This document shows, piece after piece, positions 1 to 64,000 of a stretch of DNA of 64,000 nucleotides; the stretch's first letter is position 1; each line of letters starts with the position of its first letter. The position numbers and the translations under genes are program-made. Source of the stretch: Schlesneria sp. (GTDB lineage: Bacteria; Planctomycetota; Planctomycetia; Planctomycetales; Planctomycetaceae); the NCBI GenBank assembly GCA_031412755.1, contig JANODP010000191.1, positions 2,454 to 66,453 on the forward strand, given 5' to 3'. A model generated the notes under the pieces. That model made no database searches. It was not told where the DNA came from and was given only the letters and a program-made list of their open reading frames with translations.

Positions 1-751
1 CGATCAACCTGGCCAATGCGGCCACGGCCGAATGATCCGCGTCGGGCCGACCATCCAACAGGCTGTCGAGGTAGTCATCCAGCGTTTGTCGAGGCCACGG
101 AGACGGGCACGAGCGCGTGGTGTGCGTGAGCAGCGTCCAATCGTCGCGACCCGGAAACGGCACGATCTCGCAGATGTGCCGGGAGGACCGGTTGCCATCG
201 TTGACCGGAGTCAGAGCCTCCACCGCTGACGGACTTTTTAACGGCAGTTCCGAGTCCGGATCGGGACTCCAGAGCGAAGCCCCCAGTGGCAACAACGCTT
301 CCCGCACTGACAGCGGTTGCAACTCCGGAAGGTCAACCAACTCGACAGAGCGCCGCTGCGTCAACCGCTCCGTCAGCAACTGATGCAGATTGCCTCCGGC
401 CCTCACGCCGAGTACGAGGACCGTCTCTGCCGCATCGAGCAGTTCGCGATCCGCCAATGGCAGACCGCGCGAATTCACCACTTGCCGGATCACACCGGAC
501 GCGACATACCGATGAGTGATGCCCAGCCGTTCGGCTCCGCGGCGCAGAAATTCCCGCCCCGCCGTGTCGTCTCCGAGCAGCAACGTCGAACCACAGTCGC
601 GCACGCGGCGCAAAGCGGCTCGCAACCCGCGCAGCCAGACCGCTTCCGGCGGAATCAGGCGCGGCAGCCTCGACATCACAATCGCCACGGTGGGGAAAGT
701 ACTCAATTCATTGAGCCTGACATCGACAGGGACTCGACCATACCGCCACAA
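1..751 (-). CDS. Hypothetical protein, 3' end runs off the left edge of the window
   Basis: Manual translation shows a stop-free minus-strand frame from ~751 to base 1 (…TVAIVMSRLPRLIPPEAVWLRGLRAAL…GREFLRRGAERLGI…DHSAVAALARLI); absent from the ORF track because it has no stop in the window; start uncertain. Confidence 0.55.
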   Translation of the reverse strand, partial: MWRYGRVPVDVRLNELSTFPTVAIVMSRLPRLIPPEAVWLRGLRAALRRVRDCGSTLLLGDDTAGREFLRRGAERLGITHRYVASGVIRQVVNSRGLPLADRELLDAAETVLVLGVRAGGNLHQLLTERLTQRRSVELVDLPELQPLSVREALLPLGASLWSPDPDSELPLKSPSAVEALTPVNDGNRSSRHICEIVPFPGRDDWTLLTHTTRSCPSPWPRQTLDDYLDSLLDGRPDADHSAVAALARLI

Positions 752-888
752 CCAGTCACCAACGATTGCCGCCGCCGATTGTGCCGCGAATGCGATCGTC
801 CGGCCAGCGGTCGACAGATCGCTGGCGAGCGGCCCGTTGCGCGAGTAGTCTCGCGAGACGATTCCACGTTCCTCCGCGCGAGATCCGC

Positions 889-1827
889 ATGTCGCATCGC
901 ATTGTTTCCCTGTTGCCCGCCGCGACCGAGATTGTCTGCGCGCTCGGTGGCGAAGCGCGGCTGGTCGGCCGATCCCACGAGTGCGACTTCCCGCCGAGAG
1001 TGCAGTCGCTGCCAGTCTGCTCGCGCCCGCGCATCGACGTCGGTGGCTCCAGCCGCGACATCGACGACCGCGTGAAGCAGACGCTTCGCGACGGACTGTC
1101 ACTGTTCGAAGTCGATGTCGAGCAACTCAACGAACTGCAACCGACATTGATCCTGACGCAGGCTCAATGCGAAGTCTGCGCGGTCAGTCTGACGGATGTC
1201 GAGGCGGCGCTGGCGGCGCGCGTCGGATCGCGCCCGCATGTGGCGTCTCTTTCACCGAATTGCCTGAACGATGTGTTTGACGACATCCGTCGCGTGGCAA
1301 AGGTCCTCGACGTCGATGAACGCGGTGAAGCACTGGTCAGCGAACTCACCGATCGGCTGGCACATCTCTCACAAGGGATCGCACGTGGGGCATCGCATCG
1401 CGGCGAGCAGCCCGTTCGACCGCGCGTCGTGTGCATCGAATGGCTCGAACCACCGATGACCGCTGGAAACTGGGTGCCCGAGTTGGTGGCGATTGCCGGT
1501 GGAGAGAACCTGCTCAGCCAGCGTGGCCAGCATTCGCCGTGGCTGGATTGGGGCGACTTGGTTGCGGCAAATCCCGAAGTGCTGGTCCTGATGCCCTGTG
1601 GTTGGAGCATCTCGCGCGCGCGGGCCGATCTGCACTGGTTGACGGCGCGTCCCGAATGGCCCGCGCTCCAGGCCGTTCGCCAGGGGAAAGTCTTCGTCGC
1701 CGACGGCCATCACTACTTCAACCGACCCGGCCCGCGGTTGATCGACTCGGCCGAAATCCTGGCCGAGATTCTGCATCCCGACCTCTGCCACGACGGTCAC
1801 CGCGGTACCGGTTGGGAGCCGCTTTGA
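889..1827 (+). CDS. Cobalamin/Fe-siderophore ABC substrate-binding protein (BtuF-like)
   Basis: MSHRIVSLLPAATEIVCALG, GRSHECDFP, EWLEPPMTAGNWVPEL, FNRPGPRL motifs; start re-assigned to ATG 889. Confidence 0.85.
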   Translation: MSHRIVSLLPAATEIVCALGGEARLVGRSHECDFPPRVQSLPVCSRPRIDVGGSSRDIDDRVKQTLRDGLSLFEVDVEQLNELQPTLILTQAQCEVCAVSLTDVEAALAARVGSRPHVASLSPNCLNDVFDDIRRVAKVLDVDERGEALVSELTDRLAHLSQGIARGASHRGEQPVRPRVVCIEWLEPPMTAGNWVPELVAIAGGENLLSQRGQHSPWLDWGDLVAANPEVLVLMPCGWSISRARADLHWLTARPEWPALQAVRQGKVFVADGHHYFNRPGPRLIDSAEILAEILHPDLCHDGHRGTGWEPL

Positions 1828-1837
1828 CCGTGGAGTC

Positions 1838-1930
1838 GGTTTCCAACCTGCCACTACTGTAGTCTCGCCGCTCCGTCGGCGAGACATCCGGTCGGCGGAG
1901 CGACCGGACTACGACAGGTTTCCAACCTGC
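1838..1930. repeat. REP-like intergenic element
   Basis: GGTTTCCAACCTGC repeated at 1838-1851 and 1917-1930, flanking short hairpins (CCGGTCG…CGACCGG). Confidence 0.6.
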
Positions 1931-2009
1931 TCGTGTTTGGTCGAATCATTCCCGCGCGGTGGGTAGCATCTTCCTCGCTTCGCGCTCGTCACACTCTTGA
2001 AGGAACCTC

Positions 2010-3101
2010 GTGATGCCCAGAGTTGTTGTCTCCGCCTTGATGCTCGTGCTCGGTTCGCTCTTCACCGCGTCGGCCGCCGAGATCGTCACGATCGCGGGGA
2101 CCGGCAAAGACGAGTTCTCCGGTGACGGCGGCCCCGCGCTCAAGGCGGGCGTCGGACAACCGTTCGGCCTCGAAATCGGACCGGACGGCGCGCTGTATTA
2201 CTGCGAGTACTCCAATCACATCGTGCGACGACTCGATCTCAAGACGAGCACGGTCACCACGGTCGCGGGCACGGGACGCCAGGCGGGCTACGCGGGAGAC
2301 GGCGGCCCGGCCACGAAGGCCCTGATGAATCAGCCTCACGAATTGCGGTTCGATGCGGACGGCAACTACTACATCTCCGACATGCTCGGGCAGGCGGTGC
2401 GGCGCGTCGATTGGAAGACCGGCACCATCACGAGTGTCGCGGGAACGGGCAAAGCCGGATTCGCGGGAGACGACGGACCCGCCACGGCGGCGCTGTTCGA
2501 TTTGCCCATCTCAGTCCTGTTGGATCGCTCGAAGGGCCTGCTGATCTGCGACATCAAGAACCACCGCGTTCGTCGCGTGAACCTCGGTACGGGAATCGTC
2601 ACCACGTTCGCGGGGACGGGCGAGAAAAAGGCGACCCCGGACGGAGCACCACTGGCGGGAACGCCGCTCAACGGACCAAGAACACTCGCGCTCGAGGCCG
2701 ATGGCAACGTGATCATCGTGCTGCGCGAAGGAAACTCGGTTTACCGGGCCGATCTCAAAACGAAGACGCTGCATCACATCGCCGGCACCGGCAAGCAGGG
2801 GTTTGGAGGAGACGGCGGCGATGCGAAGCAGGCTCAACTCGCCGGACCCAAGGGTGCCACGGTCGATCGCGACGGAAACATCCTGCTGTGCGACACAGAG
2901 AACCACACGATCCGCCTCATCCGCAAGACGACGGGCGTGATCGAATCGCTCATCGGCGACGGCAAAGCAGGAGACGGTCCCGATGGCGACCCGAAGAAAT
3001 GCCGCCTCAATCGACCGCACGGCGTCTTCGTCGATGTGACCGGCAACATTTACGTCGGCGACAGCAGCAACCACAAAGTCCGAAAGCTGACAATCAAGTG
3101 A
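2010..3101 (+). CDS. Secreted NHL-repeat (beta-propeller) protein
   Basis: Signal peptide (ASA-AE) and repeated AGTG…GDGGPA…L..P units. Confidence 0.85.
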   Translation: MMPRVVVSALMLVLGSLFTASAAEIVTIAGTGKDEFSGDGGPALKAGVGQPFGLEIGPDGALYYCEYSNHIVRRLDLKTSTVTTVAGTGRQAGYAGDGGPATKALMNQPHELRFDADGNYYISDMLGQAVRRVDWKTGTITSVAGTGKAGFAGDDGPATAALFDLPISVLLDRSKGLLICDIKNHRVRRVNLGTGIVTTFAGTGEKKATPDGAPLAGTPLNGPRTLALEADGNVIIVLREGNSVYRADLKTKTLHHIAGTGKQGFGGDGGDAKQAQLAGPKGATVDRDGNILLCDTENHTIRLIRKTTGVIESLIGDGKAGDGPDGDPKKCRLNRPHGVFVDVTGNIYVGDSSNHKVRKLTIK

Positions 3102-3195
3102 CGGGGATCGATGCCACGTGGCCGAGTTCCATTCGAAAATCACGAACCGGCCCTTGCTGTCACCCAGTCAAGAAACTATTCTCTCCCCGACTTCA

Positions 3196-3279
3196 GCCCA
3201 GGTGGCGGAACTGGCAGACGCGCTAGGTTCAGGACCTAGTTCCTTCACCGGAGTGCAGGTTCGATTCCTGTCCTGGGCA
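3196..3279 (+). tRNA. tRNA-Leu(CAG), CCA not encoded; integration target
   Basis: GCCCAGG acceptor stem pairs with CCTGGGC; D-loop GGCGGAACTGGCAGAC; anticodon stem CTAGG-TTCAGGA-CCTAG; long variable arm; T-loop GGTTCGATTCC. Confidence 0.97.
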
Positions 3280-3334
3280 TCTTGGTAACAAAGGACTTGG
3301 GGAAATGCTTCCCAAGTCCTTTTTCTTTTCGCTC
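3225..3334 (+). repeat. attL: 110-bp direct repeat with 47813-47922
   Basis: Base-by-base match from the anticodon stem to 55 bp past the tRNA; single mismatch (3319 C vs 47907 T). Confidence 0.95.
3290..3330 (+). terminator. Rho-independent terminator after the tRNA
   Basis: AAGGACTTGGG (3291-3301) / CCCAAGTCCTT (3311-3321) stem followed by a T-rich tract. Confidence 0.75.
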
Positions 3335-3342
3335 GTGTGAGT

Positions 3343-3362
3343 GGGGGGCAAATCGGGGGGCA
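3343..3362 (+). repeat. Putative integrase arm-binding site, left
   Basis: GGGGGGCAAATCGGGGGGCA, also present at 47665-47684. Confidence 0.65.
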
Positions 3363-3430
3363 ATGTTGGGGATGCGTGGCTTCTGCGTCGCTTTTCATCG
3401 CAGCGACAATCAATGCAGGGGGACGCACTC

Positions 3431-4642
3431 ATGGCTTGGCTCGAACGGAAGGGAAATGTCTTTCAGGTGTCGTTTCGCTGGGACGGTCGGAAGTTTCGAC
3501 GATCGCTCGGGACGACGGAGAAAGTGGATGCTGATGCCCGCGTGGCACGGATCGATCGACGGTTGCAGCTCATCGAGCAAGGTGATTTGGTGGTTCCTGA
3601 CGGAACGGACCTCCTTACCTTCTTGATGACCGACGGGAAGCCGCAGCCGAAGATCGTGCTGCCCACCAAGGAACTGACGTTGGCGGAGTTGTTCGAACAG
3701 TATCGAACGACTCTACCTGCCGACTCGATGGAGCGGAACTCGTGGTACACCGTGACCATCCACCTCAAGCATCTCGAAGCGCTGCTTGGCGCAAACTTCT
3801 CGGTGGTGAAGCTGACGATGGTCGATCTGCAGAAGTATGTCGATGGTCGAATGAAACAACCGGGGCGACGCGGGCGAATGCTGAGTCCGACGACGATCAA
3901 GAAGGAACTCACCAGCTTCAGCGGCGTGTGGACTTGGGCTATTCCACGGGGCTTGGTCAGCGGTCCATTCCCCAACAAGGGGCTGCGGTACAGCAAGATC
4001 GATCACAAGCAACCGTTTCAGACTCGGCAAGAGATCGAACGGCAGATCGGTCGCGGTGGGCTTTCCGAAGTCGAACAGGCCGAGTTGTGGGATGCCTTGT
4101 ATTTGGGTCTCGATGAGATCGATCAGGTCTTGCAACACGTACAGTCCCACGCACAACATCCCTTTCTTTTTCCGATGATGCTGATGGCGGCCCACACTGG
4201 AGCACGACGAAGTGAATTGATTCGGTCACAAGTCGCTGATTTCGACTTTGCCGCCGGTGTTGTTCATATTCGCGAGAAGAAGCGTGTCCGGGGGAAGCGC
4301 TCGCTGCGATCCGTTCCATTGTCGCAGCGGCTTCAAAAAGTGATGACGGAATGGCTCGATGGCGTGACCGGCCGGCATACGTTCGGTATGAACGGCGAGC
4401 CGCTTTCGGTACGCGAAGCATACGACCAATTCAAGCGAACGCTCGCGGGGAGTGCGTGGAAAAACGTGCGAGGATGGCATGTCTTCCGGCACTCGTTCAT
4501 CTCGAACTGTGCTGCGAAGGGACTCGACCAACGCATCATCGACGCATGGGCGGGACATCAGACGGAAGAGATGCGGCGGCGGTACACGCATCTCTTTCCG
4601 AACGTGCAACAGGCGGCGATTCGGTCAGTGTTTGAGCGGTAG
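3431..4642 (+). CDS. int: Tyrosine recombinase/integrase
   Basis: HTGARRSEL (Arg), HVFRHSF (HxxR), AGH and RRRYTH catalytic motifs; N-terminal arm-binding-like segment; start re-assigned to ATG 3431. Confidence 0.95.
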   Translation: MAWLERKGNVFQVSFRWDGRKFRRSLGTTEKVDADARVARIDRRLQLIEQGDLVVPDGTDLLTFLMTDGKPQPKIVLPTKELTLAELFEQYRTTLPADSMERNSWYTVTIHLKHLEALLGANFSVVKLTMVDLQKYVDGRMKQPGRRGRMLSPTTIKKELTSFSGVWTWAIPRGLVSGPFPNKGLRYSKIDHKQPFQTRQEIERQIGRGGLSEVEQAELWDALYLGLDEIDQVLQHVQSHAQHPFLFPMMLMAAHTGARRSELIRSQVADFDFAAGVVHIREKKRVRGKRSLRSVPLSQRLQKVMTEWLDGVTGRHTFGMNGEPLSVREAYDQFKRTLAGSAWKNVRGWHVFRHSFISNCAAKGLDQRIIDAWAGHQTEEMRRRYTHLFPNVQQAAIRSVFER

Positions 4643-4918
4643 CAATCCCTCGGACTGTATGCGTTGAAGTTCTTCGTGGGGAATCATCCATTCGAGAGAG
4701 CGTCCGCGCCCACTCGCTCTTTTCGTGGCGCGTACGCGGCCGTGCCGGCACCATTCCCGAATCGTGAACTCGGCCTTGCCGAGGATGCGGGCGGCATCGG
4801 CGGTCGAGTAGGACTGTTGCACTGTCTTCTGCTGCAAGAGGACTCGTAGCGAGTCCTCAATTCGATCCAACCGATTGACGAGCAGTGACAGTGCAATCGG
4901 ATCAGACAACTCGTTCAT
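4625..4918 (-). CDS. HTH_17/excisionase-like DNA-binding protein
   Basis: YSTADAARILGKAEFTIREWCRHGRV motif; converges on and overlaps the integrase 3' end. Confidence 0.8.
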   Translation of the reverse strand: MNELSDPIALSLLVNRLDRIEDSLRVLLQQKTVQQSYSTADAARILGKAEFTIREWCRHGRVRATKRASGRGRSLEWMIPHEELQRIQSEGLLPLKH

Positions 4919-5089
4919 CGGAGCACTCCGAAATTCTTCATGGAACTTTGTTGATGATGGACAGAATGGCGGCGAATCCGGGAACGGTCCATCGCGCGAC
5001 TCAGCAGGTCAATGCGGGTGATGCGAACTTCGCGATTCGACGTATTGCTGCGACAGTTGCGGGACACGGATAGCTGCGGTCAGCGAGGT

Positions 5090-5290
5090 TCAAGGACGAC
5101 GCGTACTGGTAGTCGCGGCCGTGGACGATCGGCAGGCGTTGAGGTATGCCTGGAACTGCTCCTCACTCACCCTGATCGCCCCGTCATGCGGTCCGATGCG
5201 GAACGCCTGGAGCTTTCCGGTCTCAACAAGTGCATACACCGTCGAGACCGCCACTCGCAGACGCTCCGCGACTTCAGGGACAGTCATCAT
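5090..5290 (-). CDS. Excisionase-family HTH protein
   Basis: MMTVPEVAERLRVAVSTVYALVETGKLQAFRIG…IRVS; start overlaps the stop of the upstream ORF. Confidence 0.85.
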   Translation of the reverse strand: MMTVPEVAERLRVAVSTVYALVETGKLQAFRIGPHDGAIRVSEEQFQAYLNACRSSTAATTSTRRP

Positions 5291-5487
5291 GTGGTTGGGT
5301 TTCCTTTCGCGGCCGGGCGGGAATCTCCACTCGGTTGTTCCGCCCTCGCCTTCAATGCGTCCCAGAAGTGTTTGCGACACAGCGTTCCTTTGAGGCCGTC
5401 GCGGAACGCGGCATCGACGGCGTCGTCGGTCTTCTGGCAGCACCAGATACAGGTGCCGGACGTGAGGTTGTTGATCGTGACGAGCAT
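5287..5487 (-). CDS. Small Cys-containing hypothetical protein
   Basis: 66 aa with CIWC…LCRKH; translationally coupled to the downstream HTH gene. Confidence 0.6.
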   Translation of the reverse strand: MLVTINNLTSGTCIWCCQKTDDAVDAAFRDGLKGTLCRKHFWDALKARAEQPSGDSRPAAKGNPTT

Positions 5488-5592
5488 CGGATTCTCCTAT
5501 CGGTGTGAGGATCGAACTTCACCGCGTGTCGGGCACGCGCCCGGCAGTTGCACGGAAATTGCTTTTCGACCATGACGTACACGCATGGGTGA

Positions 5593-5967
5593 TTACCTGG
5601 TTCGGCTGACGAATTTGTTGCCTCGCTTTTCAACGACGCATCCAGTTGGAAAAGAGGAAGCCAATTGCATGAGTTGCATTGCCTCCTCGCGGGCGTCATC
5701 GGATGTCAGGAAGTTGCCAAAGCCCGCCTCCGCGTAACTCGAACTGAGCTTTTCGGCGAACTCCTGTTCGGAAATCGGCGCCTCTTGAACGACGAACGTG
5801 GTTGTGGCTTTGTGGCACTGAATGCCGACGAGTGATCTGCGGCAGCCGCAAGGACCATCGATTCGCTCACCGTCGCATTCGGTGGCGAATCGGAGTAGCT
5901 CTCCGCACGCGACAAAACAAAAATCACTCTTTCGTTCGCCTTGCGTTTCTTTCGTTGCGACGAACAT
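5593..5967 (-). CDS. Hypothetical protein (DUF7715-like, Cys-rich)
   Basis: MFVATKETQG…DF…GEL…C…CGCRRSLVG…HKATTT pattern; start re-assigned to ATG 5967. Confidence 0.6.
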   Translation of the reverse strand: MFVATKETQGERKSDFCFVACGELLRFATECDGERIDGPCGCRRSLVGIQCHKATTTFVVQEAPISEQEFAEKLSSSYAEAGFGNFLTSDDAREEAMQLMQLASSFPTGCVVEKRGNKFVSRTR

Positions 5968-6025
5968 TTTTCTTGCCGGTGATGTGGATGCATTGCTACG
6001 CACGTGTGGAATGGGGAAAAGGAAA

Positions 6026-6727
6026 TCAACGCTTCTCGAACACCATGCAGGTGTCGTGAAGCCCTGGAATAAATGAGGACCGGTAAACCTTCGTGGAGCT
6101 GCTCGCCCCGTGGCTGAAACGAATGATGTCGGTGCAGCACTGCTTGAGACCTGCGGCGAAAGCCAGCCGCTTCGTCCAATAGGTCAACGGGACGAATCCC
6201 GCCTCACGGTCGCTGTAATCGCCCATGAGGATCGCGAGCTTCCCGCCTGGACTCAGCACCGATACGCAGTTGCGTATCAAGCAGTCGTAGCGGTGGATGA
6301 AGTAGGCGAGCGTCGGAGCGGTGCTCATGTCGCGCCGGTCGGTGCCGTATACCTTCATCCTCCAGTACGGTGGATGGATCCAACAAAAGTCGAACGCGCC
6401 GATTCCCTCGAAGTTCCTCGGATCGCAGGCATCGAACCCGAACCGGATGTCTTTCGATATGCAGAGAACGTCGAACTCGTCACACACATCGCGACACGTG
6501 CCGCTCCCCGTCATCGGGTCCAGGACCGTCTTCGGTTTGAAGTACCGAATGAGGTCTTTGATTAACTCTCCCGAACAATTGCCCGGATACCGACGGTCGC
6601 CATACGGTCCCGCGTCGGCGCGGTGGTAGAGGCTCGTGAGCCAGGGAACGGGGGAGCCGTTCGTCGGCGCGCGAGGGAGAACCGCAATCTGCGGTAGAGC
6701 CGGTGATGTGAATGCGACGCTTCGCAT
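6026..6727 (-). CDS. Orphan amino-DNA methyltransferase (N6-A/N4-C)
   Basis: SAM-binding VLDPMTGSGTC and catalytic-type HPPYW motifs; RBS-like spacing before ATG 6727; no cognate restriction enzyme nearby. Confidence 0.85.
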   Translation of the reverse strand: MRSVAFTSPALPQIAVLPRAPTNGSPVPWLTSLYHRADAGPYGDRRYPGNCSGELIKDLIRYFKPKTVLDPMTGSGTCRDVCDEFDVLCISKDIRFGFDACDPRNFEGIGAFDFCWIHPPYWRMKVYGTDRRDMSTAPTLAYFIHRYDCLIRNCVSVLSPGGKLAILMGDYSDREAGFVPLTYWTKRLAFAAGLKQCCTDIIRFSHGASSSTKVYRSSFIPGLHDTCMVFEKR

Positions 6728-6761
6728 GGTGAATAAGGAGAAAGAAGTAAGTTGCCCGCTT

Positions 6762-6961
6762 GTGCAGGCGAGCCTTGCACCTGCACGCCGCGGCCGGCGG
6801 TCAAAAGCCGCAGACCCGAGAGGGGACCGGCTTGACCGCCGAGAAGCCGCCAGCGTGCGAGAGTTCTGCCGCCTGCACGGAATTCCCAAAAGAGTTGCGG
6901 AGAGCGGGGGTAAACCTGCCCGCTTCCGCAAGAGGGAAGAGCGTCAAGGTCTGTCGCGCTG
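6762..6961 (-). promoter_or_regulatory. Nested-hairpin leader upstream of the methyltransferase (candidate ssDNA promoter)
   Basis: Inverted repeats 6762-6770/6870-6878, 6796-6804/6832-6840, 6895-6908/6919-6931; CTTGAC (6831-6836) complementary to GTCAAG (6943-6948). Confidence 0.4.
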
Positions 6962-7036
6962 GCAGTCCGGAGGGACCGCACTACGCAAACGACTCATGAA
7001 GGAATCGGAGGCCGTCACGGCAGCCTCCGGATTGCT

Positions 7037-7381
7037 TTACGCCGCAGCATCATGCTGCATCAAACCGGTGATCGTCTCCGATGCCTGCTGGCAGAGAGAG
7101 ACAATCTTTCCCAGAGATTCAGGATCGAAACTCCGGGTGTAACGATATCGGCCGTCCCGATCTTTGTACGACCTTTCGATCGTGATCGAGTAAAAGACCT
7201 TCGGCTTGCCCTGCACGAGATGTTCTCTCGCCCAGATACTCGCTGAACAGTCATCGACGCGAATCGTCGCTACCGGCTTACGCCCCGCATCCTGCGAAGC
7301 GTTGGTCGCATCCGTCGCGACCGGTTGTTCCGCCGTCTTTGTCACGGCAACGTCCTTGTTCTTCTTGGTGGCTTTTTCCAT
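7037..7381 (-). CDS. Small PC4/SSB-like putative ssDNA-binding protein (copy 1)
   Basis: SASIW…YSITIERSYKDRDGRYRYTRSF..ESL pattern shared with 7475-7726 and 16190-16525. Confidence 0.6.
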   Translation of the reverse strand: MEKATKKNKDVAVTKTAEQPVATDATNASQDAGRKPVATIRVDDCSASIWAREHLVQGKPKVFYSITIERSYKDRDGRYRYTRSFDPESLGKIVSLCQQASETITGLMQHDAAA

Positions 7382-7474
7382 AAAGCGTAGGGGGAAGGGA
7401 ACGGGTAAAAACCCAGCCGGCCGATTGCTCGCTTCCGTGAAAGAAAACAAGCGGCCGGGCTGGACGCCTGAAAA

Positions 7475-7726
7475 TCACTCGTTGGTCGGTTCAGCCTCCT
7501 TTGTCAGGATGTGCTCCCAAGCCTGGCCGATCAGCAACTGCGCAATCGGCAAGTCGTCCCGGCCGAGCGAAGTCGTCGTCTTCCACGCACCGCCGTCTTC
7601 GCGGTAGATCTTCTGAATGGTCACTTTGTGGAATGTGGTCTCACCCGAGCGGTTCTCGAAGACAGAGACCTTCACGCCGCGTCGGCGAAGCACGTGAATT
7701 GGCTTGTTGGTCGTTGATTCCGACAT
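7475..7726 (-). CDS. Small PC4/SSB-like putative ssDNA-binding protein (copy 2)
   Basis: VKVSVFEN…HKVTIQKIYREDGGAWKTTTSLGRDDLP; the ORF-track frame from 8365 is over-extended. Confidence 0.6.
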   Translation of the reverse strand: MSESTTNKPIHVLRRRGVKVSVFENRSGETTFHKVTIQKIYREDGGAWKTTTSLGRDDLPIAQLLIGQAWEHILTKEAEPTNE

Positions 7727-8106
7727 GGTATTGCTCCTCACGTTTGGTTGATGCGTGTTGGATTCAAGATGTGCGAAGGTCCGGTAAATGAGCGGCATTC
7801 GCGAGGAACTCCTGCGAGCGCAGGAAATGACCAAATCGGTCCACTTGCTGAGGCTGTACGGCTCGTGCTTCCATCGCGGCTGCACGGTTGGCGCTACGAA
7901 GTAGTCCTGACGGAACACTCGCCAGCGAGACGGTCGTTTGGCGTCCATGCGAGAGTGGGGAACTGAATAGAGCGCCGAAGAGCAGCAGAACAACCGACCC
8001 GCACTGCCCTGAGGGGCGGATAGGATGGCTCGGCTCGAACAGGAAGGGCGGACAGCTTCACTCCGCGCGAGCGGAGAACGGGCCGACCGCAGTCGGGGTG
8101 CCCGTT

Positions 8107-8360
8107 GGGGTGCCGGGGCGTAGCCCTGGCGAGTGTAGGTGCATCGTGGCGTGGAACGACTGACCATCGGGCGGACAGGGAGCGCAGCGAACAACCGCCC
8201 CCCCGAACTACACTCGCCAGGGATTGAACGGCCGTAGCCGTGAAAGCCCTGGCACCCCGAAGCTGGGGAGGGGACTGGAGTTGTCGCAATTCGTTGCATC
8301 GAACCACGGACGTCCGCCGCGGACCGATTCCGGACCTGTCGGCGGATGGATTCCGGACCT
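8107..8360. promoter_or_regulatory. Highly structured intergenic region 3' of relaxase 1 (candidate oriT/ssi or ncRNA)
   Basis: 13-bp stem 8107-8119/8246-8258 (one G-T), perfect 15-bp stem 8124-8138/8208-8222, direct repeat GATTCCGGACCT at 8326-8337 and 8349-8360. Confidence 0.45.
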
Positions 8361-8361
8361 T

Positions 8362-9228
8362 TCATGAGGCACCCCCTTGCGGCAGTCGGATCAGCGGTTG
8401 CAGCTCGTCGCCGTCGGTGCCGTAGAAGATCGGCTCGGTCAGTGCCTTCTCGGCCGTCCAGTCCGCAAATGCCGCGAACCGGTGGAGCGCTGCCCCTTCC
8501 CTCGACGCCACGGCTTTCCGAAGGAGATCACGCCGGCCGGGAGTGGGGGACACGTGCAGCACGGTGAACGACTCCGCGGTCGTCTTGAAGTGCCGCTCGT
8601 GGAGTCGTCCGGCGAGCATGGCCGCGAATCCGGGTGTCTTGGAGTTCGCGATCTGTTGGATGCCTGATGTACCTCGGTCCAATTCGAGGTAATAGGCTTT
8701 CGAGTGCTGGCCGATCTGCAACGCAAACGCGGCATCGGGTGCGCAGACGAGACGTGGCTTCTCTCGGATGAGGGTGAAGATCCGATATCGCTCGTGCGGT
8801 TCGCGAGCAAGCGGATTCACCTCGTCCCACTCGCCGAACCAACCGAGCACCGCGACGTCTGGATGACGGAGGACGGCCTCATTGAGGGTGACGTGGACTT
8901 GCGCGACGGCGGTCCAGTGAAACAAGTGCGTCCAGTCGGGAGTTTTTGTCGTCACGTGCAGATATCGCTCGTCGCCGTATTCGGCGGCGACCAGTTCCGC
9001 CCCCATCCGGCTCGGAAAATAGACGGGTGCCGGATTTCCAGCGGACGGGTTCAGCGCCTGCATCCGCGTTTTGCCAATCAAACCCGCCGCGTGAAGCTCC
9101 TGCAGGATGGCTCGCATCACCCGGTCATTGGAGACTCCGACGACGTGTTGAATCATCGGACGAGTCATCGTGTAGTAGTCACACACGGACTTGATCACGG
9201 CGAGTTTCCTGGGAGAAAGGACATTCAT
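8362..9228 (-). CDS. Replication-relaxation (Replic_Relax-like) protein 1
   Basis: N-terminal winged HTH, HLFHWTAVAQV, PDAAF…YYLELDRGT motifs. Confidence 0.8.
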   Translation of the reverse strand: MNVLSPRKLAVIKSVCDYYTMTRPMIQHVVGVSNDRVMRAILQELHAAGLIGKTRMQALNPSAGNPAPVYFPSRMGAELVAAEYGDERYLHVTTKTPDWTHLFHWTAVAQVHVTLNEAVLRHPDVAVLGWFGEWDEVNPLAREPHERYRIFTLIREKPRLVCAPDAAFALQIGQHSKAYYLELDRGTSGIQQIANSKTPGFAAMLAGRLHERHFKTTAESFTVLHVSPTPGRRDLLRKAVASREGAALHRFAAFADWTAEKALTEPIFYGTDGDELQPLIRLPQGGAS

Positions 9229-9237
9229 GACATCGAC

Positions 9238-11085
9238 CTACAGCAGCGGATTGCCATTCGTCTCGATCTGGCCCGCTCTCTCTTGCGATACACCGAGAAC
9301 CTCGATCCGCGGGTGCAGAACCCGTTGGAGACGTTCCGTGGTTTCTCGCTCAATGACGCAGGGGGACGTAAACACCTCAGACCGATAGTTCTCCTCGATC
9401 ATTGCGCTAACGCGGTCGATCGCACTTGACTGGCAGCGCATGATTTTTGGTAAATCCCAACTCAGATAACCGGGAGCGTGCCGTCGGACGTCGACGCGGT
9501 AGAGCGCCGGATCATTCACCATGCGGAGCAGTGCCTGACCGGTCTTGAGCAGCCGGATCTCCTTCGCCCAGAGCGCCGCCTGCTCCTCGAACGTGTAATA
9601 CGACCGCCGCGACAGTTCCCGAAACGTCTCATACACGGGGAGGATCGACTGCCCGATGCTCATGCCGAATGTCTGCGATTTGCTGCCGCCCTCGCCGGTC
9701 GATTCGTTCTCGCCGTGCCCGGAGGATCTTCCAGCGCTTGAGTTGGTTGTCCGGCCTTCGGTGTGGCTGTTGCCCGATGTTCGGAGGTCGTGTGGGACAC
9801 CAAATCGACGAGCGGTGCTGTTGCTACTGGAATCACCGGCACTCGAACCGTTCGATGTCGAATTGGAGAATTGTTCCGACCAGTTCTTGCCGACGGTTTT
9901 CTGCCAATTGGTCGCTTCGGCTTCCGACTGTGACCATGTGGCGAGTTGGATGATCCGTTGTTCGCTCAAGAGTTGGCGGCGGGTGTAGACCTCGTCTTTG
10001 ATCCGTTCCGGGTCATAGGTGATCGACGCGAGTTCGTGGCCGAGGATGTCCGCGTCCTCGCCCTGCACTCCCATGATGAGCCGCGACTGGGCCTGGAAGA
10101 TCAGGGACGTGAGATCGGTGTCCCCTCGCTTGAGTTGCGAGAGTGATTGATGCGAGAAGAGGAGACGGACATCAAGTTGCCGGACCTCCGGGATTGCCTC
10201 TTCAATGTCCGGCCCGACGAACCGTTGGAACTCGTCAAGCAAGACGTAGGTCGGATATCGCACTCCGCGAGGCAACGACCTCGCAGTCGCGAGCAGCTCA
10301 TTCAGCACCATCCCGCCGATGGCGTCCGCGAGTTGCGACGACAAGCGGTTTTGCGGGGATAAGTTGAGGATGACAATCTTGCCCTCACGCATGAATCGGA
10401 GGACATCCAGGCGGTTCTCGGTTGAACCGAAAATACTGCGGAGAATTGGATTCTCGAAAAACGGTTTCAACCGATTCCGGCTCGATTCGAGAATGCGGCC
10501 GGCTTCGCCACCTCGGGCTTGGACGATCTCATTCCATTCGGCGCGCAATTGCTCGGGAAGCCGTGCAAGGAGGGGATCGTGGAGCATGCTGCCGGGCATG
10601 AGCAAATGCGCGCAGTCGGCCACCGTCAGTCCCAACTGGGCGACGGCCCACATCGCATTGAAGACCCAACGTGCGAGTCTCGGCATTTCCTCGATGTTCT
10701 GGCTTGCCCACGCCCGGAGAATCACATCGCCGGCACGCTGTGTCTTGAAGTATCCGTGGGCGGGCGTATCGAACAGCAACGGGTTGAACGTCGGCACGAT
10801 GTCCTCGCGGGACGCGTCGATATACACGACACGGTCACGAATCCATGACGGGCAGTACGGGGATGCAAACCACAACAAGAGCGATTGGGAGAAACTTCCC
10901 ATCCGGTCAAAGATGAAGAACGAGGCGACGCTCATGCTCATGAGTAACTGGTGGATCATGGCCTCGATCGCCGTGGTTTTGCCCTTTCCCGTGCCGCCGA
11001 TCAGGTGCCAATGCGTCCCGAAGGTTGTGGACGGAATCCGCACGCTTTGTCCCGATCGGGAATCTCTTCCAAGTAGTAAATTCAT
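9238..11085 (-). CDS. VirD4/VirB4-like P-loop ATPase 1 (coupling-protein-like)
   Basis: Walker A GGTGKGKT, Walker B VLLDEFQ, RQ…LFSHQSLSQL; Ser/Gly/Thr-rich insert. Confidence 0.85.
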   Translation of the reverse strand: MNLLLGRDSRSGQSVRIPSTTFGTHWHLIGGTGKGKTTAIEAMIHQLLMSMSVASFFIFDRMGSFSQSLLLWFASPYCPSWIRDRVVYIDASREDIVPTFNPLLFDTPAHGYFKTQRAGDVILRAWASQNIEEMPRLARWVFNAMWAVAQLGLTVADCAHLLMPGSMLHDPLLARLPEQLRAEWNEIVQARGGEAGRILESSRNRLKPFFENPILRSIFGSTENRLDVLRFMREGKIVILNLSPQNRLSSQLADAIGGMVLNELLATARSLPRGVRYPTYVLLDEFQRFVGPDIEEAIPEVRQLDVRLLFSHQSLSQLKRGDTDLTSLIFQAQSRLIMGVQGEDADILGHELASITYDPERIKDEVYTRRQLLSEQRIIQLATWSQSEAEATNWQKTVGKNWSEQFSNSTSNGSSAGDSSSNSTARRFGVPHDLRTSGNSHTEGRTTNSSAGRSSGHGENESTGEGGSKSQTFGMSIGQSILPVYETFRELSRRSYYTFEEQAALWAKEIRLLKTGQALLRMVNDPALYRVDVRRHAPGYLSWDLPKIMRCQSSAIDRVSAMIEENYRSEVFTSPCVIERETTERLQRVLHPRIEVLGVSQERAGQIETNGNPLL

Positions 11086-12023
11086 GGCTGTGCTTCCTGA
11101 ATTGCTTCTCTGATGAGTTGGTCGTATCGGTCCTGCAGCTCTTGGAGCACCATGTCCCGTTGCATGCCGTCGGGAAGACGCCCCTCAATCGTGGACCGTT
11201 CCCGTTCGTACCATTCCGTGAGACGTGTGGGAGCATGACGTCGCTCTTCGGTCTCTCGTTTGGTCTGTTCCACCTTGGACGCATCATCCTCGCGCTTCTT
11301 CGTCTCATCAAGAACCGAGCGTTCCTTGTCTCTCGCTTCGGCAATCTTCGGCAGCATGCCGGAGATCATCTCCTGCGCGGCTATCCACGCCTCCGCGGGA
11401 GCGATACTTGGAGGGAACTTGGTTTGTAGATTCGCGCCGAAGAGGGAGTGGGGGAATGTCTCTTCCAGGAGTGCGGCATGTTCCTCGTAGAACCGGATGA
11501 CCTCGGCTCGTGCTTCATCGGTCTTGGCAAACCGCTCCCTCTCTCGCTTCGCTTCCTCTTCGAGTCGATGTTGTCGTTCCCGTTCGAGCACGGGTTGCAA
11601 CCGTGCCTGGTGCTCCCTCTCCTGATGCTCTTTTGCCAATGCCTCCCGCCGTGATGCCTTCTCGGAAGATCGACGCTGCGCTTCTGCCGCTTTGCGGCGG
11701 CTCCATGTGATCATCGCCTCCACTGGCGCTCCCGCGACAGCAGCGATGAGCGACAGCAGCAACGTGGCAACACCGAATGTCACGGCCGCGGCCAGACCTG
11801 CACGGATGAGAAGCATCAGGAACTCCGCCACCCGCGCCGGACTCCAGACGGCAGCGCCCGTCACGATGTACGCGAGGCAAACCGCCGCTGAGAGCCAGGA
11901 GGCACGACGCATCGTGAGCGAGTCGGGTCGAGCCAATCGTTCGGCGGTGACAAACAATAGGCAGATCAGCACGATGAGTGCCGGGAACTCGTCCGGGTGA
12001 ATGAGGTCCAGAAGTTGAGACAC
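11082..12023 (-). CDS. Membrane-anchored coiled-coil protein
   Basis: 3-4 N-terminal hydrophobic segments then charged helical region; GTG 12023 preceded by AGGAGG; stop overlaps the ATPase start. Confidence 0.75.
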   Translation of the reverse strand: MSQLLDLIHPDEFPALIVLICLLFVTAERLARPDSLTMRRASWLSAAVCLAYIVTGAAVWSPARVAEFLMLLIRAGLAAAVTFGVATLLLSLIAAVAGAPVEAMITWSRRKAAEAQRRSSEKASRREALAKEHQEREHQARLQPVLERERQHRLEEEAKRERERFAKTDEARAEVIRFYEEHAALLEETFPHSLFGANLQTKFPPSIAPAEAWIAAQEMISGMLPKIAEARDKERSVLDETKKREDDASKVEQTKRETEERRHAPTRLTEWYERERSTIEGRLPDGMQRDMVLQELQDRYDQLIREAIQEAQP

Positions 12024-12036
12024 GGCTGCTGCCTCC

Positions 12037-12741
12037 TTATGACTCGGGCGTCGGAAACGGGGGAGTGCCGTAGAACTCTGCTTCGACGCGAAATTCATGG
12101 ACACCCGCGTCACGGAGCCGCTGGCGCCACGGTGCAACCTCAAATTGATCGACGAAATAGAAGCCGACGACGTGGCCCTGCTTGCCGTAGGCGGTCAGCG
12201 CTTGCACCAGTTTCTCCCGCGACGCCTCAGTATCCGGAGCGTTGTCGAGCATGTCGGAGAGAACAAAGAAGGCGGACTTGGCTTTCCCGTTCGAGACATG
12301 AACATCGGACGCAACATATTCAAGCGCATGGCGAACGCCGTCATGAATCATCGAACCGTTCGGATTTGCCTGCTTCAGCAGGAATTTCCGGAACCTGTCC
12401 GCGGTCGGAAATGCCCTTCGGAGTTCGAGTGGCGTACCCTCCCAGAGTAAGGATCTGTTCGTGCCAGAGAGCTGCGCGAGGATGACTTTGTCGTGAGTGC
12501 CGCTGTGGTCGTCGTAATAGCGCTTGAGCACGGACATCAGGAAGGAATAGGCCTGCCCGTCGTCGGCCATCTGGTGTTGAAATGACCCCGACAGGTCAAT
12601 TGCCACCACGCACACGTACTCGTGGTCTTCGTGAAAGGCGGCCACCTGCTCGCGGTCCCGCGTACGCTCGCATCCCACGAGGACGCCGACGCACGCCGCG
12701 ATTTGGACCAGAATTCGACAAGAGCGGAGAGTGAGAGTCAT
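12037..12741 (-). CDS. Putative lipoprotein with VWA-like domain
   Basis: Lipobox-like VLVGC; MIDAS-like VAIDLSGS and later VLSDML; start ATG 12741 overlaps the upstream stop. Confidence 0.65.
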   Translation of the reverse strand: MTLTLRSCRILVQIAACVGVLVGCERTRDREQVAAFHEDHEYVCVVAIDLSGSFQHQMADDGQAYSFLMSVLKRYYDDHSGTHDKVILAQLSGTNRSLLWEGTPLELRRAFPTADRFRKFLLKQANPNGSMIHDGVRHALEYVASDVHVSNGKAKSAFFVLSDMLDNAPDTEASREKLVQALTAYGKQGHVVGFYFVDQFEVAPWRQRLRDAGVHEFRVEAEFYGTPPFPTPES

Positions 12742-13391
12742 GACAGATTTTCCTTTCTTGAAAGGGCAACACACTTGCGGCTCAGACTCAGCGAGTGCAG
12801 GACCGCGAATACGACGATCGTGCAATAGACGACGGTCCCCAAGATCGCCGTCACAGAGAGTGCCGCTCCGTTCCAGGTCACGCGGACGAGTGAAAGGTAG
12901 AAGAGGCAACTTTCTCCAATGAGCAAGATGGCGGCCAGAGTGACAGTGAGATCCTTGTTTCGCTTCGACACACCCTCTTGCGACTCGGACGTGTCATCGT
13001 CGGCGAGCCAAAGGAGAAGCACATTGGCCCACGCGATCCAGACGAACACCATGAGCAGCAACGCCGCTGGTTGGGCAAGGTCGATTCGGTGCGTCGCCTC
13101 ATAGTCCTGCAGAAAACTGAGGAAAGGGAACGCCTTGTAGAGCCGGACATTGAGTGGAGGAACGAATTGCTTCAGGCCGTCCGCAATCAGCGTGAGATAG
13201 ACGCTGCTCAGAATGATCTTGGTCAAGAATTGCCAAATCATGTAGGCGCAGCGAGCCCAGAGCAGTTCCCAGTTGAATGGCCTGCGTGATGGATACGGGG
13301 CATAGACGGGATACGATGTCGATGCCGCTCGCCCGCCCAAGTCGGCACTTGTGTCAGGGCTCAAATTTGCCACGCGATAGGATGTGGACAC
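12738..13391 (-). CDS. Integral membrane protein (about 4 TM)
   Basis: Four hydrophobic stretches; first gene of the coupled minus-strand operon; start uncertain. Confidence 0.65.
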   Translation of the reverse strand: MSTSYRVANLSPDTSADLGGRAASTSYPVYAPYPSRRPFNWELLWARCAYMIWQFLTKIILSSVYLTLIADGLKQFVPPLNVRLYKAFPFLSFLQDYEATHRIDLAQPAALLLMVFVWIAWANVLLLWLADDDTSESQEGVSKRNKDLTVTLAAILLIGESCLFYLSLVRVTWNGAALSVTAILGTVVYCTIVVFAVLHSLSLSRKCVALSRKENLS

Positions 13392-13496
13392 GGTTTCGAT
13401 CTCCTTTCAGAGTCGGTGCAGTAATGGGTAGTGACCTTTGCACGCACCGACAGCGCAAAAGATCCTTCGGATTCGCCAACGCATGCTGGCGAAATG

Positions 13497-13519
13497 AAAA
13501 AACCCGCTCTTGGCGGGTT
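13497..13519 (-). terminator. Terminator-like hairpin in the leader of the transfer operon
   Basis: Minus strand AACCCGC-caaga-GCGGGTT followed by TTTT; second hairpin at 13472-13493. Confidence 0.45.
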
Positions 13520-13921
13520 GGAAAAAGCAGTTGCGCGGGGCCAAACTGTATGGCACAATCCGTCCCGTGTCTGTGCCCCGGCGAGGCTTCAAAGAAAGAA
13601 AGTTCGCTGGGTTGCAGAGGTTGCTAGTTCCAACTTCTGTAGCCAAGGGAGTTGAGGTGGGCGGGTCAACTCCCGGTTTTTCATATACGATTGTCCTCAC
13701 ATTTCTGCTGTTAGCTCAGCAAGTCAATCACGGTCTTGGAGCTTCATGTGCAATCTGTCGAGTAATACGGTGATAGCGTAGATTTCCGAGGTTCTTGGCA
13801 GATGCATCCTTGTTCACATGCATTACAATAAACCCCGCAACGAATCGTCGAGAGCACATAGTCACACTTTGGAGAATTTTGGACACGAAGTATCAACAAT
13901 GCTGAAATGTAGGTGCTATTC

Positions 13922-15073
13922 ATGAGCCAACACGGAGACAGAGCCAATGGACCATTGGCAGTACGGAAGAGAAAAGAGGCCGGCTTGACACAGTTGGCCC
14001 TCGCGGCGCAAGCGGGAGTCGACAAGATGACAATCTGTCGACTCGAAAAGAATGAGCCCATTCTTCTGAAGAATTTGAAGCGAGTCGCGACTGCCTTGAA
14101 ACTTCCTTTGAAGCAGTTGATGCGGACGCCAGAAGGTACAGATCAGATTGCACGCGACGGCCCGCTTCGAAAGCGATTTGTGATCCGGACGTTTCCTGAC
14201 GGCTATAAACCACCAGTGTCCGAACAAGTATACGGCTACAAAACAACGTATCTGGAACACGTCGCCCGCGCCCGAGACCTATTCGTATTCTTTCACGGAC
14301 TCGGTTTGGATGCCGACGATTTCCTTCCGTTTCTGAAGTCCACGTCGCGACACACAGTTGCAATCACCCTTCCGGGGTTTGAAGAAGTCCAGGATCAGAT
14401 GCAATCACACATGTTTTGTTTGGAAACCCATATCCATCTCGTCGTCTCGTTTTTGATGTACTTACACAATTCCTATCCCACCAAGCGGCTGCATCTCGTC
14501 GGATTTTCGGTCGGAGCGGATATTCTTGTCTGGGTTGTTGAAGCGCTGCGCCACGCTGGCCTGAATCCGGGAATCTCGTCAGTCTTGCTTTGGGACTGCA
14601 ACATCAATCACAAGTCAATGACCATTTCGAAAGCGATCGCGCGCCTCAAAGCTCGGGACCCGCTGGATTGCTTCAAGACGTTCATGAATGCAAGTCGCAA
14701 TTTGATTGAGTTCATTCACCGACTCAAATATTTGCAGACGATTTCAAAGAAATCGTTAGAGCGAGTGAAGAACTTTGCAGCGGAAGTGGTTGACCGCTGG
14801 CCCGAAACGAAAATCGACACTTTCTTGAAACACGCCAAGATGATGAGTCAATTTGAGGGTGTCAGGACGCGGTTCATTTTTTCTTCGGATAATGGAGGGC
14901 TTGTTACAGAGTTGAAGAACAAAGCCCCAGCCGACATCGGCGACATCCTTGATGCGGATGATCGTCAGCATTTTGACTTTCTAAAACCGGAAGTACTGGA
15001 ACAATTGATCGAAGGCACCATTCGAAATCGAATTCGCAGCGTGACATCGCTGCAAGCAGCGGCCAAACGTTGA
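13922..15073 (+). CDS. XRE-family HTH fused to an alpha/beta-hydrolase domain
   Basis: RKRKEAGLTQLALAAQAGVDKMTICRLEK HTH; FFHGLG oxyanion motif, GFSVG nucleophile elbow, C-terminal His (QHFDF). Confidence 0.8.
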   Translation: MSQHGDRANGPLAVRKRKEAGLTQLALAAQAGVDKMTICRLEKNEPILLKNLKRVATALKLPLKQLMRTPEGTDQIARDGPLRKRFVIRTFPDGYKPPVSEQVYGYKTTYLEHVARARDLFVFFHGLGLDADDFLPFLKSTSRHTVAITLPGFEEVQDQMQSHMFCLETHIHLVVSFLMYLHNSYPTKRLHLVGFSVGADILVWVVEALRHAGLNPGISSVLLWDCNINHKSMTISKAIARLKARDPLDCFKTFMNASRNLIEFIHRLKYLQTISKKSLERVKNFAAEVVDRWPETKIDTFLKHAKMMSQFEGVRTRFIFSSDNGGLVTELKNKAPADIGDILDADDRQHFDFLKPEVLEQLIEGTIRNRIRSVTSLQAAAKR

Positions 15074-15458
15074 AAGTGTCGCGTGGAATTCAGTTTGTCG
15101 GGGCCGAATCCGATTTTTCTCAGGAACGTCCAACTACGGCGTCTAGATGCAAGCAACTGTTGGACAGCTAAGGCTCGTGCTTTTGCACGCGAATCGCCAA
15201 TCGAAAGGTTGTGAAAAGGGGAAGAAGTCTGCTGTGTGGCAATCCCTTTGGGGACAGATTGCGCGACCACACATTGCGACGCAATCAGATCGTTCCGCCC
15301 GTGAGTACGATTGACTCAAGCCAAAGATGCCCCGTGTCCTCTCGGAAACGGGGCGGCCTGAACGATGTCAAGCACAGTGAGAACACTTTCCGTGTGGGGG
15401 GGCAGAACTTCGGTATTCGCCGTAAGGTCAACCCACCAATCGCGACTGCTGTGAAACT

Positions 15459-15704
15459 TCAGCCACTTCTTTTCGGTGATCGACTTCTGCGTGCGTCACG
15501 AGCCTTCGATTGGGCGGCGTAGCAGACGAATGTCGCCACGGTCCGGTGCCAGTTGCGTCCAAGTTCCTTCGGCCCGATCGTGGCTGGTGGAAATCCCCGC
15601 TTTTCCATCCAGGACAGAAGTCCCTCCGCCAGCTCGTCGACGCGATTCCACGCACGAGCTTGCACGGCATCGAGTAGATCTTTCAATGCGGCGTCGGGGT
15701 CCAT
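15459..15704 (-). CDS. Small hypothetical protein
   Basis: MDPDAALKDLL…; starts 1 nt after the upstream stop. Confidence 0.6.
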   Translation of the reverse strand: MDPDAALKDLLDAVQARAWNRVDELAEGLLSWMEKRGFPPATIGPKELGRNWHRTVATFVCYAAQSKARDARRSRSPKRSG

Positions 15705-15705
15705 G

Positions 15706-15900
15706 TCAGAGTTCCTCCCCGAATTCGGCCATCGCTTCCGGCCAATACTTGATACCTCCGTCATTGAAGGCATCCGGCTCAACGGTGTACCCGTCTCCGC
15801 ATTCCGTGCATTCGACGTCCATGGTGGCGTCGTCGACGCCGGTGATCTCCAGCTGCCCGCCGCAACTGCGGCACTTCCCGTCGTTCAATTCCACAAGCAT
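15706..15900 (-). CDS. Small zinc-ribbon protein
   Basis: CRSCGG…CTECGD, acidic; start ATG 15900. Confidence 0.7.
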   Translation of the reverse strand: MLVELNDGKCRSCGGQLEITGVDDATMDVECTECGDGYTVEPDAFNDGGIKYWPEAMAEFGEEL

Positions 15901-16189
15901 CGAACAGTCTCCCTGTGGTCCAATGAGCGGTTCGCTCAGGCGAATCTCTGCCGAACATCGGCAGAGCGGACCAAGCGTGCCACGGGAGAAAGCGCTAGCG
16001 CAAATCACTCAGAACAATTGGCGTTGCAGTCCGGGTGCATTGGGATGATCTCGCTGTGCCACGGTCCGGTCCTGAGGTGACGATTCAACGATCGCACACT
16101 GCTCTACTGACGAACCCCGCATCGTACGATGCAGGGTTGTTTGGTGATGGCAACCTGCAATGCAGGGTGCCAGAAGCGAGAGCGTCGTC

Positions 16190-16525
16190 TCAGAACGGTA
16201 CTTCCCCACTGCCACTCGGTGCACTGTTGCGAGAATCCTCCGGCTGCTGGCCGGGGAGCGGCGTCGAGTAGCAATACTCGATGGCCTTCTGCAATGCGAA
16301 GACCAGAGCGGGCAAGTCGGCCGGTCCGTAGGACTGCGAGTCCTTCCATTCACCAGCAGTGCGATCGTAGTAGCGGCGCGGCGCAATCGTGATCGCACGG
16401 AAGTGCCGGGGTCCCTCGTCCCCTGCGACTTGGTTGAGCCAGATGACCACGCTGATGCCGCTGTGGACGGGACTGATCTTTTTCTCCGGCGGCTTCTTCT
16501 GTGGGGCGGGCGATTTCTTGGCCAT
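16190..16525 (-). CDS. Small PC4/SSB-like putative ssDNA-binding protein (copy 3) with SSB-type tail
   Basis: ISVVIWLN…RAITIAPRRYYDRTAGEWKDSQSYGPADLP; disordered C-terminus ending EVPF. Confidence 0.6.
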   Translation of the reverse strand: MAKKSPAPQKKPPEKKISPVHSGISVVIWLNQVAGDEGPRHFRAITIAPRRYYDRTAGEWKDSQSYGPADLPALVFALQKAIEYCYSTPLPGQQPEDSRNSAPSGSGEVPF

Positions 16526-16690
16526 GACGGATCTCCTGTCGGTGGCAGATGCAAAGGACCGAAACGCTCTCGATGAGCGCGTCACGACACCGTGACACCA
16601 CTTCAAACTGCCTGAGAGGACGGCGATGCGCAAGAGCCTCCGTCCGGAGCGATCAGCAAAAGTGAGTCACCTCACGAGGAGAAATGACAA

Positions 16691-17473
16691 TCAGAACAGA
16701 CGGAGCTGATTCCTACGGTCTGTCATTGGGTTGCCAGATTCTTTGCCATCTTTGACAGACGGTTCTTTGCTTGTCGCGGCGTCTGGGGGCGACTCCGGTT
16801 CGTTGGCAATCTGCTGAATGGAATGAGGACAGTCTTCAACGGGAACCTCCTTGAGTACGCCTCGCAAGTCGAATCCGGTGCGGTAGACCAGCCGCCGTTC
16901 ATCGGTGAAGCTGTTGCCCCAGATGACATAGCCATACAGATTTCTCAGCGCGAGATTGATCGCCGTCATCCGGACACATCTCAGGTCGATGTCCTGCCCG
17001 ACGAATTCCCAGTGAGGCCTGAGGTCGGCCACCGCCAGCAGCATCCGGCCTGATCCGCAGCACGGGTCGCACACGGACTTCTTGTCGTTCCCCTCATCCT
17101 CGCCGATGGTCATCTTGGCCATCATCTGGCAGATCGGTTCCGGTGTGAGGAACTGCCCGGCTTCGCCGTAGGTGATGGCCCCCTGGAACAGGTCGCCGAG
17201 AATGTCCTGGCGAGTCTCTTCCATCGCATTTACGAGTGTCCCGAATGCCTGTGAAATGGAATCGCACCCGCGTTTGCCCGGCTTTCCTTCGGTATGCCGT
17301 TTCACCGTGGCCAAGTACTGGTCCTCCATCCGGCCGCCGGAGAGGGCGCACACGCTCATGTGCAGGAAATCTTCAAACGCCTGTGCGCGACTGACGCCGC
17401 TGCGTCGCGATGTCTCTTCAAGCAGATCGAAGACGGGTTTGGTCTCGGGGTAGAGGAAGGCTTCCTTGGGCAA
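16691..17473 (-). CDS. Short HsdM-like (N-6 DNA methylase family) protein
   Basis: GQFLTPEPICQMMAKM and CDPCCGSGRML; no NPP(Y/F) motif; ends QLRLF. Confidence 0.75.
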   Translation of the reverse strand: MPKEAFLYPETKPVFDLLEETSRRSGVSRAQAFEDFLHMSVCALSGGRMEDQYLATVKRHTEGKPGKRGCDSISQAFGTLVNAMEETRQDILGDLFQGAITYGEAGQFLTPEPICQMMAKMTIGEDEGNDKKSVCDPCCGSGRMLLAVADLRPHWEFVGQDIDLRCVRMTAINLALRNLYGYVIWGNSFTDERRLVYRTGFDLRGVLKEVPVEDCPHSIQQIANEPESPPDAATSKEPSVKDGKESGNPMTDRRNQLRLF

Positions 17474-17492
17474 TGCGAACGAGGGAACAGGA

Positions 17493-18032
17493 TTAGAAGA
17501 GGTGACCCGATGGCGGCGGCGGTTCCACGGGAATTGTCGGAGTCACGGGAGCAGCTGGTTGCTTGCTCTTTCGTCCGCGTGACTTCGCGGGAGCAGGCTG
17601 TTCGGGTTCTGTCGAACGAGGTGTGCGGATCGCGTGGAGCACTTCGCGGTGAGCATGGTCGATCACGTCCACGAGCGCATTGAGCTGCTCTTGTGCGAGT
17701 TCGCCAAGCGGCTCGGCGAGGCGTTGCACGATCTCCTCGACGACGACCGCACGCACTTGGTCATCGGACAGAGTCTCCGCCGTGGGATCACGGACAGGCC
17801 ACCGGACCAGCGACAATTCGAGCGTTCCCCTGCCACCCTCCCCAGCCGAGACTCGCGGCATGCGATGGACGAGTACCGTGATCGGTTGATGGGGAACACC
17901 GTTCCGGGTCAGCCAGGACAAGTCCTCTCGGAGTCGGTCAACGATGTCCGTGAGGACACGGACATTCTGTGCCAATTCGTCCACGGCGGTTTGCAGACGA
18001 TCCGCGTCCGTCTCGTCCGGTCGTCCGCTCAT
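17493..18032 (-). CDS. Hypothetical coiled-coil protein
   Basis: Helical, high-GC codon pattern; start re-assigned to ATG 18032. Confidence 0.6.
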   Translation of the reverse strand: MSGRPDETDADRLQTAVDELAQNVRVLTDIVDRLREDLSWLTRNGVPHQPITVLVHRMPRVSAGEGGRGTLELSLVRWPVRDPTAETLSDDQVRAVVVEEIVQRLAEPLGELAQEQLNALVDVIDHAHREVLHAIRTPRSTEPEQPAPAKSRGRKSKQPAAPVTPTIPVEPPPPSGHLF

Positions 18033-18216
18033 TGGCGCCGTTGGCGAGGATCCCACTCGCGTCATGTCACGGCCAGTATAGCGCAACCCGGCCGGGCTTG
18101 GATTCGATTCTGATCGCCAGACCACTGGGCTCTTTTGCTTCCCAAGGATCGAGCGGCACGCTCCCGTCGCTCCAAATCCTCTTCGCCCGCGCCGGGACAT
18201 GTGCTATCATCAGAGC

Positions 18217-18480
18217 ATGGAAACCGTCGTCCGCAATGTTCGGGATCTCCCCAAGAACGATCGCTCCGCCCTGGAGCGGGTCGTCGGGCACCAGTTGCGC
18301 GAGAGTCAACAGCTCGTGATTCAGGTCATGAGCGTGTCCCTCGAAGAGCCCGCGCAGGCACCGCTCGCGTCGGGCGAACTTCCCGCGTGGTGCAATGTCT
18401 ACCAGGGGCTCTCCGACCCCGAGATCGATGAGCTCGACAGTGCCATCGTCCGGTCGGATTTGAGCCGGGATTTCTCCTAG
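18217..18480 (+). CDS. Putative antitoxin (VapB-like)
   Basis: 87-aa acidic ORF ending 3 nt before a PIN-domain gene. Confidence 0.7.
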   Translation: METVVRNVRDLPKNDRSALERVVGHQLRESQQLVIQVMSVSLEEPAQAPLASGELPAWCNVYQGLSDPEIDELDSAIVRSDLSRDFS

Positions 18481-18483
18481 CCC

Positions 18484-18894
18484 ATGGCCGCCATTCTGCT
18501 CGACACCGATATCCTGTCCGAGGTTTTCAAGCAGCGTGACGCGACCGTCAAACAGCACGCAGCCGCGTATCTGCAGCAGCACGGCCAGTTCACCTTTTCC
18601 GAATTCAGTCGGTTCGAAGTGCGGCGGGGCTACTTGAGCAAACAGGCCACGAAACAACTGGCACTGTTTGACGTATTCTGCGGCCATTGCCAATTGCTGC
18701 CCGCGACCGAGGCCATTTTTGACCGTGCAGCCCAGGTGTGGGCATACGCCCGGCAGCATGGTCATCCCTGCGGCGATGCGGACGTACTCATCGCTGCCAC
18801 GGCGTTGGAACATGGCCTTGTGTTGGCGACCGGAAACCTCCGCCACTTTGCCTGGGTGCCGGGGCTCATCACCGCGGATTGGCGGCAACCGTAG
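18484..18894 (+). CDS. vapC: PIN-domain toxin
   Basis: ILLDTDILSE, FEVRRG, DADVLIAATAL, LATGNLRHF. Confidence 0.9.
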   Translation: MAAILLDTDILSEVFKQRDATVKQHAAAYLQQHGQFTFSEFSRFEVRRGYLSKQATKQLALFDVFCGHCQLLPATEAIFDRAAQVWAYARQHGHPCGDADVLIAATALEHGLVLATGNLRHFAWVPGLITADWRQP

Positions 18895-21115
18895 TCTGTG
18901 ATCCCGTTGGCAACCGATCCGCAGCGAACCTCCGCCGCGCGATGCGACGGATAATCTCGGCCCGCTCCGGATCAAAGGACTCACTAGGCGGCAGGGTCCG
19001 CAGGGAGAACGGGGCCGTGGGCATGCCGTCTACGAGCAGACGCGCATAGGCCGTGTATTTGGGAAGTCCCGCGAGATGCTCCGGCGTCACCTGCCCGGCA
19101 AACTTTCCGAGTTGGCGCGCCAATATGTCAGCATCATCGCTGCCCACCTGGAAGGCGACGACGGAACCGACGTTGCCCCACACCGCCTCGGCCGTGGTGT
19201 CGGTGAACTGTGCGAGGTACTGGTGAGCAACAGTCAGGCTCAAGCGGAATTTGCGAGCTTCTGACAATACCGAAGCGAAACTGTCCGTCGTGAAGTTCTG
19301 AAACTCGTCGACGTACAAGAAAAAGTCACGGCGCTCGCTTTCCGGAATGTCAGCACGGGTCATTGCGGCTTGCTGAATGCTCGTCACCAAGAGCGCGCCG
19401 AGCAGTGTGCTGTTGTCTTCCCCCAAGCGGCCTTTGCTCAGATTGACGAGGAGCACCTTTCCGTCGTCCATGATCTGCCGCAGATCAAGCGACGGGCCGG
19501 ACTGCGTCACGATCGCCCGAATGTTCGTATTCACGATGAAGGGCCGCAGCTTGTTTTGGATGGCAGCGACCGCTTCGGTTCGATAGTTGTCATTCCAACT
19601 CGCGAATTCGTGCATCCAGAACGAACGCACCACCTCATCGCGAATGAGAGGCACCGTCCGTTCGCGGAATGCCTTTTCGCCGAGCAGACGCATGACGGAC
19701 AGCAGGTTCCCGCGCTGCTCGACCATCGCGAAGACGGCGTTGCGGAGTGTGTCTTCCAGCCGCGGTCCCCACGAGTCGTTCAACTTCTTGAAGGCGCTGA
19801 CAACTCCCGACGTCACCTGATCGATCCGTGCCGGATCGCGGCAGGCGAGCGGATTGAAACTCACAGCACAGTCGCGACTGGCGGCATCAAACAGAATCAC
19901 GTCATTTGTTCGGTGCTTCGGCACCAGCCCGGCCACTGCATCGGCCAAGTCGCCGTGCGGATCCACGAGGCACACTCCCCGATCTGCGGCGAGGTCGGCC
20001 GCCAGCATGTTTTGCAGGAGGGTGCTCTTACCCATGCCGGTCTTGCCGATGACGTACAGGTGTCTCCTTCGGTCGTCGAGCGAGAGACCGACCACTCGCC
20101 GGTCGTCGCGGAACGCCACGTGTCCGAGCGGGACCGTCCTTTCTCTTTCCGAGTGGAGTACCGCCGGAGCTTCCAGTTCCGTGAAGTCGCTCGACTTCCA
20201 ACGTTCGGCGGCGCTGGTGGAGGTCGGTGGATGCCAGAGGGTCGCGAGTTCTTCGTGCGACAGCAGGAAGGACGACTGCCGGTGCTCGTTCGGACGACCG
20301 GCCCGAAACGTGGCCAGCCGCGAACGGGTAAAGGCCCCAAACGCCCCGGCCATCCTTCGGAGTCGTTCGATGGCGGCAGATCGTTGGTCGCGCGGGCCGC
20401 GCACGAACAGTCGAATGCGCGCCTCGAACAGATGCCCGCCGATCTTGTCGGCGGCGGCCTGCAGATCCTCTTCGCGTTCGTGCAGGCGGCTAGTCGATGT
20501 CTCCAGAAGACTGTGATGCGGGAGCGGGGTTCCGGCGGCCAGCAGTCCCAACAGCCAAGCGACGGGCCATTGCCCGCCGCGCAGGATGTGTTGTGCGTAA
20601 TAGCGGCCGAGCCGGTGATGGCGACGGAAAAACTCGCGGTTGAGCCGCTGCACCGCCTTGAGGGCGGCGTGACACCGCCGATGCGACGCGGGCGTGCAGT
20701 GGATCTCCACGCCACAGTCAAACACACAGTCGGGTTTGATGGAACGCAAAAGACTGCTCACTGGATCGGCGAAGGTCCGGTTCAACGCGTCCTCGAATTG
20801 AGCATGACGCAGAATGGGAAGCAGTTCCGGCACGAGAGTCAGATCTACCGACAAAGTCTGTGATACCGCGTGCACCGCATCGTCGGGTACATCCGTGAAC
20901 GAGCACTGCGGGTAATTGGCAATGATCGGGCCGAGCACGATTTCGCGGAGTGCATTCGGACACCGCAGGAGCAGCCCAATGTGCTCCCCCACCGCGCCGT
21001 ACACCAGCGTGAGCGAGCGGCGGTGCAGTCCCGACTGATGAATCGACGCGAGTGCCTTCTCCATGTAGCGAGGACCGCGTTCATTGTTGGCCGGTGCCGC
21101 GATGAGAGTGAGCAC
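18869..21115 (-). CDS. VirD4/TraG-like P-loop ATPase 2 (DUF87/TraD-type)
   Basis: Walker A GKTGMGKST, DPHGDLA, WGPRLE, Walker B LYVDEFQNF, SEARKFRLSLTVAHQYLAQ; start re-assigned to GTG 21115. Confidence 0.9.
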   Translation of the reverse strand: MLTLIAAPANNERGPRYMEKALASIHQSGLHRRSLTLVYGAVGEHIGLLLRCPNALREIVLGPIIANYPQCSFTDVPDDAVHAVSQTLSVDLTLVPELLPILRHAQFEDALNRTFADPVSSLLRSIKPDCVFDCGVEIHCTPASHRRCHAALKAVQRLNREFFRRHHRLGRYYAQHILRGGQWPVAWLLGLLAAGTPLPHHSLLETSTSRLHEREEDLQAAADKIGGHLFEARIRLFVRGPRDQRSAAIERLRRMAGAFGAFTRSRLATFRAGRPNEHRQSSFLLSHEELATLWHPPTSTSAAERWKSSDFTELEAPAVLHSERERTVPLGHVAFRDDRRVVGLSLDDRRRHLYVIGKTGMGKSTLLQNMLAADLAADRGVCLVDPHGDLADAVAGLVPKHRTNDVILFDAASRDCAVSFNPLACRDPARIDQVTSGVVSAFKKLNDSWGPRLEDTLRNAVFAMVEQRGNLLSVMRLLGEKAFRERTVPLIRDEVVRSFWMHEFASWNDNYRTEAVAAIQNKLRPFIVNTNIRAIVTQSGPSLDLRQIMDDGKVLLVNLSKGRLGEDNSTLLGALLVTSIQQAAMTRADIPESERRDFFLYVDEFQNFTTDSFASVLSEARKFRLSLTVAHQYLAQFTDTTAEAVWGNVGSVVAFQVGSDDADILARQLGKFAGQVTPEHLAGLPKYTAYARLLVDGMPTAPFSLRTLPPSESFDPERAEIIRRIARRRFAADRLPTGSQTTVAANPR

Positions 21116-21365
21116 GCGGCCAGCGTACAGCCTTCCCCGGACGCTTCGAATACTCAGCCGGAGTGAATTGATGGCTGATCTCTCTTCCGACGCTGGACTC
21201 CCCAAAACCGCCCCGTTCGATGTGCGTCGATCTCGCGAGGCGGTGCCGACTCGCTTCAGGTCCGAAGACTCTCTTCCTTGTTCCGTAGGGGCGGAAGAAG
21301 GGGCACGGCGTGATACCCGCACCGAGCACTGCGGAGGAACGAAGCAGCGGTTCGGAGCCTATCAA
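21081..21365 (-). CDS. Possible small hypothetical protein
   Basis: 94-aa ORF filling the gap between relaxase 2 and ATPase 2, TTG start overlapping the relaxase stop; no recognised motif. Confidence 0.3.
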   Translation of the reverse strand: MIGSEPLLRSSAVLGAGITPCPFFRPYGTRKRVFGPEASRHRLARSTHIERGGFGESSVGREISHQFTPAEYSKRPGKAVRWPRAHSHRGTGQQ

Positions 21366-22267
21366 ACGATGCCGGTTGGCGCGAGCGGTGGCGTCAGCCG
21401 GATTGGTTCACGCACAAACTGCGACGTCGGATGATGATTGACCAGACTCTGCCAGCCGCCATGGTGATCGTTAAGGATGGGCGATGTGACCGCGAGCGGT
21501 TCCGCGAGGAAGATGTCCTGCGTCGTCGCATAGCACAGCCGCCGATCCGGATTGCGGGCGCAACTGCGGGCCAACCAGAGAATGTGTTGGGCGCGTTGTG
21601 GCCCCTTCGTGAGAATCACCACGCGGAAGACCGGGCGTTGGCCGATGCGGCCGTGCTCCTGCCAACTGCGGAGCACCCAATCCTGGTACGTCTCATAGCC
21701 GAGCAGCTTGGTGCGGATGCTCTGTTCGCGCGGGGAATCCAACGGCTCTGTCGCATTGTCGATTTCGAACAGGACGTTGATCGACTTGCCACCGCTCTCG
21801 AACTGGAAGTGGCAATCCGGTTGTTGCCGGTATTCCCCTACCGCCAACATCAGCTTCCCATCTCCGTGAAACTTGGCCACGCGAATGCGCGCGGCGTGCG
21901 CACTCACGAGGGTATGGATGATGACCTCGGCAGTCGCCAACGTGTGTTGAAATCGCGACGGCGCGATTTCGGAAACCAATGTACGTGCCGGAGCGTTATC
22001 TTGGTCGGCATACAGGGCGCGGAAACCGGCGAAGGTCAGCCGGTAGTAGTGCATGAGTCCACCGCCTGCGATGCCCGCCGGCCAGCTCTTCACGAATCCC
22101 GCGTCGCCGAGCACCTGCATCCGTTCGCGCACGCGGCGTTCATCGCGGAACGGGTCATCGCCGAGGGTGACGCTGGCCTTCCGGATCTGTGCCGCAGTGA
22201 GCGGCGTCATTTCGAGAAGCGCGAGGAGCGCCGTATCGCGCTTGCTGAGGATCACAACTTGGGACAT
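21362..22267 (-). CDS. Replication-relaxation (Replic_Relax-like) protein 2
   Basis: wHTH (RRVRERMQVL..AGFV…YYRLT), FQHTLATAEV, QPDCHF…LFEIDNATE. Confidence 0.8.
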   Translation of the reverse strand: MSQVVILSKRDTALLALLEMTPLTAAQIRKASVTLGDDPFRDERRVRERMQVLGDAGFVKSWPAGIAGGGLMHYYRLTFAGFRALYADQDNAPARTLVSEIAPSRFQHTLATAEVIIHTLVSAHAARIRVAKFHGDGKLMLAVGEYRQQPDCHFQFESGGKSINVLFEIDNATEPLDSPREQSIRTKLLGYETYQDWVLRSWQEHGRIGQRPVFRVVILTKGPQRAQHILWLARSCARNPDRRLCYATTQDIFLAEPLAVTSPILNDHHGGWQSLVNHHPTSQFVREPIRLTPPLAPTGIV

Positions 22268-22315
22268 GCTCGGAGTGCTACGCTACCAGTCGTGGCGACA
22301 CTTCCCACTTGCCCG

Positions 22316-23512
22316 ATGAACCAACCTGGTGGATACATCGACGTTGACCGGCTTCAATCCGAGACCACACTGGAAGAGGCGGCGACCAAATGCGGCATTC
22401 CACTCGAGGTGAAAGGCTCCGGACCCGAGGTCCGCATCGATTGCCCCTTCGCGTGCGCTGGCGATCACTGCGGCCGGAAGGAGATCGCAATCAATACCGA
22501 CAATCCTCAGAAGATTTTCCAGTGTCATGCCTACGAATGCGGCTTCCGTGGGAATCTTCTGACGCTGATGCACGGGTTTCTCACCGGTGGCAAACCCTCG
22601 GGCGGCAAACTCAAGGGCGACGAGTTCCAACGCGTCAAACGAGTACTCGCCGGAACGGGCGAGCCAATTGCGGGCCGTCCGGCCTCCCGGCAGTCGCTGG
22701 CCACGAGCGAAGCCGCGACTCCCCCACTCCACGTCAACAAGCCGCTGATCGAAGCCTCGGAAGAGCGGGTCCGCGAACTCCACAACATCGACGAGAAACT
22801 CGTCCGCGACGTCGCGAAGATGAATCCGGCCGCGGCGACGTACGTCCGCCTTCACCCCTGTCTTTCTTCCGAGTCGATGACCAAATGGCGCTGCGGCTAC
22901 CTCGCGCATGACGGTGGCGGGGACAAACGCGGTTGGTCACTGCGCGGCAGCATCCTGTATCCCGTGCTCTCGGAGCACGGCAAGGTACTCGCTTGGGTCG
23001 GGCGTGACGTTCAATACGAACAGAAGGAACGAGAGTTTCTGCAACTTTCCTCGGTGGAACGATCGGGGAAAGATCCACCGGCGAAACACCGATTCCCCAA
23101 AGGCTTCCATCGTGGCGTCGAACTCTTCGGTCAGCACGCGAGCCGCCTGCAGGAATCCGGCTACCGCGAGTTCATCGCGAGCCACGGTCTCATCGTCGTG
23201 GAGGGCTTCAATGACGTGATCGGCCTCGACAATCTGGGAGTCCCCGCCCTCGGCATCATGTCGAACCGAATGACCGAAGAGCAGGGGGAGAAGATCGCAC
23301 GGTTTGCGAGGCAACTCGGCATCAACCGCGTGAATCTGATGTTCGACTGCGAAGCGAGTGGAGTTGCCGGTGCGAAAGAGGCACTCTGGTTCTTCGCCGA
23401 ACGGCGGTTGGACGTCCGCCTCGTGTGGTCACCGTGGATGCATGCAGGGGTGTTTCAGGACAAACAGCCTGAATCGATGACACGGGCTGATTTGGAAGTG
23501 CTAATCCAATAA
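22316..23512 (+). CDS. DnaG-type primase (Zn finger + TOPRIM)
   Basis: CPFAC…HC…FQCHAYECG Zn-binding region; IVVEGFNDVIGL and MFDCE TOPRIM motifs; start re-assigned to ATG 22316. Confidence 0.85.
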   Translation: MNQPGGYIDVDRLQSETTLEEAATKCGIPLEVKGSGPEVRIDCPFACAGDHCGRKEIAINTDNPQKIFQCHAYECGFRGNLLTLMHGFLTGGKPSGGKLKGDEFQRVKRVLAGTGEPIAGRPASRQSLATSEAATPPLHVNKPLIEASEERVRELHNIDEKLVRDVAKMNPAAATYVRLHPCLSSESMTKWRCGYLAHDGGGDKRGWSLRGSILYPVLSEHGKVLAWVGRDVQYEQKEREFLQLSSVERSGKDPPAKHRFPKGFHRGVELFGQHASRLQESGYREFIASHGLIVVEGFNDVIGLDNLGVPALGIMSNRMTEEQGEKIARFARQLGINRVNLMFDCEASGVAGAKEALWFFAERRLDVRLVWSPWMHAGVFQDKQPESMTRADLEVLIQ

Positions 23513-23643
23513 GTTTCGCCACGGAATGTGTGTTTCGAGGCACACGTCACATTCCGATTCAGGGTCGTGGCGGCTGGATTTGAGCTCCGTAATCTCCTGC
23601 ATGAAAATACGACTCTCCGTTTTACATTCGCCACATGGGTTCT

Positions 23644-25554
23644 TCAGCCGGCCCAAACTTTCTTGAACTCTATTCGATGGACACCCGTCAGTCTGTCGAA
23701 GGCACTTCCTGCAGCAATGACTTGAAGATCCCCGTAGCCTTCACTGGCACAGAGGCCAATGAATGGCACCATTACGAAATTCTCATGGTCCGCCACTTTC
23801 TTGCCCTCGATTTCGGCCGGAAAATCGAGGATCAGAAGACCCGGTACTCTGCTTGCGTGGTCAATCGATAATTTCAATAGCGCATAGTGATAAGAGAGAA
23901 GGAAGTAGATCACCATCGTTCCGCCAAGCTGACTGGTCCATCGCTGGCGTCCCACTCGGACAGTGAATCCGTCCTTTTTCAGGTTGAACTGAATGTCCTT
24001 CTGGGACCACATCCTGTCTTTGTCGAACTTCAGTAGGGAGACATACTCATTCATGAAATCCGACAATGTGTCACTGGCGGTCTCAAAATCAATGCTTAGT
24101 GTTTGCTTGGCTACATCTGTCAGCAGAGTTTCAACCTGAGCCTGGATCTTCATAATCTCGGCAGCGATCTTTTCTCGACGTGACAGGCTTTCCCGAATGC
24201 GACGGAGTTGGTCAGTGCGTTCCACGCGCCGACCAATCTCGTTGTCGAGTTCTGCGACTTGTGGAGGTATTATTGCTGCCGTTGCGACCCGTACCGGTTT
24301 CAGTAATTCTGTCAGCCGCGCGCTTCGATTCCTGAGGTCTTGTATGTTCTGTTCTCGGCTGCGTTTCTTACCAGTCAACGACTCAAGCAGTTCCGTGTTT
24401 TCCTTTCTCTCTCCCTTTAGTTGGTCAAGCTCAAACTCAAGGCGCTTAAGCGGCTCTTTCGTTGCGGCAATCGCTGTCGTTGTGTCCTGACCACAAAGAT
24501 AACACTCTGCGCCAGCCACCAAGGGTTTCTTGACCTCTTGATCGCATGCCGGACAGTGGGTCACCTTCAGATTCGCGAGAACATCTCCCGCCTTCTGGGC
24601 GCGCTCTAAGCGACTGATCTCAGAATCGACTTGCTTCTGAAAAGCTCCAACGTCAGCTAGACGGGAATTCAATCGCTCAAGTTCAACGGCGATTCCCTTC
24701 TCCGCCTCTTTCAACGTCGCAAACTCCTCAGTCATCTGGCTGACGGCATCGCGGGCTGGCAAGGACTGTTGCGCCTGTCCAATCGCAGCCGTTATGAATG
24801 AAGTTCGATCGGTGTTGAGTTGGTCAATTTCGGCCTTGAGGCGATTCGTTGCGAGTGTGATAGCGGCGGGCGTCACCGCGATTCCCAATTCGTCCTCAGA
24901 AATGATCTCGCGTGACACTTCGTTCAGAGTTTCCACGAAGTGGGCACGCCGCGATTCCAAGTCCACGATTTCCTTCTGTTTGCGGACTAGCTCACCGTAC
25001 TCGTCTGAGAACAGGACTTCCGCGATCCCAAGGAATTGGAGAATGCAAGCATGCTGCTCACTCTCCGGTTGCTTGTCCGCGATGTCATTCCACAACCGCT
25101 GACGTCGGTACAAGTGACGGACAAGGCTGCGCCATCCAAGCTCGGGCCACGTTCTTGTCGAATATGGACTGCCTTGCGGATAGTGCAATGTCGGAATGTC
25201 CAGGCGTTCTAACAGTAGTTGCCTGAACTCTCCGATGTCATAAGCAGTGTCATTGACGAAGATCTTCGTCTTGAATCCCGGTTCGCGCCATCGTCGCTCT
25301 ACGACAAACGGCCTATTGTCAATCAGCAGTGAGACGGTCGCGCTGACGTACTTGTCAAAGATATCCTCACCCAGCTTTTCCTCTGGCGTCCCGTCGTCTC
25401 CGAGAATGAAGTCAATCGTCTCCAGCCATCTCGTCTTCCCGGTATTAGGTTCGCCGACAATGACGTTGACTCCTTTTTCAAACGTCAACTCTTCATGCGA
25501 ACCATTCTTGTCGGTTCGGCTCGTCGACTCCAAAAAGATGCTCTTCGTGCTCAT
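23644..25554 (-). CDS. lmuB: Lamassu/ABC-3C SMC-like ATPase
   Basis: Walker A GEPNTGKT, coiled coils with central CPAC…CYLC zinc hook, LGGT signature, LILDFP Walker B. Confidence 0.85.
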   Translation of the reverse strand: MSTKSIFLESTSRTDKNGSHEELTFEKGVNVIVGEPNTGKTRWLETIDFILGDDGTPEEKLGEDIFDKYVSATVSLLIDNRPFVVERRWREPGFKTKIFVNDTAYDIGEFRQLLLERLDIPTLHYPQGSPYSTRTWPELGWRSLVRHLYRRQRLWNDIADKQPESEQHACILQFLGIAEVLFSDEYGELVRKQKEIVDLESRRAHFVETLNEVSREIISEDELGIAVTPAAITLATNRLKAEIDQLNTDRTSFITAAIGQAQQSLPARDAVSQMTEEFATLKEAEKGIAVELERLNSRLADVGAFQKQVDSEISRLERAQKAGDVLANLKVTHCPACDQEVKKPLVAGAECYLCGQDTTTAIAATKEPLKRLEFELDQLKGERKENTELLESLTGKKRSREQNIQDLRNRSARLTELLKPVRVATAAIIPPQVAELDNEIGRRVERTDQLRRIRESLSRREKIAAEIMKIQAQVETLLTDVAKQTLSIDFETASDTLSDFMNEYVSLLKFDKDRMWSQKDIQFNLKKDGFTVRVGRQRWTSQLGGTMVIYFLLSYHYALLKLSIDHASRVPGLLILDFPAEIEGKKVADHENFVMVPFIGLCASEGYGDLQVIAAGSAFDRLTGVHRIEFKKVWAG

Positions 25555-26117
25555 CAGATGCGTTCTCCGAGCTTACGGTTGACGACTTCTGTCCCGAACA
25601 CGTCATAAATAAGATCTTTGAGTTTTGTTCCAGCTATCTTGCCAACCAGTCCTTTCACGCGGGTAATGTGTTCTGCGATGTCCGCGAATGAGGCAGACTC
25701 AGAAAAGGTTGTGGCAATCCCTTTGCCGCTGTCTGTCAAGGTAAACTGGAATGTTGACCCGTCTTTCGTGACGCTAAGCAGCCGTCTCGATTCGAGGTAT
25801 GCGAGAATATGATAGTACCGGTCATCCCACGGCCCGTAGCGAAAGCGAATCATGCTAGACTCGACTGTTCGAAGCGGCGTGCTGCTGTCCTTTCCGAGAT
25901 GCTTCGCGAGCTTCTCGTAGAATTCAGGATAGCGAACAAGGAAATCGAGTTTTGCTAACTTCGTAAGTCCATCAATACGGCTCAGCCCAGTGGATTTGGT
26001 TTTTGTCCCGCATATTGAGACAAGCAATAACAATCTGGCAGCATGTAACTCCAGAATGTCGTCGGCAAGAAGCGGCTCGCCGGCAGGCAAAGACATGAGG
26101 TTTGCAAGTGATTTCAC
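25554..26117 (-). CDS. lmuC: Lamassu/ABC-3C middle component
   Basis: KLAKLDFLVRYP, MIRFRYGPWDDRYY; GTG 26117 overlaps the upstream TGA; own stop overlaps the ATPase ATG. Confidence 0.75.
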   Translation of the reverse strand: MKSLANLMSLPAGEPLLADDILELHAARLLLLVSICGTKTKSTGLSRIDGLTKLAKLDFLVRYPEFYEKLAKHLGKDSSTPLRTVESSMIRFRYGPWDDRYYHILAYLESRRLLSVTKDGSTFQFTLTDSGKGIATTFSESASFADIAEHITRVKGLVGKIAGTKLKDLIYDVFGTEVVNRKLGERI

Positions 26118-27268
26118 GTTCTCGCCCTCACGAAGCGGTGAGTGCAGCGATCCGCGAGGTTGTACATGAAGCCGTAGAGATTCTGGATCGGTGGACGGTC
26201 GCCTTCGGGTAGCGAGTTGAATACTTCGTTGACGACACCAAGACACTTTGCGTGAAACAGCACGCCGTCATTTTCCAATAGTCCGCCGTCTAGCTCCGAT
26301 CGGAGTGAGTGGAGCCGTGCGCTGATTTCGCCTTCAATCATTCGTCGTTTTAACGGCTCTGCATATCTGGGCGTCAGGCCGTCCAGGCGGTATTGCATTC
26401 GCATCTCCGCAATAGCTTCAAACTGATCCGGCGCAATGCCCGCGTCCGTCAGCTTGCCCTCTAACGTCTTTCCCGCCGTTATCTGTCCAGGATGTACGGC
26501 GTTAGTCACCGCCTGTGCGAACCACTCCAGCAAGTCATTACGAAGAAGCTTTTTCTTACCTGCGTCCACATCCCATTTGGCGAGGCCGCCGTCGAATACT
26601 TTCGTCAGCAGTCGCTGATAGAGTTCAGCGACATGATCGGTTGCGAGGTATTGCCCTCGATCCTCGACCAGTTTTGCAAGTCGCAAGAGGTTGTTGGCGC
26701 GAATCGAGTCGAGAGAATGAACGCACAGCCAAAAGGTTCGATCCAACCAGAATTCGCATCCGTTCCCGTTCGCCGATTTGGCGTGGCTAAGTTTCTTGGT
26801 AACCTCAGCGAGAAGTGTGATGTAGTCATCAGTCGTCTTGGACCGATCCGGTGAGTCGAGTGCTAGTGTTAGCAGTTTCAGTTCTTTCATGACCGGCCGG
26901 CATGTCACGATCCGAAACCGAACAGGTTCATCGCATTGGTCGAATTGCAGCGACTTTTCGAGGATACATTTCTTCGGTTTCCCATCAGCGCCTTTTTCGC
27001 CTGTGACGAGCGTTGCAATTGACCAAAGCTGTTCCAACTCATTGCTTTTCACCTGCACGAATTCAACTTCTTCCGTTCCGCTCGCGATCCAAATGAGAGT
27101 GACGTCGTCTTGGCTCTCACACCAAACTTGGCTCAGCGTGGCGTCCTCAAGCATGTCGAGGCAGTGGCTGGCTGCGACATGATCTTGGACGGCGAAGCCG
27201 TGCCGTGCGTCAGTGCCGCCGGTCTCTAATGGTTTCAGCCGATGTATCGAGCGCGACGCGGTACTCAA
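26114..27268 (-). CDS. lmuA: Lamassu effector with Cap4-like PD-(D/E)xK nuclease domain
   Basis: GGTDARHGFAVQDHVA…CESQDDV…FVQVKS; TTG 27268 with GGAG upstream. Confidence 0.8.
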   Translation of the reverse strand: MSTASRSIHRLKPLETGGTDARHGFAVQDHVAASHCLDMLEDATLSQVWCESQDDVTLIWIASGTEEVEFVQVKSNELEQLWSIATLVTGEKGADGKPKKCILEKSLQFDQCDEPVRFRIVTCRPVMKELKLLTLALDSPDRSKTTDDYITLLAEVTKKLSHAKSANGNGCEFWLDRTFWLCVHSLDSIRANNLLRLAKLVEDRGQYLATDHVAELYQRLLTKVFDGGLAKWDVDAGKKKLLRNDLLEWFAQAVTNAVHPGQITAGKTLEGKLTDAGIAPDQFEAIAEMRMQYRLDGLTPRYAEPLKRRMIEGEISARLHSLRSELDGGLLENDGVLFHAKCLGVVNEVFNSLPEGDRPPIQNLYGFMYNLADRCTHRFVRART

Positions 27269-27523
27269 GGCCCAATCTCCAGCGGTTGCGATAAACTGGA
27301 CACGGTATCCATTACATGAGTGTGAACCTCTAGGATCTGTGACATGCTGGATAGCTGGAATCGTAGCAGAAAGTAAGTAGTCAATGTCACGTGAGAGGTA
27401 TGATCCGGGGTTCGCTCCACTCACAAGTCAGCACGGGACGTGAGTGGAGAGTCGAACGCACTCGTCCACGGCAAGTAGCCGTGGTGTCGTTCCGCTCCGC
27501 GGTCGCGCAGGCCGTGGGGCCTG

Positions 27524-27660
27524 TGTGGTGCGGGCAAGGCGTCGCGGGCTGACGATAGTCCGCCGCGACAGGCGGGGTTTTGCGCGCGCCAGTCACGAGG
27601 GACGAGTGCCAGCCCGTCAGAAGCCCGCCTGTCGCGGCGGTAGCCGGCGACGCTCTGCCC
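27524..27660. repeat. Long nested inverted repeat
   Basis: Perfect 17-bp stem 27560-27576/27624-27640 inside an imperfect 14-bp stem 27524-27537/27647-27660. Confidence 0.7.
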
Positions 27661-28018
27661 CTGAAGCGTGGCGGGCTTTTTGGCTGTCCCCAGCCGTGTG
27701 GAGGGTCAATCTCCGATCGCCTTCCGCTCCCCTTTCGGTCGCCTGCTCCGGCGATCGGTCGGCGGGCGCGCGGCGGACCTTTTCTACCTACCGCCGACCT
27801 CTGCCTGCTATCGCTGCGTTGCCTGTTCCTGAGTTGTTCGATCGACACGGACCGCTCCGCCGGTCCGTTCGGTCTGTCAAGTTTTCTTGTCCAAGCAGGC
27901 GGGCCGTAGCCCGCTCGTCTTTGCTTCAACAGAGAATGCTTTGATAGACGCTTTGTCAGGCTGATCCGAGAACCCGAAGGTTGGCGTCTGGAAGCCATCA
28001 ACCAGACTCGGCATTCCG

Positions 28019-28098
28019 AAAAAGGTCCGGCGATCACCAATAGTGGGTCCGGCAACCGCCAAGCCATTTCGGGAAAAAAGGTCCGGCGATCACCAATA
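28019..28098. repeat. Iteron-like direct repeats 3' of rep
   Basis: AAAAAGGTCCGGCGATCACCAATA at 28019-28042 and 28075-28098, a partial copy between them, and an inverted partial copy at 27771-27783. Confidence 0.65.
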
Positions 28099-28108
28099 CT
28101 CTCCGTCA

Positions 28109-29617
28109 TCATTCGGCGAAGGGTTGATGCTGTTCCAAGTGCCAGACACCGAAGCTCGGGAATTGAAAATGTTCTCGTTCGATCTTGCCGGTGGCCGCGT
28201 CACGGGCGGCGTCGCGAAAGCGGTCCGGTTCAACCGTCCGGTAGAACTCCCGGAACGTCGGCTCGTAACTCGCGAATTGGGTTCGACCCTCTGCTGTGGC
28301 GAGATGCGCTTGCAGGGCGGCGGAGCGATCCGTCTGGTACTGCCGCCGCAACTCGGCTTCGGTCGCCGCCTGGGTGTGGCGCTCAGCTTCCCATTCCCGA
28401 CGCTTGCGTTCCTTCTCGTGGGTGTAGATCCAGTCTGGCGGCATACGCTCATTCTGAATGGCGTCCATCAGGAATGCGGCTGGTGAGTTCTTGAATCCGG
28501 GGAAGCCACACGGCTGTTCGTGCATCGCGGCGTCGGTCACACGAATCCAACGCTGAATCAATCCCCGACTGTGCTGTTTGAACAGCCGCCGAATCCCCGG
28601 TTCATCCACGCCGATCGCGCGGAGTGGCTGGTACAGCGGATCGTCCGCAATCGCGCGCTGTTGCGCCGTGGTGCGTTCGGCCAGCGGCCGACGGAAGTAC
28701 GGCCCCTCGAAGAACTGCACAACGTAGAGACCCTTTCCCCGCTTGAGGAACAGGTGTTTGGGATCGGTCTGTCCCCTGCCGAGTTCGACGATGCCATGGT
28801 GGAGCAGTTCACGAATGCAGGCGGTGAGGTCATACTTCCGTTTCTTGAGCGGCCGTTCGGCGGAAAACCCCAGCCCGTTGATCGTGAGATCATCCACGTT
28901 CAGGAAGACCCGCTTGGATCGCCAGAACCGGTCCTTCAGTTTCAGAAACAACCGGCGGGCGGCGGGAGTGAGGTCTCGGTAAACATCGAGGTCGAATAGC
29001 AACGTGCCGCCGGTCGCCTGACACATTTGGAAGAACATCGGCGACCACTCGATCCGCCACGCCCGCTCCGTATCGACGGCCGCTCCCCTGCCGCGAGTCG
29101 GCAGGTACGACGAGAAGAAATGGAGCGTCACCCGTTCGTGCTGCTGGGTGACCGGGTTGTAGAACGCAGTGTTCTGATAGGCGAGAACCGCCAGCCGTTC
29201 CAATGACGCACGCAGTTGCTCGTACTGGAATCCGCCGATCGCCATGCCGAGTTGCTGAATGATCCAATAGGGGGTGGCCATCAGAGTCGGTTCCGGCTGC
29301 TTGTGGTTGAGGCTCATTCCGAGCAGTCCCCACAACACGTATTCGTCGATGCTCTGCAAGCCGAGCGGAGCGTAGACACTCACCCGTGCCTGCCGGGTTT
29401 CCGTACCCACCTTGAACGAATACGCCGTGTCGAACGTCGCTACGTCGCGCGGTCCCCCCTTGAGCGGCCAGAGAGCCGTCTCCAGCAGCGACAATTGGGC
29501 AATCCCCTCTCGCGTGATCCCTGGCAAACGGTATCGCTGGGTGGAGATCTGGTCGTGGCCGGTTTCGGAGACAGGTGAGATCAAGAAGAGTCTTAGAAAA
29601 TTCTCCGGAACAGCCAA
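28109..29617 (-). CDS. Putative plasmid-type replication initiator protein
   Basis: wHTH-like Rep pattern (GLQSIDEYVLWGLL…YEQLRASLERL…FDLDVYRDLTPAARRLFLKL); adjacent repeats. Confidence 0.55.
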   Translation of the reverse strand: MAVPENFLRLFLISPVSETGHDQISTQRYRLPGITREGIAQLSLLETALWPLKGGPRDVATFDTAYSFKVGTETRQARVSVYAPLGLQSIDEYVLWGLLGMSLNHKQPEPTLMATPYWIIQQLGMAIGGFQYEQLRASLERLAVLAYQNTAFYNPVTQQHERVTLHFFSSYLPTRGRGAAVDTERAWRIEWSPMFFQMCQATGGTLLFDLDVYRDLTPAARRLFLKLKDRFWRSKRVFLNVDDLTINGLGFSAERPLKKRKYDLTACIRELLHHGIVELGRGQTDPKHLFLKRGKGLYVVQFFEGPYFRRPLAERTTAQQRAIADDPLYQPLRAIGVDEPGIRRLFKQHSRGLIQRWIRVTDAAMHEQPCGFPGFKNSPAAFLMDAIQNERMPPDWIYTHEKERKRREWEAERHTQAATEAELRRQYQTDRSAALQAHLATAEGRTQFASYEPTFREFYRTVEPDRFRDAARDAATGKIEREHFQFPSFGVWHLEQHQPFAE

Positions 29618-30141
29618 TGCGGCTTCGCGGGCGACTCCACGGGAGCGTCACTCCCCTGCTTCGGTTTTTGAGAGGCCGTGCCGGCATCGACGACCTCGGT
29701 TTTGTTGCGTGCGGATCCGTCAGGAAGGGAGAGTTGCCGTTGGAGTGAACCGATCAGAATGTTCCCTTCGCGGAGTCGCTCGCTGAGTCCTCTCAGCAAT
29801 TCATTCTGGGTCGCGATCTGGCTGTTCTTGATGTCGAGTTCCTTGCGGAGCATGTCGATGATGTCAGCGGACTGGTCACTGCCGCCGAGGGCGGACGCTT
29901 TCGATCCCATCGTCTTCGCTGCACCTGCGGGTACCTCTCGGTGCAGAAGTTCTTCGGAGATTTTCCAGGCGAAGTTTTCACCCTTCACACGGAGCGATTT
30001 CGCGGTCGCGACATCCGGCTCGATGTGGTGACGGTCGGCATGCCGATTGTCCTCCAGAATCGGGTAGAGAATTCGGCGGATGGAAGAGGGGGATTTCCCA
30101 GTAAGTTTGGCCGCCTCTTTGACCGTCAGAAACGTGGTCAT
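29593..30141 (-). CDS. HTH + coiled-coil DNA-binding protein
   Basis: FLTVKEAAKLTGKSPSSIRR, LRKELDIKNSQI coiled coil; start re-assigned to ATG 30141. Confidence 0.75.
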   Translation of the reverse strand: MTTFLTVKEAAKLTGKSPSSIRRILYPILEDNRHADRHHIEPDVATAKSLRVKGENFAWKISEELLHREVPAGAAKTMGSKASALGGSDQSADIIDMLRKELDIKNSQIATQNELLRGLSERLREGNILIGSLQRQLSLPDGSARNKTEVVDAGTASQKPKQGSDAPVESPAKPHWLFRRIF

Positions 30142-30882
30142 GGAGTGAGTGGGGAAGTGATGGCCCGACAGTACCCCCGCTGGCAGGGAATTGGGAAGGG
30201 GATTTGGCACGATACCGGAGACGATGCCGCGGTGCGGTATCGGAGATGTCTCGATGGGGTGCCGATAGGGGATTGTGGCGCTTCCAAAGCCCTTTCCGCA
30301 CGTATTACGGGACACGATTCCGGAACGGTTTCGGACGTGGAATCCACCCTGCCAGGGAAACCCTTTCGGCACCTCTCCGACGGCACGTTTCGGAAGGGTT
30401 TCAAAGGGGTTTCCAAAGCCATTCCACGGCATGGTTGCGGAAGCCATCCGGCAACGTGTCATGAGTGCGGAGAGGGGAGTAGGGGAGCGGCTTCCACCGG
30501 TACCAAAACGAACTCGCGAGATACCATTCCGCAGCCGTACCAAAACGTTTCGTGAAATGGTTTCACGTTGTCGCGGATTGGGTAGGGGATTCGAAGGCGG
30601 TTTTGAGAATCGCTTGCTGTCCACGATGAAATGAATTGTGAAGATCATCTGGGAGATCTCGAAGCGTCAGAATGACAAGGGCTTTTTGAACATTAGGAAT
30701 GCATTGGAAAATGCGAGTTCGACCTACGAATCGAAGGCTAAGTTCAAGTTGCATGCCACACATTTTTTGCTCCTTCAAAGTAACAGAATCTGAACGACCG
30801 GAGTGTGTGGCTTGAAAACGGCGGTGGCGAGTGTGATTGTATAAAGAAGTTTTGGAAGCTTGGTGGTAATGGCGATTCGTGT

Positions 30883-31858
30883 CATGAAGTCAATTCTGAG
30901 ATCCATTCGCTCGAAACTCTTCCGGATCGACGGGAGGGAAGTCTGCTTTGAGCGGCGTGGATTCCACTCGACGAACGAATTGTCGCGAGCCCATCTTGAA
31001 CGGGTCGGAAAATGCTTTCTCGAAGGGTATCACAGCGCAATGGACATCGATTCCATCGACGTCCTCGGTGATGTGCTCAGTCGGTTGGATCGTCAATATC
31101 ACGGTTTCGCGTTTGAGGGAGCCGCGATGGCATTGGCTCTATTGGACCATGTGTTTCCAACTTGGCGAAGCCGTTGGCAACAGTTCTTGGTGGGTCCAGG
31201 AGCGAATCATTGTTACATGCTGCATGTTGGTTACGGATGGGCGATTGCCCGTTTGCCTTGGCTTCGACGACGCCCCATGCAAAGCTCTTCGCGATTTGAT
31301 CCCGTATTGCGCTGGCTTGTTCTTGATGGATTTGGATTTCACGAAGGCTACTTCCATTGGCTGCGGTTTGTGACCGCAGGTGAAATTCCAGCAAACCTAT
31401 CGGGATACGGCCTTCGTGCTTTCGATCAAGGGCTGGGTCGAAGTCTTTGGTTCGTGGTTGGGGCCGACGTCGGACGCATCAGTGGGGCAATCAGCGCATT
31501 TCGGTCGGAACGTCGCGCCGACCTATGGAGCGGCATCGGTCTTGCCTGCGCCTATGCGGGTGGTGCCGACTACTCAGCTATCACCGCCTTACGCCAATCT
31601 AGTGAATGCTACGCGTCGTGTTTGGCGCAGGGTGCAGCTTTTGCGGCTAAGGCTCGCGAGCGCGCGGGCAACCCTGCGGACCACACGACAATGGTGTGCG
31701 AAGCGTTGTGCGGGATGCCTGCTGCTTCAGCAGCGATGGTGACGGACGAGTGCCTTAGGAACCTGCGAGATAGCGACATTGAACCCGCTTTCGAGTGCTG
31801 GAGGCAGGGGATCCAAATTCGGATGGCGGAGGAAACCATCGCAATCGGCAGAAAATGA
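30883..31858 (+). CDS. unbL: DUF1702 / enediyne E3 (UnbL) family protein
   Basis: GFAFEGAAM, YMLHVGYGWA, DGFGFHEGYFH, FDQGLGRSLWF, DLWSGIGLACAYAGG, LAQGAAFAAKAR. Confidence 0.88.
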
Positions 31859-31931
31859 GATCTTTCACTCCATCAAGTAACACCCTGACGTAACGCGCAT
31901 GACTTTCGTTTTCCTGCTGATCCTCCAAACC

Positions 31932-33929
31932 ATGAACAGTTTCATCAAAACTCACGCAAAGCGCATTGTTGCCATTGCGCTGATTCTATTCCTGTACACT
32001 ATGGCGAGGTTGCCGAGCATTTCGGACAACGACCTCCGAGAACTCGCCGATCGGTTTCAGTTCTCCAGCCAAACACTCCCAGAGGTGGTTGGCCCTGAGA
32101 AACGCCGCGTGCGACCACTCCACTCCAGCCTTCAACAGATCTCTGCGTGGATGTCGTCCGTGGGTGCTGCCGTTGCCCTGAACGACTTGGACGGAGATCA
32201 GTATCACAACGACGTCTGCTACGTCGACACGCGTACCGATCAAGTTATCATTGCCCCCGCGCCTGGTACGGGGGACCGGTATTTTCCATTCACGCTCGAT
32301 CCCGGGCCGCAGTTTTTCGACCGAAAGACAATGGCTCCGATGGGTAGTGTCCCGGGCGACTTGAACGAGGATGGCCTGACGGATGTTTTGGTCTACTACT
32401 GGGGTCGTACCCCAATCGCGTTCCTTCGGCGCGAACAGCCTACAAGTGATGCGGACTCGTTGCGTCCCGACAGCTACGTGGCAAGTGAGATCGTGCCCGG
32501 CGGGGAGCGGTGGTATACGAATGCTGCGACTTGTGCCGACGTGGATGGCGACGGACATATAGACGTGATCGTGGGCAATTATGTTCAAGATGGATCTCGG
32601 ACTTTAGACGTTACGGCTGGCGGTACCGAAGAAATGGGGCATTCGATGTCGCGGGCCTTCAATGGCGGTCGAAACCGGCTGTTATTATGGCAGGGCGGGA
32701 CCAGTGGGGATCAGCCGACGGTCAAGTTCGGCGATGTCCCAGGCATTTTTGACATTGATGGGCCAGACGTTGCTACGGGCTGGACACTGGCTGTCGGCGC
32801 TGCTGATCTTGATGGCGACATGTTACCTGAACTCTATTTCAGTAACGACTTCGGTCCCGACAGACTGCTCCACAATCGCACTAAACAAACAGGCGTGCCA
32901 CGATTTGCACTGCTGACAGGACGACGTTCATTCACAACACCTTCATCAAAGGTCGTGGGATGCGACTCATTCAAAGGAATGGGTGTTGACTTTGGAGACC
33001 TGAACGGTGACGGGATTCCGGATATCTATGTTAGCAACATTGCGTCACCACTTGCCTTGGAGGAAAGCCACTTCGCCTACTTGAGTACCGGGGATTTGAA
33101 TGCGATGAAAAATGGGAGAGCACCCTATGTCGATGCGAGTGAACAACTAGGGCTATCGCGCAGCGGTTGGGGTTGGGAAGCTCGACTGGCTGATTTCGAC
33201 AACGATGGTGTGCTTGAGGCGCTTCAAGCGACGGGCTTTGTGCAAGGTGACCACAACCGTTGGCCCGAGTTGCATGAGGTTGCAATGGGAAATGACCAAT
33301 TATTGAGTGGGGCTTCTCACTGGCATTATTTCAGACCTGGCGATGACTTGAGTGGTCACGACCACAACCCATTCTTCGTACGTGCGTCTAGCGGTCGCTT
33401 CTATGACGTGGCACCGCTCATTGGCATGGGCGATCCGCAAATCTCACGAGGCATTGCGACGGCCGACGTGGACGGTGACGGCAATCTGGATTTTGCCGTC
33501 GCAAACCAGTGGCAGCCGTCTCGTTTCTTCCACAATGAACGCCCCCATGCGGGCTCATACCTGGGCCTGAAGTTGTTGGTAGTCACTGGCCAAGAATCGC
33601 TGGCAGCCACGGCAGTTCTGAGTTGGGATCCAAAACCGTCGAAACCGCCGATATCGGCACGACCCGCGATCGGTGCTACGGCAACGGTGTACTTGCCAGA
33701 CCGGAAGCTCGTCGGCCAAGTTGATGGCGGAAACGGACATTCGGGCAAGCGTAGTCCAGATTTACAGTTTGGTCTGAATGATTTTCCTCAGGACAAAGAG
33801 GTGCAAGTGGATTTGCGGTGGCGTGATCCGCAAGGCCGGGTGTGTACCGAAACACAGTATTTGATGCCTGGTTGGCACACGCTGGTTTTGATGAATCATC
33901 CTAAACCGCCTGAGACGAAAGGAGATTGA
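31932..33929 (+). CDS. unbV: ASPIC/UnbV, FG-GAP (CRTAC1-like) enediyne E4 family protein
   Basis: AWMSSVGAAVALNDLDGD, YYWGRTP, NDFGPDRLLHN, DSFKGMGVD, QVDGGNGHSGKRS; N-terminal membrane anchor. Confidence 0.9.
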   Translation: MNSFIKTHAKRIVAIALILFLYTMARLPSISDNDLRELADRFQFSSQTLPEVVGPEKRRVRPLHSSLQQISAWMSSVGAAVALNDLDGDQYHNDVCYVDTRTDQVIIAPAPGTGDRYFPFTLDPGPQFFDRKTMAPMGSVPGDLNEDGLTDVLVYYWGRTPIAFLRREQPTSDADSLRPDSYVASEIVPGGERWYTNAATCADVDGDGHIDVIVGNYVQDGSRTLDVTAGGTEEMGHSMSRAFNGGRNRLLLWQGGTSGDQPTVKFGDVPGIFDIDGPDVATGWTLAVGAADLDGDMLPELYFSNDFGPDRLLHNRTKQTGVPRFALLTGRRSFTTPSSKVVGCDSFKGMGVDFGDLNGDGIPDIYVSNIASPLALEESHFAYLSTGDLNAMKNGRAPYVDASEQLGLSRSGWGWEARLADFDNDGVLEALQATGFVQGDHNRWPELHEVAMGNDQLLSGASHWHYFRPGDDLSGHDHNPFFVRASSGRFYDVAPLIGMGDPQISRGIATADVDGDGNLDFAVANQWQPSRFFHNERPHAGSYLGLKLLVVTGQESLAATAVLSWDPKPSKPPISARPAIGATATVYLPDRKLVGQVDGGNGHSGKRSPDLQFGLNDFPQDKEVQVDLRWRDPQGRVCTETQYLMPGWHTLVLMNHPKPPETKGD

Positions 33930-34933
33930 CTGTGCCACAAAGGGCTGACAACGCGAGCTTCGGCTTGGAAATAGCCGTGGGTGACAAGTGGTACGATGGC
34001 AACCGCATGGGCGGTCTACGCCGATTCGCCATCGCAATCACGGTATTGAATGTTCTGGGCCACACGTGGTTCGGTTTCGAGCAGTCATGGGCACATCCAT
34101 TTGTCGGGCTGACGAGTGCGTACGGAATGGAGTTGCTGGTCGAACTGGTGGATTGCCTGACCGTGCGTCGCCGCCCTCGCTTCCTCGGCGGACTACAGCG
34201 ATTCGTGGACTTTTTCCTGCCCGCTCACATTTCCGGCTTGGCCTGTTCCATGCTCCTGTATTCCAACGAGCGTCTCCTACCAATCGCCTTCGCTGCCGCC
34301 GTAGCGATTGGTTCAAAGCATATCCTGCGCGTCAACATTGGGAACGGCATCCGACACTTTTACAATCCTTCGAATTTCGGCATCACAATGACATTGCTGC
34401 TGTTTCCCTGGGTTGGCATTGCGCAGCCCTACCAATTCACGGAAAACTTGGATGGCATCGGCGACTGGATTCTTCCAGGGGTAATCATCGTTTCGGGAAC
34501 GCTTCTGAACACATGTTACACCAAGCGGTTGCCGCTGATCGCGGCCTGGCTGACGGGGTTCGTGTTGCAGGCCGTTACGCGCCATTTGATTCTGGGGACT
34601 GTGTTGTTTGCGGCCTTGATGCCAATGAGCGGCGTCACCTTTATCCTGTATTCGTTCTACATGGTTACCGATCCGCCAACGACCCCGAGCAGCGTAAAGG
34701 GACAGATCGCTTTCGGAGCGGCGGTCGCTGCCACCTACGGACTACTGATGGTGACACACGTTGTCTTCGGCCTATTCTTCGCGTTGTCGATCGTGAGTTC
34801 GTTGCGTGGCATCTACCTGTTTGCGCGATCTTTTGCATTTTCTGGACAGTCGCAGGTGCGTTCGGCAACGGATACCGAGCCGCTGCCCATACTCGACGAG
34901 TCTCGGTATCCTGTTTTGCAACCCGTGGAGTGA
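33926..34933 (+). CDS. unbU: Enediyne E5 (UnbU) family membrane protein
   Basis: LRRFAIAITVLNVLGH, FLPAHISGLA, RHFYNPSNFGI, PYQFTE, YMVTDPPTTP; start overlaps the unbV stop. Confidence 0.9.
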   Translation: MTVPQRADNASFGLEIAVGDKWYDGNRMGGLRRFAIAITVLNVLGHTWFGFEQSWAHPFVGLTSAYGMELLVELVDCLTVRRRPRFLGGLQRFVDFFLPAHISGLACSMLLYSNERLLPIAFAAAVAIGSKHILRVNIGNGIRHFYNPSNFGITMTLLLFPWVGIAQPYQFTENLDGIGDWILPGVIIVSGTLLNTCYTKRLPLIAAWLTGFVLQAVTRHLILGTVLFAALMPMSGVTFILYSFYMVTDPPTTPSSVKGQIAFGAAVAATYGLLMVTHVVFGLFFALSIVSSLRGIYLFARSFAFSGQSQVRSATDTEPLPILDESRYPVLQPVE

Positions 34934-34974
34934 GTTTGGGGGCATTTGGCCTGTGAACTGCGTGAGCAAAAAGA

Positions 34975-35955
34975 ATGGTTGCCATGACCGACTTTGTTTA
35001 CTGCCCCAGCGTCACGTTCGAGGACACGAACCTTGTCGGCAACGTCTATTTCGCAAACTTCGTCCGTTGGGAGAACGAGTGTCGAAATGATTGGCTGAAG
35101 GCGACGGCATTCGACCTGTACGACGAATTGTTTCGAGGCACCAAACGATTGGTGGTCTCGGAACTGGCACTGAAGTTTCACGACCCCACTGGAGCTAGGT
35201 TGGGCAATGCCATTGAAGTCGACATGACCGTCGCTTCGTTGGAGAACGGATCATGTCACGCGACCTTTGAGATGCGGCGTCGCGCGGAGCCCGGATCAAC
35301 TGCGGTCGCGTCGATTCTGGCTACCGGTCATCAGCGTTTCGCAGTGATCGACTGCGATGCTGAGGTCGTCGCGCATACCGCTGGTGCGGATTCCAAAGAA
35401 CCCTGCGGTCCGGCGTATCTCTTCGAGTTTCCCATTCCGCTCGACGCTTGCCGCAGGGACTCTCGCATCAGCGCCCTAGACCTGATTCGTTGGCAGGGAA
35501 AGTGCCGCGAGCGATTTCTTGCAGATCACTCCGCTAGTATGCTGCAATCTGTTGCAATTGGTTCCTTGGCTCTTCACACAAGTCAAGTAAGCCTCGCGCT
35601 CCTCGACGATGTACGGATAGTGCCGTCCGACAGTATCCGCCTAGAAATGCGAATGACGGAGCTCAAGTCTCGCTTAACCGTCCAGTTCGACTACTACTTG
35701 ATCAACGGCGACGGTGAGAGATCCGCAGTGAAGCGGATCGCCACGGGAATGCAAGTCCTCTGCTGCAAACGGCTGAACAACGAACGAATCCTTCGTGCGT
35801 GCGTATTTCCTCCGGACATGCTTCATGCGCTTCGTCGGTTCACCGAATCCGACCGATTGATTTCGTGTATTGACGTTTTGTTTGCCCATCAAGCAGGCGG
35901 CGCTGCGTCAGGTTCCGCACCAGTCCAGCGAGTTGTCAATCATGTTAGGGGATGA
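34975..35955 (+). CDS. Tandem hot-dog-fold thioesterase (two E10-like domains)
   Basis: Domain 1 VTFEDTNLVGNVYFANFVRW..ECR; domain 2 IRWQGKCRERFL…IATGMQVLCC. Confidence 0.8.
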   Translation: MVAMTDFVYCPSVTFEDTNLVGNVYFANFVRWENECRNDWLKATAFDLYDELFRGTKRLVVSELALKFHDPTGARLGNAIEVDMTVASLENGSCHATFEMRRRAEPGSTAVASILATGHQRFAVIDCDAEVVAHTAGADSKEPCGPAYLFEFPIPLDACRRDSRISALDLIRWQGKCRERFLADHSASMLQSVAIGSLALHTSQVSLALLDDVRIVPSDSIRLEMRMTELKSRLTVQFDYYLINGDGERSAVKRIATGMQVLCCKRLNNERILRACVFPPDMLHALRRFTESDRLISCIDVLFAHQAGGAASGSAPVQRVVNHVRG

Positions 35956-35958
35956 ACC

Positions 35959-36870
35959 ATGTCGCAAACGCTACTGCATCAAGATCGCGTTTTCCGTGAT
36001 GATACCCTTGCGGTGTACCAGCGAGGCGTCGAGTTAGCGATTGCTACGATGCGACAGCGTTTAAGCGATCCGCTCACGCAGGACGATTTGGCAGACACGA
36101 CGTTCATGAGTCGATACCACTTCAACCGCGTCTTCACAAAAATCACCGGCGTATCCCCCGGCCGCTTTCTGGCCGCGATTCGCATGCAAGAGGCCAAACG
36201 GCTCCTGTTGCAAACCGAACGCAGCGTGACTGACATCTCTCTGGATGTTGGATACAAAAGTTTGGGTACGTTCAGCCGCATCTTTTCCGACGCAATCGGT
36301 TTCTCACCAGTCCGTTTTCGTCAACTCGCTCGGCCGCTCCGGATGTTGCCGTTTGAAAGCGTCATCGCGTTCCTACGGCCTCAACGAGAATTCGCATGTA
36401 ATGCACCGCTTACTGGTGACTTGCTATGCGGAAACGTGCTCAAATTGTCCTTCGTCGCTTTGTTCTCAACCGCAATACCTCGATCGCATCCGATCGAATG
36501 TGTCGTTCTTCAGGCGACGACCCATTTCGCATTTGACCGAATCCCTTGTGCCGGCAGTCATATTTACGTCGCAGGAATGTTGCCTGAAGCCACATTTGAG
36601 GATGCGGTTCTTGCCACACCCGGCCGTATCGTCATTGGTACGGCGTCTTTAGCCAAGTACGCCTCACGACCAATATGTGTCGCAATCAGTTTGCGAACCA
36701 GAAGTGTGATCGAGCCGCCAATTCTTTTCGCGTTCCCACTAGCCCTCGCCCAATTGTTGATTTGCAGCGAAGTGGGCAATTTTGGAGAAGCGGACCTGAC
36801 CTTGGAATCACTACCCTTTCGGGAACGCGAGTCTTACATTTTTCGCCATCCAGCCAGGAGAATTCGATGA
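35959..36870 (+). CDS. AraC-family regulator (N-terminal HTH)
   Basis: MSRYHFNRVF…GVSPGRFL…RMQEAKRLL…VGYKSLGTFSRIF. Confidence 0.92.
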   Translation: MSQTLLHQDRVFRDDTLAVYQRGVELAIATMRQRLSDPLTQDDLADTTFMSRYHFNRVFTKITGVSPGRFLAAIRMQEAKRLLLQTERSVTDISLDVGYKSLGTFSRIFSDAIGFSPVRFRQLARPLRMLPFESVIAFLRPQREFACNAPLTGDLLCGNVLKLSFVALFSTAIPRSHPIECVVLQATTHFAFDRIPCAGSHIYVAGMLPEATFEDAVLATPGRIVIGTASLAKYASRPICVAISLRTRSVIEPPILFAFPLALAQLLICSEVGNFGEADLTLESLPFRERESYIFRHPARRIR

Positions 36871-38114
36871 ACAAGAATCCGACACGACGGACAGCTGCTT
36901 TTTGCTTCTCGCAATTGGGTCTCCGCAGGATTGGGGTGTCTTGCGCTGCGTATTTGATATCACTCTCCGCAGTCTTGTTTGTTTGCGCAACCGCCGTCGC
37001 ACAAGGGAGATTACTTTCGGACGAGGGAGTTATCGAGAATCTCGATGGTGCGAGTCGCATCTCCGTGTGGGTGCTTCAGCCAGGTAGATATGCAATTGAT
37101 GGCAAACACATACTAGTTTCAGTTGAGCTTGCGAAAGAGATCACAAAAACAGGCATCGAAGCCACAGTTAAGCCGTTCATTGCTGAGGGAAAGGTGGCCA
37201 CCGAGGAATTCGCACCTCGCGCTGTCACAAAGGTGTCGAACCCATACGACGAGATTAAAAGTACGCTTCCGCCTAACCCCAACGAGGGGAAGGTGTGGCA
37301 TGTATTTCGACTTGAGCTACCACCACATTTACTTCTCAGCCCATTTCAGGTGATAGTAACTGTCCCACAAGCGGGCATTAAGTTTGCGCGTATATTGCTT
37401 GGGCAGCCTTCAACGTTAAGATCCAATATCATTGGCGCCTTTTCTCCGGCAGCACCGCGTAAGGACAATGCGGTCGTCATCAAGGCAGGAGAGGACTATC
37501 TTGGAACAACATTCGCCAGGCAACGGATCCGACTTCCTGCGGGAGCGTTTGGTGCAGGATCGGAAGCATTTGATGAAATCGTTGAGTTCGGCGAACTCCG
37601 GCTCGATCCAAAACGGCTATCTAACGCTGACACTATCATGATCCGAATGCGGGATATTTCAGCAGGAGAGACGACGCCACTGCGGCTTGTTGCGTTTGCA
37701 AACAAGTCAACGAAGCCAATTACAATTCGAACACCAAAAGGAAATATTGAACTGGAGATTACTTCGACGCTTTCGCCAAACGCAGTTTCGTCAGGTTTCA
37801 TAACTCTCAATGAGGATGGCTCGTATGAAAGCTCCACATGCCTTTACCCCGTCCTCAGTTTGCAGCCAGTCGCTGCGGGGATACCCCAAGGAGAGCCGAT
37901 GGTGATTGATACGGCACTTACTCAGGTTCCGAGTTTTCCCTTTTATCTTGCAAGCGACGGAGGACGGTGGGCTCCTAAGAAACCGGCTGGGCGCTTGGAA
38001 ACCTTGAAGAGTTCAAACTTTTTCAACGACAATGGAACAGCTAGCAAGTTTAATCACTCCAATGGAAAGGGCACCGTTATAGGAAAGTGCGCGAAAGAAG
38101 GAGTGACTGAATAG
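36867..38114 (+). CDS. Putative secreted beta-rich hypothetical protein
   Basis: ATG overlaps the AraC stop; signal-like N-terminus ending AVA-QG. Confidence 0.65.
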   Translation: MNKNPTRRTAAFCFSQLGLRRIGVSCAAYLISLSAVLFVCATAVAQGRLLSDEGVIENLDGASRISVWVLQPGRYAIDGKHILVSVELAKEITKTGIEATVKPFIAEGKVATEEFAPRAVTKVSNPYDEIKSTLPPNPNEGKVWHVFRLELPPHLLLSPFQVIVTVPQAGIKFARILLGQPSTLRSNIIGAFSPAAPRKDNAVVIKAGEDYLGTTFARQRIRLPAGAFGAGSEAFDEIVEFGELRLDPKRLSNADTIMIRMRDISAGETTPLRLVAFANKSTKPITIRTPKGNIELEITSTLSPNAVSSGFITLNEDGSYESSTCLYPVLSLQPVAAGIPQGEPMVIDTALTQVPSFPFYLASDGGRWAPKKPAGRLETLKSSNFFNDNGTASKFNHSNGKGTVIGKCAKEGVTE

Positions 38115-38421
38115 GACATCTGCTTAAAGTCGGTGTTAGCCGCAGCTTATTATTATAATCTATTTGTGTCGATCATCATCGGATTACGCAAGAACGCTCC
38201 ATACACTTGCTACTCATCTACGAGATTTCATTGAATACGCCAAAGTCGAAAATCGCATTTAAGTATTAAGTGGCATTGTCCTTTTCAAGGCTACGTTGGC
38301 CTCTAATTCGATTCAATCGATTGTGCATACTATCACGAAGTCAGTGGGTATCCTTGAAAGGGGGAAGCATCGTGAGTTGGTGTGCACCGTAATCTGCCCC
38401 AGCGCCAGCATCCGGTGCTAC

Positions 38422-38670
38422 TCAACCAACGCGTGGCGTGATGTAGGCTACCAAACTCGCAATGCTGGTAAGATTCTTGTAATCGGTTTCGGGAATATTG
38501 ACGTTCGTCTCCTTGCGGATCTCAATCACAAGATCGAGAAAGTCCATGCTGTCCAGTTGCATCTGTTCATGCATTGGAATGTTGTCGTCAAGTGAATCTG
38601 GCACGCCGTCGCTCCCTGCGACTCTTTGAAGCAGGCCGACCAACAAATCTCGCACTTCAATCTCTTGCAT
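38422..38670 (-). CDS. Acyl carrier protein
   Basis: QLDSMDFLDLV phosphopantetheine Ser motif; acidic ~82 aa. Confidence 0.9.
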   Translation of the reverse strand: MQEIEVRDLLVGLLQRVAGSDGVPDSLDDNIPMHEQMQLDSMDFLDLVIEIRKETNVNIPETDYKNLTSIASLVAYITPRVG

Positions 38671-38745
38671 TCTGAATTCACCTTCGTCGTTACTCATGAC
38701 TCTTCGTAACACCTCACGCAAATGGCCGCACAGATCTTGCTCGCT

Positions 38746-40008
38746 CTAACCGCAGTAGCCACCCAATTCCACCGGGACTTTTTTCACAATCAACGCAGAG
38801 TTAATTCCGAGCATCCCAAAAGAATTGTTGAGAATATACTCCACTTGGTCCGCTGTGCGACTATGGTTGGCCACAATTTGCGGTAGAGCACAACTTGGGT
38901 CAGGCTGATCCAAATTGATCGTCGCGTGGATCATATGATCCCAGAATGATGGCAGATTGCCGAGAAGTTCCAATGTCCCTGCCGCTCCCATCGCGTGACC
39001 GATAAGGCTTTTGGTATTGTTGATGGAAAGCGAACTGCGATCCCCGAAGACGCTTCGTAGTGCCTCGCATTCTGCGGCATCGCCGCGCTCAGTACCGGTC
39101 GCATGGGAACTGACGATGTCAATTGCATCTGGACTGATTCCAGCACGAGACAATGCCAGATGCATGCATTCCGCCTGTCGCGCGGCCAATGGGTCAACGA
39201 GATCGGCTGCATCCGAGTTGATCGCATAGCCCACGATCTCGGCGTAGATGCGAGCTTTGCGCTCAAGAGCATCACCTAATCGTTCCACCACGCAGAGTCC
39301 GCCACCCTCGGCTACGACGATCCCAGTCCGACCGACATCGAACGGTCGTGATGCTTTGGCCGGATCTTCATGCATGGCCAAGGCTCGCTGACTCCGAAAG
39401 CTGGCGAAAATACCAAAGGAGCGGATGCTCTCGGAAACTCCACCGGCGACCGCGATGTCAACTTCCCCCAGCCGGAGCATTTGAGCCGCATGAATCAGTC
39501 CGACGTTGCCCGCAGCACAGGCCGCGCCTAGCGTCAAATGAGGACCGGTGATCCCCATGTTAATCGTCACTTCGCCAGCGGGATTATTGGCGATGCTCCG
39601 TGGATTGTGATAGTTGGACCATACGCTCGTATCGTTTCCGAAGCGAGCTAGTTCGTGGATCTCATTTTCAGTCTCGACATTGCCGTGCTCGGTGATTCCA
39701 AGGTACACCCCGACACGATCCCGCCGAACGGCTGTCCAGTCGAGCCCAGCATCACGCACGGATTCATTCGCGCAATAGATCGCTATCGAGCCAGCCCGCG
39801 TACCCTTACGACGCGCTGACGGCCGTTGGTATTTGTTCTCGTCAAAGTTGCAAACACCAGCCGGAACCTGTCCAAGATACCGCGTAGTGAACGCGACGAC
39901 TCCAGAGCGGCCTTCCAACAATGCTTCTCGGTAGCTTTTCAGGTCGTTTCCATTGGGGGCTGTCAGCCCAATGCCGGTGATGACGATGCGCGAGTCGCGG
40001 TTGTACAT
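38746..40008 (-). CDS. Beta-ketoacyl-ACP synthase (FabF-like)
   Basis: IVITGIG, active-site GAACAAG, SHATGT, KSLIGHAMGA, NNSFGMLG. Confidence 0.92.
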   Translation of the reverse strand: MYNRDSRIVITGIGLTAPNGNDLKSYREALLEGRSGVVAFTTRYLGQVPAGVCNFDENKYQRPSARRKGTRAGSIAIYCANESVRDAGLDWTAVRRDRVGVYLGITEHGNVETENEIHELARFGNDTSVWSNYHNPRSIANNPAGEVTINMGITGPHLTLGAACAAGNVGLIHAAQMLRLGEVDIAVAGGVSESIRSFGIFASFRSQRALAMHEDPAKASRPFDVGRTGIVVAEGGGLCVVERLGDALERKARIYAEIVGYAINSDAADLVDPLAARQAECMHLALSRAGISPDAIDIVSSHATGTERGDAAECEALRSVFGDRSSLSINNTKSLIGHAMGAAGTLELLGNLPSFWDHMIHATINLDQPDPSCALPQIVANHSRTADQVEYILNNSFGMLGINSALIVKKVPVELGGYCG

Positions 40009-40361
40009 TCAAGAATCCATTTCCAGCAGTTCGGGAACTCCCCAATAGTGCTATTGTAAACGACAACATTCCACAAGTGGGTCTCAAAGGAATGAGACAA
40101 CCCTACAGGGTTAGCTTCGGAACGACACCGCTTTCGGATGGTGGTGGGATACAGTAGTTTCGCTACAGTGATCAAGTGTCCCGCCTGCGAAAAGAAACTG
40201 ATCGAATGGGATGGCACGGTGTTCCACACCCCTGTGTCGTCGCGCCAAACTCTTGCGCGGTAGAGGATCCTCACGCAGAAACTGCGGACGTCTCGGATCA
40301 CACCTTGCCATCAACAATTGATTGACGGTCGGATAGGATTCACCGCCCAGCGCGAGTTAAG

Positions 40362-41555
40362 TGAGGGTGTCCTGAAATTCAGAGTGCGTCCATGATCCAC
40401 TTGACTCGCCCGTTTTGATGGCCTCGTCGGTGGTTGTGTCGGACGAGCAGTTGGTAGATGAAAACGGCGGCCAAGAGTTGTGTGCGGTTGTTGTCGAGGC
40501 CGCGATGCCAGACCCGATGATCCAGTTCGAACAGGTTCTTGAACCAATCATGGAACGGTTCCACCGTTTGACCGCGTTGTGCGTACAGGCGTCGTCCCGC
40601 TCGGCTGTTCAGAAACCGGCGGCGTTCGAGACGGCGGCGATGGTGTTCGTCTCGCGGCGTGGGATGCACCGCGCCGGATGCCGGACGGCTGTTGCGGGGG
40701 TTCTCGGGACACAGGAAGCGGCGTCCCGTGCGGCGGTTGTGGGAACCATACTCGATCCGTTCTCCGGCCTCGTTGCTGTCGTAGCCGCTGTCGACCAGAA
40801 CGGATCGTGTCGCCGCCGGCAGGGCGGACAGTTTGTCGATCACGGTGGAGGTCTCTTTCGCGCTGGCCGTGTCGGCCGAAGCCAGCAGAGGGAAGACCAC
40901 CCGCTTGGGGGTGGCCGAGACCACGACCTCGACGCTGTAGCCCTGCACCCAGCCATCATGTTGCGAGCAGCCCCAGCGGCTGTCCCGATCCACACCACGC
41001 AGGCCCTTCGGAATGCGGTGGGCCTGTCGGTCCCGTTTGTGCCACAGTGGCCCCCGGGCGGCAATCAGGCTCTTGTCGATGGCGACAATCTTGGGGTCGG
41101 CCACCCCTTCCGTCACAGCGCGTTCGCCCTGCACGCGGATCGCCGATTGAAACAACCGATGCGCCCGCCGGTAGCGACGAAAGAACGTGCTGCGCGAAGG
41201 AAACGAAGCGTCCTTCACAACCGCCGCGATCTGCCGACGATGGTCGGGATCCGCGAGGAAGCGGAACTGCGACGACTTGCTCTTTTTGCGTTTGAGCACC
41301 GCGACCATAATCAACACACCCATCAACCAGTCGGGAATCTCGGGCTTGGCTCCCGGACCTGTCCTGGGGCATCGACGCTCGGCCTCCCGCAACAGCGGCA
41401 GAGCCATCCGCACCAACGCCGACAAATCCGTGCCCGTGGCGGCACGCTTACCCATCCTTGGGGCCTCTCGTTGCGTTGCGTTTCTTCTTGGCAGAACAAA
41501 CGTAAACGCACAGAGGCCCCTTGGTTTAGATCAATTCAATTTCAGGACACCCTCA
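40362..41555 (-). mobile_element. IS element (DDE_Tnp_1; IS5/IS4-like), 1194 bp
   Basis: Perfect 18-bp TIR TGAGGGTGTCCTGAAATT (40362-40379 / 41538-41555); GTTAAG duplicated on both sides (40356-40361, 41556-41561). Confidence 0.92.
40379..41455 (-). CDS. DDE transposase
   Basis: VAIDKSLI, LVDSGYD, RGQTVEPFHDWFK DDE triad. Confidence 0.9.
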   Translation of the reverse strand: MGKRAATGTDLSALVRMALPLLREAERRCPRTGPGAKPEIPDWLMGVLIMVAVLKRKKSKSSQFRFLADPDHRRQIAAVVKDASFPSRSTFFRRYRRAHRLFQSAIRVQGERAVTEGVADPKIVAIDKSLIAARGPLWHKRDRQAHRIPKGLRGVDRDSRWGCSQHDGWVQGYSVEVVVSATPKRVVFPLLASADTASAKETSTVIDKLSALPAATRSVLVDSGYDSNEAGERIEYGSHNRRTGRRFLCPENPRNSRPASGAVHPTPRDEHHRRRLERRRFLNSRAGRRLYAQRGQTVEPFHDWFKNLFELDHRVWHRGLDNNRTQLLAAVFIYQLLVRHNHRRGHQNGRVKWIMDAL

Positions 41556-42098
41556 GTTAAGTAAGTACCGTGGATGCCGAGACGGGAACTTCGCAAACAG
41601 TCCCTGTAAGACGTACCGTGTTTGGTCTCGAAGGTGGCGCAATCGTTCCCATCATTCTTGTGGCTTGTTCATCATCTTCCCGTCATGCCAACTGAATCCA
41701 TCGAAGCGATCAGGTGAACCGTCCCAGACGACTGTCATCAGTTTCCCACAATAACCGGGCAGCCCGTGACATAGATGTCGTAGACAACGATGTATGCAGT
41801 GCATGCGGTCAGTGCTGCACCATTCCTCATCGTAGCTCTGCCCGTGAAGCCAGCTCGCTAACTACTTGATCTCGCCGATGCTCCGCTCAAGTTATGCTTT
41901 GCAGACACCGAGGATCTCGAACGAGAGCGGGCGCGTCTCGATGAACAATGGCGATAGTAGCTGGTAAGGGGCACTCATCAGACCGACCGTACTGCACGAC
42001 AGTTCCATGCTGTCGAACCGGAGATCGGGCTCGTGGGTCGTACGCGCGAGAAGAACTGGGGATACCGCAAGTACCACTGTTGAGATCGTGTATTCTCT

Positions 42099-42974
42099 TC
42101 AATCACCGATCCTGCTGAAGGTCATTCTCCACAGTTCCAACTGGCCTGTCTCAAAGGCGAATATTGATAGCTGCAAGTACTTTTGATAACGCGAGACAAC
42201 CTCATCTCCAACGAGCGAGCGAGCTTCATCTGCTCGGTTTCGAAGCCTTCTGAGCCACTCCGTACAAGTTTGAGCGTATCCCAGCCGGTCATTCGAGGCA
42301 GATTCAAGCTCAAATCGAGTGTTGGCCGCACGAACAACCTCGTCAAACTGTGGCGGATCCGTCTCCCGAAAAATCTCATTGGCCAGGAAGCGAGTCGCTC
42401 GCGAACTGTGCGACTTCTCTCGAGTCGCTCGACTGCCATAGGCAAACGTCTGCAACGAGAGCCTTCCGCCTGGAGCCAGATATTGGTGACACCAACTAAA
42501 GAAGGCGCGATACTTCGCCAGTCTGCTCTCGTCGGAATCAGTGAATCGGGCGAAGTGCTCAAACGCACCGATCGAAATCATCGCGTCGTAACATTGACTC
42601 GGGACGTGGTCAGCCCAGCTCTCGACCCTCACTTCGACATGCGATAGGTTCATCTCGGCAATCCACAACGCCTGATTTTGACTGAGAGTCAAACCGACCG
42701 CATGTGAAACGCCAGATTCGGTCGTTAGCCTCTTCATCACACCTCCCCAGCCACAGCCGATATCGAGAACGCGAGTGCGGGCCTGTGCCTTGGCTGCAAA
42801 TATGTGATGGTCAATCTTGCGAATCTGAGCATCCCGCAGTGAATCGCCCTCTTTCCAGAGCGCGCCGGAATAGGTCATCGTCGAGTCCAGCCAGAGGGCG
42901 TAGAAGTCATTGCTGATATCGTAGTGGTGCTCGATCGCTTCACGCGATGCACCGGCCATCGAATCGCTCATCAT
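42099..42974 (-). CDS. Cyclopropane-fatty-acyl synthase (CMAS)-family SAM methyltransferase
   Basis: IEHHYDISNDFYALWLD.TMTYS, VLDIGCGWGG, ISIGAFEH; start ATG 42974. Confidence 0.9.
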   Translation of the reverse strand: MMSDSMAGASREAIEHHYDISNDFYALWLDSTMTYSGALWKEGDSLRDAQIRKIDHHIFAAKAQARTRVLDIGCGWGGVMKRLTTESGVSHAVGLTLSQNQALWIAEMNLSHVEVRVESWADHVPSQCYDAMISIGAFEHFARFTDSDESRLAKYRAFFSWCHQYLAPGGRLSLQTFAYGSRATREKSHSSRATRFLANEIFRETDPPQFDEVVRAANTRFELESASNDRLGYAQTCTEWLRRLRNRADEARSLVGDEVVSRYQKYLQLSIFAFETGQLELWRMTFSRIGD

Positions 42975-43005
42975 GATCACCTGCGGGTACTGGATTTTGG
43001 GCGCG

Positions 43006-43251
43006 TTAATTGAGCTTTCCAAGGTGACTTGCCAAGGCCTCGATTGACCGATACTTGAACGGCAGACTGGGTGACAACTCCCTGCCAAGCAATGTCTCCA
43101 TGCTTAGCGTCAAATTCACAGCTGCCATGGAGTCAAGCCCATAGCGATCAAACGGTTCGGTCGGAGAAATCTCTCCAGGGGCCAACTCCAGTTCCTTGGC
43201 CAATTCCTCAACCAACCGCTGCCGGATCTCTTCAACACTCCGCTTGATCAT
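43006..43251 (-). CDS. Acyl carrier protein (PKS/JamC type)
   Basis: PFDRYGLDSMAAV…LGRELSPSL; start ATG 43251. Confidence 0.9.
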   Translation of the reverse strand: MIKRSVEEIRQRLVEELAKELELAPGEISPTEPFDRYGLDSMAAVNLTLSMETLLGRELSPSLPFKYRSIEALASHLGKLN

Positions 43252-44290
43252 GCTTATCCCCCGAGTTTTGGTAAATGGAAGTGTCATCGCCTCGGACAAT
43301 CTTGCTCTCGATCAACTCTCGCGATGGATATCGAACATCCCACACAATTCCAAGACGCTCAAGGAAACGAATCAGAAGGCCTCCTGGGTCGAATTGCCAC
43401 CATCTCATCGACATGATGGCGGATGCTGGAAAGGCATGATGATTGTTGTGCCAGGATTGTCCCAATGTTGGGATTGCAAGCAGAAAACTGTTCGTACTCT
43501 TGTCTCGAGTCTTGAAGGGGCGAGTTCCAAACGCATGGGTCACGGAATTGATGCACCAATAGAAGACATGATTCATCACGAAGACCCGGACAAATCCTCC
43601 CCATAGGACTCCGAGCACCGCGTTTTCCCAGGATAAGGTGACGACTCCAGCGATCAGTCCCGGCAGCAGGAATCCGGCCGCCAGCCAGTAAAAGTAGACG
43701 CGATGCACGCTGAACACCAGCGGGTCACCGTAGAGGTCAGGAGCGTATCGTTCCCACCCAAGTTTGCGAGTCGAGTCTCTCACAAAGAGCCAACCCAGAT
43801 GAGCATGAAACAAACCTCTCAGCAGCTTGGGATTGTCATGCGTGGCAAAGCTGTGAGGTGAATGTGGATCTCCGCATTGGTCGCTGAACTGGTGATGCCT
43901 CCGATGGGTCGCTGCCCACCAGATCACCGGCCCTTGAAATGCCGTGGAACCCATGACGGCCAGTAGCCACCGGATGGCAGGAATTGTCTGAAAACTCCTA
44001 TGCGAGAAGTGACGATGGAATCCCACCTCCACACCCACAAGTGCGATCAAGTGCATCGACAACCATGCCAACAATCCCACCCATCCCGGTGGGTAGCCAA
44101 AGTACATCATGACCAACGCCGCCACAAACCCCAGGGCCGGCGCGACCGTGACTAGCCATGCGAATCGCCGATCCAAACGAGATAAGCGCACCAGTGACAA
44201 CTCACGACTCTGAACCACCGTCGTCCTATCAACAACTGGGCCCAAGAGAACCTGCTCAAACACTGTTCCCGACTCTGAGATTTCTTCCAT
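43232..44290 (-). CDS. Membrane fatty-acid desaturase/acetylenase (JamB-like)
   Basis: His boxes HRHFSH, HRRHH, HNNHH; QGPVIWW, GDPHSP, LWGGFVR. Confidence 0.9.
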   Translation of the reverse strand: MEEISESGTVFEQVLLGPVVDRTTVVQSRELSLVRLSRLDRRFAWLVTVAPALGFVAALVMMYFGYPPGWVGLLAWLSMHLIALVGVEVGFHRHFSHRSFQTIPAIRWLLAVMGSTAFQGPVIWWAATHRRHHQFSDQCGDPHSPHSFATHDNPKLLRGLFHAHLGWLFVRDSTRKLGWERYAPDLYGDPLVFSVHRVYFYWLAAGFLLPGLIAGVVTLSWENAVLGVLWGGFVRVFVMNHVFYWCINSVTHAFGTRPFKTRDKSTNSFLLAIPTLGQSWHNNHHAFPASAIMSMRWWQFDPGGLLIRFLERLGIVWDVRYPSRELIESKIVRGDDTSIYQNSGDKHDQAEC

Positions 44291-44322
44291 ATTGACCTTC
44301 CGCACGGGCGTTGATTCCGGGT

Positions 44323-45939
44323 TTACTCTCCAAATCGGTGGCGATTCAAGTGTTCGGCAATGTAACTGTCTCGGCATGCACCTCGACGGATTTTGCCGCT
44401 GGATGTTGTTGGTAAACCTCCCGGTTCAAGGAAAACGACGTCCGCCACTCGCAATGAGTGCTCACGTGAGACCGCCTCGATGATGTTCCCGCTCAGGACG
44501 AGCGACGCGTGCCTCTGCAGACGACGATCGACAACTTCACAGACAACCACAATCCGCGTTTCTTCAGTCATGAACGCACAAATGCGGCCAGGTCTGATGC
44601 TCGGAATTGCTCTCTCAATGGAATACTCGATGTCTTCGGGATAGTAGTTTGCGCCTGCAATGATCCAGGAGTCCTTCAGCCGTCCTGCGATATACAACTG
44701 TCCGTCGCTTACGAAACCAAGGTCTCCTGTGCGAAGAAAGGGGCCTTCTCCGGTCTCGGCGATATACCCGTTAAATGTTTCTGACCGGTTCTCACCCCAG
44801 TATCCTGCCGCTACACATGGACTGCTGATCCAGATCTCCCCGACCTGAGTGTCGGGTAGCCGTCGATGCGTGCAGGGATCGACAATTCGGATGTTCGTGC
44901 CCGTTCTCCAGTGGCCGCAACTCGCGAAGCCGCTCTCAGCCCTGCTGCAATGGCCGCCGGACACGAACAGTGTTGCTTCAGCCAGGCCGTAACATGGAAA
45001 GAATGCTTCATGCCGAAAACCGCACCTTGCAAACGTTTTTGCAAATTGCGTCATGGTCTGAGCACGTACAGGCTCTGATCCGTTGAAGGCGACGCGCCAA
45101 CTACTCAGATCGATGCCACTGAGGTCTTCGGCCGAAAGTTTTTGTACACAGTGACGATAACAGAAATCTGGGCCGCCGCTTGTCGTACCACCGTACTCGG
45201 AAATCGCAATCAGCCATAGCTTGGGACGCATCAAAAATGTCATCGGGGACATCAAAACGGCAGTCGCCCCGAGATAGATTGGTTGCATAACGTTTCCGAT
45301 AAGTCCCATGTCGTGGAAAAGCGGTAACCAGCCAACCACGACGGTTTCCTGATTGTGTCCAAACGACTCGCAAATCATCCGCTGATTCTGCATGAGATTG
45401 TCGTGAGAGACTACGACGCCGCGAGGTTGGGATGTCGAACCTGATGTATACTGAATCATAGCGACGTCAGCAGATCGAAGATGAGTGTTCGGAACTCCAC
45501 CGTCATTACTGACGTTTCCGGTAAGCAAGTGCGCTAACTCGGAGTCCTCTTCGGTCCCGAGCAGCATCGCAGGATCTGCGTTATTGAGGAGTGAAACGAG
45601 TCGATCAAACCTCGAGTTCGGATTGGGTGCATGGAGAGGGACAGCGATAGCGCCGGCGTAAATGCAACTCAGAAAATCGATCAGAAACTCGTCAGAATTT
45701 GTACGACTAAAGACAGCCACTCGTCGTTCAGCCATCCCGCGTTCAGCGAGTTCGCCAGCCCTTTGCCGACAGGAATCGTCAAGCTCTCTATAAGTCAATT
45801 GCTTTCGTTGTCGGCCCCGCTCATCCAAAAACACAAACGCCAACCGGTCAGGAGTCTGCCGAGCATGATGCTGCAGGATATTGATGAGTCCACTACGGTG
45901 GCTCAATTGTCGTCCTTTCGTAGCGATGGCGATTGACAC
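44323..45939 (-). CDS. Fatty acyl-AMP ligase-like adenylating enzyme
   Basis: QYTSGSTSQPRGV, WLPLFHDMGLIG, NGSEP, CYGLAEATL, LRTGDLGF, TTSSGKIRR. Confidence 0.9.
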   Translation of the reverse strand: MSIAIATKGRQLSHRSGLINILQHHARQTPDRLAFVFLDERGRQRKQLTYRELDDSCRQRAGELAERGMAERRVAVFSRTNSDEFLIDFLSCIYAGAIAVPLHAPNPNSRFDRLVSLLNNADPAMLLGTEEDSELAHLLTGNVSNDGGVPNTHLRSADVAMIQYTSGSTSQPRGVVVSHDNLMQNQRMICESFGHNQETVVVGWLPLFHDMGLIGNVMQPIYLGATAVLMSPMTFLMRPKLWLIAISEYGGTTSGGPDFCYRHCVQKLSAEDLSGIDLSSWRVAFNGSEPVRAQTMTQFAKTFARCGFRHEAFFPCYGLAEATLFVSGGHCSRAESGFASCGHWRTGTNIRIVDPCTHRRLPDTQVGEIWISSPCVAAGYWGENRSETFNGYIAETGEGPFLRTGDLGFVSDGQLYIAGRLKDSWIIAGANYYPEDIEYSIERAIPSIRPGRICAFMTEETRIVVVCEVVDRRLQRHASLVLSGNIIEAVSREHSLRVADVVFLEPGGLPTTSSGKIRRGACRDSYIAEHLNRHRFGE

Positions 45940-46759
45940 ATTCTACCGTCTTCGAAATCACAGACTCACTGGCCAATAGATGCCTATGCCCGAGGCCCGT
46001 CGTCTCAAAGAACTCTGACTTAGGCCAAGACATCGCAACTGCTCGGCCTTCTTCGACTGGAACCTGCTCGTCTGAGATATCATGAATGATTGTGGCTGGA
46101 ATCTTCATGCGGGTGGCTTGAAAGACTGTCGAGAACTCGTTCCATACCCCTTCCCCGAAATCGTTCTCAAGCAACTGCCGTAGTGAGGACACAACCGAAG
46201 GGCTGTAACCAAACCGACAAGACACCTTGTCGGCCATCCCAGCGAACGTTGAGGGTGGCGCGAGGAGTACGGCATACCGTGCTGCGAGTCCACGGCGAAT
46301 TGCCAACGTGGCACAAGTCGATCCCAAAGAGTGCGCAACGACAGCATAGGGCTGACCGAAATGTTCCGCAAACCTCAGTAGTGCATCCGCCATCTGGCCA
46401 ATATCAGTCTTGCGTCCTGAGGACTTCCCATGAGCTGGCAGGTCAACTAGTACAGCTTGAAATCCATGGCCGACGAACGCCTTCACGAACTTTCGAAAGT
46501 CTCCAGAATGACCTCCCCAACCGTGAACAAAAAAAACCAATGCCCCTTGAGTGCCGGCATGTTGTGCAGACAACACTTCACGACCATGGGCAAAGGTAAT
46601 GTAGCGTGTCCCAGGAAGCGTTGTGTGATTGTTAAGAGCAGTGCGAGAGAATGCCGGACGGTACCATGCGTAATGAGCAACCCGAGCGCGCATTCCAGGG
46701 ATCAGATTCAAGAACCACATTAGTAGGGGTTTGGTCGAATTCCTGACAAGATTTTTCAT
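45893..46759 (-). CDS. Alpha/beta hydrolase (possible thioesterase)
   Basis: VHGWGG, AHSLG nucleophile, HDISD, GLGHR; overlaps the ligase start. Confidence 0.85.
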   Translation of the reverse strand: MKNLVRNSTKPLLMWFLNLIPGMRARVAHYAWYRPAFSRTALNNHTTLPGTRYITFAHGREVLSAQHAGTQGALVFFVHGWGGHSGDFRKFVKAFVGHGFQAVLVDLPAHGKSSGRKTDIGQMADALLRFAEHFGQPYAVVAHSLGSTCATLAIRRGLAARYAVLLAPPSTFAGMADKVSCRFGYSPSVVSSLRQLLENDFGEGVWNEFSTVFQATRMKIPATIIHDISDEQVPVEEGRAVAMSWPKSEFFETTGLGHRHLLASESVISKTVECVNRHRYERTTIEPP

Positions 46760-47282
46760 GGACGACCAGTCTTCAAACAGTGAACTCCTTCTTCAAGGAC
46801 GAATTTACCAGATTGGATTGGAAAATCCATCAAAGAGAGGAAAAGTTTGGCCATAGGCGTATTGTTGATTCCGTATTTTGAAGGGGATATCAGATTCGTT
46901 GTATCCTGCTTTGCACTAGAAAATACGCAACAAGGACGATGATTTTCGACGCCGCTCGGAAGTGGTTTTGGCAGACGTTACAGACGGCGCAGAGGATCTG
47001 GTTTTGATGTCGGAGGAACCCAAGAATCAGATACGAGCAGTTGCCAGAAGATCAATGCTCCCACATTGTCAGAATTGTGTCAGAGAAACCTTGGAAACGG
47101 CAGTAGTAGTAGTGTGTGGAGCGGACGGTCGCTCGCATTTCTCTCCAAACTCTTGTGCAGGTCCCGGTGTAGATTGGCTTCCGGCGGATTCAACCAATGA
47201 TCTACGGAACCGAAGTACGGAGTCTACTGGAAGACACTTTCATTTCTGGTTACGCCAACATCCGCCACGCGAAAACAAACGA

Positions 47283-47652
47283 TCATTCGTGGGGCCATGA
47301 AATCAACTGCTTCCTCTGCCAGGTGGCGATCAGTGAAAAGGGTGCCCAATGCCAAGGATGCGGGAGCATTTGCCGGGTAGAATTGAAAAGATACTCATAC
47401 TTGATTGTTTGAATGAAATTCTCCATGTGTCCATTCAAATTCGGCGAAGTCACCGGCAGGGGATTGGTCGTGATGCTTTTCTTCTTGAGCGTCGCGACGG
47501 AAGTCCTTGGTGAACTTCGTGTCCCTGTCATGCATCACGATGGACGGCTTTTCTGTTCGTACCGCAGTCTGCTGATTGAATGCGTCCGTTTGTTTCACTT
47601 CAAAGTTCGAATTTGGCTTTGGCAGGACGGGTGAAAATATGCCGCAAAGCAA
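47283..47652 (-). pseudogene. Frameshifted remnant of an rve-type (integrase core) transposase
   Basis: IVMHDRDTKFTKDF in one frame, LPVTSPNLNGHMENFIQTIKYEYL in another. Confidence 0.7.
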
Positions 47653-47658
47653 CTATCA

Positions 47659-47684
47659 CAAATCGGGGGGCAAATCGGGGGGCA
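47659..47684 (+). repeat. Putative integrase arm-binding site, right
   Basis: CAAATCGGGGGG x2 + CA, about 130 bp inside attR, same orientation as the left copy. Confidence 0.65.
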
Positions 47685-47812
47685 GGCTTGGACGTTCAAG
47701 TTCAATTTGAATAGAATGCGACTGCAACCCAGAACCATTGAATGCTTGTGTAATACATGGGCATTCAACGTGTTCCCAACGTTCCTCATATCCAAACAAG
47801 ATGAGCTTGAGC

Positions 47813-47922
47813 AGGTTCAGGACCTAGTTCCTTCACCGGAGTGCAGGTTCGATTCCTGTCCTGGGCATCTTGGTAACAAAGGACTTGGGGAAATGCTTCC
47901 CAAGTCTTTTTTCTTTTCGCTC
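47813..47922 (+). repeat. attR: 3' half of tRNA-Leu plus terminator
   Basis: 109/110 identity to 3225-3334; lacks the tRNA 5' half. Confidence 0.95.
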
Positions 47923-47976
47923 TTTCGTGAACCGCCGTGACTTGGGCGAGGGCATCAGTGGCGAACTTACAGCCGC

Positions 47977-48681
47977 ATGACCCTCGTCGATGCGGATACG
48001 TCTTCCGCGCGGCCCGAAGGGAATTCGGCCACCGACAAAGACTCGGAACCGGAACCAAAACAAAAACAAAAACAAAAGCAAAAGCCGTCCGCAACGACAT
48101 CCGGCGGGAATGACCGGCCGCAGCCCAACCGGCCGTCATTGACCGGCCCGTTGCAAACCTTCGTCGACCAGGGCCGCCCGGTCTCGGGCCGGATCGTCAC
48201 CGGCCTGAGCAAGGAACTCGGGTTCTCCTTGAAAGACGACGCCGCGTCAGTGGTCGCCGCGTACGACGCCCACCGCAAGAAGGCTCGAGGAACAGGTCAT
48301 CGCGGTCGACGTCGCTCCGGCTCAGGTCGTTGTGAGTTGTTACAGGAAATCACCGACAAGTGGCCGGAACTGGGGGACGCAAAGCACTGGGAAGAGTCCC
48401 CGTTGCTAAAGCCCGACAATCAGGAACATCGGTTGGCCGAGCTGAAACAACTCCCCGCTTGGGAGTCCTACAATCGACGTCGCCAGCAAGCCGTCGAGTC
48501 GGAGGAACTATCCGAGCGACACGAATTGCGCGAAGTCAAATTCCGCCGCCTCATCAACACGCTGGAATCGATCGTGCTGGAGAAACATCTCTCAAACGTC
48601 GCCGCTCCGAAAGTCGTCGAACGCTACCGGCAGTTGATTCGTCTGGAAGAATCAACACTTGGTTCGACGGAGAGCCGGTGA
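47977..48681 (+). CDS. Hypothetical protein with low-complexity N-terminus
   Basis: 234-aa ORF; (KQ)n from hexamer repeats at 48055-48084; helical C-terminus; may be a fragment. Confidence 0.5.
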   Translation: MTLVDADTSSARPEGNSATDKDSEPEPKQKQKQKQKPSATTSGGNDRPQPNRPSLTGPLQTFVDQGRPVSGRIVTGLSKELGFSLKDDAASVVAAYDAHRKKARGTGHRGRRRSGSGRCELLQEITDKWPELGDAKHWEESPLLKPDNQEHRLAELKQLPAWESYNRRRQQAVESEELSERHELREVKFRRLINTLESIVLEKHLSNVAAPKVVERYRQLIRLEESTLGSTESR

Positions 48682-48769
48682 ACTGTTCGTGACCGGGAGG
48701 CGAAAAGGGAAAGATGCCGTTTCTAGCAATTAACCACCGATTCGGATTTCTGACACCTTTATCTTCCTT

Positions 48770-50977
48770 CTATTGGGCAGCAGGAGTTGTGGCAATCAGC
48801 AGACGCTCCAGGCACTCGCGAGACTTTGGGATATCCAGCGCGTCCTGAGCGAACCCCTGCGCCAACAACTCGGGGGCAACGTAGCAATCCCACTTGCGAC
48901 GCTCGCAACTGCCGACGTTTTCAAGAAGCTGTTCCGGTGTGGGCGGCTGCTTGAGCAATTGTTGCACGCTGATTTGGAGTTCCGCCGTGGTACCGCTGAA
49001 GGTGAACGCGAGTTCAGAGGGTTGCGGCGTCGCGGCAACTTCCGCCCATGAAAACATCATTTCCAGCGTCGACATCACACGAGTGCCAGTCCAAGGAAAC
49101 CACATCAGGCGATGTAGGCCGCATGGAATCAAGTCCGATCGGTTGAGGCCAGCCTGAATGGCGACCTGCCGCGCCTCTGACAAGAGTCGCCTCGCAGTGG
49201 TATCGACGTAGGCTGGCATTGCGTCACTCAGCAACACCTCTTTCATCTTCTGGCGAATCCGCGGATCGATGTAGACCTTGCGGCTACAGGGAAATCGTGG
49301 CAACCTGCGACCGCCAGCAGGCTGCACGACTATCTCCTCGCGTTGATTGTCGACTTCAAGCACCTGCCAACGGCGGGCCGCAAGCAGGATGTGATCGCCG
49401 GGTTGAGGCACGTGCTCTGCGGACACTAGACCGATCAAGCGGCTGCCGTGCAGCACCCGAAACTCCGGTGGAGCCGCAAACGCCGCATAGAAATCGTAGT
49501 GCTGAACGAGCCGTTCTCCGGCCAAGCCCAGAATGAGCTGTCCTTCCGAACGCTGTTCGATCAAATCGTGCTGGGCCAGTCCTCGGAGAAACAACGCGAA
49601 CTGCGAGGGGTTCAGGAATCGAAATCCTCCCCGAGCGACCAGCCGCTCGTGCAGCGAGATGGCCGTGACGCCGCCCGTCTCCGCGATCAGACTCAACGTC
49701 TGCTGCACGAGTGTGCTTAGATCGAACGGCTGGACATTGGGCGACTCGACCCACCGCTCCAACATAAGTTCGGTGATGGCGATCGCCTGAAGGAGGTCCG
49801 GGTACAGCCGCTCGTCGAGATCGGTGCGGCCGTCGGGGCGATTCTCCATCACGAACATGCGCATCTGATGTGCTTCACCATCACGGCGGCCGCTCCGTCC
49901 TAATCGCTGGACAAGCGAACTGACGGAACTGGTTGGGCCGACCTGTCCCACCGCGCGCACGCTGCCGATGTCGATGCCTAGTTCCAAGCTGGAAGAGCAG
50001 ACCGTCGTGAATGGTCGGTCACCCTGCATCAACCGTTCAGTGTCTTCTCGCACGTCACGCGCCAGCGAACCGTGGTGAATCAGGAACTCTTCACCGGTCC
50101 CGTGCTGCCGCCCCATCTCGTTGAGCCGATCGGTGAGATCCTCGATAGATTTCTTGGAATTCCAGAAAATCAGGTTCTTCGTGCCGCGGAAATTCTCGTA
50201 GACATCCGCGAAAAAGCTGTGGGGAGGAAGAGGTTCGCCTTCGTCGTCTTGACCGTCTTCCTTCGCAGCCGGAACGCGTAGATAGGCGTGAATGCGGTAC
50301 TGGATTGCCTTGCTGCCGGAGTCATCGCGCAGGATTTGGACTCGCTCCGATTCATCTGGGCGCATCCACCGCGCGGCGGCGTCCAGATCACCGATCGTCG
50401 CCGACAGCGCCACCAGCCGCGGTTTCTCGACCGAGTGCCGCTCCAGTCGAAAGAGTTGGCTGCGCAGTTGCGTGCCCCGCTCGCTGCCGAGAAGCGCATG
50501 CAGTTCATCGATCACTACGAAGGACAGCGAATGGAAAACCCGCGCGAGCGCCTGGCTCTTGTTGATGAACAGCGCTTCGAGCGATTCCGGCGTGATCAAC
50601 AGCACGCCGCCCGGTCGTTCGAGCAACTGCCGCTTCTTGTTGCTGGGGACATCGCCATGCCAGCGATGCACGGGAATGTCGGCATATTCGCAGAGTTCTT
50701 CCAACCGGCGAAATTGATCGTTGATCAATGCCTTCAGCGGCCCCACGTAGAGCGCGCGAATGGACCCGGTGGGGGCTTCACAAATCTTTGACAGGATCGG
50801 CAGGAAGGCTGCCTCGGTCTTCCCGGATGCGGTGCGTGCAGCCAGGATGACGTCGCACTGCGTTTCGACAACGGCCCGGATGGCATCTTGCTGCAATGGG
50901 CGGAGCGATTCCCAACCCATCCGCCACAAGCTGCGGCGAATCGGTTCTGCCAGCAGTTCGTCGGCCGGGAGCGTCAT
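48770..50977 (-). CDS. sngC: Lhr-like DEAD/DEAH helicase (Shango SngC-like)
   Basis: TASGKTEAA, TPESLE, DELH, SAT, HHGSL, LELGIDIG, QRLGRSGR; ATG overlaps the ATPase stop. Confidence 0.85.
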   Translation of the reverse strand: MTLPADELLAEPIRRSLWRMGWESLRPLQQDAIRAVVETQCDVILAARTASGKTEAAFLPILSKICEAPTGSIRALYVGPLKALINDQFRRLEELCEYADIPVHRWHGDVPSNKKRQLLERPGGVLLITPESLEALFINKSQALARVFHSLSFVVIDELHALLGSERGTQLRSQLFRLERHSVEKPRLVALSATIGDLDAAARWMRPDESERVQILRDDSGSKAIQYRIHAYLRVPAAKEDGQDDEGEPLPPHSFFADVYENFRGTKNLIFWNSKKSIEDLTDRLNEMGRQHGTGEEFLIHHGSLARDVREDTERLMQGDRPFTTVCSSSLELGIDIGSVRAVGQVGPTSSVSSLVQRLGRSGRRDGEAHQMRMFVMENRPDGRTDLDERLYPDLLQAIAITELMLERWVESPNVQPFDLSTLVQQTLSLIAETGGVTAISLHERLVARGGFRFLNPSQFALFLRGLAQHDLIEQRSEGQLILGLAGERLVQHYDFYAAFAAPPEFRVLHGSRLIGLVSAEHVPQPGDHILLAARRWQVLEVDNQREEIVVQPAGGRRLPRFPCSRKVYIDPRIRQKMKEVLLSDAMPAYVDTTARRLLSEARQVAIQAGLNRSDLIPCGLHRLMWFPWTGTRVMSTLEMMFSWAEVAATPQPSELAFTFSGTTAELQISVQQLLKQPPTPEQLLENVGSCERRKWDCYVAPELLAQGFAQDALDIPKSRECLERLLIATTPAAQ

Positions 50978-52266
50978 AATTGAAACGTCGTGAGATTGTC
51001 TTCGGTCGCGGGATCTGCCGCAGGTGCGAACGGCTCGGCCTTCTTCGCTGCGATCAGATCTCTCCAAGACGTCGCCGGGTTCTGCTGAAGCACCTGCAAC
51101 AAGCCGACGAAATCTTTGACTGTGTCACGCGGTGTCTGAAAGTAGGCGGCTCCCATCCGTTGCTGGCACATTTCCAGATACTGGGGGAGCGCTTCGTCGG
51201 GCAAAACCCGCTTCGCGATGTCTCCTCCATCGAACACCTCGCGAATCTTGTGGAGCAACACGAAGCAATCCTCAGGCGTCAGGCTGTCCAGACAAATCAC
51301 CGGCGCGTTGAGGTCACGGCGATTGTCGGCGGCGAACCGATTCGGTGCCAAGCGCGTGGCGAGAGCTTCATAGCTGAAAATGCCCCGGCGCCGGTCTTCC
51401 AAACATTCGGGCGTGCCGGCGAACAGAAACCCGATGCCGGTGGCGCGTCCTTGCAGGCAATCATTGACGATCCGCAGTACCGCCTCGTAGTTGTTGTTGC
51501 GGGCGACGGTGTTGTTCAGGCGGTGGGACAACACGACCAGTTCATCTATGTTGACGAGCAAACCCGCAAACCCGGCCATACGGACGAAGCCCGCCAGCAG
51601 CTTGAGGTAGTCATACACCGAATCGTCGTCGATGATTGAACGCACACCCAAGTCTTCGCGTGCCGCAGTCTTGGTGGCGAATTCGCCGCGGAGCCAACGC
51701 AATGCGGCCTGTTGCAGCAGTTCGTTGTGCGCCACGAAGCCGTCGTAGTATTTGGCGATCACATTGGCGAAGTCGTAACCGCTCACCAGATCCTGCAGTG
51801 GCTTGAGGCGCTGCAGTACCTCGCGGCGAACGTCGTCTTCAGCGCCGCCGGTTTCGCGAACGGCATGGTCTACATCGCCCACCCACCGTTCTACCAGATT
51901 CGACAATGCGCCTCCTTCGGGACGGGAGCGAGTGGAGAGGTTCTTCGTTAATTCACAATACAAAGCCCGTGCTTGACCATTCGATCCATGTAGACGCCGC
52001 TCCGTCGTGATGTCGGCCTGCGCGACGACGAACTTGCGCTGCAGCGCTACGGTCCGCAGGAGGTTGAGAAAAAATGTCTTGCCACTGCCAAAGCGACCGA
52101 TGATGAAACGGCAGGCAGCGCCGCCGTCTGCAATGTGGTCCAGGTCGCGAACAAGCGCCTGCACTTCTTCATTACGGCCGACTTGGATGTGATGCAGACC
52201 AGTCGCAGGGACGACTCCCGCGGCCAAGGATTGAATGACGGCCGTACGCTCTCGGGGCGGAATCAT
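50974..52266 (-). CDS. sngB: DUF2791 P-loop ATPase (Shango SngB-like)
   Basis: SLAAGVVP..GL.HIQVGR, GRFGSGKTF, NIDELV. Confidence 0.85.
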   Translation of the reverse strand: MIPPRERTAVIQSLAAGVVPATGLHHIQVGRNEEVQALVRDLDHIADGGAACRFIIGRFGSGKTFFLNLLRTVALQRKFVVAQADITTERRLHGSNGQARALYCELTKNLSTRSRPEGGALSNLVERWVGDVDHAVRETGGAEDDVRREVLQRLKPLQDLVSGYDFANVIAKYYDGFVAHNELLQQAALRWLRGEFATKTAAREDLGVRSIIDDDSVYDYLKLLAGFVRMAGFAGLLVNIDELVVLSHRLNNTVARNNNYEAVLRIVNDCLQGRATGIGFLFAGTPECLEDRRRGIFSYEALATRLAPNRFAADNRRDLNAPVICLDSLTPEDCFVLLHKIREVFDGGDIAKRVLPDEALPQYLEMCQQRMGAAYFQTPRDTVKDFVGLLQVLQQNPATSWRDLIAAKKAEPFAPAADPATEDNLTTFQL

Positions 52267-52279
52267 CAGAACGAACTCC

Positions 52280-54478
52280 TCACGATAACAGTTGAGTTTG
52301 CACGAGGATCTCCGTATCCGAATCGACAAACAGCGCGTCCGGCAGCGTGTCGTAGGCCCATTCATTCACTGCTTCCAAGGCGGCTCCCAGCATCAACCCG
52401 TGGCTTTTGGCGAGGTCGTTGAGGGCGGACCGTGTCCAGACCTCCTGTCCCAATGCGGCCGTCGCAAAGGGCAAGAACCTATCAGACAACCCCTTGAGCC
52501 GGTGATCGCTTGCAGGAACAGATGGTGAAACGACGGGTTCGGAAGATGCTGGCTTCGTCCGCTCGACGACCAGCGGAGAGACAGGTATGACGGGTGACAA
52601 CTCCTCCGGCTCGTTCTCGAAGTCCTCGCGGAGCGCGTCGCGGAGGAATTCAGTGACCTTCGCCGTTTCTGCCATGATGGCGTTGATGCGAGCGAGATCG
52701 AGTTGGAAGCTGCCAGCTGGCATCCCATGTGTTGACGTCTCCGCTACGGGGGCCGCGACCGATTGCAGCAACCGATTCAACTCGGCGGCGTCAAGTCCCA
52801 GTGCCCTGTATGCTTTGCCAAGGGCTTTGACCTCCAGCGGTGCGATGACCTCGTCCGCGGCGGCAATGCCGACCAGAAACTCGCCGACCAGTCTCCGCTG
52901 TTCCACGCTCAGGTTTTTTTGCAGGGTACGCGCGGCCGAAAACTCTTGCGGCGGTCGCCGGGCCAAGAGGTATCGCAAGTGCGCCAGACGAGCTGCGTCT
53001 TGAGACGTGAGTTCGAACTGCGACTCCAGGTGCGATGTCAAACGTCCCAGTTCGATCTCGTCAATCTGGCCGTCCGCCGCAGCGATGGCAACGCCGAGTT
53101 CGAGCAGAGTCGCCGCCGCATGATAAGAGGCCACGTCGTCGCTGAGTTCCTCGGTAGCCGGGAACACGCTGACCAAATCGTCCCACGCATACGGCTGACC
53201 GGTGATTCGTGGATCGGGTTCTAGCGCCAGTCCCATATGAAGTGCCGTCGTTGCCAACTGCACCGAAAGCAACTTCGTCAGCTTCTTGCGTTCCGAAATG
53301 TTTTCGAGTTTGGCCAACTCAGAAACCGGCAACACAGTCCAACCATCATCTGTGACGAACTGGTTCATCACAGAGTACCACGCTTCAAAATGCGGATGGT
53401 CTCCCCTACGCAGGTTCTCCGGGAGTGCTTCGTACATGCCCGCAGTAAGTTCGGTACTTCCCCGCGCCTTGCGATGCGCACGGTCATACGCCGTCAGTTC
53501 ATCAATGCATTCGGTCCACATGTCAATCAGTGGTTGGAACTGCGCGGGCAATCCCAGCACATTGGGGACGCGTTCTTCGGATAGCGGGCCACCGCTGTCC
53601 TGGATGCGCCCGAGTGTTGCGCTGGCCGCAAAGTATTCAAGGCGACGTTCTCGCTTGCTCGCCGTGAGTTCCATCCCTTCCGGAAAGCGGTCCTGAAATC
53701 GCTTCTGAAACGCGGCTTCGTGCAGCTGCGCATGTCGTTGGGTAATCACGCTGCGCGGCGCGCGAACATCGTTGCCGGCGATCCGATATGCTAACCCCAC
53801 GGGCAATCGTATCCCCTGGTGTGCGAAACAAGCGAGGCACAGCGCGATCCCCTCTTCGCTCCAGTTCACCGAACGAGAGATTGCTTTCGCGAAAAGTTGT
53901 TTACTGAGCACGGCTCGTTTGGCGCTCAGCCACAATGTGGTCCATAGCAAGCCAGTGCCGTATCGCACAAAAGCCCGCGACTGGCGATAGACCTTGAGCA
54001 GTCGCAGCAACTCCGCCGCAACCGCGTCATGGTCCACACCATCGACGAGCACGCGGCGTTCGAGACCGTAGAAATAGATGAATACATAACCAATTGGAAC
54101 GTCTGAATCGATTCGTCCGCCAAGCAGCCAATCCAAATAGCGCGACCGCTGCTCTGGCGACGCAGCACGGTAACTGGGCCAGTAGGGCAGGTCCACTTCA
54201 GGAATGATGCCAGGTTGATCGACGGGCAGTGAGCTCTCGATCAACGACGCATCGGGCGTGCCGTCCGCTGTCCCTTTGCAAACGTAGACGAGTGGTGCAG
54301 CGATCTGCCCACGATGAAACTTGAGCGTGGTCCCCGGTCCATAGAATTTGGCGGTGCCAGTGCTCTTCGGCGTCCACAGCCGCTGCCACGACCGAAGACT
54401 TTCCGCTGTGGGCCTAACCGATGCAGGCGCAGAATTTGGCACCGCAGCGGAACCTCGGATTTCGACCAATGGATCCAT
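52280..54478 (-). CDS. sngA: TerB-N/TerB/TerB-C protein (Shango SngA-like)
   Basis: YWPSY…QRSRYLDWL…IGYVFIYFYGLERR; AADGQIDEIE; C-terminal MLGAALEAVNEWAYD. Confidence 0.85.
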   Translation of the reverse strand: MDPLVEIRGSAAVPNSAPASVRPTAESLRSWQRLWTPKSTGTAKFYGPGTTLKFHRGQIAAPLVYVCKGTADGTPDASLIESSLPVDQPGIIPEVDLPYWPSYRAASPEQRSRYLDWLLGGRIDSDVPIGYVFIYFYGLERRVLVDGVDHDAVAAELLRLLKVYRQSRAFVRYGTGLLWTTLWLSAKRAVLSKQLFAKAISRSVNWSEEGIALCLACFAHQGIRLPVGLAYRIAGNDVRAPRSVITQRHAQLHEAAFQKRFQDRFPEGMELTASKRERRLEYFAASATLGRIQDSGGPLSEERVPNVLGLPAQFQPLIDMWTECIDELTAYDRAHRKARGSTELTAGMYEALPENLRRGDHPHFEAWYSVMNQFVTDDGWTVLPVSELAKLENISERKKLTKLLSVQLATTALHMGLALEPDPRITGQPYAWDDLVSVFPATEELSDDVASYHAAATLLELGVAIAAADGQIDEIELGRLTSHLESQFELTSQDAARLAHLRYLLARRPPQEFSAARTLQKNLSVEQRRLVGEFLVGIAAADEVIAPLEVKALGKAYRALGLDAAELNRLLQSVAAPVAETSTHGMPAGSFQLDLARINAIMAETAKVTEFLRDALREDFENEPEELSPVIPVSPLVVERTKPASSEPVVSPSVPASDHRLKGLSDRFLPFATAALGQEVWTRSALNDLAKSHGLMLGAALEAVNEWAYDTLPDALFVDSDTEILVQTQLLS

Positions 54479-54632
54479 GACAGCCTGCTATTGCGGACAG
54501 CGGCAATCGATTCGATGCCTTAAGCATCATTCTGAACGAAAAGGAATCATTGCGACTTTTCGTTTTGAGTGTACACAGAGCTACTCTTCCGCGAAATCAT
54601 GGATTCCAGCGTGAACCATGCTCCCGCATCGC

Positions 54633-56123
54633 TCACGCCATGATGGCATCGATGACATGGCCGTGGACGTCGGTCAGGCGGCGGTCGATGCCGTTGTGGC
54701 GGAAGGTTAGTTTGGTGTGGTCGATGCCGAGCAGTTTCAGCATCGTGGCGTGGAGGTCGTAGACCTGCGTGGGATTGTCGCGGTCGAGTGGCTTGTAGCC
54801 CCATTCGTCGCTCGGGCCGTGAGTGAGCCCGCCCTTGATGCCTCCCCCCGCGAGCCAGTTTGTGAAGACGAACGGATTGTGGTCGCGGCCCTTGCCGGAT
54901 TGGGCACACGGCATCCGGCCGAACTCGGTCGTCCAGTGGACGATCGTGTCGTCGAGCATTCCGCGCTGCTTGAGGTCACGGATCAGCGCGGCGGCTCCCC
55001 GTGCCATGCCGAGCGACAGCGGGCCGTGATCGCGTTCGATGTCTTCGTGCGAGTCCCAGTTCCGCCGAGGAAAGCCGTTGTCGCAGCCCGACCAGACCTG
55101 GACGAAGCGGACTCCCCGCTCGAGCAGCCGCCGCGCGATCAGGCATTTGCGACCGAAGATGTCGGTCTCTTCGAGGTCGTTGATTTCCTTGGGGAACTCG
55201 CGACCGCCGGACAGTCCGTACATGTCGAGGATGTGCTTCGGCTCGCCCTCGATGTTCAGGGCTTCGGGTGCCGCGAGCTGCATCCGCGCGGCCAGCTCAT
55301 ACGACTTGATGCGGGCTTCGAGGCGGCTGTCTCCCGGCCGCGATTCGGCATGTCGGCGGTTGAGCTTCGTCATCAGTTGCAGTCCGGCCGCGTCACCCTC
55401 TCGCGTGACGAGGCCCTTCGTCGCGGGAAACAGATCTTCGATCGGATTGGCGGCACCCGGGCGAAGGATCGTCCCCTGATGACTCGCGGGCAGGAATGCC
55501 GAGTCCCAGTTCTTCTGTCCGTTCGAAGGGAAGCCGCGATGATCGGGTAGCACGACGAACGTCGGCAGGTTGTCGTTCAAACTGCCGAGACCATAGCTGA
55601 CCCACGCTCCCATGCCGGGAAAGCCCGGCGTTTGAAAGCCGGTGGCCTGCAGCAGTGTCGAAGTACTGTGAACGCCCGTCTTGCCGATCAGGTTGTGAAC
55701 GAAGGCGATCTCATCCACGACGTCACCCAGCGGCGCGGTGATCTCGGACAGATGCTTACCGCATTGACCGTACTGTTTCCACGACCAGGGAGCCGCGTAG
55801 GTCGCCCCGTGCCCGTTCTGAAACAGCTCGACCTTCTCACCGGGATCCCACGGCTGACCATTGCGCTTGACGAGTTCGGGCTTGTAGTCGAACAGGTCCA
55901 CGTGGCTGGCCGCTCCCGCCATGAAGAACTGCACGACGCGAGTTGCCTTCGGCGGGAAGTGCATCACGTCGAGCACGCCACCCCGCGCGGAGACGACCGT
56001 CTTGGCACCGGTCTCGGCGGCCGACGCGCCGTCGCGATTCAACATCGACGCCAGCGCCACGCCACCTAGTCCACCGCCGACTCGCCACAACAAATCACGA
56101 CGAGAAAGTTCGAAGTCGCGCAT
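54633..56123 (-). CDS. DUF1501 protein (Tat-exported)
   Basis: SRRDLL Tat motif, GAASHVDLFDYKP, LERGVRFVQV, WTTEFGR, RLTDVHG. Confidence 0.9.
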   Translation of the reverse strand: MRDFELSRRDLLWRVGGGLGGVALASMLNRDGASAAETGAKTVVSARGGVLDVMHFPPKATRVVQFFMAGAASHVDLFDYKPELVKRNGQPWDPGEKVELFQNGHGATYAAPWSWKQYGQCGKHLSEITAPLGDVVDEIAFVHNLIGKTGVHSTSTLLQATGFQTPGFPGMGAWVSYGLGSLNDNLPTFVVLPDHRGFPSNGQKNWDSAFLPASHQGTILRPGAANPIEDLFPATKGLVTREGDAAGLQLMTKLNRRHAESRPGDSRLEARIKSYELAARMQLAAPEALNIEGEPKHILDMYGLSGGREFPKEINDLEETDIFGRKCLIARRLLERGVRFVQVWSGCDNGFPRRNWDSHEDIERDHGPLSLGMARGAAALIRDLKQRGMLDDTIVHWTTEFGRMPCAQSGKGRDHNPFVFTNWLAGGGIKGGLTHGPSDEWGYKPLDRDNPTQVYDLHATMLKLLGIDHTKLTFRHNGIDRRLTDVHGHVIDAIMA

Positions 56124-56163
56124 CGTCCACTCCCTCTCGAAGTCCGGCTAAACAAAGATCGTC

Positions 56164-56253
56164 GTCTTCATCTTTCTGCCGCTCTCTTTCTGTCTCCCCA
56201 CTCTTGTCGAGTCAAAGACGTAGACAGAAAGAGAGCGGCAGAAAGATGAAGAC
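56164..56253. repeat. REP-like perfect 32-bp inverted repeat
   Basis: 56164-56195 is the exact reverse complement of 56222-56253. Confidence 0.85.
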
Positions 56254-56275
56254 TCGCGGAATCGTAGCCGAAAAC

Positions 56276-57496
56276 TCAGTTCGCCGCGCGGAAACGCCAC
56301 CAGCCGAGAGTGAAGAAAATGGTGGCGAACAGGGCCAGCATCGCACAGCAGGTCGTCACCTGCGCGGCATCCACCGTCGTCTGAGTCAGCACGCCGTCGA
56401 AGGCGCGCAGCGCCCAACCGTGCGGAGTGAACAGGCTGATCCGCTTCATCAGCGGCGGGAACATCTCGCGCGGGAAGAAACAGCCGCTGACGCTGCTCAG
56501 GACCAGAATCAAAGTTGTCCCGTAGGACGAGACCTGCTGGTCCGTGTGAACCACCGTCGCCAGCAGCAGTCCCAGCGAAGTCGCCGCCAGCGACGTGGAG
56601 AGGGTGACCGGAACGAGGTAGATCGGCTCCGGACCCCACGACATCCCGAACAGTAATCGCCCGCAGAGGAACAGCAACGAACACTGCACAACGGACGTGA
56701 GCAGGAACGGAGCCGTCTTACCGATCAGCACCGAGGCTGTCCCGATGGGGGCGAGCAGCAGTCGCTTGAGCGTGCCGTTGTCCCGCTCGGCAATGAACGA
56801 ACGGGCCATCACGCTGATCAGGAAGAACGCGAACATGACCGTGAACCCCGGCACGATCCACAGATAGGCGGCACCCGTTCGCGGCTTGCTTTCGGGAGCA
56901 GAGTCTTTGGACCCGGCGGCATCCGCGGTGGGGTTGGACTCGTCGTTCGAGCGGTCTCGCAGCCACGTTCGAGCGACCGCGTTCTTGCGGGCGGCAACCG
57001 GGGCCACCACTTTGATAGCCTGCGAAAAAATGATCCCCTCCAGCAACCGACCCAGTCCCATCGACGCGGGGCGACTCTCCAGAGACAGGTCGAGCGAAGC
57101 CGGACCCTCCGCGAGCGGACCGTTGTCCGAGTTCAGGACATCCGAGATGCGCAACTCCTCCGCTCGCTCCTCGAACTGAGGGCCCACCGTCAGCAGGATG
57201 GACGCCTCGCCCCGTTTGAGCGACTGTCTCGCCGCATCAATCGTAGGCAGCCTGGTCACCAGCAACTCGCGGTGTTGCTCCAGCACACCGAGCAGCCGTC
57301 GCGATAGTTCGCTCTCATCCTGATCCACAACGGCGATCTTGAATCGCTGGTTGTTCTCATCGCGCGTGAGAAACTGGCCGGTCGACATGCCGACGATGGA
57401 AATAAACAGCAGCGGCAGGACCAACAGCAACACCACGGCCCGCTTGTCCTTGACGAGCAGCAACAGGTCTTTGCGAGTGATGTACCAGGCGGTCAT
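56276..57496 (-). CDS. ABC-2 type permease
   Basis: KDLLLLVKD, IVPGFTVMFAFF, ERDNGTLKRLL, FTPHGWA; start ATG 57496. Confidence 0.9.
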   Translation of the reverse strand: MTAWYITRKDLLLLVKDKRAVVLLLVLPLLFISIVGMSTGQFLTRDENNQRFKIAVVDQDESELSRRLLGVLEQHRELLVTRLPTIDAARQSLKRGEASILLTVGPQFEERAEELRISDVLNSDNGPLAEGPASLDLSLESRPASMGLGRLLEGIIFSQAIKVVAPVAARKNAVARTWLRDRSNDESNPTADAAGSKDSAPESKPRTGAAYLWIVPGFTVMFAFFLISVMARSFIAERDNGTLKRLLLAPIGTASVLIGKTAPFLLTSVVQCSLLFLCGRLLFGMSWGPEPIYLVPVTLSTSLAATSLGLLLATVVHTDQQVSSYGTTLILVLSSVSGCFFPREMFPPLMKRISLFTPHGWALRAFDGVLTQTTVDAAQVTTCCAMLALFATIFFTLGWWRFRAAN

Positions 57497-57546
57497 GGTG
57501 TGGTGGCTTTGTTGGCAGTCAGGTTTGTTGGTGCGGTTTCGTGCAG

Positions 57547-57690
57547 CGGGGGGTGAGGACAAGGGGACAAGGGGACAAGGAGAGGGGGAGACAAGGGGAG
57601 GGAGTGTTGGTTCATTGAGTGTTGGTATGCCGATGTCGGCCTTTTCTCCTTGTCTCCCCCTCCTCTTGTCCCGCCATCCCTCAGTCCCTC
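57547..57690. repeat. Purine/pyrimidine-skewed imperfect inverted repeat (REP-like)
   Basis: GGGGACAA/GGAGACAAGG units followed by CCTTGTCTCCCC/CTTGTCCC units. Confidence 0.6.
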
Positions 57691-58613
57691 AACCGGCTTC
57701 CCGTCAGTTCCAGGAAGAGCCGTTCGAGATTGGTTTGCTGCGTCTCGACGCGCACCACGTGAACACCGGCACGCTTGACCTTGTCGAGCACCGTCCGCAG
57801 CCGTTCCCCGATGTCGGGCTGGTCGCCCGGCAGGATGAGTGCCGGCTGCCCGTCGCTCCCCGTGCCGCTGCGAGCCAAACCGTCCAGCAAGGAGGCGGTT
57901 TGCGTGACATCGTCCACGTACAAGATCAGGTCGGCGGCCAGACCCGTCAGCAGTTTCGAGATCGTGTCGTACGCGAGGACCTTCCCCCGATCGATGATGG
58001 CGACGCGCTGGCAGATCGACTGGACTTCCTCCATGTAATGGCTGGCGTAGATGACACCGACGCCGCTGACCGCCTGATCGCGCACGCAGTCGAGCAGGTG
58101 CGAGCGGGACTGCGGATCAACGCCGACGGTTGGCTCGTCGAGGATCAGCACCGACGGACGATGCATCAACGCGACACCAAAATTCAGTCGCCGCTTCATC
58201 CCGCCCGAATAGCCTGCCACGGCGCGGCGCGCGCTGTCAGTGAGTCCGATCCGTTCGAGCACTTCGTCGCACCGTGTCTTCAACGCATGGCTGTGCAGCC
58301 CGTACAACCGCCCGAAAAACTGCAGGTTCTCGACCGCGTTGAGGTCGGGGTAGATCGCGAAGTCCTGCGGGACAACTCCCAGCCGGCGCCGCTGATCGCG
58401 ATGGCGACCATCGAAGTGTGAGCCACCGAGGATCACCTCACCCTCATCAGGGGCGAGCAACCCGGCCAGCATCATCATCGTGGTGCTCTTGCCCGCGCCG
58501 TTGGGACCGAGCAGCCCGAGGACTTCGCCCGGTTCGAGCGACAGGCTGACATCGACCACGGCCGGATTGGCCCCGTAGCTCTTCTTCAAACGGCGGGCTT
58601 CCAGCAGGCTCAT
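57681..58613 (-). CDS. ABC transporter ATP-binding protein
   Basis: GPNGAGKST, YSGGMKRRL, ILDEPTVGVD. Confidence 0.95.
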   Translation of the reverse strand: MSLLEARRLKKSYGANPAVVDVSLSLEPGEVLGLLGPNGAGKSTTMMMLAGLLAPDEGEVILGGSHFDGRHRDQRRRLGVVPQDFAIYPDLNAVENLQFFGRLYGLHSHALKTRCDEVLERIGLTDSARRAVAGYSGGMKRRLNFGVALMHRPSVLILDEPTVGVDPQSRSHLLDCVRDQAVSGVGVIYASHYMEEVQSICQRVAIIDRGKVLAYDTISKLLTGLAADLILYVDDVTQTASLLDGLARSGTGSDGQPALILPGDQPDIGERLRTVLDKVKRAGVHVVRVETQQTNLERLFLELTGSRLRD

Positions 58614-58635
58614 CGACGGACCCGTCCCTGGGCAA

Positions 58636-59382
58636 TCACCAGCCGAGCAAAGTGACGTGCATGCACAAACCGGTCAACGCGGCGGTCGTTCCGACGCGCA
58701 GGTTGTCGTGCGAGCGAATCGGCAACGATTCGACGATGGCGGCCATCACGGCGGCCACACCCGCGATCGACAGGGCCACTCCGAGCGACACGCCGGGGCG
58801 AGCCTCCATCCAGTAGTAGAGCGTGGACATGATCGTGGCCACCACCACGAAGCTGATGAGGCCGGTCCACGACTTACAATGATTCCAAGGCAGACGGCGG
58901 CGTCCCCACGCGAGACCTCCCAGCGCGGCCGAGCCGTCTCCCAGCGCCAGGATTCCCAGCGTCATTAATCCCAACTCCGAGCGGCCCGGCAGCAGAAACA
59001 ACATCCCCAACACCGGCACGACGTAACCGGCGAGAGCCCTCGCCCATTCCTGTTCACCCTGACGAGCAAACGCCCGTGCACGCAGCACGGCGTAGGTGAT
59101 GACACTGACCGAGATCACGATCGTGATGTTGATCAGCAGCGGCCCCCACGGATCCTGGTGAGGGATGACCCACAGCAGACACGGCAGCAGACCGGGCAGC
59201 ATGTGCAGCAAACGCCGACGAAACTCGACGACGCCCAGTCGCGTGGCCAGGAACCTGACGCCGGGAACGAGCAGCAGCCACCTCGGCAGCGCGTCGGTGT
59301 GTGGTCTGAGAATCGTACCGGGCGTGGCAGCGGACAGACGGTGATTCAGCAGCCGTTCACTCGGGACAGGTATGCGACTCAT
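58636..59382 (-). CDS. Polyprenol/phytol kinase-like membrane protein
   Basis: RRRLLH, GDGSAAL.G, KSWTG, ESLP…DNL; start ATG 59382. Confidence 0.75.
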   Translation of the reverse strand: MSRIPVPSERLLNHRLSAATPGTILRPHTDALPRWLLLVPGVRFLATRLGVVEFRRRLLHMLPGLLPCLLWVIPHQDPWGPLLINITIVISVSVITYAVLRARAFARQGEQEWARALAGYVVPVLGMLFLLPGRSELGLMTLGILALGDGSAALGGLAWGRRRLPWNHCKSWTGLISFVVVATIMSTLYYWMEARPGVSLGVALSIAGVAAVMAAIVESLPIRSHDNLRVGTTAALTGLCMHVTLLGW

Positions 59383-59692
59383 GGGACGGGCCTCCGTCAA
59401 GAATGAGCGGACACGGAACTTCGCGGTGACAACGCGGTTCACCGCGGCAGCCCCACCACGAACAACATCCGTGCCATGAATCGTTGCGACAACCCTCCTG
59501 ATGCGTGCCGGCATGAACTCCGTAAAGTGTCTTCCATGATTGATCGGCGGGCAACCCGGGAGAGTTGCGAGCGACCATCGACTGCGCTGCAATCGTGCGA
59601 TGAGCGCCCCGTTACGCAAGCGGCAGGTCATGCCGATCGGACACAGTCGCTATGACCGCTGTTGTCGCAAGGTTCGTTCCGCAACTTGTCCA

Positions 59693-60244
59693 TTACCGTC
59701 GGGAAATTCGCGTTGAGGTCGCAGCAGTCCCACGAGACGGCCTGCGCATCGCAGACTTCGCGACCGGCCGACCTCGCTTGGTACGAACTCGCAACGATGC
59801 GATTTTCGGGGCTTTGACCTTCAGCGTCGCACCGGCTTTGACGGGAGCATCGATTCGTCGCAGCACGGCCATCAATCGGACGATGTCTCCGCGGGCGATG
59901 AGACCGACCAACCGGCCGGCGCTCACGACGGGGAATTGGCCGAATCGGGCGTCGCGAAACAGTCGAGCCACCTCCGCCGCATCGGACTCCGGTTTGAAAA
60001 CGGGGACCCCGCGCGACATCAATTGTTCCACCGTGGCCTCGTGCGCCTCACCGCTGAGCTGCGTCTTGATCACCTCATAGTCGGGCAGCACCCCCAGCAG
60101 GCGACCGAGTTTGTCGGTCACATACAGTTCGGTGGCCTCATGACGATCGAGGAGGATCAGGGCCTCGTCGGCCGAACACTCGGGAGAGACCCGGACCAGA
60201 CACGGGGACATCAAATCGCCAACGGTCATTCGCATGACTGCCAC
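59693..60244 (-). CDS. CBS-domain protein
   Basis: TVGDLMS…, TVEQLMS…, FPVV..GRLVGLIARGDI. Confidence 0.88.
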   Translation of the reverse strand: MAVMRMTVGDLMSPCLVRVSPECSADEALILLDRHEATELYVTDKLGRLLGVLPDYEVIKTQLSGEAHEATVEQLMSRGVPVFKPESDAAEVARLFRDARFGQFPVVSAGRLVGLIARGDIVRLMAVLRRIDAPVKAGATLKVKAPKIASLRVRTKRGRPVAKSAMRRPSRGTAATSTRISRR

Positions 60245-60363
60245 TCCTTGGGCTGGGGGGAACGATTACGACGAGGGATCGTCGCAGACCACTTCACCCA
60301 CAACCTAGGTTGTGTTTTGGCAACGTGAGGCAAAAAAGCCTCAACTTCTTCGCAGATTTCCCG

Positions 60364-61527
60364 TCAGGCATTCGCGATCAGGATCGCCGGGACATCCACA
60401 TTCGATCCCTTCACGCTAATCGGCACAACCGGCCAGTCGGCTGACGTGGTGAGCACCTCGGTCCCGCGAGTCGTCACCAGCACGGTGTCTCCCATCAGCA
60501 CCGGCCCGACCGACGGATGCCAATAGACGGGAGTTCCCGCCGACAAACGGAACTCACTCGTCGGCATGATGGGAACGGCTCCAAACTCGTATTCGACGAC
60601 ATCCGCCTGATCGGACAGGCGCCACTCGGCGGCCGCGCCCGACTTCTCATAGAGCCGATGGACGCGGTTCCAAACCTCAAACAATTCCCAATCGGGCTGA
60701 GAGAAATAGACGCCGGTGGCCGAGACCAGCGCGGCCGGCTCGAACGCCTTCAACAGGTCGGCGGGAGCATCGCCCAAACAGACGGTCCGGGCTGCACCGA
60801 CAAACAACCCGCGATACCGCGCCACTGCCGAGATCGTGCAATAACGCTGGACCGGCGACTCATCGTATGTCCACCGGCGAAAGCGGCGGCCGCGCCCGTC
60901 GGCCAGAACCTGCAGCCGCTCGGGCTGCAAGCCGTGTTTGATCAGCCGATGCGACAGCTCTCCCGCGATCTCCGCTTCGCTGCGACCCCGCGTCAATCCG
61001 CGCGCCGTCGCTTCCACCGCGCGAGTCAGCAGTTTGCCGGCCTCGCGCATCCGTCCGACATCGAAGTCACTCAGCGGCAAACGCAGGCCGAGCAGCCGCA
61101 GGCTGACGTCGGTCGCGCCGTTGAACGGGGAATCGCTCGCCACCCGGCGGCCCCGACACAGGTCGGCCAGCATCACCGCACGCGGCTCGAACCACGGACG
61201 CTCCTTCAGTTGGAAGCCCATGCTGCCGACTTCGCATTCAAAAAACTGAGCCGTGTCGGCGTTGCTGCACACGATCACGCGGGCATCCGGAGTGACAAAC
61301 AGCGCGCCGGTCGAACCGGTGGAACCGCCCCGTTCGTTGCAACCGCCCGCCGTCAACCACGCGAAGTTCGATGGTTGCTGCACGAGCAGTGCGGCATACC
61401 CTTCCTGTCGCAGAAACTCGGCGATCCGTTGATGCCGGCTCGCGATTTCACCGAGTCGTTCGGTATCAACGGCGGCGAACTCGGCGGAGTCGAGTGGATC
61501 GGACAAATCGACCATCATGGTGCTCAT
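60364..61527 (-). CDS. M24 peptidase-fold protein, metal ligands apparently lost
   Basis: Creatinase-like N-domain (NFAWLTAGG), pita-bread fold pattern; start ATG 61527. Confidence 0.75.
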   Translation of the reverse strand: MSTMMVDLSDPLDSAEFAAVDTERLGEIASRHQRIAEFLRQEGYAALLVQQPSNFAWLTAGGCNERGGSTGSTGALFVTPDARVIVCSNADTAQFFECEVGSMGFQLKERPWFEPRAVMLADLCRGRRVASDSPFNGATDVSLRLLGLRLPLSDFDVGRMREAGKLLTRAVEATARGLTRGRSEAEIAGELSHRLIKHGLQPERLQVLADGRGRRFRRWTYDESPVQRYCTISAVARYRGLFVGAARTVCLGDAPADLLKAFEPAALVSATGVYFSQPDWELFEVWNRVHRLYEKSGAAAEWRLSDQADVVEYEFGAVPIMPTSEFRLSAGTPVYWHPSVGPVLMGDTVLVTTRGTEVLTTSADWPVVPISVKGSNVDVPAILIANA

Positions 61528-61836
61528 GTCGTTTCTCGTGGGTTCGACCGAAGGGAAGGGTCGCATCGCCGCGGTGGGGCGAGGACGAGCACGTCGGCAA
61601 GAACTTGCCGGGACTCGACCGTCGCGTCTCATTCGCCGCGTCGAGCCACTCGTCCCCGGCAAGCATACCATATTGGCAGAGTGCCTCCAGAATGCGGCGA
61701 TCCGCCCACCCCACTTTCTGAAGACATTTGCGAACCGCGTGCCGCCCTTCTCGGCGTGAGAGGAAATTCCAGGCCGGACCAAATTGTGTGGCGCGCCCTG
61801 ATTTCTGAAGTGGCTTCACCCGGATTATTCATGGTG

Positions 61837-61906
61837 CTGTAGCTGAGTTCGCAAGAACTCAGCGGTGAAGGTGAGGTCGGCTGAGTTCTTGCGAACTCAG
61901 CTACAG
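61837..61906. repeat. REP-like 27-bp inverted repeat, each arm itself a hairpin
   Basis: CTGTAGCTGAGTTCGCAAGAACTCAGC (61837-61863) and its reverse complement (61880-61906). Confidence 0.85.
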
Positions 61907-61912
61907 ACAGGA

Positions 61913-63214
61913 TCATTTCTGGCCCAGGCAGTACAGAAACTCCTTGCGGTTGCCTCGGTCACCGGTGGCCGTGCGGATGAAGATCTGGTTGCCGACGACG
62001 GCCGGGCTGGGAAAGGCTTCGTCACCCAGTTGGTTCTCGGCGACGGGGTCGAACTTCTCGGGATTCGGTTTGAAGACGTAGCACGTCCCATCTTCGGTCG
62101 CCTGGTAGATGTTTCCGCCGGCGAGGACCGGTGACGAACTGACCAGACCCTTCAGCCGATGCATCCACATCTCCTTGCCGTCGCTGCCCCGCCAGCAGAA
62201 CAGGATGCCTTTGCCGGTGAGGGCATACAGATAACCGTCGTGAGCCAGCATCGACTCCTCGTAGCACTTCTGATTGTTTCGCCACAGCACTGTGCCGCTG
62301 CCGTCCGCTTTGACGGCCAGCGTTTCGGATTGGGGAAATCCGCCGCTGGCGAAGACGATGTCGCCGTCCCAGACCATCGTGCCACAGGTGGCCGCCGCAG
62401 TGCCGGGAGTTGTCCACAACTGCTTTCCGTTGGAGGGATCGTAACTGGCAACCTGGCTCTGTCCGCTGATGAGCAACTGATCCTTCCCCGCCACGTGTGC
62501 CACGACGGGCGTCGAGAAACTGATGCTGCTTTGACGTTTCGTGCGCCAGACCTGCTTGCCGGTCTGACTGTTCAGCGCCGTGATGGCGCTGTCGCCGTCG
62601 TACTCGGCCGAGATGATCACCGTCCCACGATAGAGCGTGGGTGACGGTGCGTAGCCGTACTCAAACATGCGCGGATTGAACGGACCGACCGTTTCTTGCC
62701 AGAGTTTCTTGCCATTCAGATCGAGCGCCGTGGCCTGAATCGTCTCGTGATGAAAGAAGCTGGCGAACAACCGCTCGCCGTCGCAGGCCAGGGTCGGTGT
62801 CGCCTCAGTATTCTTGTTATGGTTCTTGCGCGCGAAGCCTCCCGTGCTGACGTCCGTCTTCCAGAGTTGCTTCCCCGTTTTGCGATCGAAGGCGACGACC
62901 GACTGCACCTTCTTCGCTTCGTCCGCCGTTTCGAGAAACACCTTGTCGCCCACCACAATTGGCGACGAGTGGCCTCGCCCCGGCACCGGCGTTTTCCAGA
63001 CCACGTTTTGCGTGTTGCTCCATTTCGTCGGGGGAGTCGCCGTGCTCGCCGCAATGCCGTTGCGAGACGGCCCGCGCCACCACGGCCAATCCCGCTCGAC
63101 CGACAGCTTCGGAAAGTCGGCGATGCCCCGATCCTGGGCATCGAGGTGTGAGACCGCACCGAGTGTCAGGCCACTCAGCAGAAACAGGCAAAGGCAGAAT
63201 CTTGAAACGCGCAT
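61913..63214 (-). CDS. Secreted PQQ-binding-like beta-propeller protein
   Basis: DWPWWRGPSRNG, WKTPVPGRGHSSPIV, repeated G...W motifs; start ATG 63214. Confidence 0.9.
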   Translation of the reverse strand: MRVSRFCLCLFLLSGLTLGAVSHLDAQDRGIADFPKLSVERDWPWWRGPSRNGIAASTATPPTKWSNTQNVVWKTPVPGRGHSSPIVVGDKVFLETADEAKKVQSVVAFDRKTGKQLWKTDVSTGGFARKNHNKNTEATPTLACDGERLFASFFHHETIQATALDLNGKKLWQETVGPFNPRMFEYGYAPSPTLYRGTVIISAEYDGDSAITALNSQTGKQVWRTKRQSSISFSTPVVAHVAGKDQLLISGQSQVASYDPSNGKQLWTTPGTAAATCGTMVWDGDIVFASGGFPQSETLAVKADGSGTVLWRNNQKCYEESMLAHDGYLYALTGKGILFCWRGSDGKEMWMHRLKGLVSSSPVLAGGNIYQATEDGTCYVFKPNPEKFDPVAENQLGDEAFPSPAVVGNQIFIRTATGDRGNRKEFLYCLGQK

Positions 63215-63275
63215 GTCTTCATTCCTTGCAGCACAGAGTTGGTGGTGGTGAGTGGGACAGTGCCCCGCATGCATT

Positions 63276-63337
63276 GAAGCCTGACGCGCAAGCGAAGGTT
63301 CGGCATCGCGTACATCTTCGCTTGCGCGTCAGGCTTC
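63276..63337. repeat. REP-like 22-bp inverted repeat
   Basis: GAAGCCTGACGCGCAAGCGAAG (63276-63297) / reverse complement (63316-63337). Confidence 0.85.
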
Positions 63338-63356
63338 GATTGGTAAACCGTTTGCC

Positions 63357-64000
63357 TTACAGCCCGGGTTTCGCCGGTTTGATCGGAGCCTGCCAGCCAT
63401 TGGCTCCCTTGACCTTGACCTTGCGGCTGTAGACCCGATCGCCGCACGTGGCATAGACCGTATCAAAATTTTCGCCGCCGAAGGTCAGGTTGGAAACCTT
63501 GCCGTTCGGCGTCGGGATGATGCAGTTGACTCGTCCCGGCTGATCGCAGACTTGCAGTCCGATGCGCGTGGCCACCCAGACGCGACCATCTCGATCGGTG
63601 CGAACGCCGTCGGCTCCGCTGTCGTCCGCCGTGTCGGCCAGATGCAGATGAAAATATTTTTGTTTGTGAGCCAGCGAACCGTCCGGCTGAATCACGTAGC
63701 TGTAGACCCAGTGCGTCCGGCTGTCGGCGACGTACAGCAACGACTGGTCGGGCGAGCAGCACAGGCCGTTGGCGAACTTCAATCCCGCATCAACGATCTT
63801 CTTCTCACCCTTCGGCGAGACATACCAGACCTTGCTGTCGTTTGGTGTCGCGAAAGGAGCCGTCGCGTACAGGCTGCCATCGTGGCGCACGACGAGGTCG
63901 TTCCCTTTGAATCCGTCGGCGAAGACGGTCGATTTTCCGTCGGCATCCCACGCGAGCACCTGCTCGACCGCTCCGGCATTCGCATAGAGGCGGCCGTCGG
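63357..64000 (-). CDS. SMP-30/gluconolactonase-family protein, 5' end outside the window
   Basis: FANGLCCSPDQSLLYVADS, GADGVRTDRDGRVWVAT, SNLTFGG. Confidence 0.88.
   Translation of the reverse strand, partial: DGRLYANAGAVEQVLAWDADGKSTVFADGFKGNDLVVRHDGSLYATAPFATPNDSKVWYVSPKGEKKIVDAGLKFANGLCCSPDQSLLYVADSRTHWVYSYVIQPDGSLAHKQKYFHLHLADTADDSGADGVRTDRDGRVWVATRIGLQVCDQPGRVNCIIPTPNGKVSNLTFGGENFDTVYATCGDRVYSRKVKVKGANGWQAPIKPAKPGL

Follow-up and report, generated by a model that had tools for sequence, protein, structure and literature searches.

A tRNA-Leu–Integrated, Plasmid-Like Element of Schlesneria and Its Relatives in Planctomycetota

Results

The Element Is Bounded by Near-Perfect Repeats at tRNA-Leu(CAG)

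The window that we analyzed is a 64,000-nt stretch of Schlesneria sp. DNA, in which a complete tRNA-Leu(CAG) gene marks the left end of a 44.6-kb element. The ends and integration genes are as follows (positions are those of the window).

3196–3279, + strand: complete tRNA-Leu(CAG) gene at attL, the integration target (ARAGORN)
3225–3334: attL copy of a 110-nt direct repeat, tRNA 3′ 55 nt plus terminator hairpin
3341–4642, + strand: tyrosine integrase
3343–3369: G-rich repeat of a 12-nt unit (GGGGGGCAAATC, ∼2 units), lying between att and the integrase gene
4625–4918, − strand: HTH_17 excisionase-like gene 1
5090–5443, − strand: HTH_17 excisionase-like gene 2
47659–47691: second G-rich repeat of the 12-nt unit, 122 nt inward from attR
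47813–47922: 110-nt repeat at attR, the displaced 3′ half of the tRNA

The two 110-nt repeat copies, which start 44,588 nt apart, are identical at 109 of 110 positions (99%), bearing out the near-perfect match claimed in the initial annotation. Identity stops sharply at either side, and the single C/T mismatch falls in a T-run. The attL copy comprises the last 55 nt of tRNA-Leu(CAG) and the 55 nt downstream. No further copy exists in the window or elsewhere in the genome; the sole other genomic match is partial, covering 42 nt at another tRNA-Leu on contig C185. The arrangement indicates that the element inserted in the 3′ half of tRNA-Leu(CAG), restoring the tRNA with its own copy. GC content is 0.49 to 0.62 within the element and 0.60 to 0.64 outside, and the chromosomal DNA flanking it is 77 to 90% identical to that of relatives. 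The G-rich 12-nt repeats are candidate arm-type sites. A search of the genome contigs found no attP or attB junction in the assembly, and no exact empty site was present among the relatives compared. In genome G002, the tRNA stands without an integrase, and the DNA downstream is unlike the right flank of the window and resembles the element-side arm.

The integrase matches PF00589 with 69.8 bits (cut-off 27.1), its true start is probably the ATG at 3431, and the catalytic R, HxxR, H, and Y of tyrosine recombinases are present, in alignment with XerA (5hxy). Of 151 genomes of the host family, 41 (the window’s own included) encode homologs with 30 to 56% identity; a tRNA lies beside the integrase homolog at 22 of the 23 loci examined, and 16 of those 22 are tRNA-Leu. 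Excisionase-like gene 1 (31.5 bits) is a conserved integrase partner that adjoins integrase homologs elsewhere, gene 2 matches PF12728 (47.1 bits, E 2.8e-12) and phrog_66, and both match PHROG excisionase families. Thus, the intact catalytic motifs and the two excisionase-like genes that had been proposed are present, and the description of a tRNA-integrated 44.6-kb element with att sites and intact-looking integration genes holds.

The Element Carries a Predicted Iteron-Type Replicon

The replication genes lie in the middle of the element.

22316–23512, + strand: DnaG-like Toprim primase (start set by homologs)
27440–28108: candidate origin with iteron-like repeats and an inverted repeat
28109–29617, − strand: replication initiator (Rep), RPA/RepE/RctB-like, by Atlas, structure model, and tblastn
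29593–30648, − strand: conserved Rep partner o351, 351 aa, weak HTH, found at 43 of 50 related loci

Rep scored 0.97 against Atlas RPA clusters; RPA is also its best Pfam family, yet the match is subthreshold (13.5 bits versus 27). An AF2 model (pLDDT 77.9) searched with Foldseek matched RctB domains 2 and 3 (E 4e-11) and RepE54 (E 3e-4) with probability 1.00, at low TM-scores of 0.19 to 0.45. By tblastn, Rep shares 24 to 26% identity with genes that bear the annotation “replication initiator protein A” on three planctomycete plasmids (E 1e-6 to 8e-4). Within the candidate origin, iteron-like repeats span 28019–28098: a perfect 24-nt repeat occurs twice (28019–28042 and 28075–28098, spacing 56), accompanied by degenerate copies. 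An inverted repeat of 23 nt lies at 27560–27640. The Rep candidate with repeats reported earlier is therefore confirmed, and the modeled tandem winged-helix fold, with direct repeats beside the gene, is that expected of iteron-type initiators. Direct repeats lie just 3′ of the Rep gene in all four paralogous regions that have this flank (the window and contigs C336, C275, and C381); their sequences differ and their layout is the same. The primase, likewise anticipated, matches the DnaG model TIGR01391 (E 5e-8) and a PHROG primase (E 2.6e-7), with Toprim under the Pfam cut-off. These data support a plasmid-type replicon predicted to consist of an iteron-type Rep and a primase.

Two Relaxase-Like Nuclease/ATPase Pairs

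Between the integration genes and the origin lie two pairs of candidate DNA-transfer genes.

8362–9228, − strand: Replic_Relax 1, MOBC-type relaxase-like nuclease (PF13814, 47.3 bits versus 25.3)
9238–11085, − strand: soluble VirD4/TraG-like ATPase 1 (PF10412, PF02534, and PF01935 over cut-off)
11082–13391, − strand: three membrane-protein ORFs (353, 290, and 217 aa; hydropathy)
18869–21115, − strand: ATPase 2, ∼748 aa, N-terminal domain of ∼300 aa plus a TrwB/VirB4/DndH-like ATPase domain
21362–22267, − strand: Replic_Relax 2, MOBC-type (PF13814, 53.3 bits versus 25.3; phrog_9381)

PF13814 corresponds to MOBC in the available text of two studies (PMC5357655, PMC12857230). The PD, ExD, and K residues are invariant over six PF13814 paralogs of 19 to 39% identity; with a profile match and PD-(D/E)XK-type residues, the two Replic_Relax proteins are assigned to MOBC and predicted to nick DNA. 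In the ATPases, Walker A and B are invariant, and the Pfam type IV coupling protein families TrwB_AAD_bind, T4SS-DNA_transf, and TraG-D_C score over their cut-offs (PF10412, 29.6 and 35 bits versus 20.5). The FtsK_SpoIIIE profile stays below its own (16.7 bits versus 24). VIA-align superposed ATPase 2 on TrwB with Z 28.9 (rmsd 4.0 over 371 residues), tied with the DndH C-domain (Z 28.0) and the VirB4 C-domain (Z 27.8), and on FtsK with Z 16.7. Full-length TrwK alignments cover residues 1 to 728 at an rmsd of ∼14, and the N-terminal domain gave only an Atlas lead to DUF8128. ATPase 1 has no TM segment by hydropathy; the first membrane ORF overlaps its start by 4 nt. A membrane ORF occupies the equivalent position in the element on contig C275 and in genome G162, and so precedes the soluble ATPase 1 in three of three elements, with sequences not conserved between copies. 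We found no oriT, and the 21116–21361 spacer folds no better than shuffles (z +1.18). Read from these matches, the element carries two pairs of a Replic_Relax protein and a VirD4-like ATPase of the hexameric type, one pair preceded by membrane proteins.

Other Backbone Genes and Cargo

The remaining genes of the element are listed below.

5593–6003, − strand: DUF7715 protein
6026–6931, − strand: DNA-methylase-like protein conserved in the family (weak PF01555; PADLOC MTase_II; paralogs)
7037–8365, − strand: two conserved proteins without assigned function (137 and 296 aa)
13913–15073, + strand: HTH_3 regulator fused to an alpha/beta-hydrolase-like domain
16691–18200, − strand: N6 DNA methyltransferase (16691–17473; PF02384, 49.2 bits; paralogs) and a conserved 235-aa protein
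18199–18894, + strand: VapBC-like pair, a 93-aa ORF (18199–18480) and a PIN toxin (18484–18894)
23644–27424, − strand: Lamassu/ABC-3C defense cargo (LmuB, LmuC, and LmuA with Cap4 nuclease)
30860–46759: lipid/polyketide-type cargo
40379–41455: IS1182-like transposase within that cargo
47283–47531: rve fragment

A tandem 22-nt repeat lies at 8319–8363, and a methyltransferase lies near each Replic_Relax/ATPase pair. The toxin–antitoxin pair noted previously was recovered, the PIN gene matching PF01850 with 42.9 bits downstream of the 93-aa ORF. All three Lamassu components are present by PADLOC (LmuB, E 1.4e-38; LmuC, 5.6e-12; LmuA, 9.6e-13); the best PADLOC match of LmuA is HamA (1.7e-52), and Pfam Cap4_nuclease and MC4 also match. 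This cargo sits between the primase and the origin and is missing there in most related loci.

The Backbone Recurs at Other tRNAs with Other Cargo

The element’s own genome contains 12 PF13814 matches and backbone copies on ∼10 contigs, with the same gene order at other tRNAs and with other integrases and cargo. Specifically, a 49.7-kb element on C275 has a perfect 46-nt tRNA-Arg repeat at both ends, and one on C347 a perfect 63-nt tRNA-Leu(CAA) repeat; their integrases and cargo differ from those in the window, the C275 defense insert being a condensin MksE/DUF3584-like pair. The complete genome G162, from another genus, has the same gene order. We located 50 Rep loci (56 to 86% identity) in named Planctomycetota MAGs, assigned to several families by labels that may be wrong for mobile contigs. 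The Rep–origin–primase–relaxase–ATPase module is syntenic in these 50 loci, with o351 found at 43, primase at 24, relaxase 2 at 20, and ATPase 2 at 15, many loci ending at contig edges. The closest Rep relative is 88% identical. Distribution within the genus is patchy (matches in 7 of 33 genomes), and none of the 32 other genomes holds a copy of this particular element (best DNA identity 74%). None of three related contigs tested looked circular. The initial annotation had made mobility depend in part on homologous backbones at other tRNA loci, and such backbones, with other cargo, were found. The literature searched contained no published description of this backbone family; its recurrence at other tRNAs with other integrases and cargo, and its synteny over the 50 Rep loci, are new here.

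By Standard Definitions the Element Is IME-Like

Several features that define an ICE are present: an integrase with flanking att repeats, a relaxase (two PF13814 proteins above the Pfam cut-off, predicted to nick), and a type IV coupling protein (PF10412 over cut-off, TrwB Z 28.9), yet one without a transmembrane domain. Searches with Pfam, NCBIfam, and PHROGs found no VirB4 or mating-pore gene in the element, although divergent components are possible. In its 96.4%-complete genome, PF03135 gave no hits and PF12846 one, below cut-off, so that no helper VirB4 for an IME was found in this genome either. The element thus has what defines an IME, its own integration/excision module and a relaxase without a pore. 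Because no VirB4 or other mating-pore gene was found in element or genome, the element is classified from its gene content as IME-like and not as an ICE. Of the ICE/IME label proposed initially, the IME part stands and the ICE part does not. It is also not an AICE, a class defined by an FtsK/SpoIIIE-like TraB and no relaxase, as FtsK_SpoIIIE is subthreshold and relaxase-like genes are present.

Discussion

We conclude that the element probably belongs to a planctomycete family of mobile elements that are integrative and plasmid-like. For excision, replication, and transfer, we infer the following mechanism. The integrase and an HTH_17 protein would excise the element as a circle by recombining within the repeat, and the circle would be maintained by Rep and the primase through replication at the iteron origin. 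One of the Replic_Relax proteins would nick a putative oriT, and its partner ATPase would pass the DNA to a pore. Because the element encodes no known pore, it would be mobilized in trans, as an IME is, or by unrecognized proteins. The methyltransferases may shield DNA on entry, and stability of the element may come from its toxin pair and defense genes.

An unlikely alternative is that this is an integrative plasmid whose nuclease–ATPase pairs and methyltransferases serve defense or maintenance and not transfer, spread being by transformation, vesicles, or transduction. Such a role is conceivable because both ATPases match PADLOC mad8 (E 3.6e-13 and 2.4e-20) and the N6 methyltransferase matches mad2 (NCBIfam MAD2, E 3.5e-5). 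The available text on MADS describes an ATPase–nuclease module, MAD7–MAD8 (PMC13662399), and the methyltransferase beside each pair, the tie of DndH with TrwB in fold, and the failure to find pore genes fit as well. However, the Replic_Relax proteins match no PADLOC model at E ≤ 1e-5, the coupling-protein families exceed their Pfam cut-offs, and the pairs are part of the backbone itself, conserved in a fixed gene order with Rep and primase at 50 loci, whereas the recognized defense systems (Lamassu and the MksE/DUF3584-like pair) are variable inserts. That the element is an immobile relic, integrated once and since deprived of excision and transfer, appears quite improbable: the IS1182-like transposase, the rve fragment, the absence of attP/attB junctions from the assembly, and the lack of a near-identical copy elsewhere (best Rep relative 88%, genus DNA identity ≤74%) point that way, but all backbone ORFs are full length with intact catalytic motifs, the att copies match at all but 1 of 110 positions, and the repeats of sister copies in this genome are perfect. 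Very improbable is a true ICE with a pore of unrecognized proteins (ATPase 2 as VirB4 analog, the three membrane proteins upstream of ATPase 1, and conserved unknowns), for which speak the many family copies in a genome without VirB4, the VirB4-like layout and fold of ATPase 2 (Z 27.8), the reach of its TrwK alignments, though at rmsd ∼14, and the membrane protein immediately before ATPase 1 in all three elements, and against which stand the lack of sequence or fold evidence for any pore component, the unconserved membrane ORFs, and an N-terminal domain that leads only to DUF8128.

The element can be compared with several known systems. AICEs such as pSAM2 and SLP1 integrate at tRNA sites (int, xis), replicate autonomously by a rep gene, and encode a hexameric ATPase of the DNA-translocase type; they move double-stranded DNA by an FtsK-like TraB without a relaxase. 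The element likewise unites integration at a tRNA, replication, and a translocase-type ATPase, but its ATPases are nearer TrwB than FtsK (Z 28.9 versus 16.7), it has relaxase-like nucleases, and its Rep family differs. The mobilizable plasmid CloDF13 has MobB as its coupling protein. Like the element, it encodes a relaxase of the MOBC family, MobC, and streptococcal IME_Class_8 places a MOBC (PF13814) relaxase beside its own VirD4-like ATPase, with site-specific integration and no mating-pore genes, as described in the available text (PMC5357655, PMC12857230). In contrast to these MOBC systems, the element has an integrase of the tyrosine rather than the serine type and two relaxase/ATPase pairs where they have one. 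Its ATPases are soluble, with a separate membrane protein ahead of one of them, and it further has an iteron replicon and primase, a length of 44.6 kb, and a planctomycete host. A studied MOBC relaxase, TraX of pAD1, is linked to the element by shared PF13814 membership only, with conserved acidic and lysine residues of the PD-(D/E)XK type; its binding site has direct repeats, according to the text available (PMC12857230), and direct repeats also occur near the element’s genes, although the element itself yielded no oriT or nic site. Planctomycetes also have plasmids with an iteron origin and an initiator of the RPA family (10.1101/2024.01.22.576637, available text); the element has a related initiator with repeats beside the gene, but the element’s Rep is only 24 to 26% identical, with Pfam RPA subthreshold, and the element is tRNA-integrated. 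The same source, in the parts available, gives conjugation among Planctomycetes as unreported, with chromosomes that carry relaxases and coupling proteins and no complete mating system; the relaxases are MOBF and MOBP, and its main text, as available, does not mention MOBC.

With its relatives, the element gives Planctomycetota a concrete mobile backbone that is widespread and apparently intact, and that carries lipid or secondary-metabolite genes as well as defense systems from one tRNA site to another. Three of its parts lend themselves to experiment: the integrase and its att site, the iteron replicon, and the two relaxase/ATPase pairs. Should these prove active, they would account for the spread of cargo in the phylum and could serve as genetic tools for planctomycetes; should the pairs have a role other than transfer, they would form a conserved nuclease–ATPase module borne by a plasmid-like island. 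A bolder reading, which we consider unlikely, is that these are phylum-wide self-transmissible integrative plasmids of Planctomycetota that move DNA by an apparatus of two MOBC-nuclease/VirD4-VirB4-like ATPase pairs and small membrane partners in place of a canonical type IV secretion system. Were it true, the phylum would have its first native conjugation-like system, and the Rep–origin cassette would be a ready source of replicating vectors for these bacteria, which are hard to engineer.

Boundaries and Integrase Module of the Element

ARAGORN detected one tRNA gene in the window, tRNA-Leu(CAG), and a 110-nt direct repeat, longer than any other in the 64-kb window, has one copy at this gene (99% identity, 44588 nt from start to start). 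Alignment of the two copies revealed that similarity drops sharply at both repeat edges, with one C/T mismatch in the T-run after the hairpin. These sharp edges and the repeat coordinates indicate that the repeat comprises the 3'-terminal 55 nt of the tRNA and 55 nt of the terminator region. It is present in just two copies, in the window and in the 8.65-Mb assembly alike. The G+C fraction is 0.49-0.62 in the element versus 0.60-0.64 in the flanks, and the left flank is DNA of the host genus, its NHL-repeat gene and tRNA being 77-90% identical in relatives.

Features of the element (window coordinates)
3196-3279 (+): tRNA-Leu(CAG)
3225-3334: left copy of the 110-nt repeat (attL)
3341-4642 (+): integrase ORF
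3343-3369 and 47659-47691: G-rich 12-nt units
4625-4918 and 5090-5443 (-): excisionase-like HTH_17 genes
8362-9228: relaxase-1, a Replic_Relax protein
9238-11085: ATPase-1
18484-18894 (+): PIN gene
18869-21115: ATPase-2
21362-22267: relaxase-2, a Replic_Relax protein
~22316-23512: primase
28109-29617 (-): Rep, putative replication initiator (502 aa)
29593-30648 (-): conserved 351-aa partner of Rep
47813-47922: right copy of the 110-nt repeat (attR)

The integrase and the two excisionase-like genes proposed in the initial annotation were both borne out. The integrase ORF matches PF00589 with 69.8 bits, and its R, HxxR, H and Y motifs align to those of XerA (5hxy); since homologs align from residue 26-31 on, its start is likely the ATG at 3431. 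Both HTH_17 genes have PHROG excisionase matches as well, and an HTH_17 homolog usually adjoins the integrase homologs, which we found at 30-56% identity in 41 of 151 genomes of the bacterial family. Of 23 loci examined, 22 have a tRNA gene beside the integrase homolog (Leu in 16, Gln in 3, and Asn, Met and Lys in one each). Two other genomes (G084:C121 and G056:C11) carry the integrase homolog, the neighboring conserved protein and relaxase-1 in the order of the window, and G084 also has the ATPase-1 homolog in that order. The integrase homolog of G059 heads a 24.2-kb island with 33-nt repeat ends that lacks the relaxase backbone, which argues that the integrase module is exchangeable. The G-rich unit, present in about two copies on each att side inside the element, provides candidate arm-type sites.

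Elsewhere in the same genome, a truncated integrase homolog (C185:23679-24554; 46% identity over residues 5-241) beside tRNA-Leu(GAG) looks like a decayed insertion. Another contig (C203:2081-2907) holds tRNA-Leu genes GAG, CAG and CAA within ~830 bp; tRNA-Leu(CAG) is thus not single-copy in the assembly.

Neighborhood of the tRNA in Relatives

DNA of the right flank (from 47923 on) was not found beside the tRNA in G002, G017, G023, G001 or G024, and none of the relatives compared offers a clean empty site. Just outside attR, at 47977-48681 (+), lies a 234-aa ORF with a paralog 80% identical on contig C175 of the same genome and a homolog in G017; the right-flank homolog in G017 (C752) is closer to C175 than to the window. 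In this genus member, the equivalent tRNA-Leu(CAG) has an unrelated tyrosine integrase of 361 aa behind it (locus L013, G017:C404, 411-1496, -), which makes the tRNA a shared integration hot spot; at the same locus, ~1.36 kb of inserted DNA separates the tRNA from the NHL gene. In G002, no integrase lies within 4 kb of tRNA-Leu(CAG). An arm-like G-rich motif follows its tRNA (locus L015, G002:C669, 1100-1330; compare window 3335-3369), with a different terminator hairpin sequence, and after the motif comes a TPR gene whose ortholog in our genome is on C328, behind a gene read as serS. The motif may be a remnant attL or reflect a rearrangement.

Directly right of attR, at 48770-54478 (-), is a complete Shango defence system (PADLOC: SngC, E 6e-237; SngB, 1e-168; SngA, 3.5e-58). 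Of the five genus relatives searched, four have no DNA matching this region and G017 has only a partial match at 68%, indicating that a second variable island follows the tRNA.

Replication Functions

The primase, the Rep candidate with repeats and the toxin pair of the initial annotation are present as well. The DnaG domain model (E 5e-8) and a PHROG primase both match the ORF that ends at 23512; similarity to paralogs sets in only at residue ~277-300 of this long ORF, which puts the gene at ~22316-23512. It is divergent from the adjoining Replic_Relax gene. The PIN gene is preceded by a 93-aa ORF. Several ORFs were discarded as shadows of opposite-strand genes: 21431-22260, read as an N-terminal extension of the primase, and 22283-22909 (-), 18067-18984 (-), 5012-5575 (+) and 40415-41560 (+).

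Rep has no Pfam match at E <= 0.01, and its best family at E <= 1, RPA, scores a sub-threshold 13.5 bits (cut-off 27). The remaining evidence agrees with RPA. In the protein Atlas, Rep falls among RPA clusters (score 0.97, 23 of 30 hits). Foldseek with its AF2 model (pLDDT 77.9) returned RctB domains 2-3 (E 4e-11) and RepE54 (3e-4), at low TM-scores of 0.19-0.45. By tblastn, Rep is 24-26% identical to 'replication initiator protein A' genes of three planctomycete plasmids. PDB sequence searches with Rep, ATPase-1 and relaxase-1 gave no match. A database search at E <= 1e-5 yields 385 relatives of Rep, of which the top 120 are 64-88% identical; none of those 120 bears a Pfam domain or functional name.

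Immediately 3' of Rep, a perfect 24-nt repeat occurs twice with a spacing of 56 nt; its core recurs there in degenerate and inverted form, and ~450 nt away on the same side lies a 23-nt inverted repeat. A paralogous region on C336 shares both the 24-nt repeat core and its spacing, and C275 and C381 carry a different 18-nt unit, three times, in the equivalent position by their Rep paralogs. Repeats that differ in sequence but share their position next to diverged initiators fit the pattern expected of cognate iterons. Alternatively, they could be relaxase binding sites. RPA initiators with iterons are described for planctomycete plasmids (10.1101/2024.01.22.576637, in the part available).

Relaxase-Like Nucleases and Their Partner ATPases

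Relaxase-1 and relaxase-2 match PF13814 with 47.3 and 53.3 bits (cut-off 25.3), a family described, in the accessible text of two papers, as MOBC relaxases (PMC5357655; PMC12857230), with a restriction-endonuclease-like fold (PMC3424549). Across six relaxase paralogs of 19-39% identity, H104, P164-D165, E182, D184 and K197 are invariant. A VirD4/TraG-like ATPase adjoins each Replic_Relax gene. Neither ATPase has a transmembrane segment; a membrane-protein ORF directly precedes ATPase-1 in the window, C275 and G162, and the two could form a split coupling protein.

The C-domain of the ATPase-2 AF2 model (pLDDT 71.0) was compared with known ATPases, and in this predicted structure TrwB and the C-domains of DndH and VirB4 are tied as fold matches. 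For the N-terminal ~300 residues, the sole lead is DUF8128 (Atlas). An ATPase-2 homolog resides on a Sulfitobacter plasmid, where the neighboring genes are uninformative.

Structural matches of the ATPase-2 C-domain (VIA-align)
TrwB: Z 28.9, rmsd 4.0 over 371 residues
DndH C-domain: Z 28.0
VirB4 C-domain: Z 27.8
HerA: Z 18-21
FtsK: Z 16.7

The tie of DndH with TrwB also bears on another reading, that the nuclease/ATPase/methylase sets have a defence-like role. PADLOC matches to mad8 and mad2 in the element point the same way, and MADS includes a MAD7-MAD8 ATPase-nuclease module (PMC13662399, in the part available). We regard such a role as improbable; a function in transfer is the best-supported reading, predicted from relaxase-like and coupling-type family membership and from backbone conservation.

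No mating-pore family of Pfam, NCBIfam or PHROG was found in the element. A VirB4 search of the 96.4%-complete genome gave no match to PF03135 and only a sub-threshold match to PF12846. The interval 21100-21380 showed no repeat or structure signal of an oriT.

A Family of Elements at Different tRNA Genes

Searches by tblastn with the backbone proteins located copies, with gene order kept, on ~10 other contigs of the same genome, in which a profile search found 12 PF13814 matches. The C275 element (181-49892; 49.7 kb) has as its ends two identical 46-nt copies of the tRNA-Arg(ACG) 3' end (181-226 and 49847-49892), and the C347 element (7558-38913) lies between two tRNA-Leu(CAA) sites ~31 kb apart that share a perfect 63-nt repeat. 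Their tyrosine integrases are unrelated to that of the window. The cargo of these two elements comprises an acyl-CoA dehydrogenase, a condensin MksE/DUF3584-like pair, an ABC transporter, a desaturase, a PAS histidine kinase, ParA and an ORC/CDC6-like protein. The complete genome G162, from another genus, has the primase-to-integrase order of the window beside tRNA-Leu(CAA), and G054 has the Rep-to-methylase part. Related backbones with other cargo thus occupy other tRNA loci; the initial annotation had proposed a search for such backbones as a check. No distal repeat was found in the DNA examined around the G162 and G084 loci, and none of three related contigs looks circular, their start sequences being absent from their ends.

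Fifty Rep loci (56-86% identity) come from MAGs named as Pirellulaceae, Planctomycetaceae, Gemmataceae, Isosphaeraceae and others, a breadth that is provisional because MAG labels on mobile contigs can be wrong. Backbone gene order is invariable across them.

Backbone genes at the 50 Rep loci, many of which run into contig ends
351-aa partner of Rep: 43
Primase: 24
Relaxase-2: 20
ATPase-2: 15

PF13814 occurs in 17 of 251 sampled Planctomycetota genomes, above cut-off in 9 of the 17. At the DNA level, the ATPase-2-to-primase stretch was matched in 7 of 33 genus genomes, with at most 74% identity outside the own genome.

A tandem fusion of two elements was rejected, there being no third att copy in the assembly and the double relaxase/ATPase layout recurring in C275, C420, G162 and G054, as was a prophage, with zero structural PHROG matches among 30 backbone proteins scanned.

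Cargo

A Lamassu/ABC-3C defence system (23644-27424, -; LmuB, LmuC and LmuA with a Cap4 nuclease domain) is inserted in the gap that separates the primase from the candidate origin; this gap holds variably sized inserts in related loci, such as L092, L083 and L094. Consecutive genes at 30860-35955 (+) encode DUF1702, FG-GAP/UnbV-ASPIC, membrane and hotdog thioesterase proteins. Such accessory genes go with enediyne polyketide synthases, according to the accessible part of PMC7692728; the window contains no large PKS. A lipid-tailoring cluster (38422-46759, -) encodes an ACP, a FabF-like ketosynthase, a CMAS cyclopropane/methyl-transferase, a second ACP, a desaturase, a fatty acyl-AMP ligase and an alpha/beta hydrolase, and is split by an IS1182-like transposase (40379-41455).

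Classification of the Element

The initial annotation had called the element an ICE/IME. Its integration genes, att repeats and replicon stand, and the ICE label does not: as the search for VirB4 or a pore family found none, the element is not an ICE by standard criteria. The best-supported classification is an integrative, replicative, mobilizable-type element, with several independent lines of evidence for the integration and replicon readings. Its working most resembles that of an IME that brings a coupling protein of its own; its overall logic is similar to that of actinomycete AICEs, but it is not a member of that group. As far as the available part of 10.1101/2024.01.22.576637 reports, planctomycete chromosomes carry relaxases of the MOBF and MOBP types, frequently accompanied by a T4CP, a complete mating system is absent from them, and no conjugation among planctomycetes is known. 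We found no description of this family in the literature on planctomycete ICEs, Replic_Relax and replication-relaxation or coupling proteins, as far as accessible; Table S7 of the same work might list such elements. The element, from a family for which we found no description, is a variant within the known integrative mobile elements.

Follow-up and report, generated by a model that had tools for sequence, protein, structure and literature searches.

Two divergent pairs of Replic_Relax nuclease and TrwB-like ATPase on a planctomycete tRNA-Leu island

How an integrative element might pass between cells when it encodes two sets of conjugation-type DNA-processing genes is the question raised by the 64,000-nucleotide stretch of a Schlesneria sp. 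genome analysed here (the window). A preliminary description had proposed two pairs of a Replic_Relax-like nuclease and a coupling-type ATPase, and all four genes are confirmed by Pfam: RR1 (8362-9228, minus strand) beside ATP1 (9238-11085, minus) in module 1, and RR2 (21362-22267, minus) with ATP2 (18869-21115, minus) in module 2. The pairs are also as divergent as described, with no BLASTP similarity between RR1 and RR2 and 24% identity over 332 aa between ATP1 and ATP2. The interpretation then placed on them is, overall, partly supported. Our best explanation is that each pair would comprise a site-specific MOBC-family nuclease and its cognate TrwB-type hexameric DNA motor, and we hold with moderate confidence that both form the conserved core of one lineage-specific family of integrative elements in Planctomycetota, in which module 1 serves export and module 2 is replication-associated. 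The usual conjugation channel is encoded neither by these two-pair islands nor by their host genomes.

The island and the recurrence of its modules

The mobile island measures 44.6 kb and is integrated at tRNA-Leu in its planctomycete host. The tRNA-Leu(CAG) gene lies at 3196-3279 (plus; ARAGORN, Rfam tRNA), and the two copies of a 94-bp exact direct repeat, attL (3225-3318, plus) and attR (47813-47906, plus), bound the island, within which no internal att copy occurs. The tyrosine integrase (3341-4642, plus; Pfam Phage_integrase, E 3e-19) is the only integrase in the window, and integrases 40-53% identical to it occupy the same end of related islands, adjoining tRNA-Leu. An excisionase-type HTH_17 gene beside it (4625-4918, minus; Pfam HTH_17, E 2e-7) is kept in G316, G095, G339, L012, L024 and L035, and the backbone includes a small orphan DNA methyltransferase (6026-6727, minus; motif I DPMTGSG, motif IV HPPY; PADLOC MTase_II) with equivalents at the matching position in C275, G334, G095, L014 and others.

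The arrangement of these genes recurs: a primase divergent from RR2, then ATP2 and, further along, ATP1, RR1, small SSB-like genes, xis/int and the tRNA. This two-module order and orientation is common to at least 11 islands in at least eight genera (four islands in the same genome, seven in other genera), so that the modules do co-occur in homologous elements, the check that the preliminary description had proposed. In all of these islands the tRNA stands at the module-1 end, and in none does module 2 occupy the tRNA side, while four or more different tRNA targets and differing integrase types are used. Each module is also found alone, as ATP1/RR1-only islands such as L012 and as ATP2/RR2-only regions in G399 and C336. 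Divergence is correlated within the pairs (Mantel ATP2~RR2, r=0.75, p=3e-4; ATP1~RR1, r=0.54, p=0.02) and uncorrelated between them (ATP1~ATP2, r=0.00, p=0.45); C420 and C275, for example, share 89% in ATP2 and 25% in ATP1, whereas C275 and G334 share 86% in ATP1 and 37% in ATP2. Each ATPase diverges in step with the nuclease of its own pair, the two pairs diverge independently of each other, and modules 1 and 2 reassort freely. The earlier suggestion of a composite of two elements stands as far as this independence goes, but it does not account for the fixed order in 11 islands. That two unrelated integrative elements became neighbours at one tRNA by chance would likewise draw on the solitary modules and their uncorrelated phylogenies; however, the fixed order and orientation across several tRNA targets and integrase types, the single integrase, the position of module 2 and the missing internal att copy point to a recurrent architecture and make chance tandem accretion highly improbable.

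The first pair and its envelope neighbours

RR1 combines a wHTH with a PD-(D/E)XK nuclease of the Replic_Relax/MOBC relaxase family and matches Replic_Relax (PF13814) at 47.3 bits (Pfam cut-off 25.3). Its H, E, PD, ExD and K columns are conserved; catalytic-type columns are kept in both RR families, and both nucleases retain their catalytic-type residues. ATP1 (615 aa) is a TrwB/VirD4-superfamily ATPase, predicted to be soluble, with a Walker A motif at residues 30-37, an S/T/N-rich linker and a conserved C-terminal domain; it scores above the Pfam cut-offs for TrwB_AAD_bind, T4SS-DNA_transf and DUF87. Its family of ~580-630 aa proteins extends across Planctomycetota, and RR1 directly follows ATP1 in 26/27 loci (Pirellulales, Planctomycetales, Gemmatales and Isosphaerales), with linkage to xis/int, SSB-like genes and the cis element also in 26/27.

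Three envelope proteins, absent from the earlier gene list, are encoded immediately upstream of ATP1. The nearest is a membrane anchor (11082-12023, minus) in which a hydropathy scan predicts N-terminal TM helices, followed by a highly charged coiled coil; the stop of its gene overlaps the ATP1 start (translational coupling), positional equivalents precede ATP1 in 18/20 loci, and its L014 counterpart is 65% identical. The other two are confined to a subset of islands: a lipoprotein (12037-12741, minus) with an LVGC lipobox and a vWA-like DxSxS motif, which has no Pfam match and is 81% identical to L014:8351-9049, and a polytopic membrane protein with three TM segments by hydropathy scan (12738-13391, minus), with homologues in L014, L022 and L023. 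On the other side, RR1 is followed in most loci by a small putative SSB/PC4-like gene (7037-7450, minus). Mutual cross-hits make this a paralogue of 7475-7726 (minus), the sole conserved portion of ORF 7475-8365 and its final 83 codons (tblastn matches are confined to residues ~207-296), and of 16190-16633 (minus), found by tblastn with a 105-aa protein of L009.

A conserved structured DNA element (8101-8270, minus) lies 3' of RR1 as a single copy within the island. Its outer stem is GGGGTGCCAGG/CCGGCACCCC and its inner CCCTGGC stem carries a variable, co-varying extension; ssDNA folding gives z = -5.8, -5.2 and -4.6 in three islands, and Alifold over seven islands yields 33 pairs, 13 of them with compensatory changes. 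No Rfam family matches it. The element is a candidate oriT or single-strand origin, although the co-variation could also reflect an RNA or a single-strand promoter.

Under the reading that we prefer, the island would be excised by Int and Xis, RR1 would bind and nick the structured site at 8101-8270, and ATP1 would be held at the inner membrane through the anchor, the two together making up a coupling protein encoded as separate chains. ATP1 would then pump the DNA strand out, with the small putative SSB-like proteins coating it. Neither ATPase shows TM helices in a hydropathy scan; the N-terminal membrane domain of coupling proteins is missing from both, which counts against this reading. An inner-membrane motor alone also has no obvious way across a diderm envelope.

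The second pair and its replication-type neighbours

RR2, a second and unrelated-looking Replic_Relax/MOBC-family nuclease, matches Replic_Relax at 53.3 bits and PHROG 9381 'replication initiation by nicking' (E 1e-12); a search for its cis site found none. ATP2 (748 aa) is also predicted to be soluble and joins an N-domain of ~300 aa to a TrwB-like motor, its C-terminal half matching TrwB_AAD_bind, DUF87 and TraG-D_C in Pfam. The GTG start at 21115 chosen in the preliminary description agrees with the N-termini of homologues. RR2 and ATP2 are often parted by cargo, as in L009 and C336, which together with the missing RR2 cis site weighs against the division of labour proposed below. An AlphaFold model of ATP2 (pLDDT 78) returns TrwB as the top Foldseek match (E 1e-11, TM 0.65) and reaches TM-scores of only 0.32-0.36 with VirB4; ATP2 is thus predicted to fold as the coupling protein TrwB, unlike VirB4. 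Both ATPases resemble TrwB, and one another, more closely than they do VirB4. Both also score far under the curated threshold of any coupling-protein family in NCBIfam, which counts against the reading that we prefer.

The genes around module 2 are of a different kind. A DnaG-like primase with zinc finger and Toprim (22316-23512, plus; TIGR01391, E 1e-8, and a PHROG DNA primase match) is divergent from RR2; the first ~295 codons of the longer ORF 21431-23512 are spurious, homologues aligning only from residue ~277-300. An N6_Mtase-like protein (16691-17473, minus; Pfam) has SAM motif I but lacks an NPPY motif and ends in QLRLF, with QL[RKE]LF at the C-terminus of 9/10 homologues and QKKLF in the remaining one, and a conserved backbone protein without assignment (17493-18200, minus; homologues in C336, G334, C420, C275, C215, G378 and L009) ends in G-x-LF. 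Both C-termini appear to be of clamp-binding type. The most conserved backbone protein (28109-29617, minus; 502 aa) belongs to no family and has no Pfam domain; it has 385 homologues, the best 120 of which are 64-88% identical, and its low-confidence model (pLDDT 63) gives a borderline Foldseek match to RctB domains 2-3, a weak hint of a winged-helix, Rep-like replication initiator. An HTH and coiled-coil protein (29593-30117, minus) is the conserved portion of ORF 29593-30648, with tblastn matches limited to residues ~155-351. From these neighbours, namely the primase, the possible Rep-like initiator and the two proteins with clamp-binding-type C-termini, we infer the split of export and replication between the modules: RR2 and ATP2 would most likely serve nick-initiated replication and establishment of the excised circle, or module 2 may instead be a second DNA-processing motor.

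The same evidence could be taken further, with both pairs acting purely inside the cell, where they would serve the excised island in its nick-initiated replication, its resolution or its segregation, and neither having a role in transfer. A putative plasmid Rep (pUA140) belongs to the Replic_Relax Pfam family (PMC3424549), RR2 matches the nicking-initiation PHROG and stands in divergent orientation to a primase, the soluble ATPases could be helicases or translocases, related pairs are carried by Bacillus phages, and plasmids with ATP2 homologues are mostly typed as non-mobilizable. However, the tie of ATP1 to a membrane protein in 18/20 loci makes a replication-helicase role hard to explain, among solved folds the nearest belongs to a coupling protein of conjugation, an actinobacterial ATP2 homologue lies within a T4SS operon, and a primase or Prim-Pol, along with a possible Rep, is already present on the elements. 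We consider this reading distinctly unlikely.

It is very unlikely that the pairs are defence cargo, nuclease-ATPase systems akin to MAD7/MAD8 of MADS, HerA-DUF4297 or the DndH type. T4CP-like ATPases accompanied by nucleases are known from defence systems too, a point against the preferred reading, and MADS brings together genes for a methyltransferase, an ATPase and a nuclease (PMC13662399). The PADLOC mad8 profile does match both ATPases (E 4e-13 and 2e-20), the two methyltransferase-like genes give weak mad2 matches, and DndH-C, SIR2-HerA and HerA-DUF4297 appear with TrwK/VirB4 among the Foldseek matches of ATP2. Other defence genes are also present on the island (ABC-3C/Lamassu-like, 23644-27424). 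Yet no PADLOC model, mad7 included, matches RR1 or RR2, homologues of mad3-mad6 were not found by PADLOC, and TrwB outranks the defence ATPases in the fold search. The pairs are part of a constant mobility backbone, with the 26/27 linkage of module 1 to xis/int, SSB-like genes and the cis element, whereas defence genes are variable cargo.

The conjugation channel and the closest known systems

The earlier statement that no canonical mating-pair gene is recognisable holds for Pfam, NCBIfam, PHROGs and PADLOC searches of the ORFs from 3 to 31 kb. VirB4 (PF03135) is found in 1/151 genomes of the host family, one without the element, and not in the island's own genome; AAA_10-type VirB4 passes the cut-off in 0/14 element-bearing genomes, several of them single-contig, and no VirB3/B6/B8 partners exist. 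Neither the element nor the host lineage encodes a recognisable type IV secretion system that would provide a path through the outer layers of the envelope.

A helper could supply it in trans. Each relaxase and coupling-protein pair would then suit a different helper T4SS, borne by a plasmid or ICE that assemblies rarely capture. In gene content the island matches an IME exactly: it has int, xis, a MOBC-type relaxase and a coupling-type ATPase of its own but no channel. MAGs often miss plasmids. PF13814 equates with MOBC, and MOBC with VirD4 is a known compact mobilisation module (PMC5357655, PMC3424549); both MOBC + VirD4 IMEs and two-relaxase IMEs have precedent (PMC5357655). One MPF_T plasmid and some chromosomal MPF proteins are reported from the phylum (preprint 10.1101/2024.01.22.576637). 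The mobilisable element of the preliminary description therefore fits in gene content, but no helper is visible: the VirB4 counts are as given above, both ATPases are without the membrane domain by which coupling proteins dock to a T4SS, and the elements are widespread and multi-copy although helpers seem to be absent. We regard helper dependence as unlikely.

The further proposal of a minimal T4SS, with one ATPase acting as VirB4 and the other as VirD4, is not supported and is extremely unlikely. Two VirB4/VirD4/HerA-superfamily ATPases do share one island, and ATP2 has a long N-domain, a VirB4-like length and TrwK/VirB4 among its fold matches. However, neither matches PF03135, the ATP2 model is far closer to TrwB, VirB3/B6/B8-type partners are missing, and islands with ATP1 only or ATP2 only exist. 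The actinobacterial T4SS on plasmid NZ_CP108778 of Embleya sp. (TrbL_4, PrgI, VirB4-like, coupling protein, Replic_Relax, SLT/NlpC_P60) is instructive here: its coupling protein aligns with ATP2 at 33% identity over 469 aa (E 2e-67), shares the long N-domain, is followed by the Replic_Relax gene and adjoins a separate VirB4-like ATPase to which ATP1 has no similarity. Unlike ATP2, it has an N-terminal TM segment, and the Embleya channel, VirB4 and cell-wall hydrolase genes are all missing from the planctomycete islands.

Actinomycete integrative and conjugative elements (AICEs) of the pSAM2 type are small and integrate at tRNA genes; they carry int, xis and either a Prim-Pol or a replication gene, and for their transfer a single DNA translocase replaces the T4SS. 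The ATP1-only islands look analogous (L012 has the anchor, ATP1, RR, Prim-Pol, xis and int). AICEs move double-stranded DNA by means of TraB, an FtsK-like protein embedded in the membrane, and need no relaxase, whereas the island motor, whose FtsK_SpoIIIE Pfam score falls under the cut-off, is TrwB-like, soluble and paired with a nuclease, and its hosts are diderm. The 'DNA translocation operon' of Bacillus phages 0305phi8-36 and SPO1, of putative function, brings together a MobC-like relaxase, a TraG-like ATPase and separate membrane anchor proteins (PMC3357382), likewise without a T4SS, and ATP2 detects Bacillus phage proteins and phrog_5156. The phage genes, however, are dispensable accessories of lytic or temperate phages, whereas the island pairs are an invariant core and virion genes are absent. 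Further parallels are CloDF13 mobB-mobC and pAD1 traW-traX, each a MOBC relaxase with its own coupling protein, and the streptococcal IME_Class_8 (PMC5357655, PMC3424549). As there, the Replic_Relax/MOBC-family nuclease adjoins an ATPase of the VirD4/TrwB superfamily, compactly arranged with a recombinase, and the element encodes no mating channel. In contrast to them, the islands reside in Planctomycetota with almost no detectable VirB4, use a tyrosine integrase directed to tRNA genes, have ATPases devoid of a membrane domain, with a separately encoded membrane/coiled-coil partner for ATP1, and carry two divergent pairs in a fixed order.

The two-module backbone and its relatives

The window lies on contig C191 of an 8.65 Mb planctomycete assembly, and homologues of its genes carry names such as Gemmataceae, Planctomycetia and similar. 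A tRNA-Leu(CAG) gene (3196-3279) is followed by a tyrosine integrase gene (3341-4642), and the stretch 3225-3318, comprising the last 55 nt of the tRNA and 39 nt downstream, recurs exactly at 47813-47906; the intervening DNA is therefore one 44.6-kb integrated island. Its left 30 kb is occupied by a two-module backbone and its right part (30.8-46.7 kb) by biosynthetic cargo. In two same-genus genomes the right flank is not syntenic, and the first gene right of attR (47977-48681) is itself repeated, with two copies, 85-88% identical, on one contig of a same-genus genome. A preliminary description of this DNA had reported two Replic_Relax genes, each beside a coupling-type ATPase, and Pfam has confirmed all four: the nuclease RR1 (8362-9228) with the ATPase ATP1 (9238-11085) in module 1, and ATP2 (18869-21115) with RR2 (21362-22267) in module 2.

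This arrangement recurs. Searches of the same genome with island proteins (tblastn) detected paralogous islands on contigs C275, C420 and C215, all with both modules in the same order, and genome searches placed ATP1 in 22 and ATP2 in 35 of 151 host-family genomes. Both modules share one contig in seven other genomes (G095, G316, G339, G334, G378, G412, and G285). Wherever both ATPase genes lie on a sufficiently long contig they are 7.5-37 kb apart, with ATP2 upstream of ATP1 on the same strand in every case except contig C207 of genome G394, where the strands are opposite. The check that had been proposed at the outset, co-occurrence across homologous elements, thus gave one order throughout: with the window proteins mapped on fetched regions, the layout is identical in 11/11 islands. 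It runs from (HTH protein, 502-aa protein), primase <-> RR2 -> ATP2 at the module-2 end, through a (G-x-LF protein), an N6_Mtase-like protein and variable cargo, to (anchor) ATP1 -> RR1 -> small SSB-like genes -> (small MTase) -> xis/int -> tRNA at the module-1 end. The islands sit at various tRNA genes (Leu CAG/CAA/GAG, Arg ACG/CCT/CCG, Pro, Lys), and the backbone therefore combines with different integrases. The island family is present in about 15-23% of host-family genomes, often in several copies, and in four or more orders of the phylum; for genomes beyond the host family, prevalence is taken from a scan of genome contigs.

Within each module the ATPase co-diverges with its own nuclease, as judged by Mantel tests on pairwise identities (ATP2 vs RR2, r=0.75, p=3e-4; ATP1 vs RR1, r=0.54, p=0.02), whereas the two modules are uncorrelated (ATP1 vs ATP2, r=0.00, p=0.45). 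For example, the islands on C420 and C275 of the same genome have ATP2 proteins that are 89% identical and ATP1 proteins that are 25% identical, while C275 and the island of G334 share 86% identity in ATP1 and 37% in ATP2. Module 1 also occurs alone, in small anchor-ATP1-RR1-SSB-like-xis-int-tRNA-Leu islands such as locus L012, and most of 36 ATP1 loci from Pirellulales, Planctomycetales, Gemmatales and Isosphaerales lack ATP2 within the fetched 10-kb flanks. Module 2 alone, as primase-RR2-ATP2, was found in G399 and on contig C336. With each module also found alone and their divergence uncorrelated, the modules are separable, exchangeable units, and a strictly co-inherited single operon is ruled out. 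The early suggestion of a composite of two elements therefore holds as far as this separability goes, but the repeated fixed joint arrangement rules out chance accretion. The island is a member of a lineage-specific family of tRNA-targeting integrative elements with two exchangeable MOBC-nuclease/TrwB-like-motor modules in its backbone.

The same genome holds at least 12 Replic_Relax genes, with copies noted on C209, C360, C347, C381, C274 and C336. A third, very divergent ATPase/RR type is found on C209 and C360 (~23-25% identity to module 1), and C347 has two RR genes 10 kb apart. The cargo of the islands is variable. An ABC-3C/Lamassu-like defence set on the minus strand (23644-27424), absent from the island paralogues in the same genome, encodes an LmuB/DUF3732-type ABC-3C ATPase (23644-25554), an MC4 middle component (25554-26246) and a Cap4/HamA/LmuA-like nuclease (26114-27424). 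An inserted VapBC-like pair with a PIN-domain toxin (18199-18480 and 18484-18894, plus strand) separates ATP2 from the G-x-LF gene; in G316 this pair stands between ATP1 and the N6_Mtase-like gene, and in locus L011 a PIN gene lies ahead of ATP2. Between the modules, 13913-15073 (+) encodes an XRE-type HTH fused to an alpha/beta-hydrolase-like domain and is unique to the window island. In the related island L009, ATP2 is surrounded by insertions (7574-9027), namely a diversity-generating retroelement (bAvd + reverse transcriptase) and a gene for a Laminin_G_3 protein, and a large serine recombinase lies within the backbone.

Relaxase-type nucleases and coupling-type ATPases

PF13814 (Replic_Relax) matches RR1 with 47.3 bits and RR2 with 53.3 bits, about twice the gathering score of 25.3. 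It describes a wHTH plus PD-(D/E)XK nuclease family (PMC3424549) and corresponds in Pfam to the MOBC relaxases; in streptococcal IMEs it adjoins a VirD4 coupling protein (PMC5357655). As the preliminary description held, the two pairs are highly divergent: no BLASTP similarity was detected between RR1 and RR2, and ATP1 and ATP2 are 24% identical. Across 10 RR1 and 9 RR2 sequences and one actinobacterial member, both families have in common the columns RD..L / R..RRRL..L..G (the wHTH block), H, E, PD, E-x-D-x-T and K..GY, and by these shared residues RR1 and RR2 look catalytically intact. Both nucleases thus combine the PF13814 score, the wHTH and PD-(D/E)XK-type residues and the adjacent coupling-type ATPase of the MOBC family. 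The gap between ATP1 and RR1 is 9 nt; that between ATP2 and RR2 is 246 nt in the window and is filled by cargo in some relatives.

Between them, the ATPases match Pfam TrwB_AAD_bind, T4SS-DNA_transf, TraG-D_C and DUF87. The matches to T4SS-DNA_transf / TrwB_AAD_bind (cut-offs 20.5 and 20.1) are partial, at 29.6 and 25.3 bits for ATP1 and 35.0 bits for ATP2. Among curated NCBIfam coupling-protein families the best, conju_CD1115, scored 23.6 (ATP1) and 43.1 bits (ATP2) against a cut-off of 250, and the TraD families gave 15-34 bits against cut-offs of 366-648; the ATPases therefore belong to the superfamily and to no curated family. Neither has a hydrophobic segment that could form an N-terminal transmembrane domain. 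With a profile of 24 ATP2 homologues, the best solved relatives of ATP2 are TrwB and DotL, and its AlphaFold model (pLDDT 78) has TrwB (1e9s) as top Foldseek match (E 1e-11), with a target-normalised TM of 0.63-0.66 over ~450 columns that covers the nucleotide-binding and all-alpha domain fold. HerA, Cag-beta, VirB4/TrwK (TM 0.32-0.36), DndH-C and HerA-type defence ATPases follow lower in the list. ATP1 had no match in the PDB by sequence.

Plasmid-borne members of the ATP2 family are most frequent in Streptomyces, Bacillus, haloarchaea and Sulfolobus. A homologue on an Embleya plasmid is 33% identical to ATP2 (E 2e-67) and has the same long N-domain, although it bears an N-terminal TM segment which ATP2 lacks. 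The gene order there is TrbL_4, PrgI, a VirB4-like ATPase, the ATP2 homologue, Replic_Relax, and SLT/NlpC_P60; this cluster is a genuine Gram-positive-type T4SS and the ATP2 homologue is its coupling protein. By descent, module 2 is a coupling-protein/relaxase pair with T4SS ancestry, and it lies in a setting of replication-type genes. It had also been proposed that one ATPase acts as VirB4 and the other as VirD4. ATP2 fits TrwB, but ATP1 has no similarity to the Embleya VirB4-like ATPase, and the proposal is therefore not supported; neither ATPase has a Pfam or NCBIfam match to VirB4 above noise, and no VirB3 or VirB8 partner genes were found.

An improbable alternative is that the pairs are nuclease-ATPase defence modules; MADS includes the ATPase-nuclease module MAD7/MAD8 (PMC13662399). 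Both ATPases match the PADLOC mad8 model and there are weak mad2 and mad1 matches as well. However, RR1 and RR2 match no PADLOC defence model, the MAD7 partner included, mad3-mad6 genes are absent so that the mad1-mad8 set is incomplete, and the pairs form the invariant part of the islands whereas the defence genes (the 23644-27424 set and the 18199-18894 pair) are variable cargo.

Surroundings of the two modules

The anchor gene (11082-12023) lies directly upstream of ATP1 and overlaps its start; in the encoded protein, several TM helices at the N-terminus lead into a highly charged coiled coil. Of 20 loci examined, 18 have a protein of 280-350 aa encoded at the equivalent position, its gene stopping where ATP1 starts. 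ATP1 thus resembles a coupling protein with its membrane domain encoded separately. Some relatives share with the window two further genes ahead of the anchor gene, one for a lipoprotein with a vWA-like motif (12037-12741), whose L014 counterpart is 81% identical, and one for a polytopic protein (12738-13391). The ORF 12097-12450(+) was rejected as an antisense artefact of the lipoprotein gene.

On the other side, ~630 nt 3' of RR1 have no conserved coding capacity, and the ssDNA of this region folds far more stably than shuffled sequences (z = -5.8 in the window, -5.2 in L014, and -4.6 in L012). The core of the structured element (8101-8270, minus strand) has an outer stem, GGGGTGCCAGG...CCGGCACCCC, and an inner stem, CCCTGGC...GCCAGGG, whose extension differs in sequence in every island with complementarity kept; compensatory changes occur at 13/33 pairs across seven islands. 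The element is single-copy within the island and matched no Rfam family. It has the form expected of an oriT or a single-strand origin and is a candidate for such a site. The RR2-ATP2 spacer holds no such structure, and no RR2 site was identified. With its membrane tether, SSB-like proteins, candidate oriT and place next to xis/int, module 1 is equipped as a DNA export module would be.

The neighbours of module 2 are of a different kind. A DnaG-like primase gene (22316-23512) is transcribed divergently from RR2, and the PHROG hit by RR2 is described as 'replication initiation by nicking'. The ORF 21431-23512(+), antisense to RR2, was discarded as its first ~295 codons are spurious and conservation is limited to the primase part. 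The 502-aa protein (28109-29617) is the product of the most conserved backbone gene, with 385 homologues, the best 120 of which are 64-88% identical. It has no known domain and PDB sequence searches were empty; its model is poor (pLDDT 63) and matches the winged-helix initiators RctB and RepE at the borderline, so that a Rep-like initiator is a lead rather than a finding. Just 3' of this gene lie a perfect 24-nt direct repeat (28019-28042 / 28075-28098, 56 nt apart) and a 23-nt inverted repeat (27560-27582 / 27618-27640), which are possible iterons or a possible origin.

Pentapeptides such as QLRLF resemble beta-clamp-binding motifs. The N6_Mtase-like protein (16691-17473, minus strand), from which the NPPY motif is absent, ends in QLRLF in 7/10 islands including the window (the others being drawn from C420, C275, C336, G316, G334, G378, G285, G412 and G095) and in QLKLF, QLELF or QKKLF in the rest. 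The adjacent protein (17493-18200, minus strand) ends in G-x-LF in 7/7 homologues. Both C-termini thus resemble clamp-binding-type, or shared recognition, peptides. The primase, the PHROG match, the Rep-like hint and these C-termini together suggest a role in replication or establishment for the module-2 half of the backbone. The possibility that 6026-6931 and 16691-17473, which match consecutive parts of mad2, are one gene cut by module 1 was ruled out; each ORF has its own SAM motif I, and 6026-6931 is a complete small MTase.

Possible transfer route and known relatives

No recognisable mating-pair apparatus had been seen at first reading, and this was borne out: no MPF family was detected among the ORFs at 3-31 kb in Pfam, NCBIfam, PHROGs or PADLOC, and the complete on-element MPF of a self-transmissible ICE is lacking. 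The gene content is that of an IME, with integrase/excisionase, relaxase and att sites and no MPF. A T4SS_pilin/TrbC-like gene near the related island of L009 (495-833) was considered as part of the backbone and rejected, having no homologue in the window's own genome. A mobilisable element using a helper channel, as had also been envisaged, is consistent with this content, but no candidate helper emerged from the genomes searched. PF03135 (VirB4) was not found in the own genome and occurs in 1/151 host-family genomes, one without these elements, and AAA_10, which detects the Gram-positive type of VirB4, exceeded its cut-off in 0/14 element-bearing genomes; many of the genomes searched are MAGs, some plasmids may be absent from the assemblies, and the profiles could miss VirB4 types that have diverged strongly. 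Within this range, no compatible helper conjugative element and no VirB4-containing T4SS partner for the ATPases is visible. According to a survey of complete planctomycete genomes, their chromosomes carry no complete MPF, conjugation from one planctomycete to another is undocumented, and the relaxases listed are MOBF and MOBP only (preprint 10.1101/2024.01.22.576637).

The constant 'transfer' genes of the islands are relaxase-type nucleases and coupling-type motors only. One speculative and rather improbable explanation is that Planctomycetota possess a T4SS-free, conjugation-like route. The island would be exported by a MOBC-type nickase, a soluble TrwB-like hexameric motor and a hairpin oriT, with the motor tethered to the membrane by the separately encoded TM/coiled-coil protein as a split coupling protein, and the second nickase/motor pair would replicate and establish the island together with the primase, Rep-like and clamp-binding proteins. 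If true, such a route would explain the spread of multi-copy tRNA-targeting islands where conjugation has never been observed. An understanding of how the islands move could either uncover a so far unrecognised route of DNA export in a diderm phylum or show a general intracellular role of MOBC/coupling-protein pairs, and the same question applies to similar orphan pairs in phages, Clostridia and Patescibacteria. The islands also carry defence systems and biosynthetic cargo, and genetic tools for this phylum, which is hard to manipulate, could draw parts from their replication genes, int/xis/att sites and candidate oriT.

Among known systems, the relatives of the island modules are the MOBC modules of CloDF13 and pAD1 and IME_Class_8. 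What is new here is that two modules with soluble motors, one of them with a split-off anchor, are combined in a phylum nearly devoid of T4SSs.
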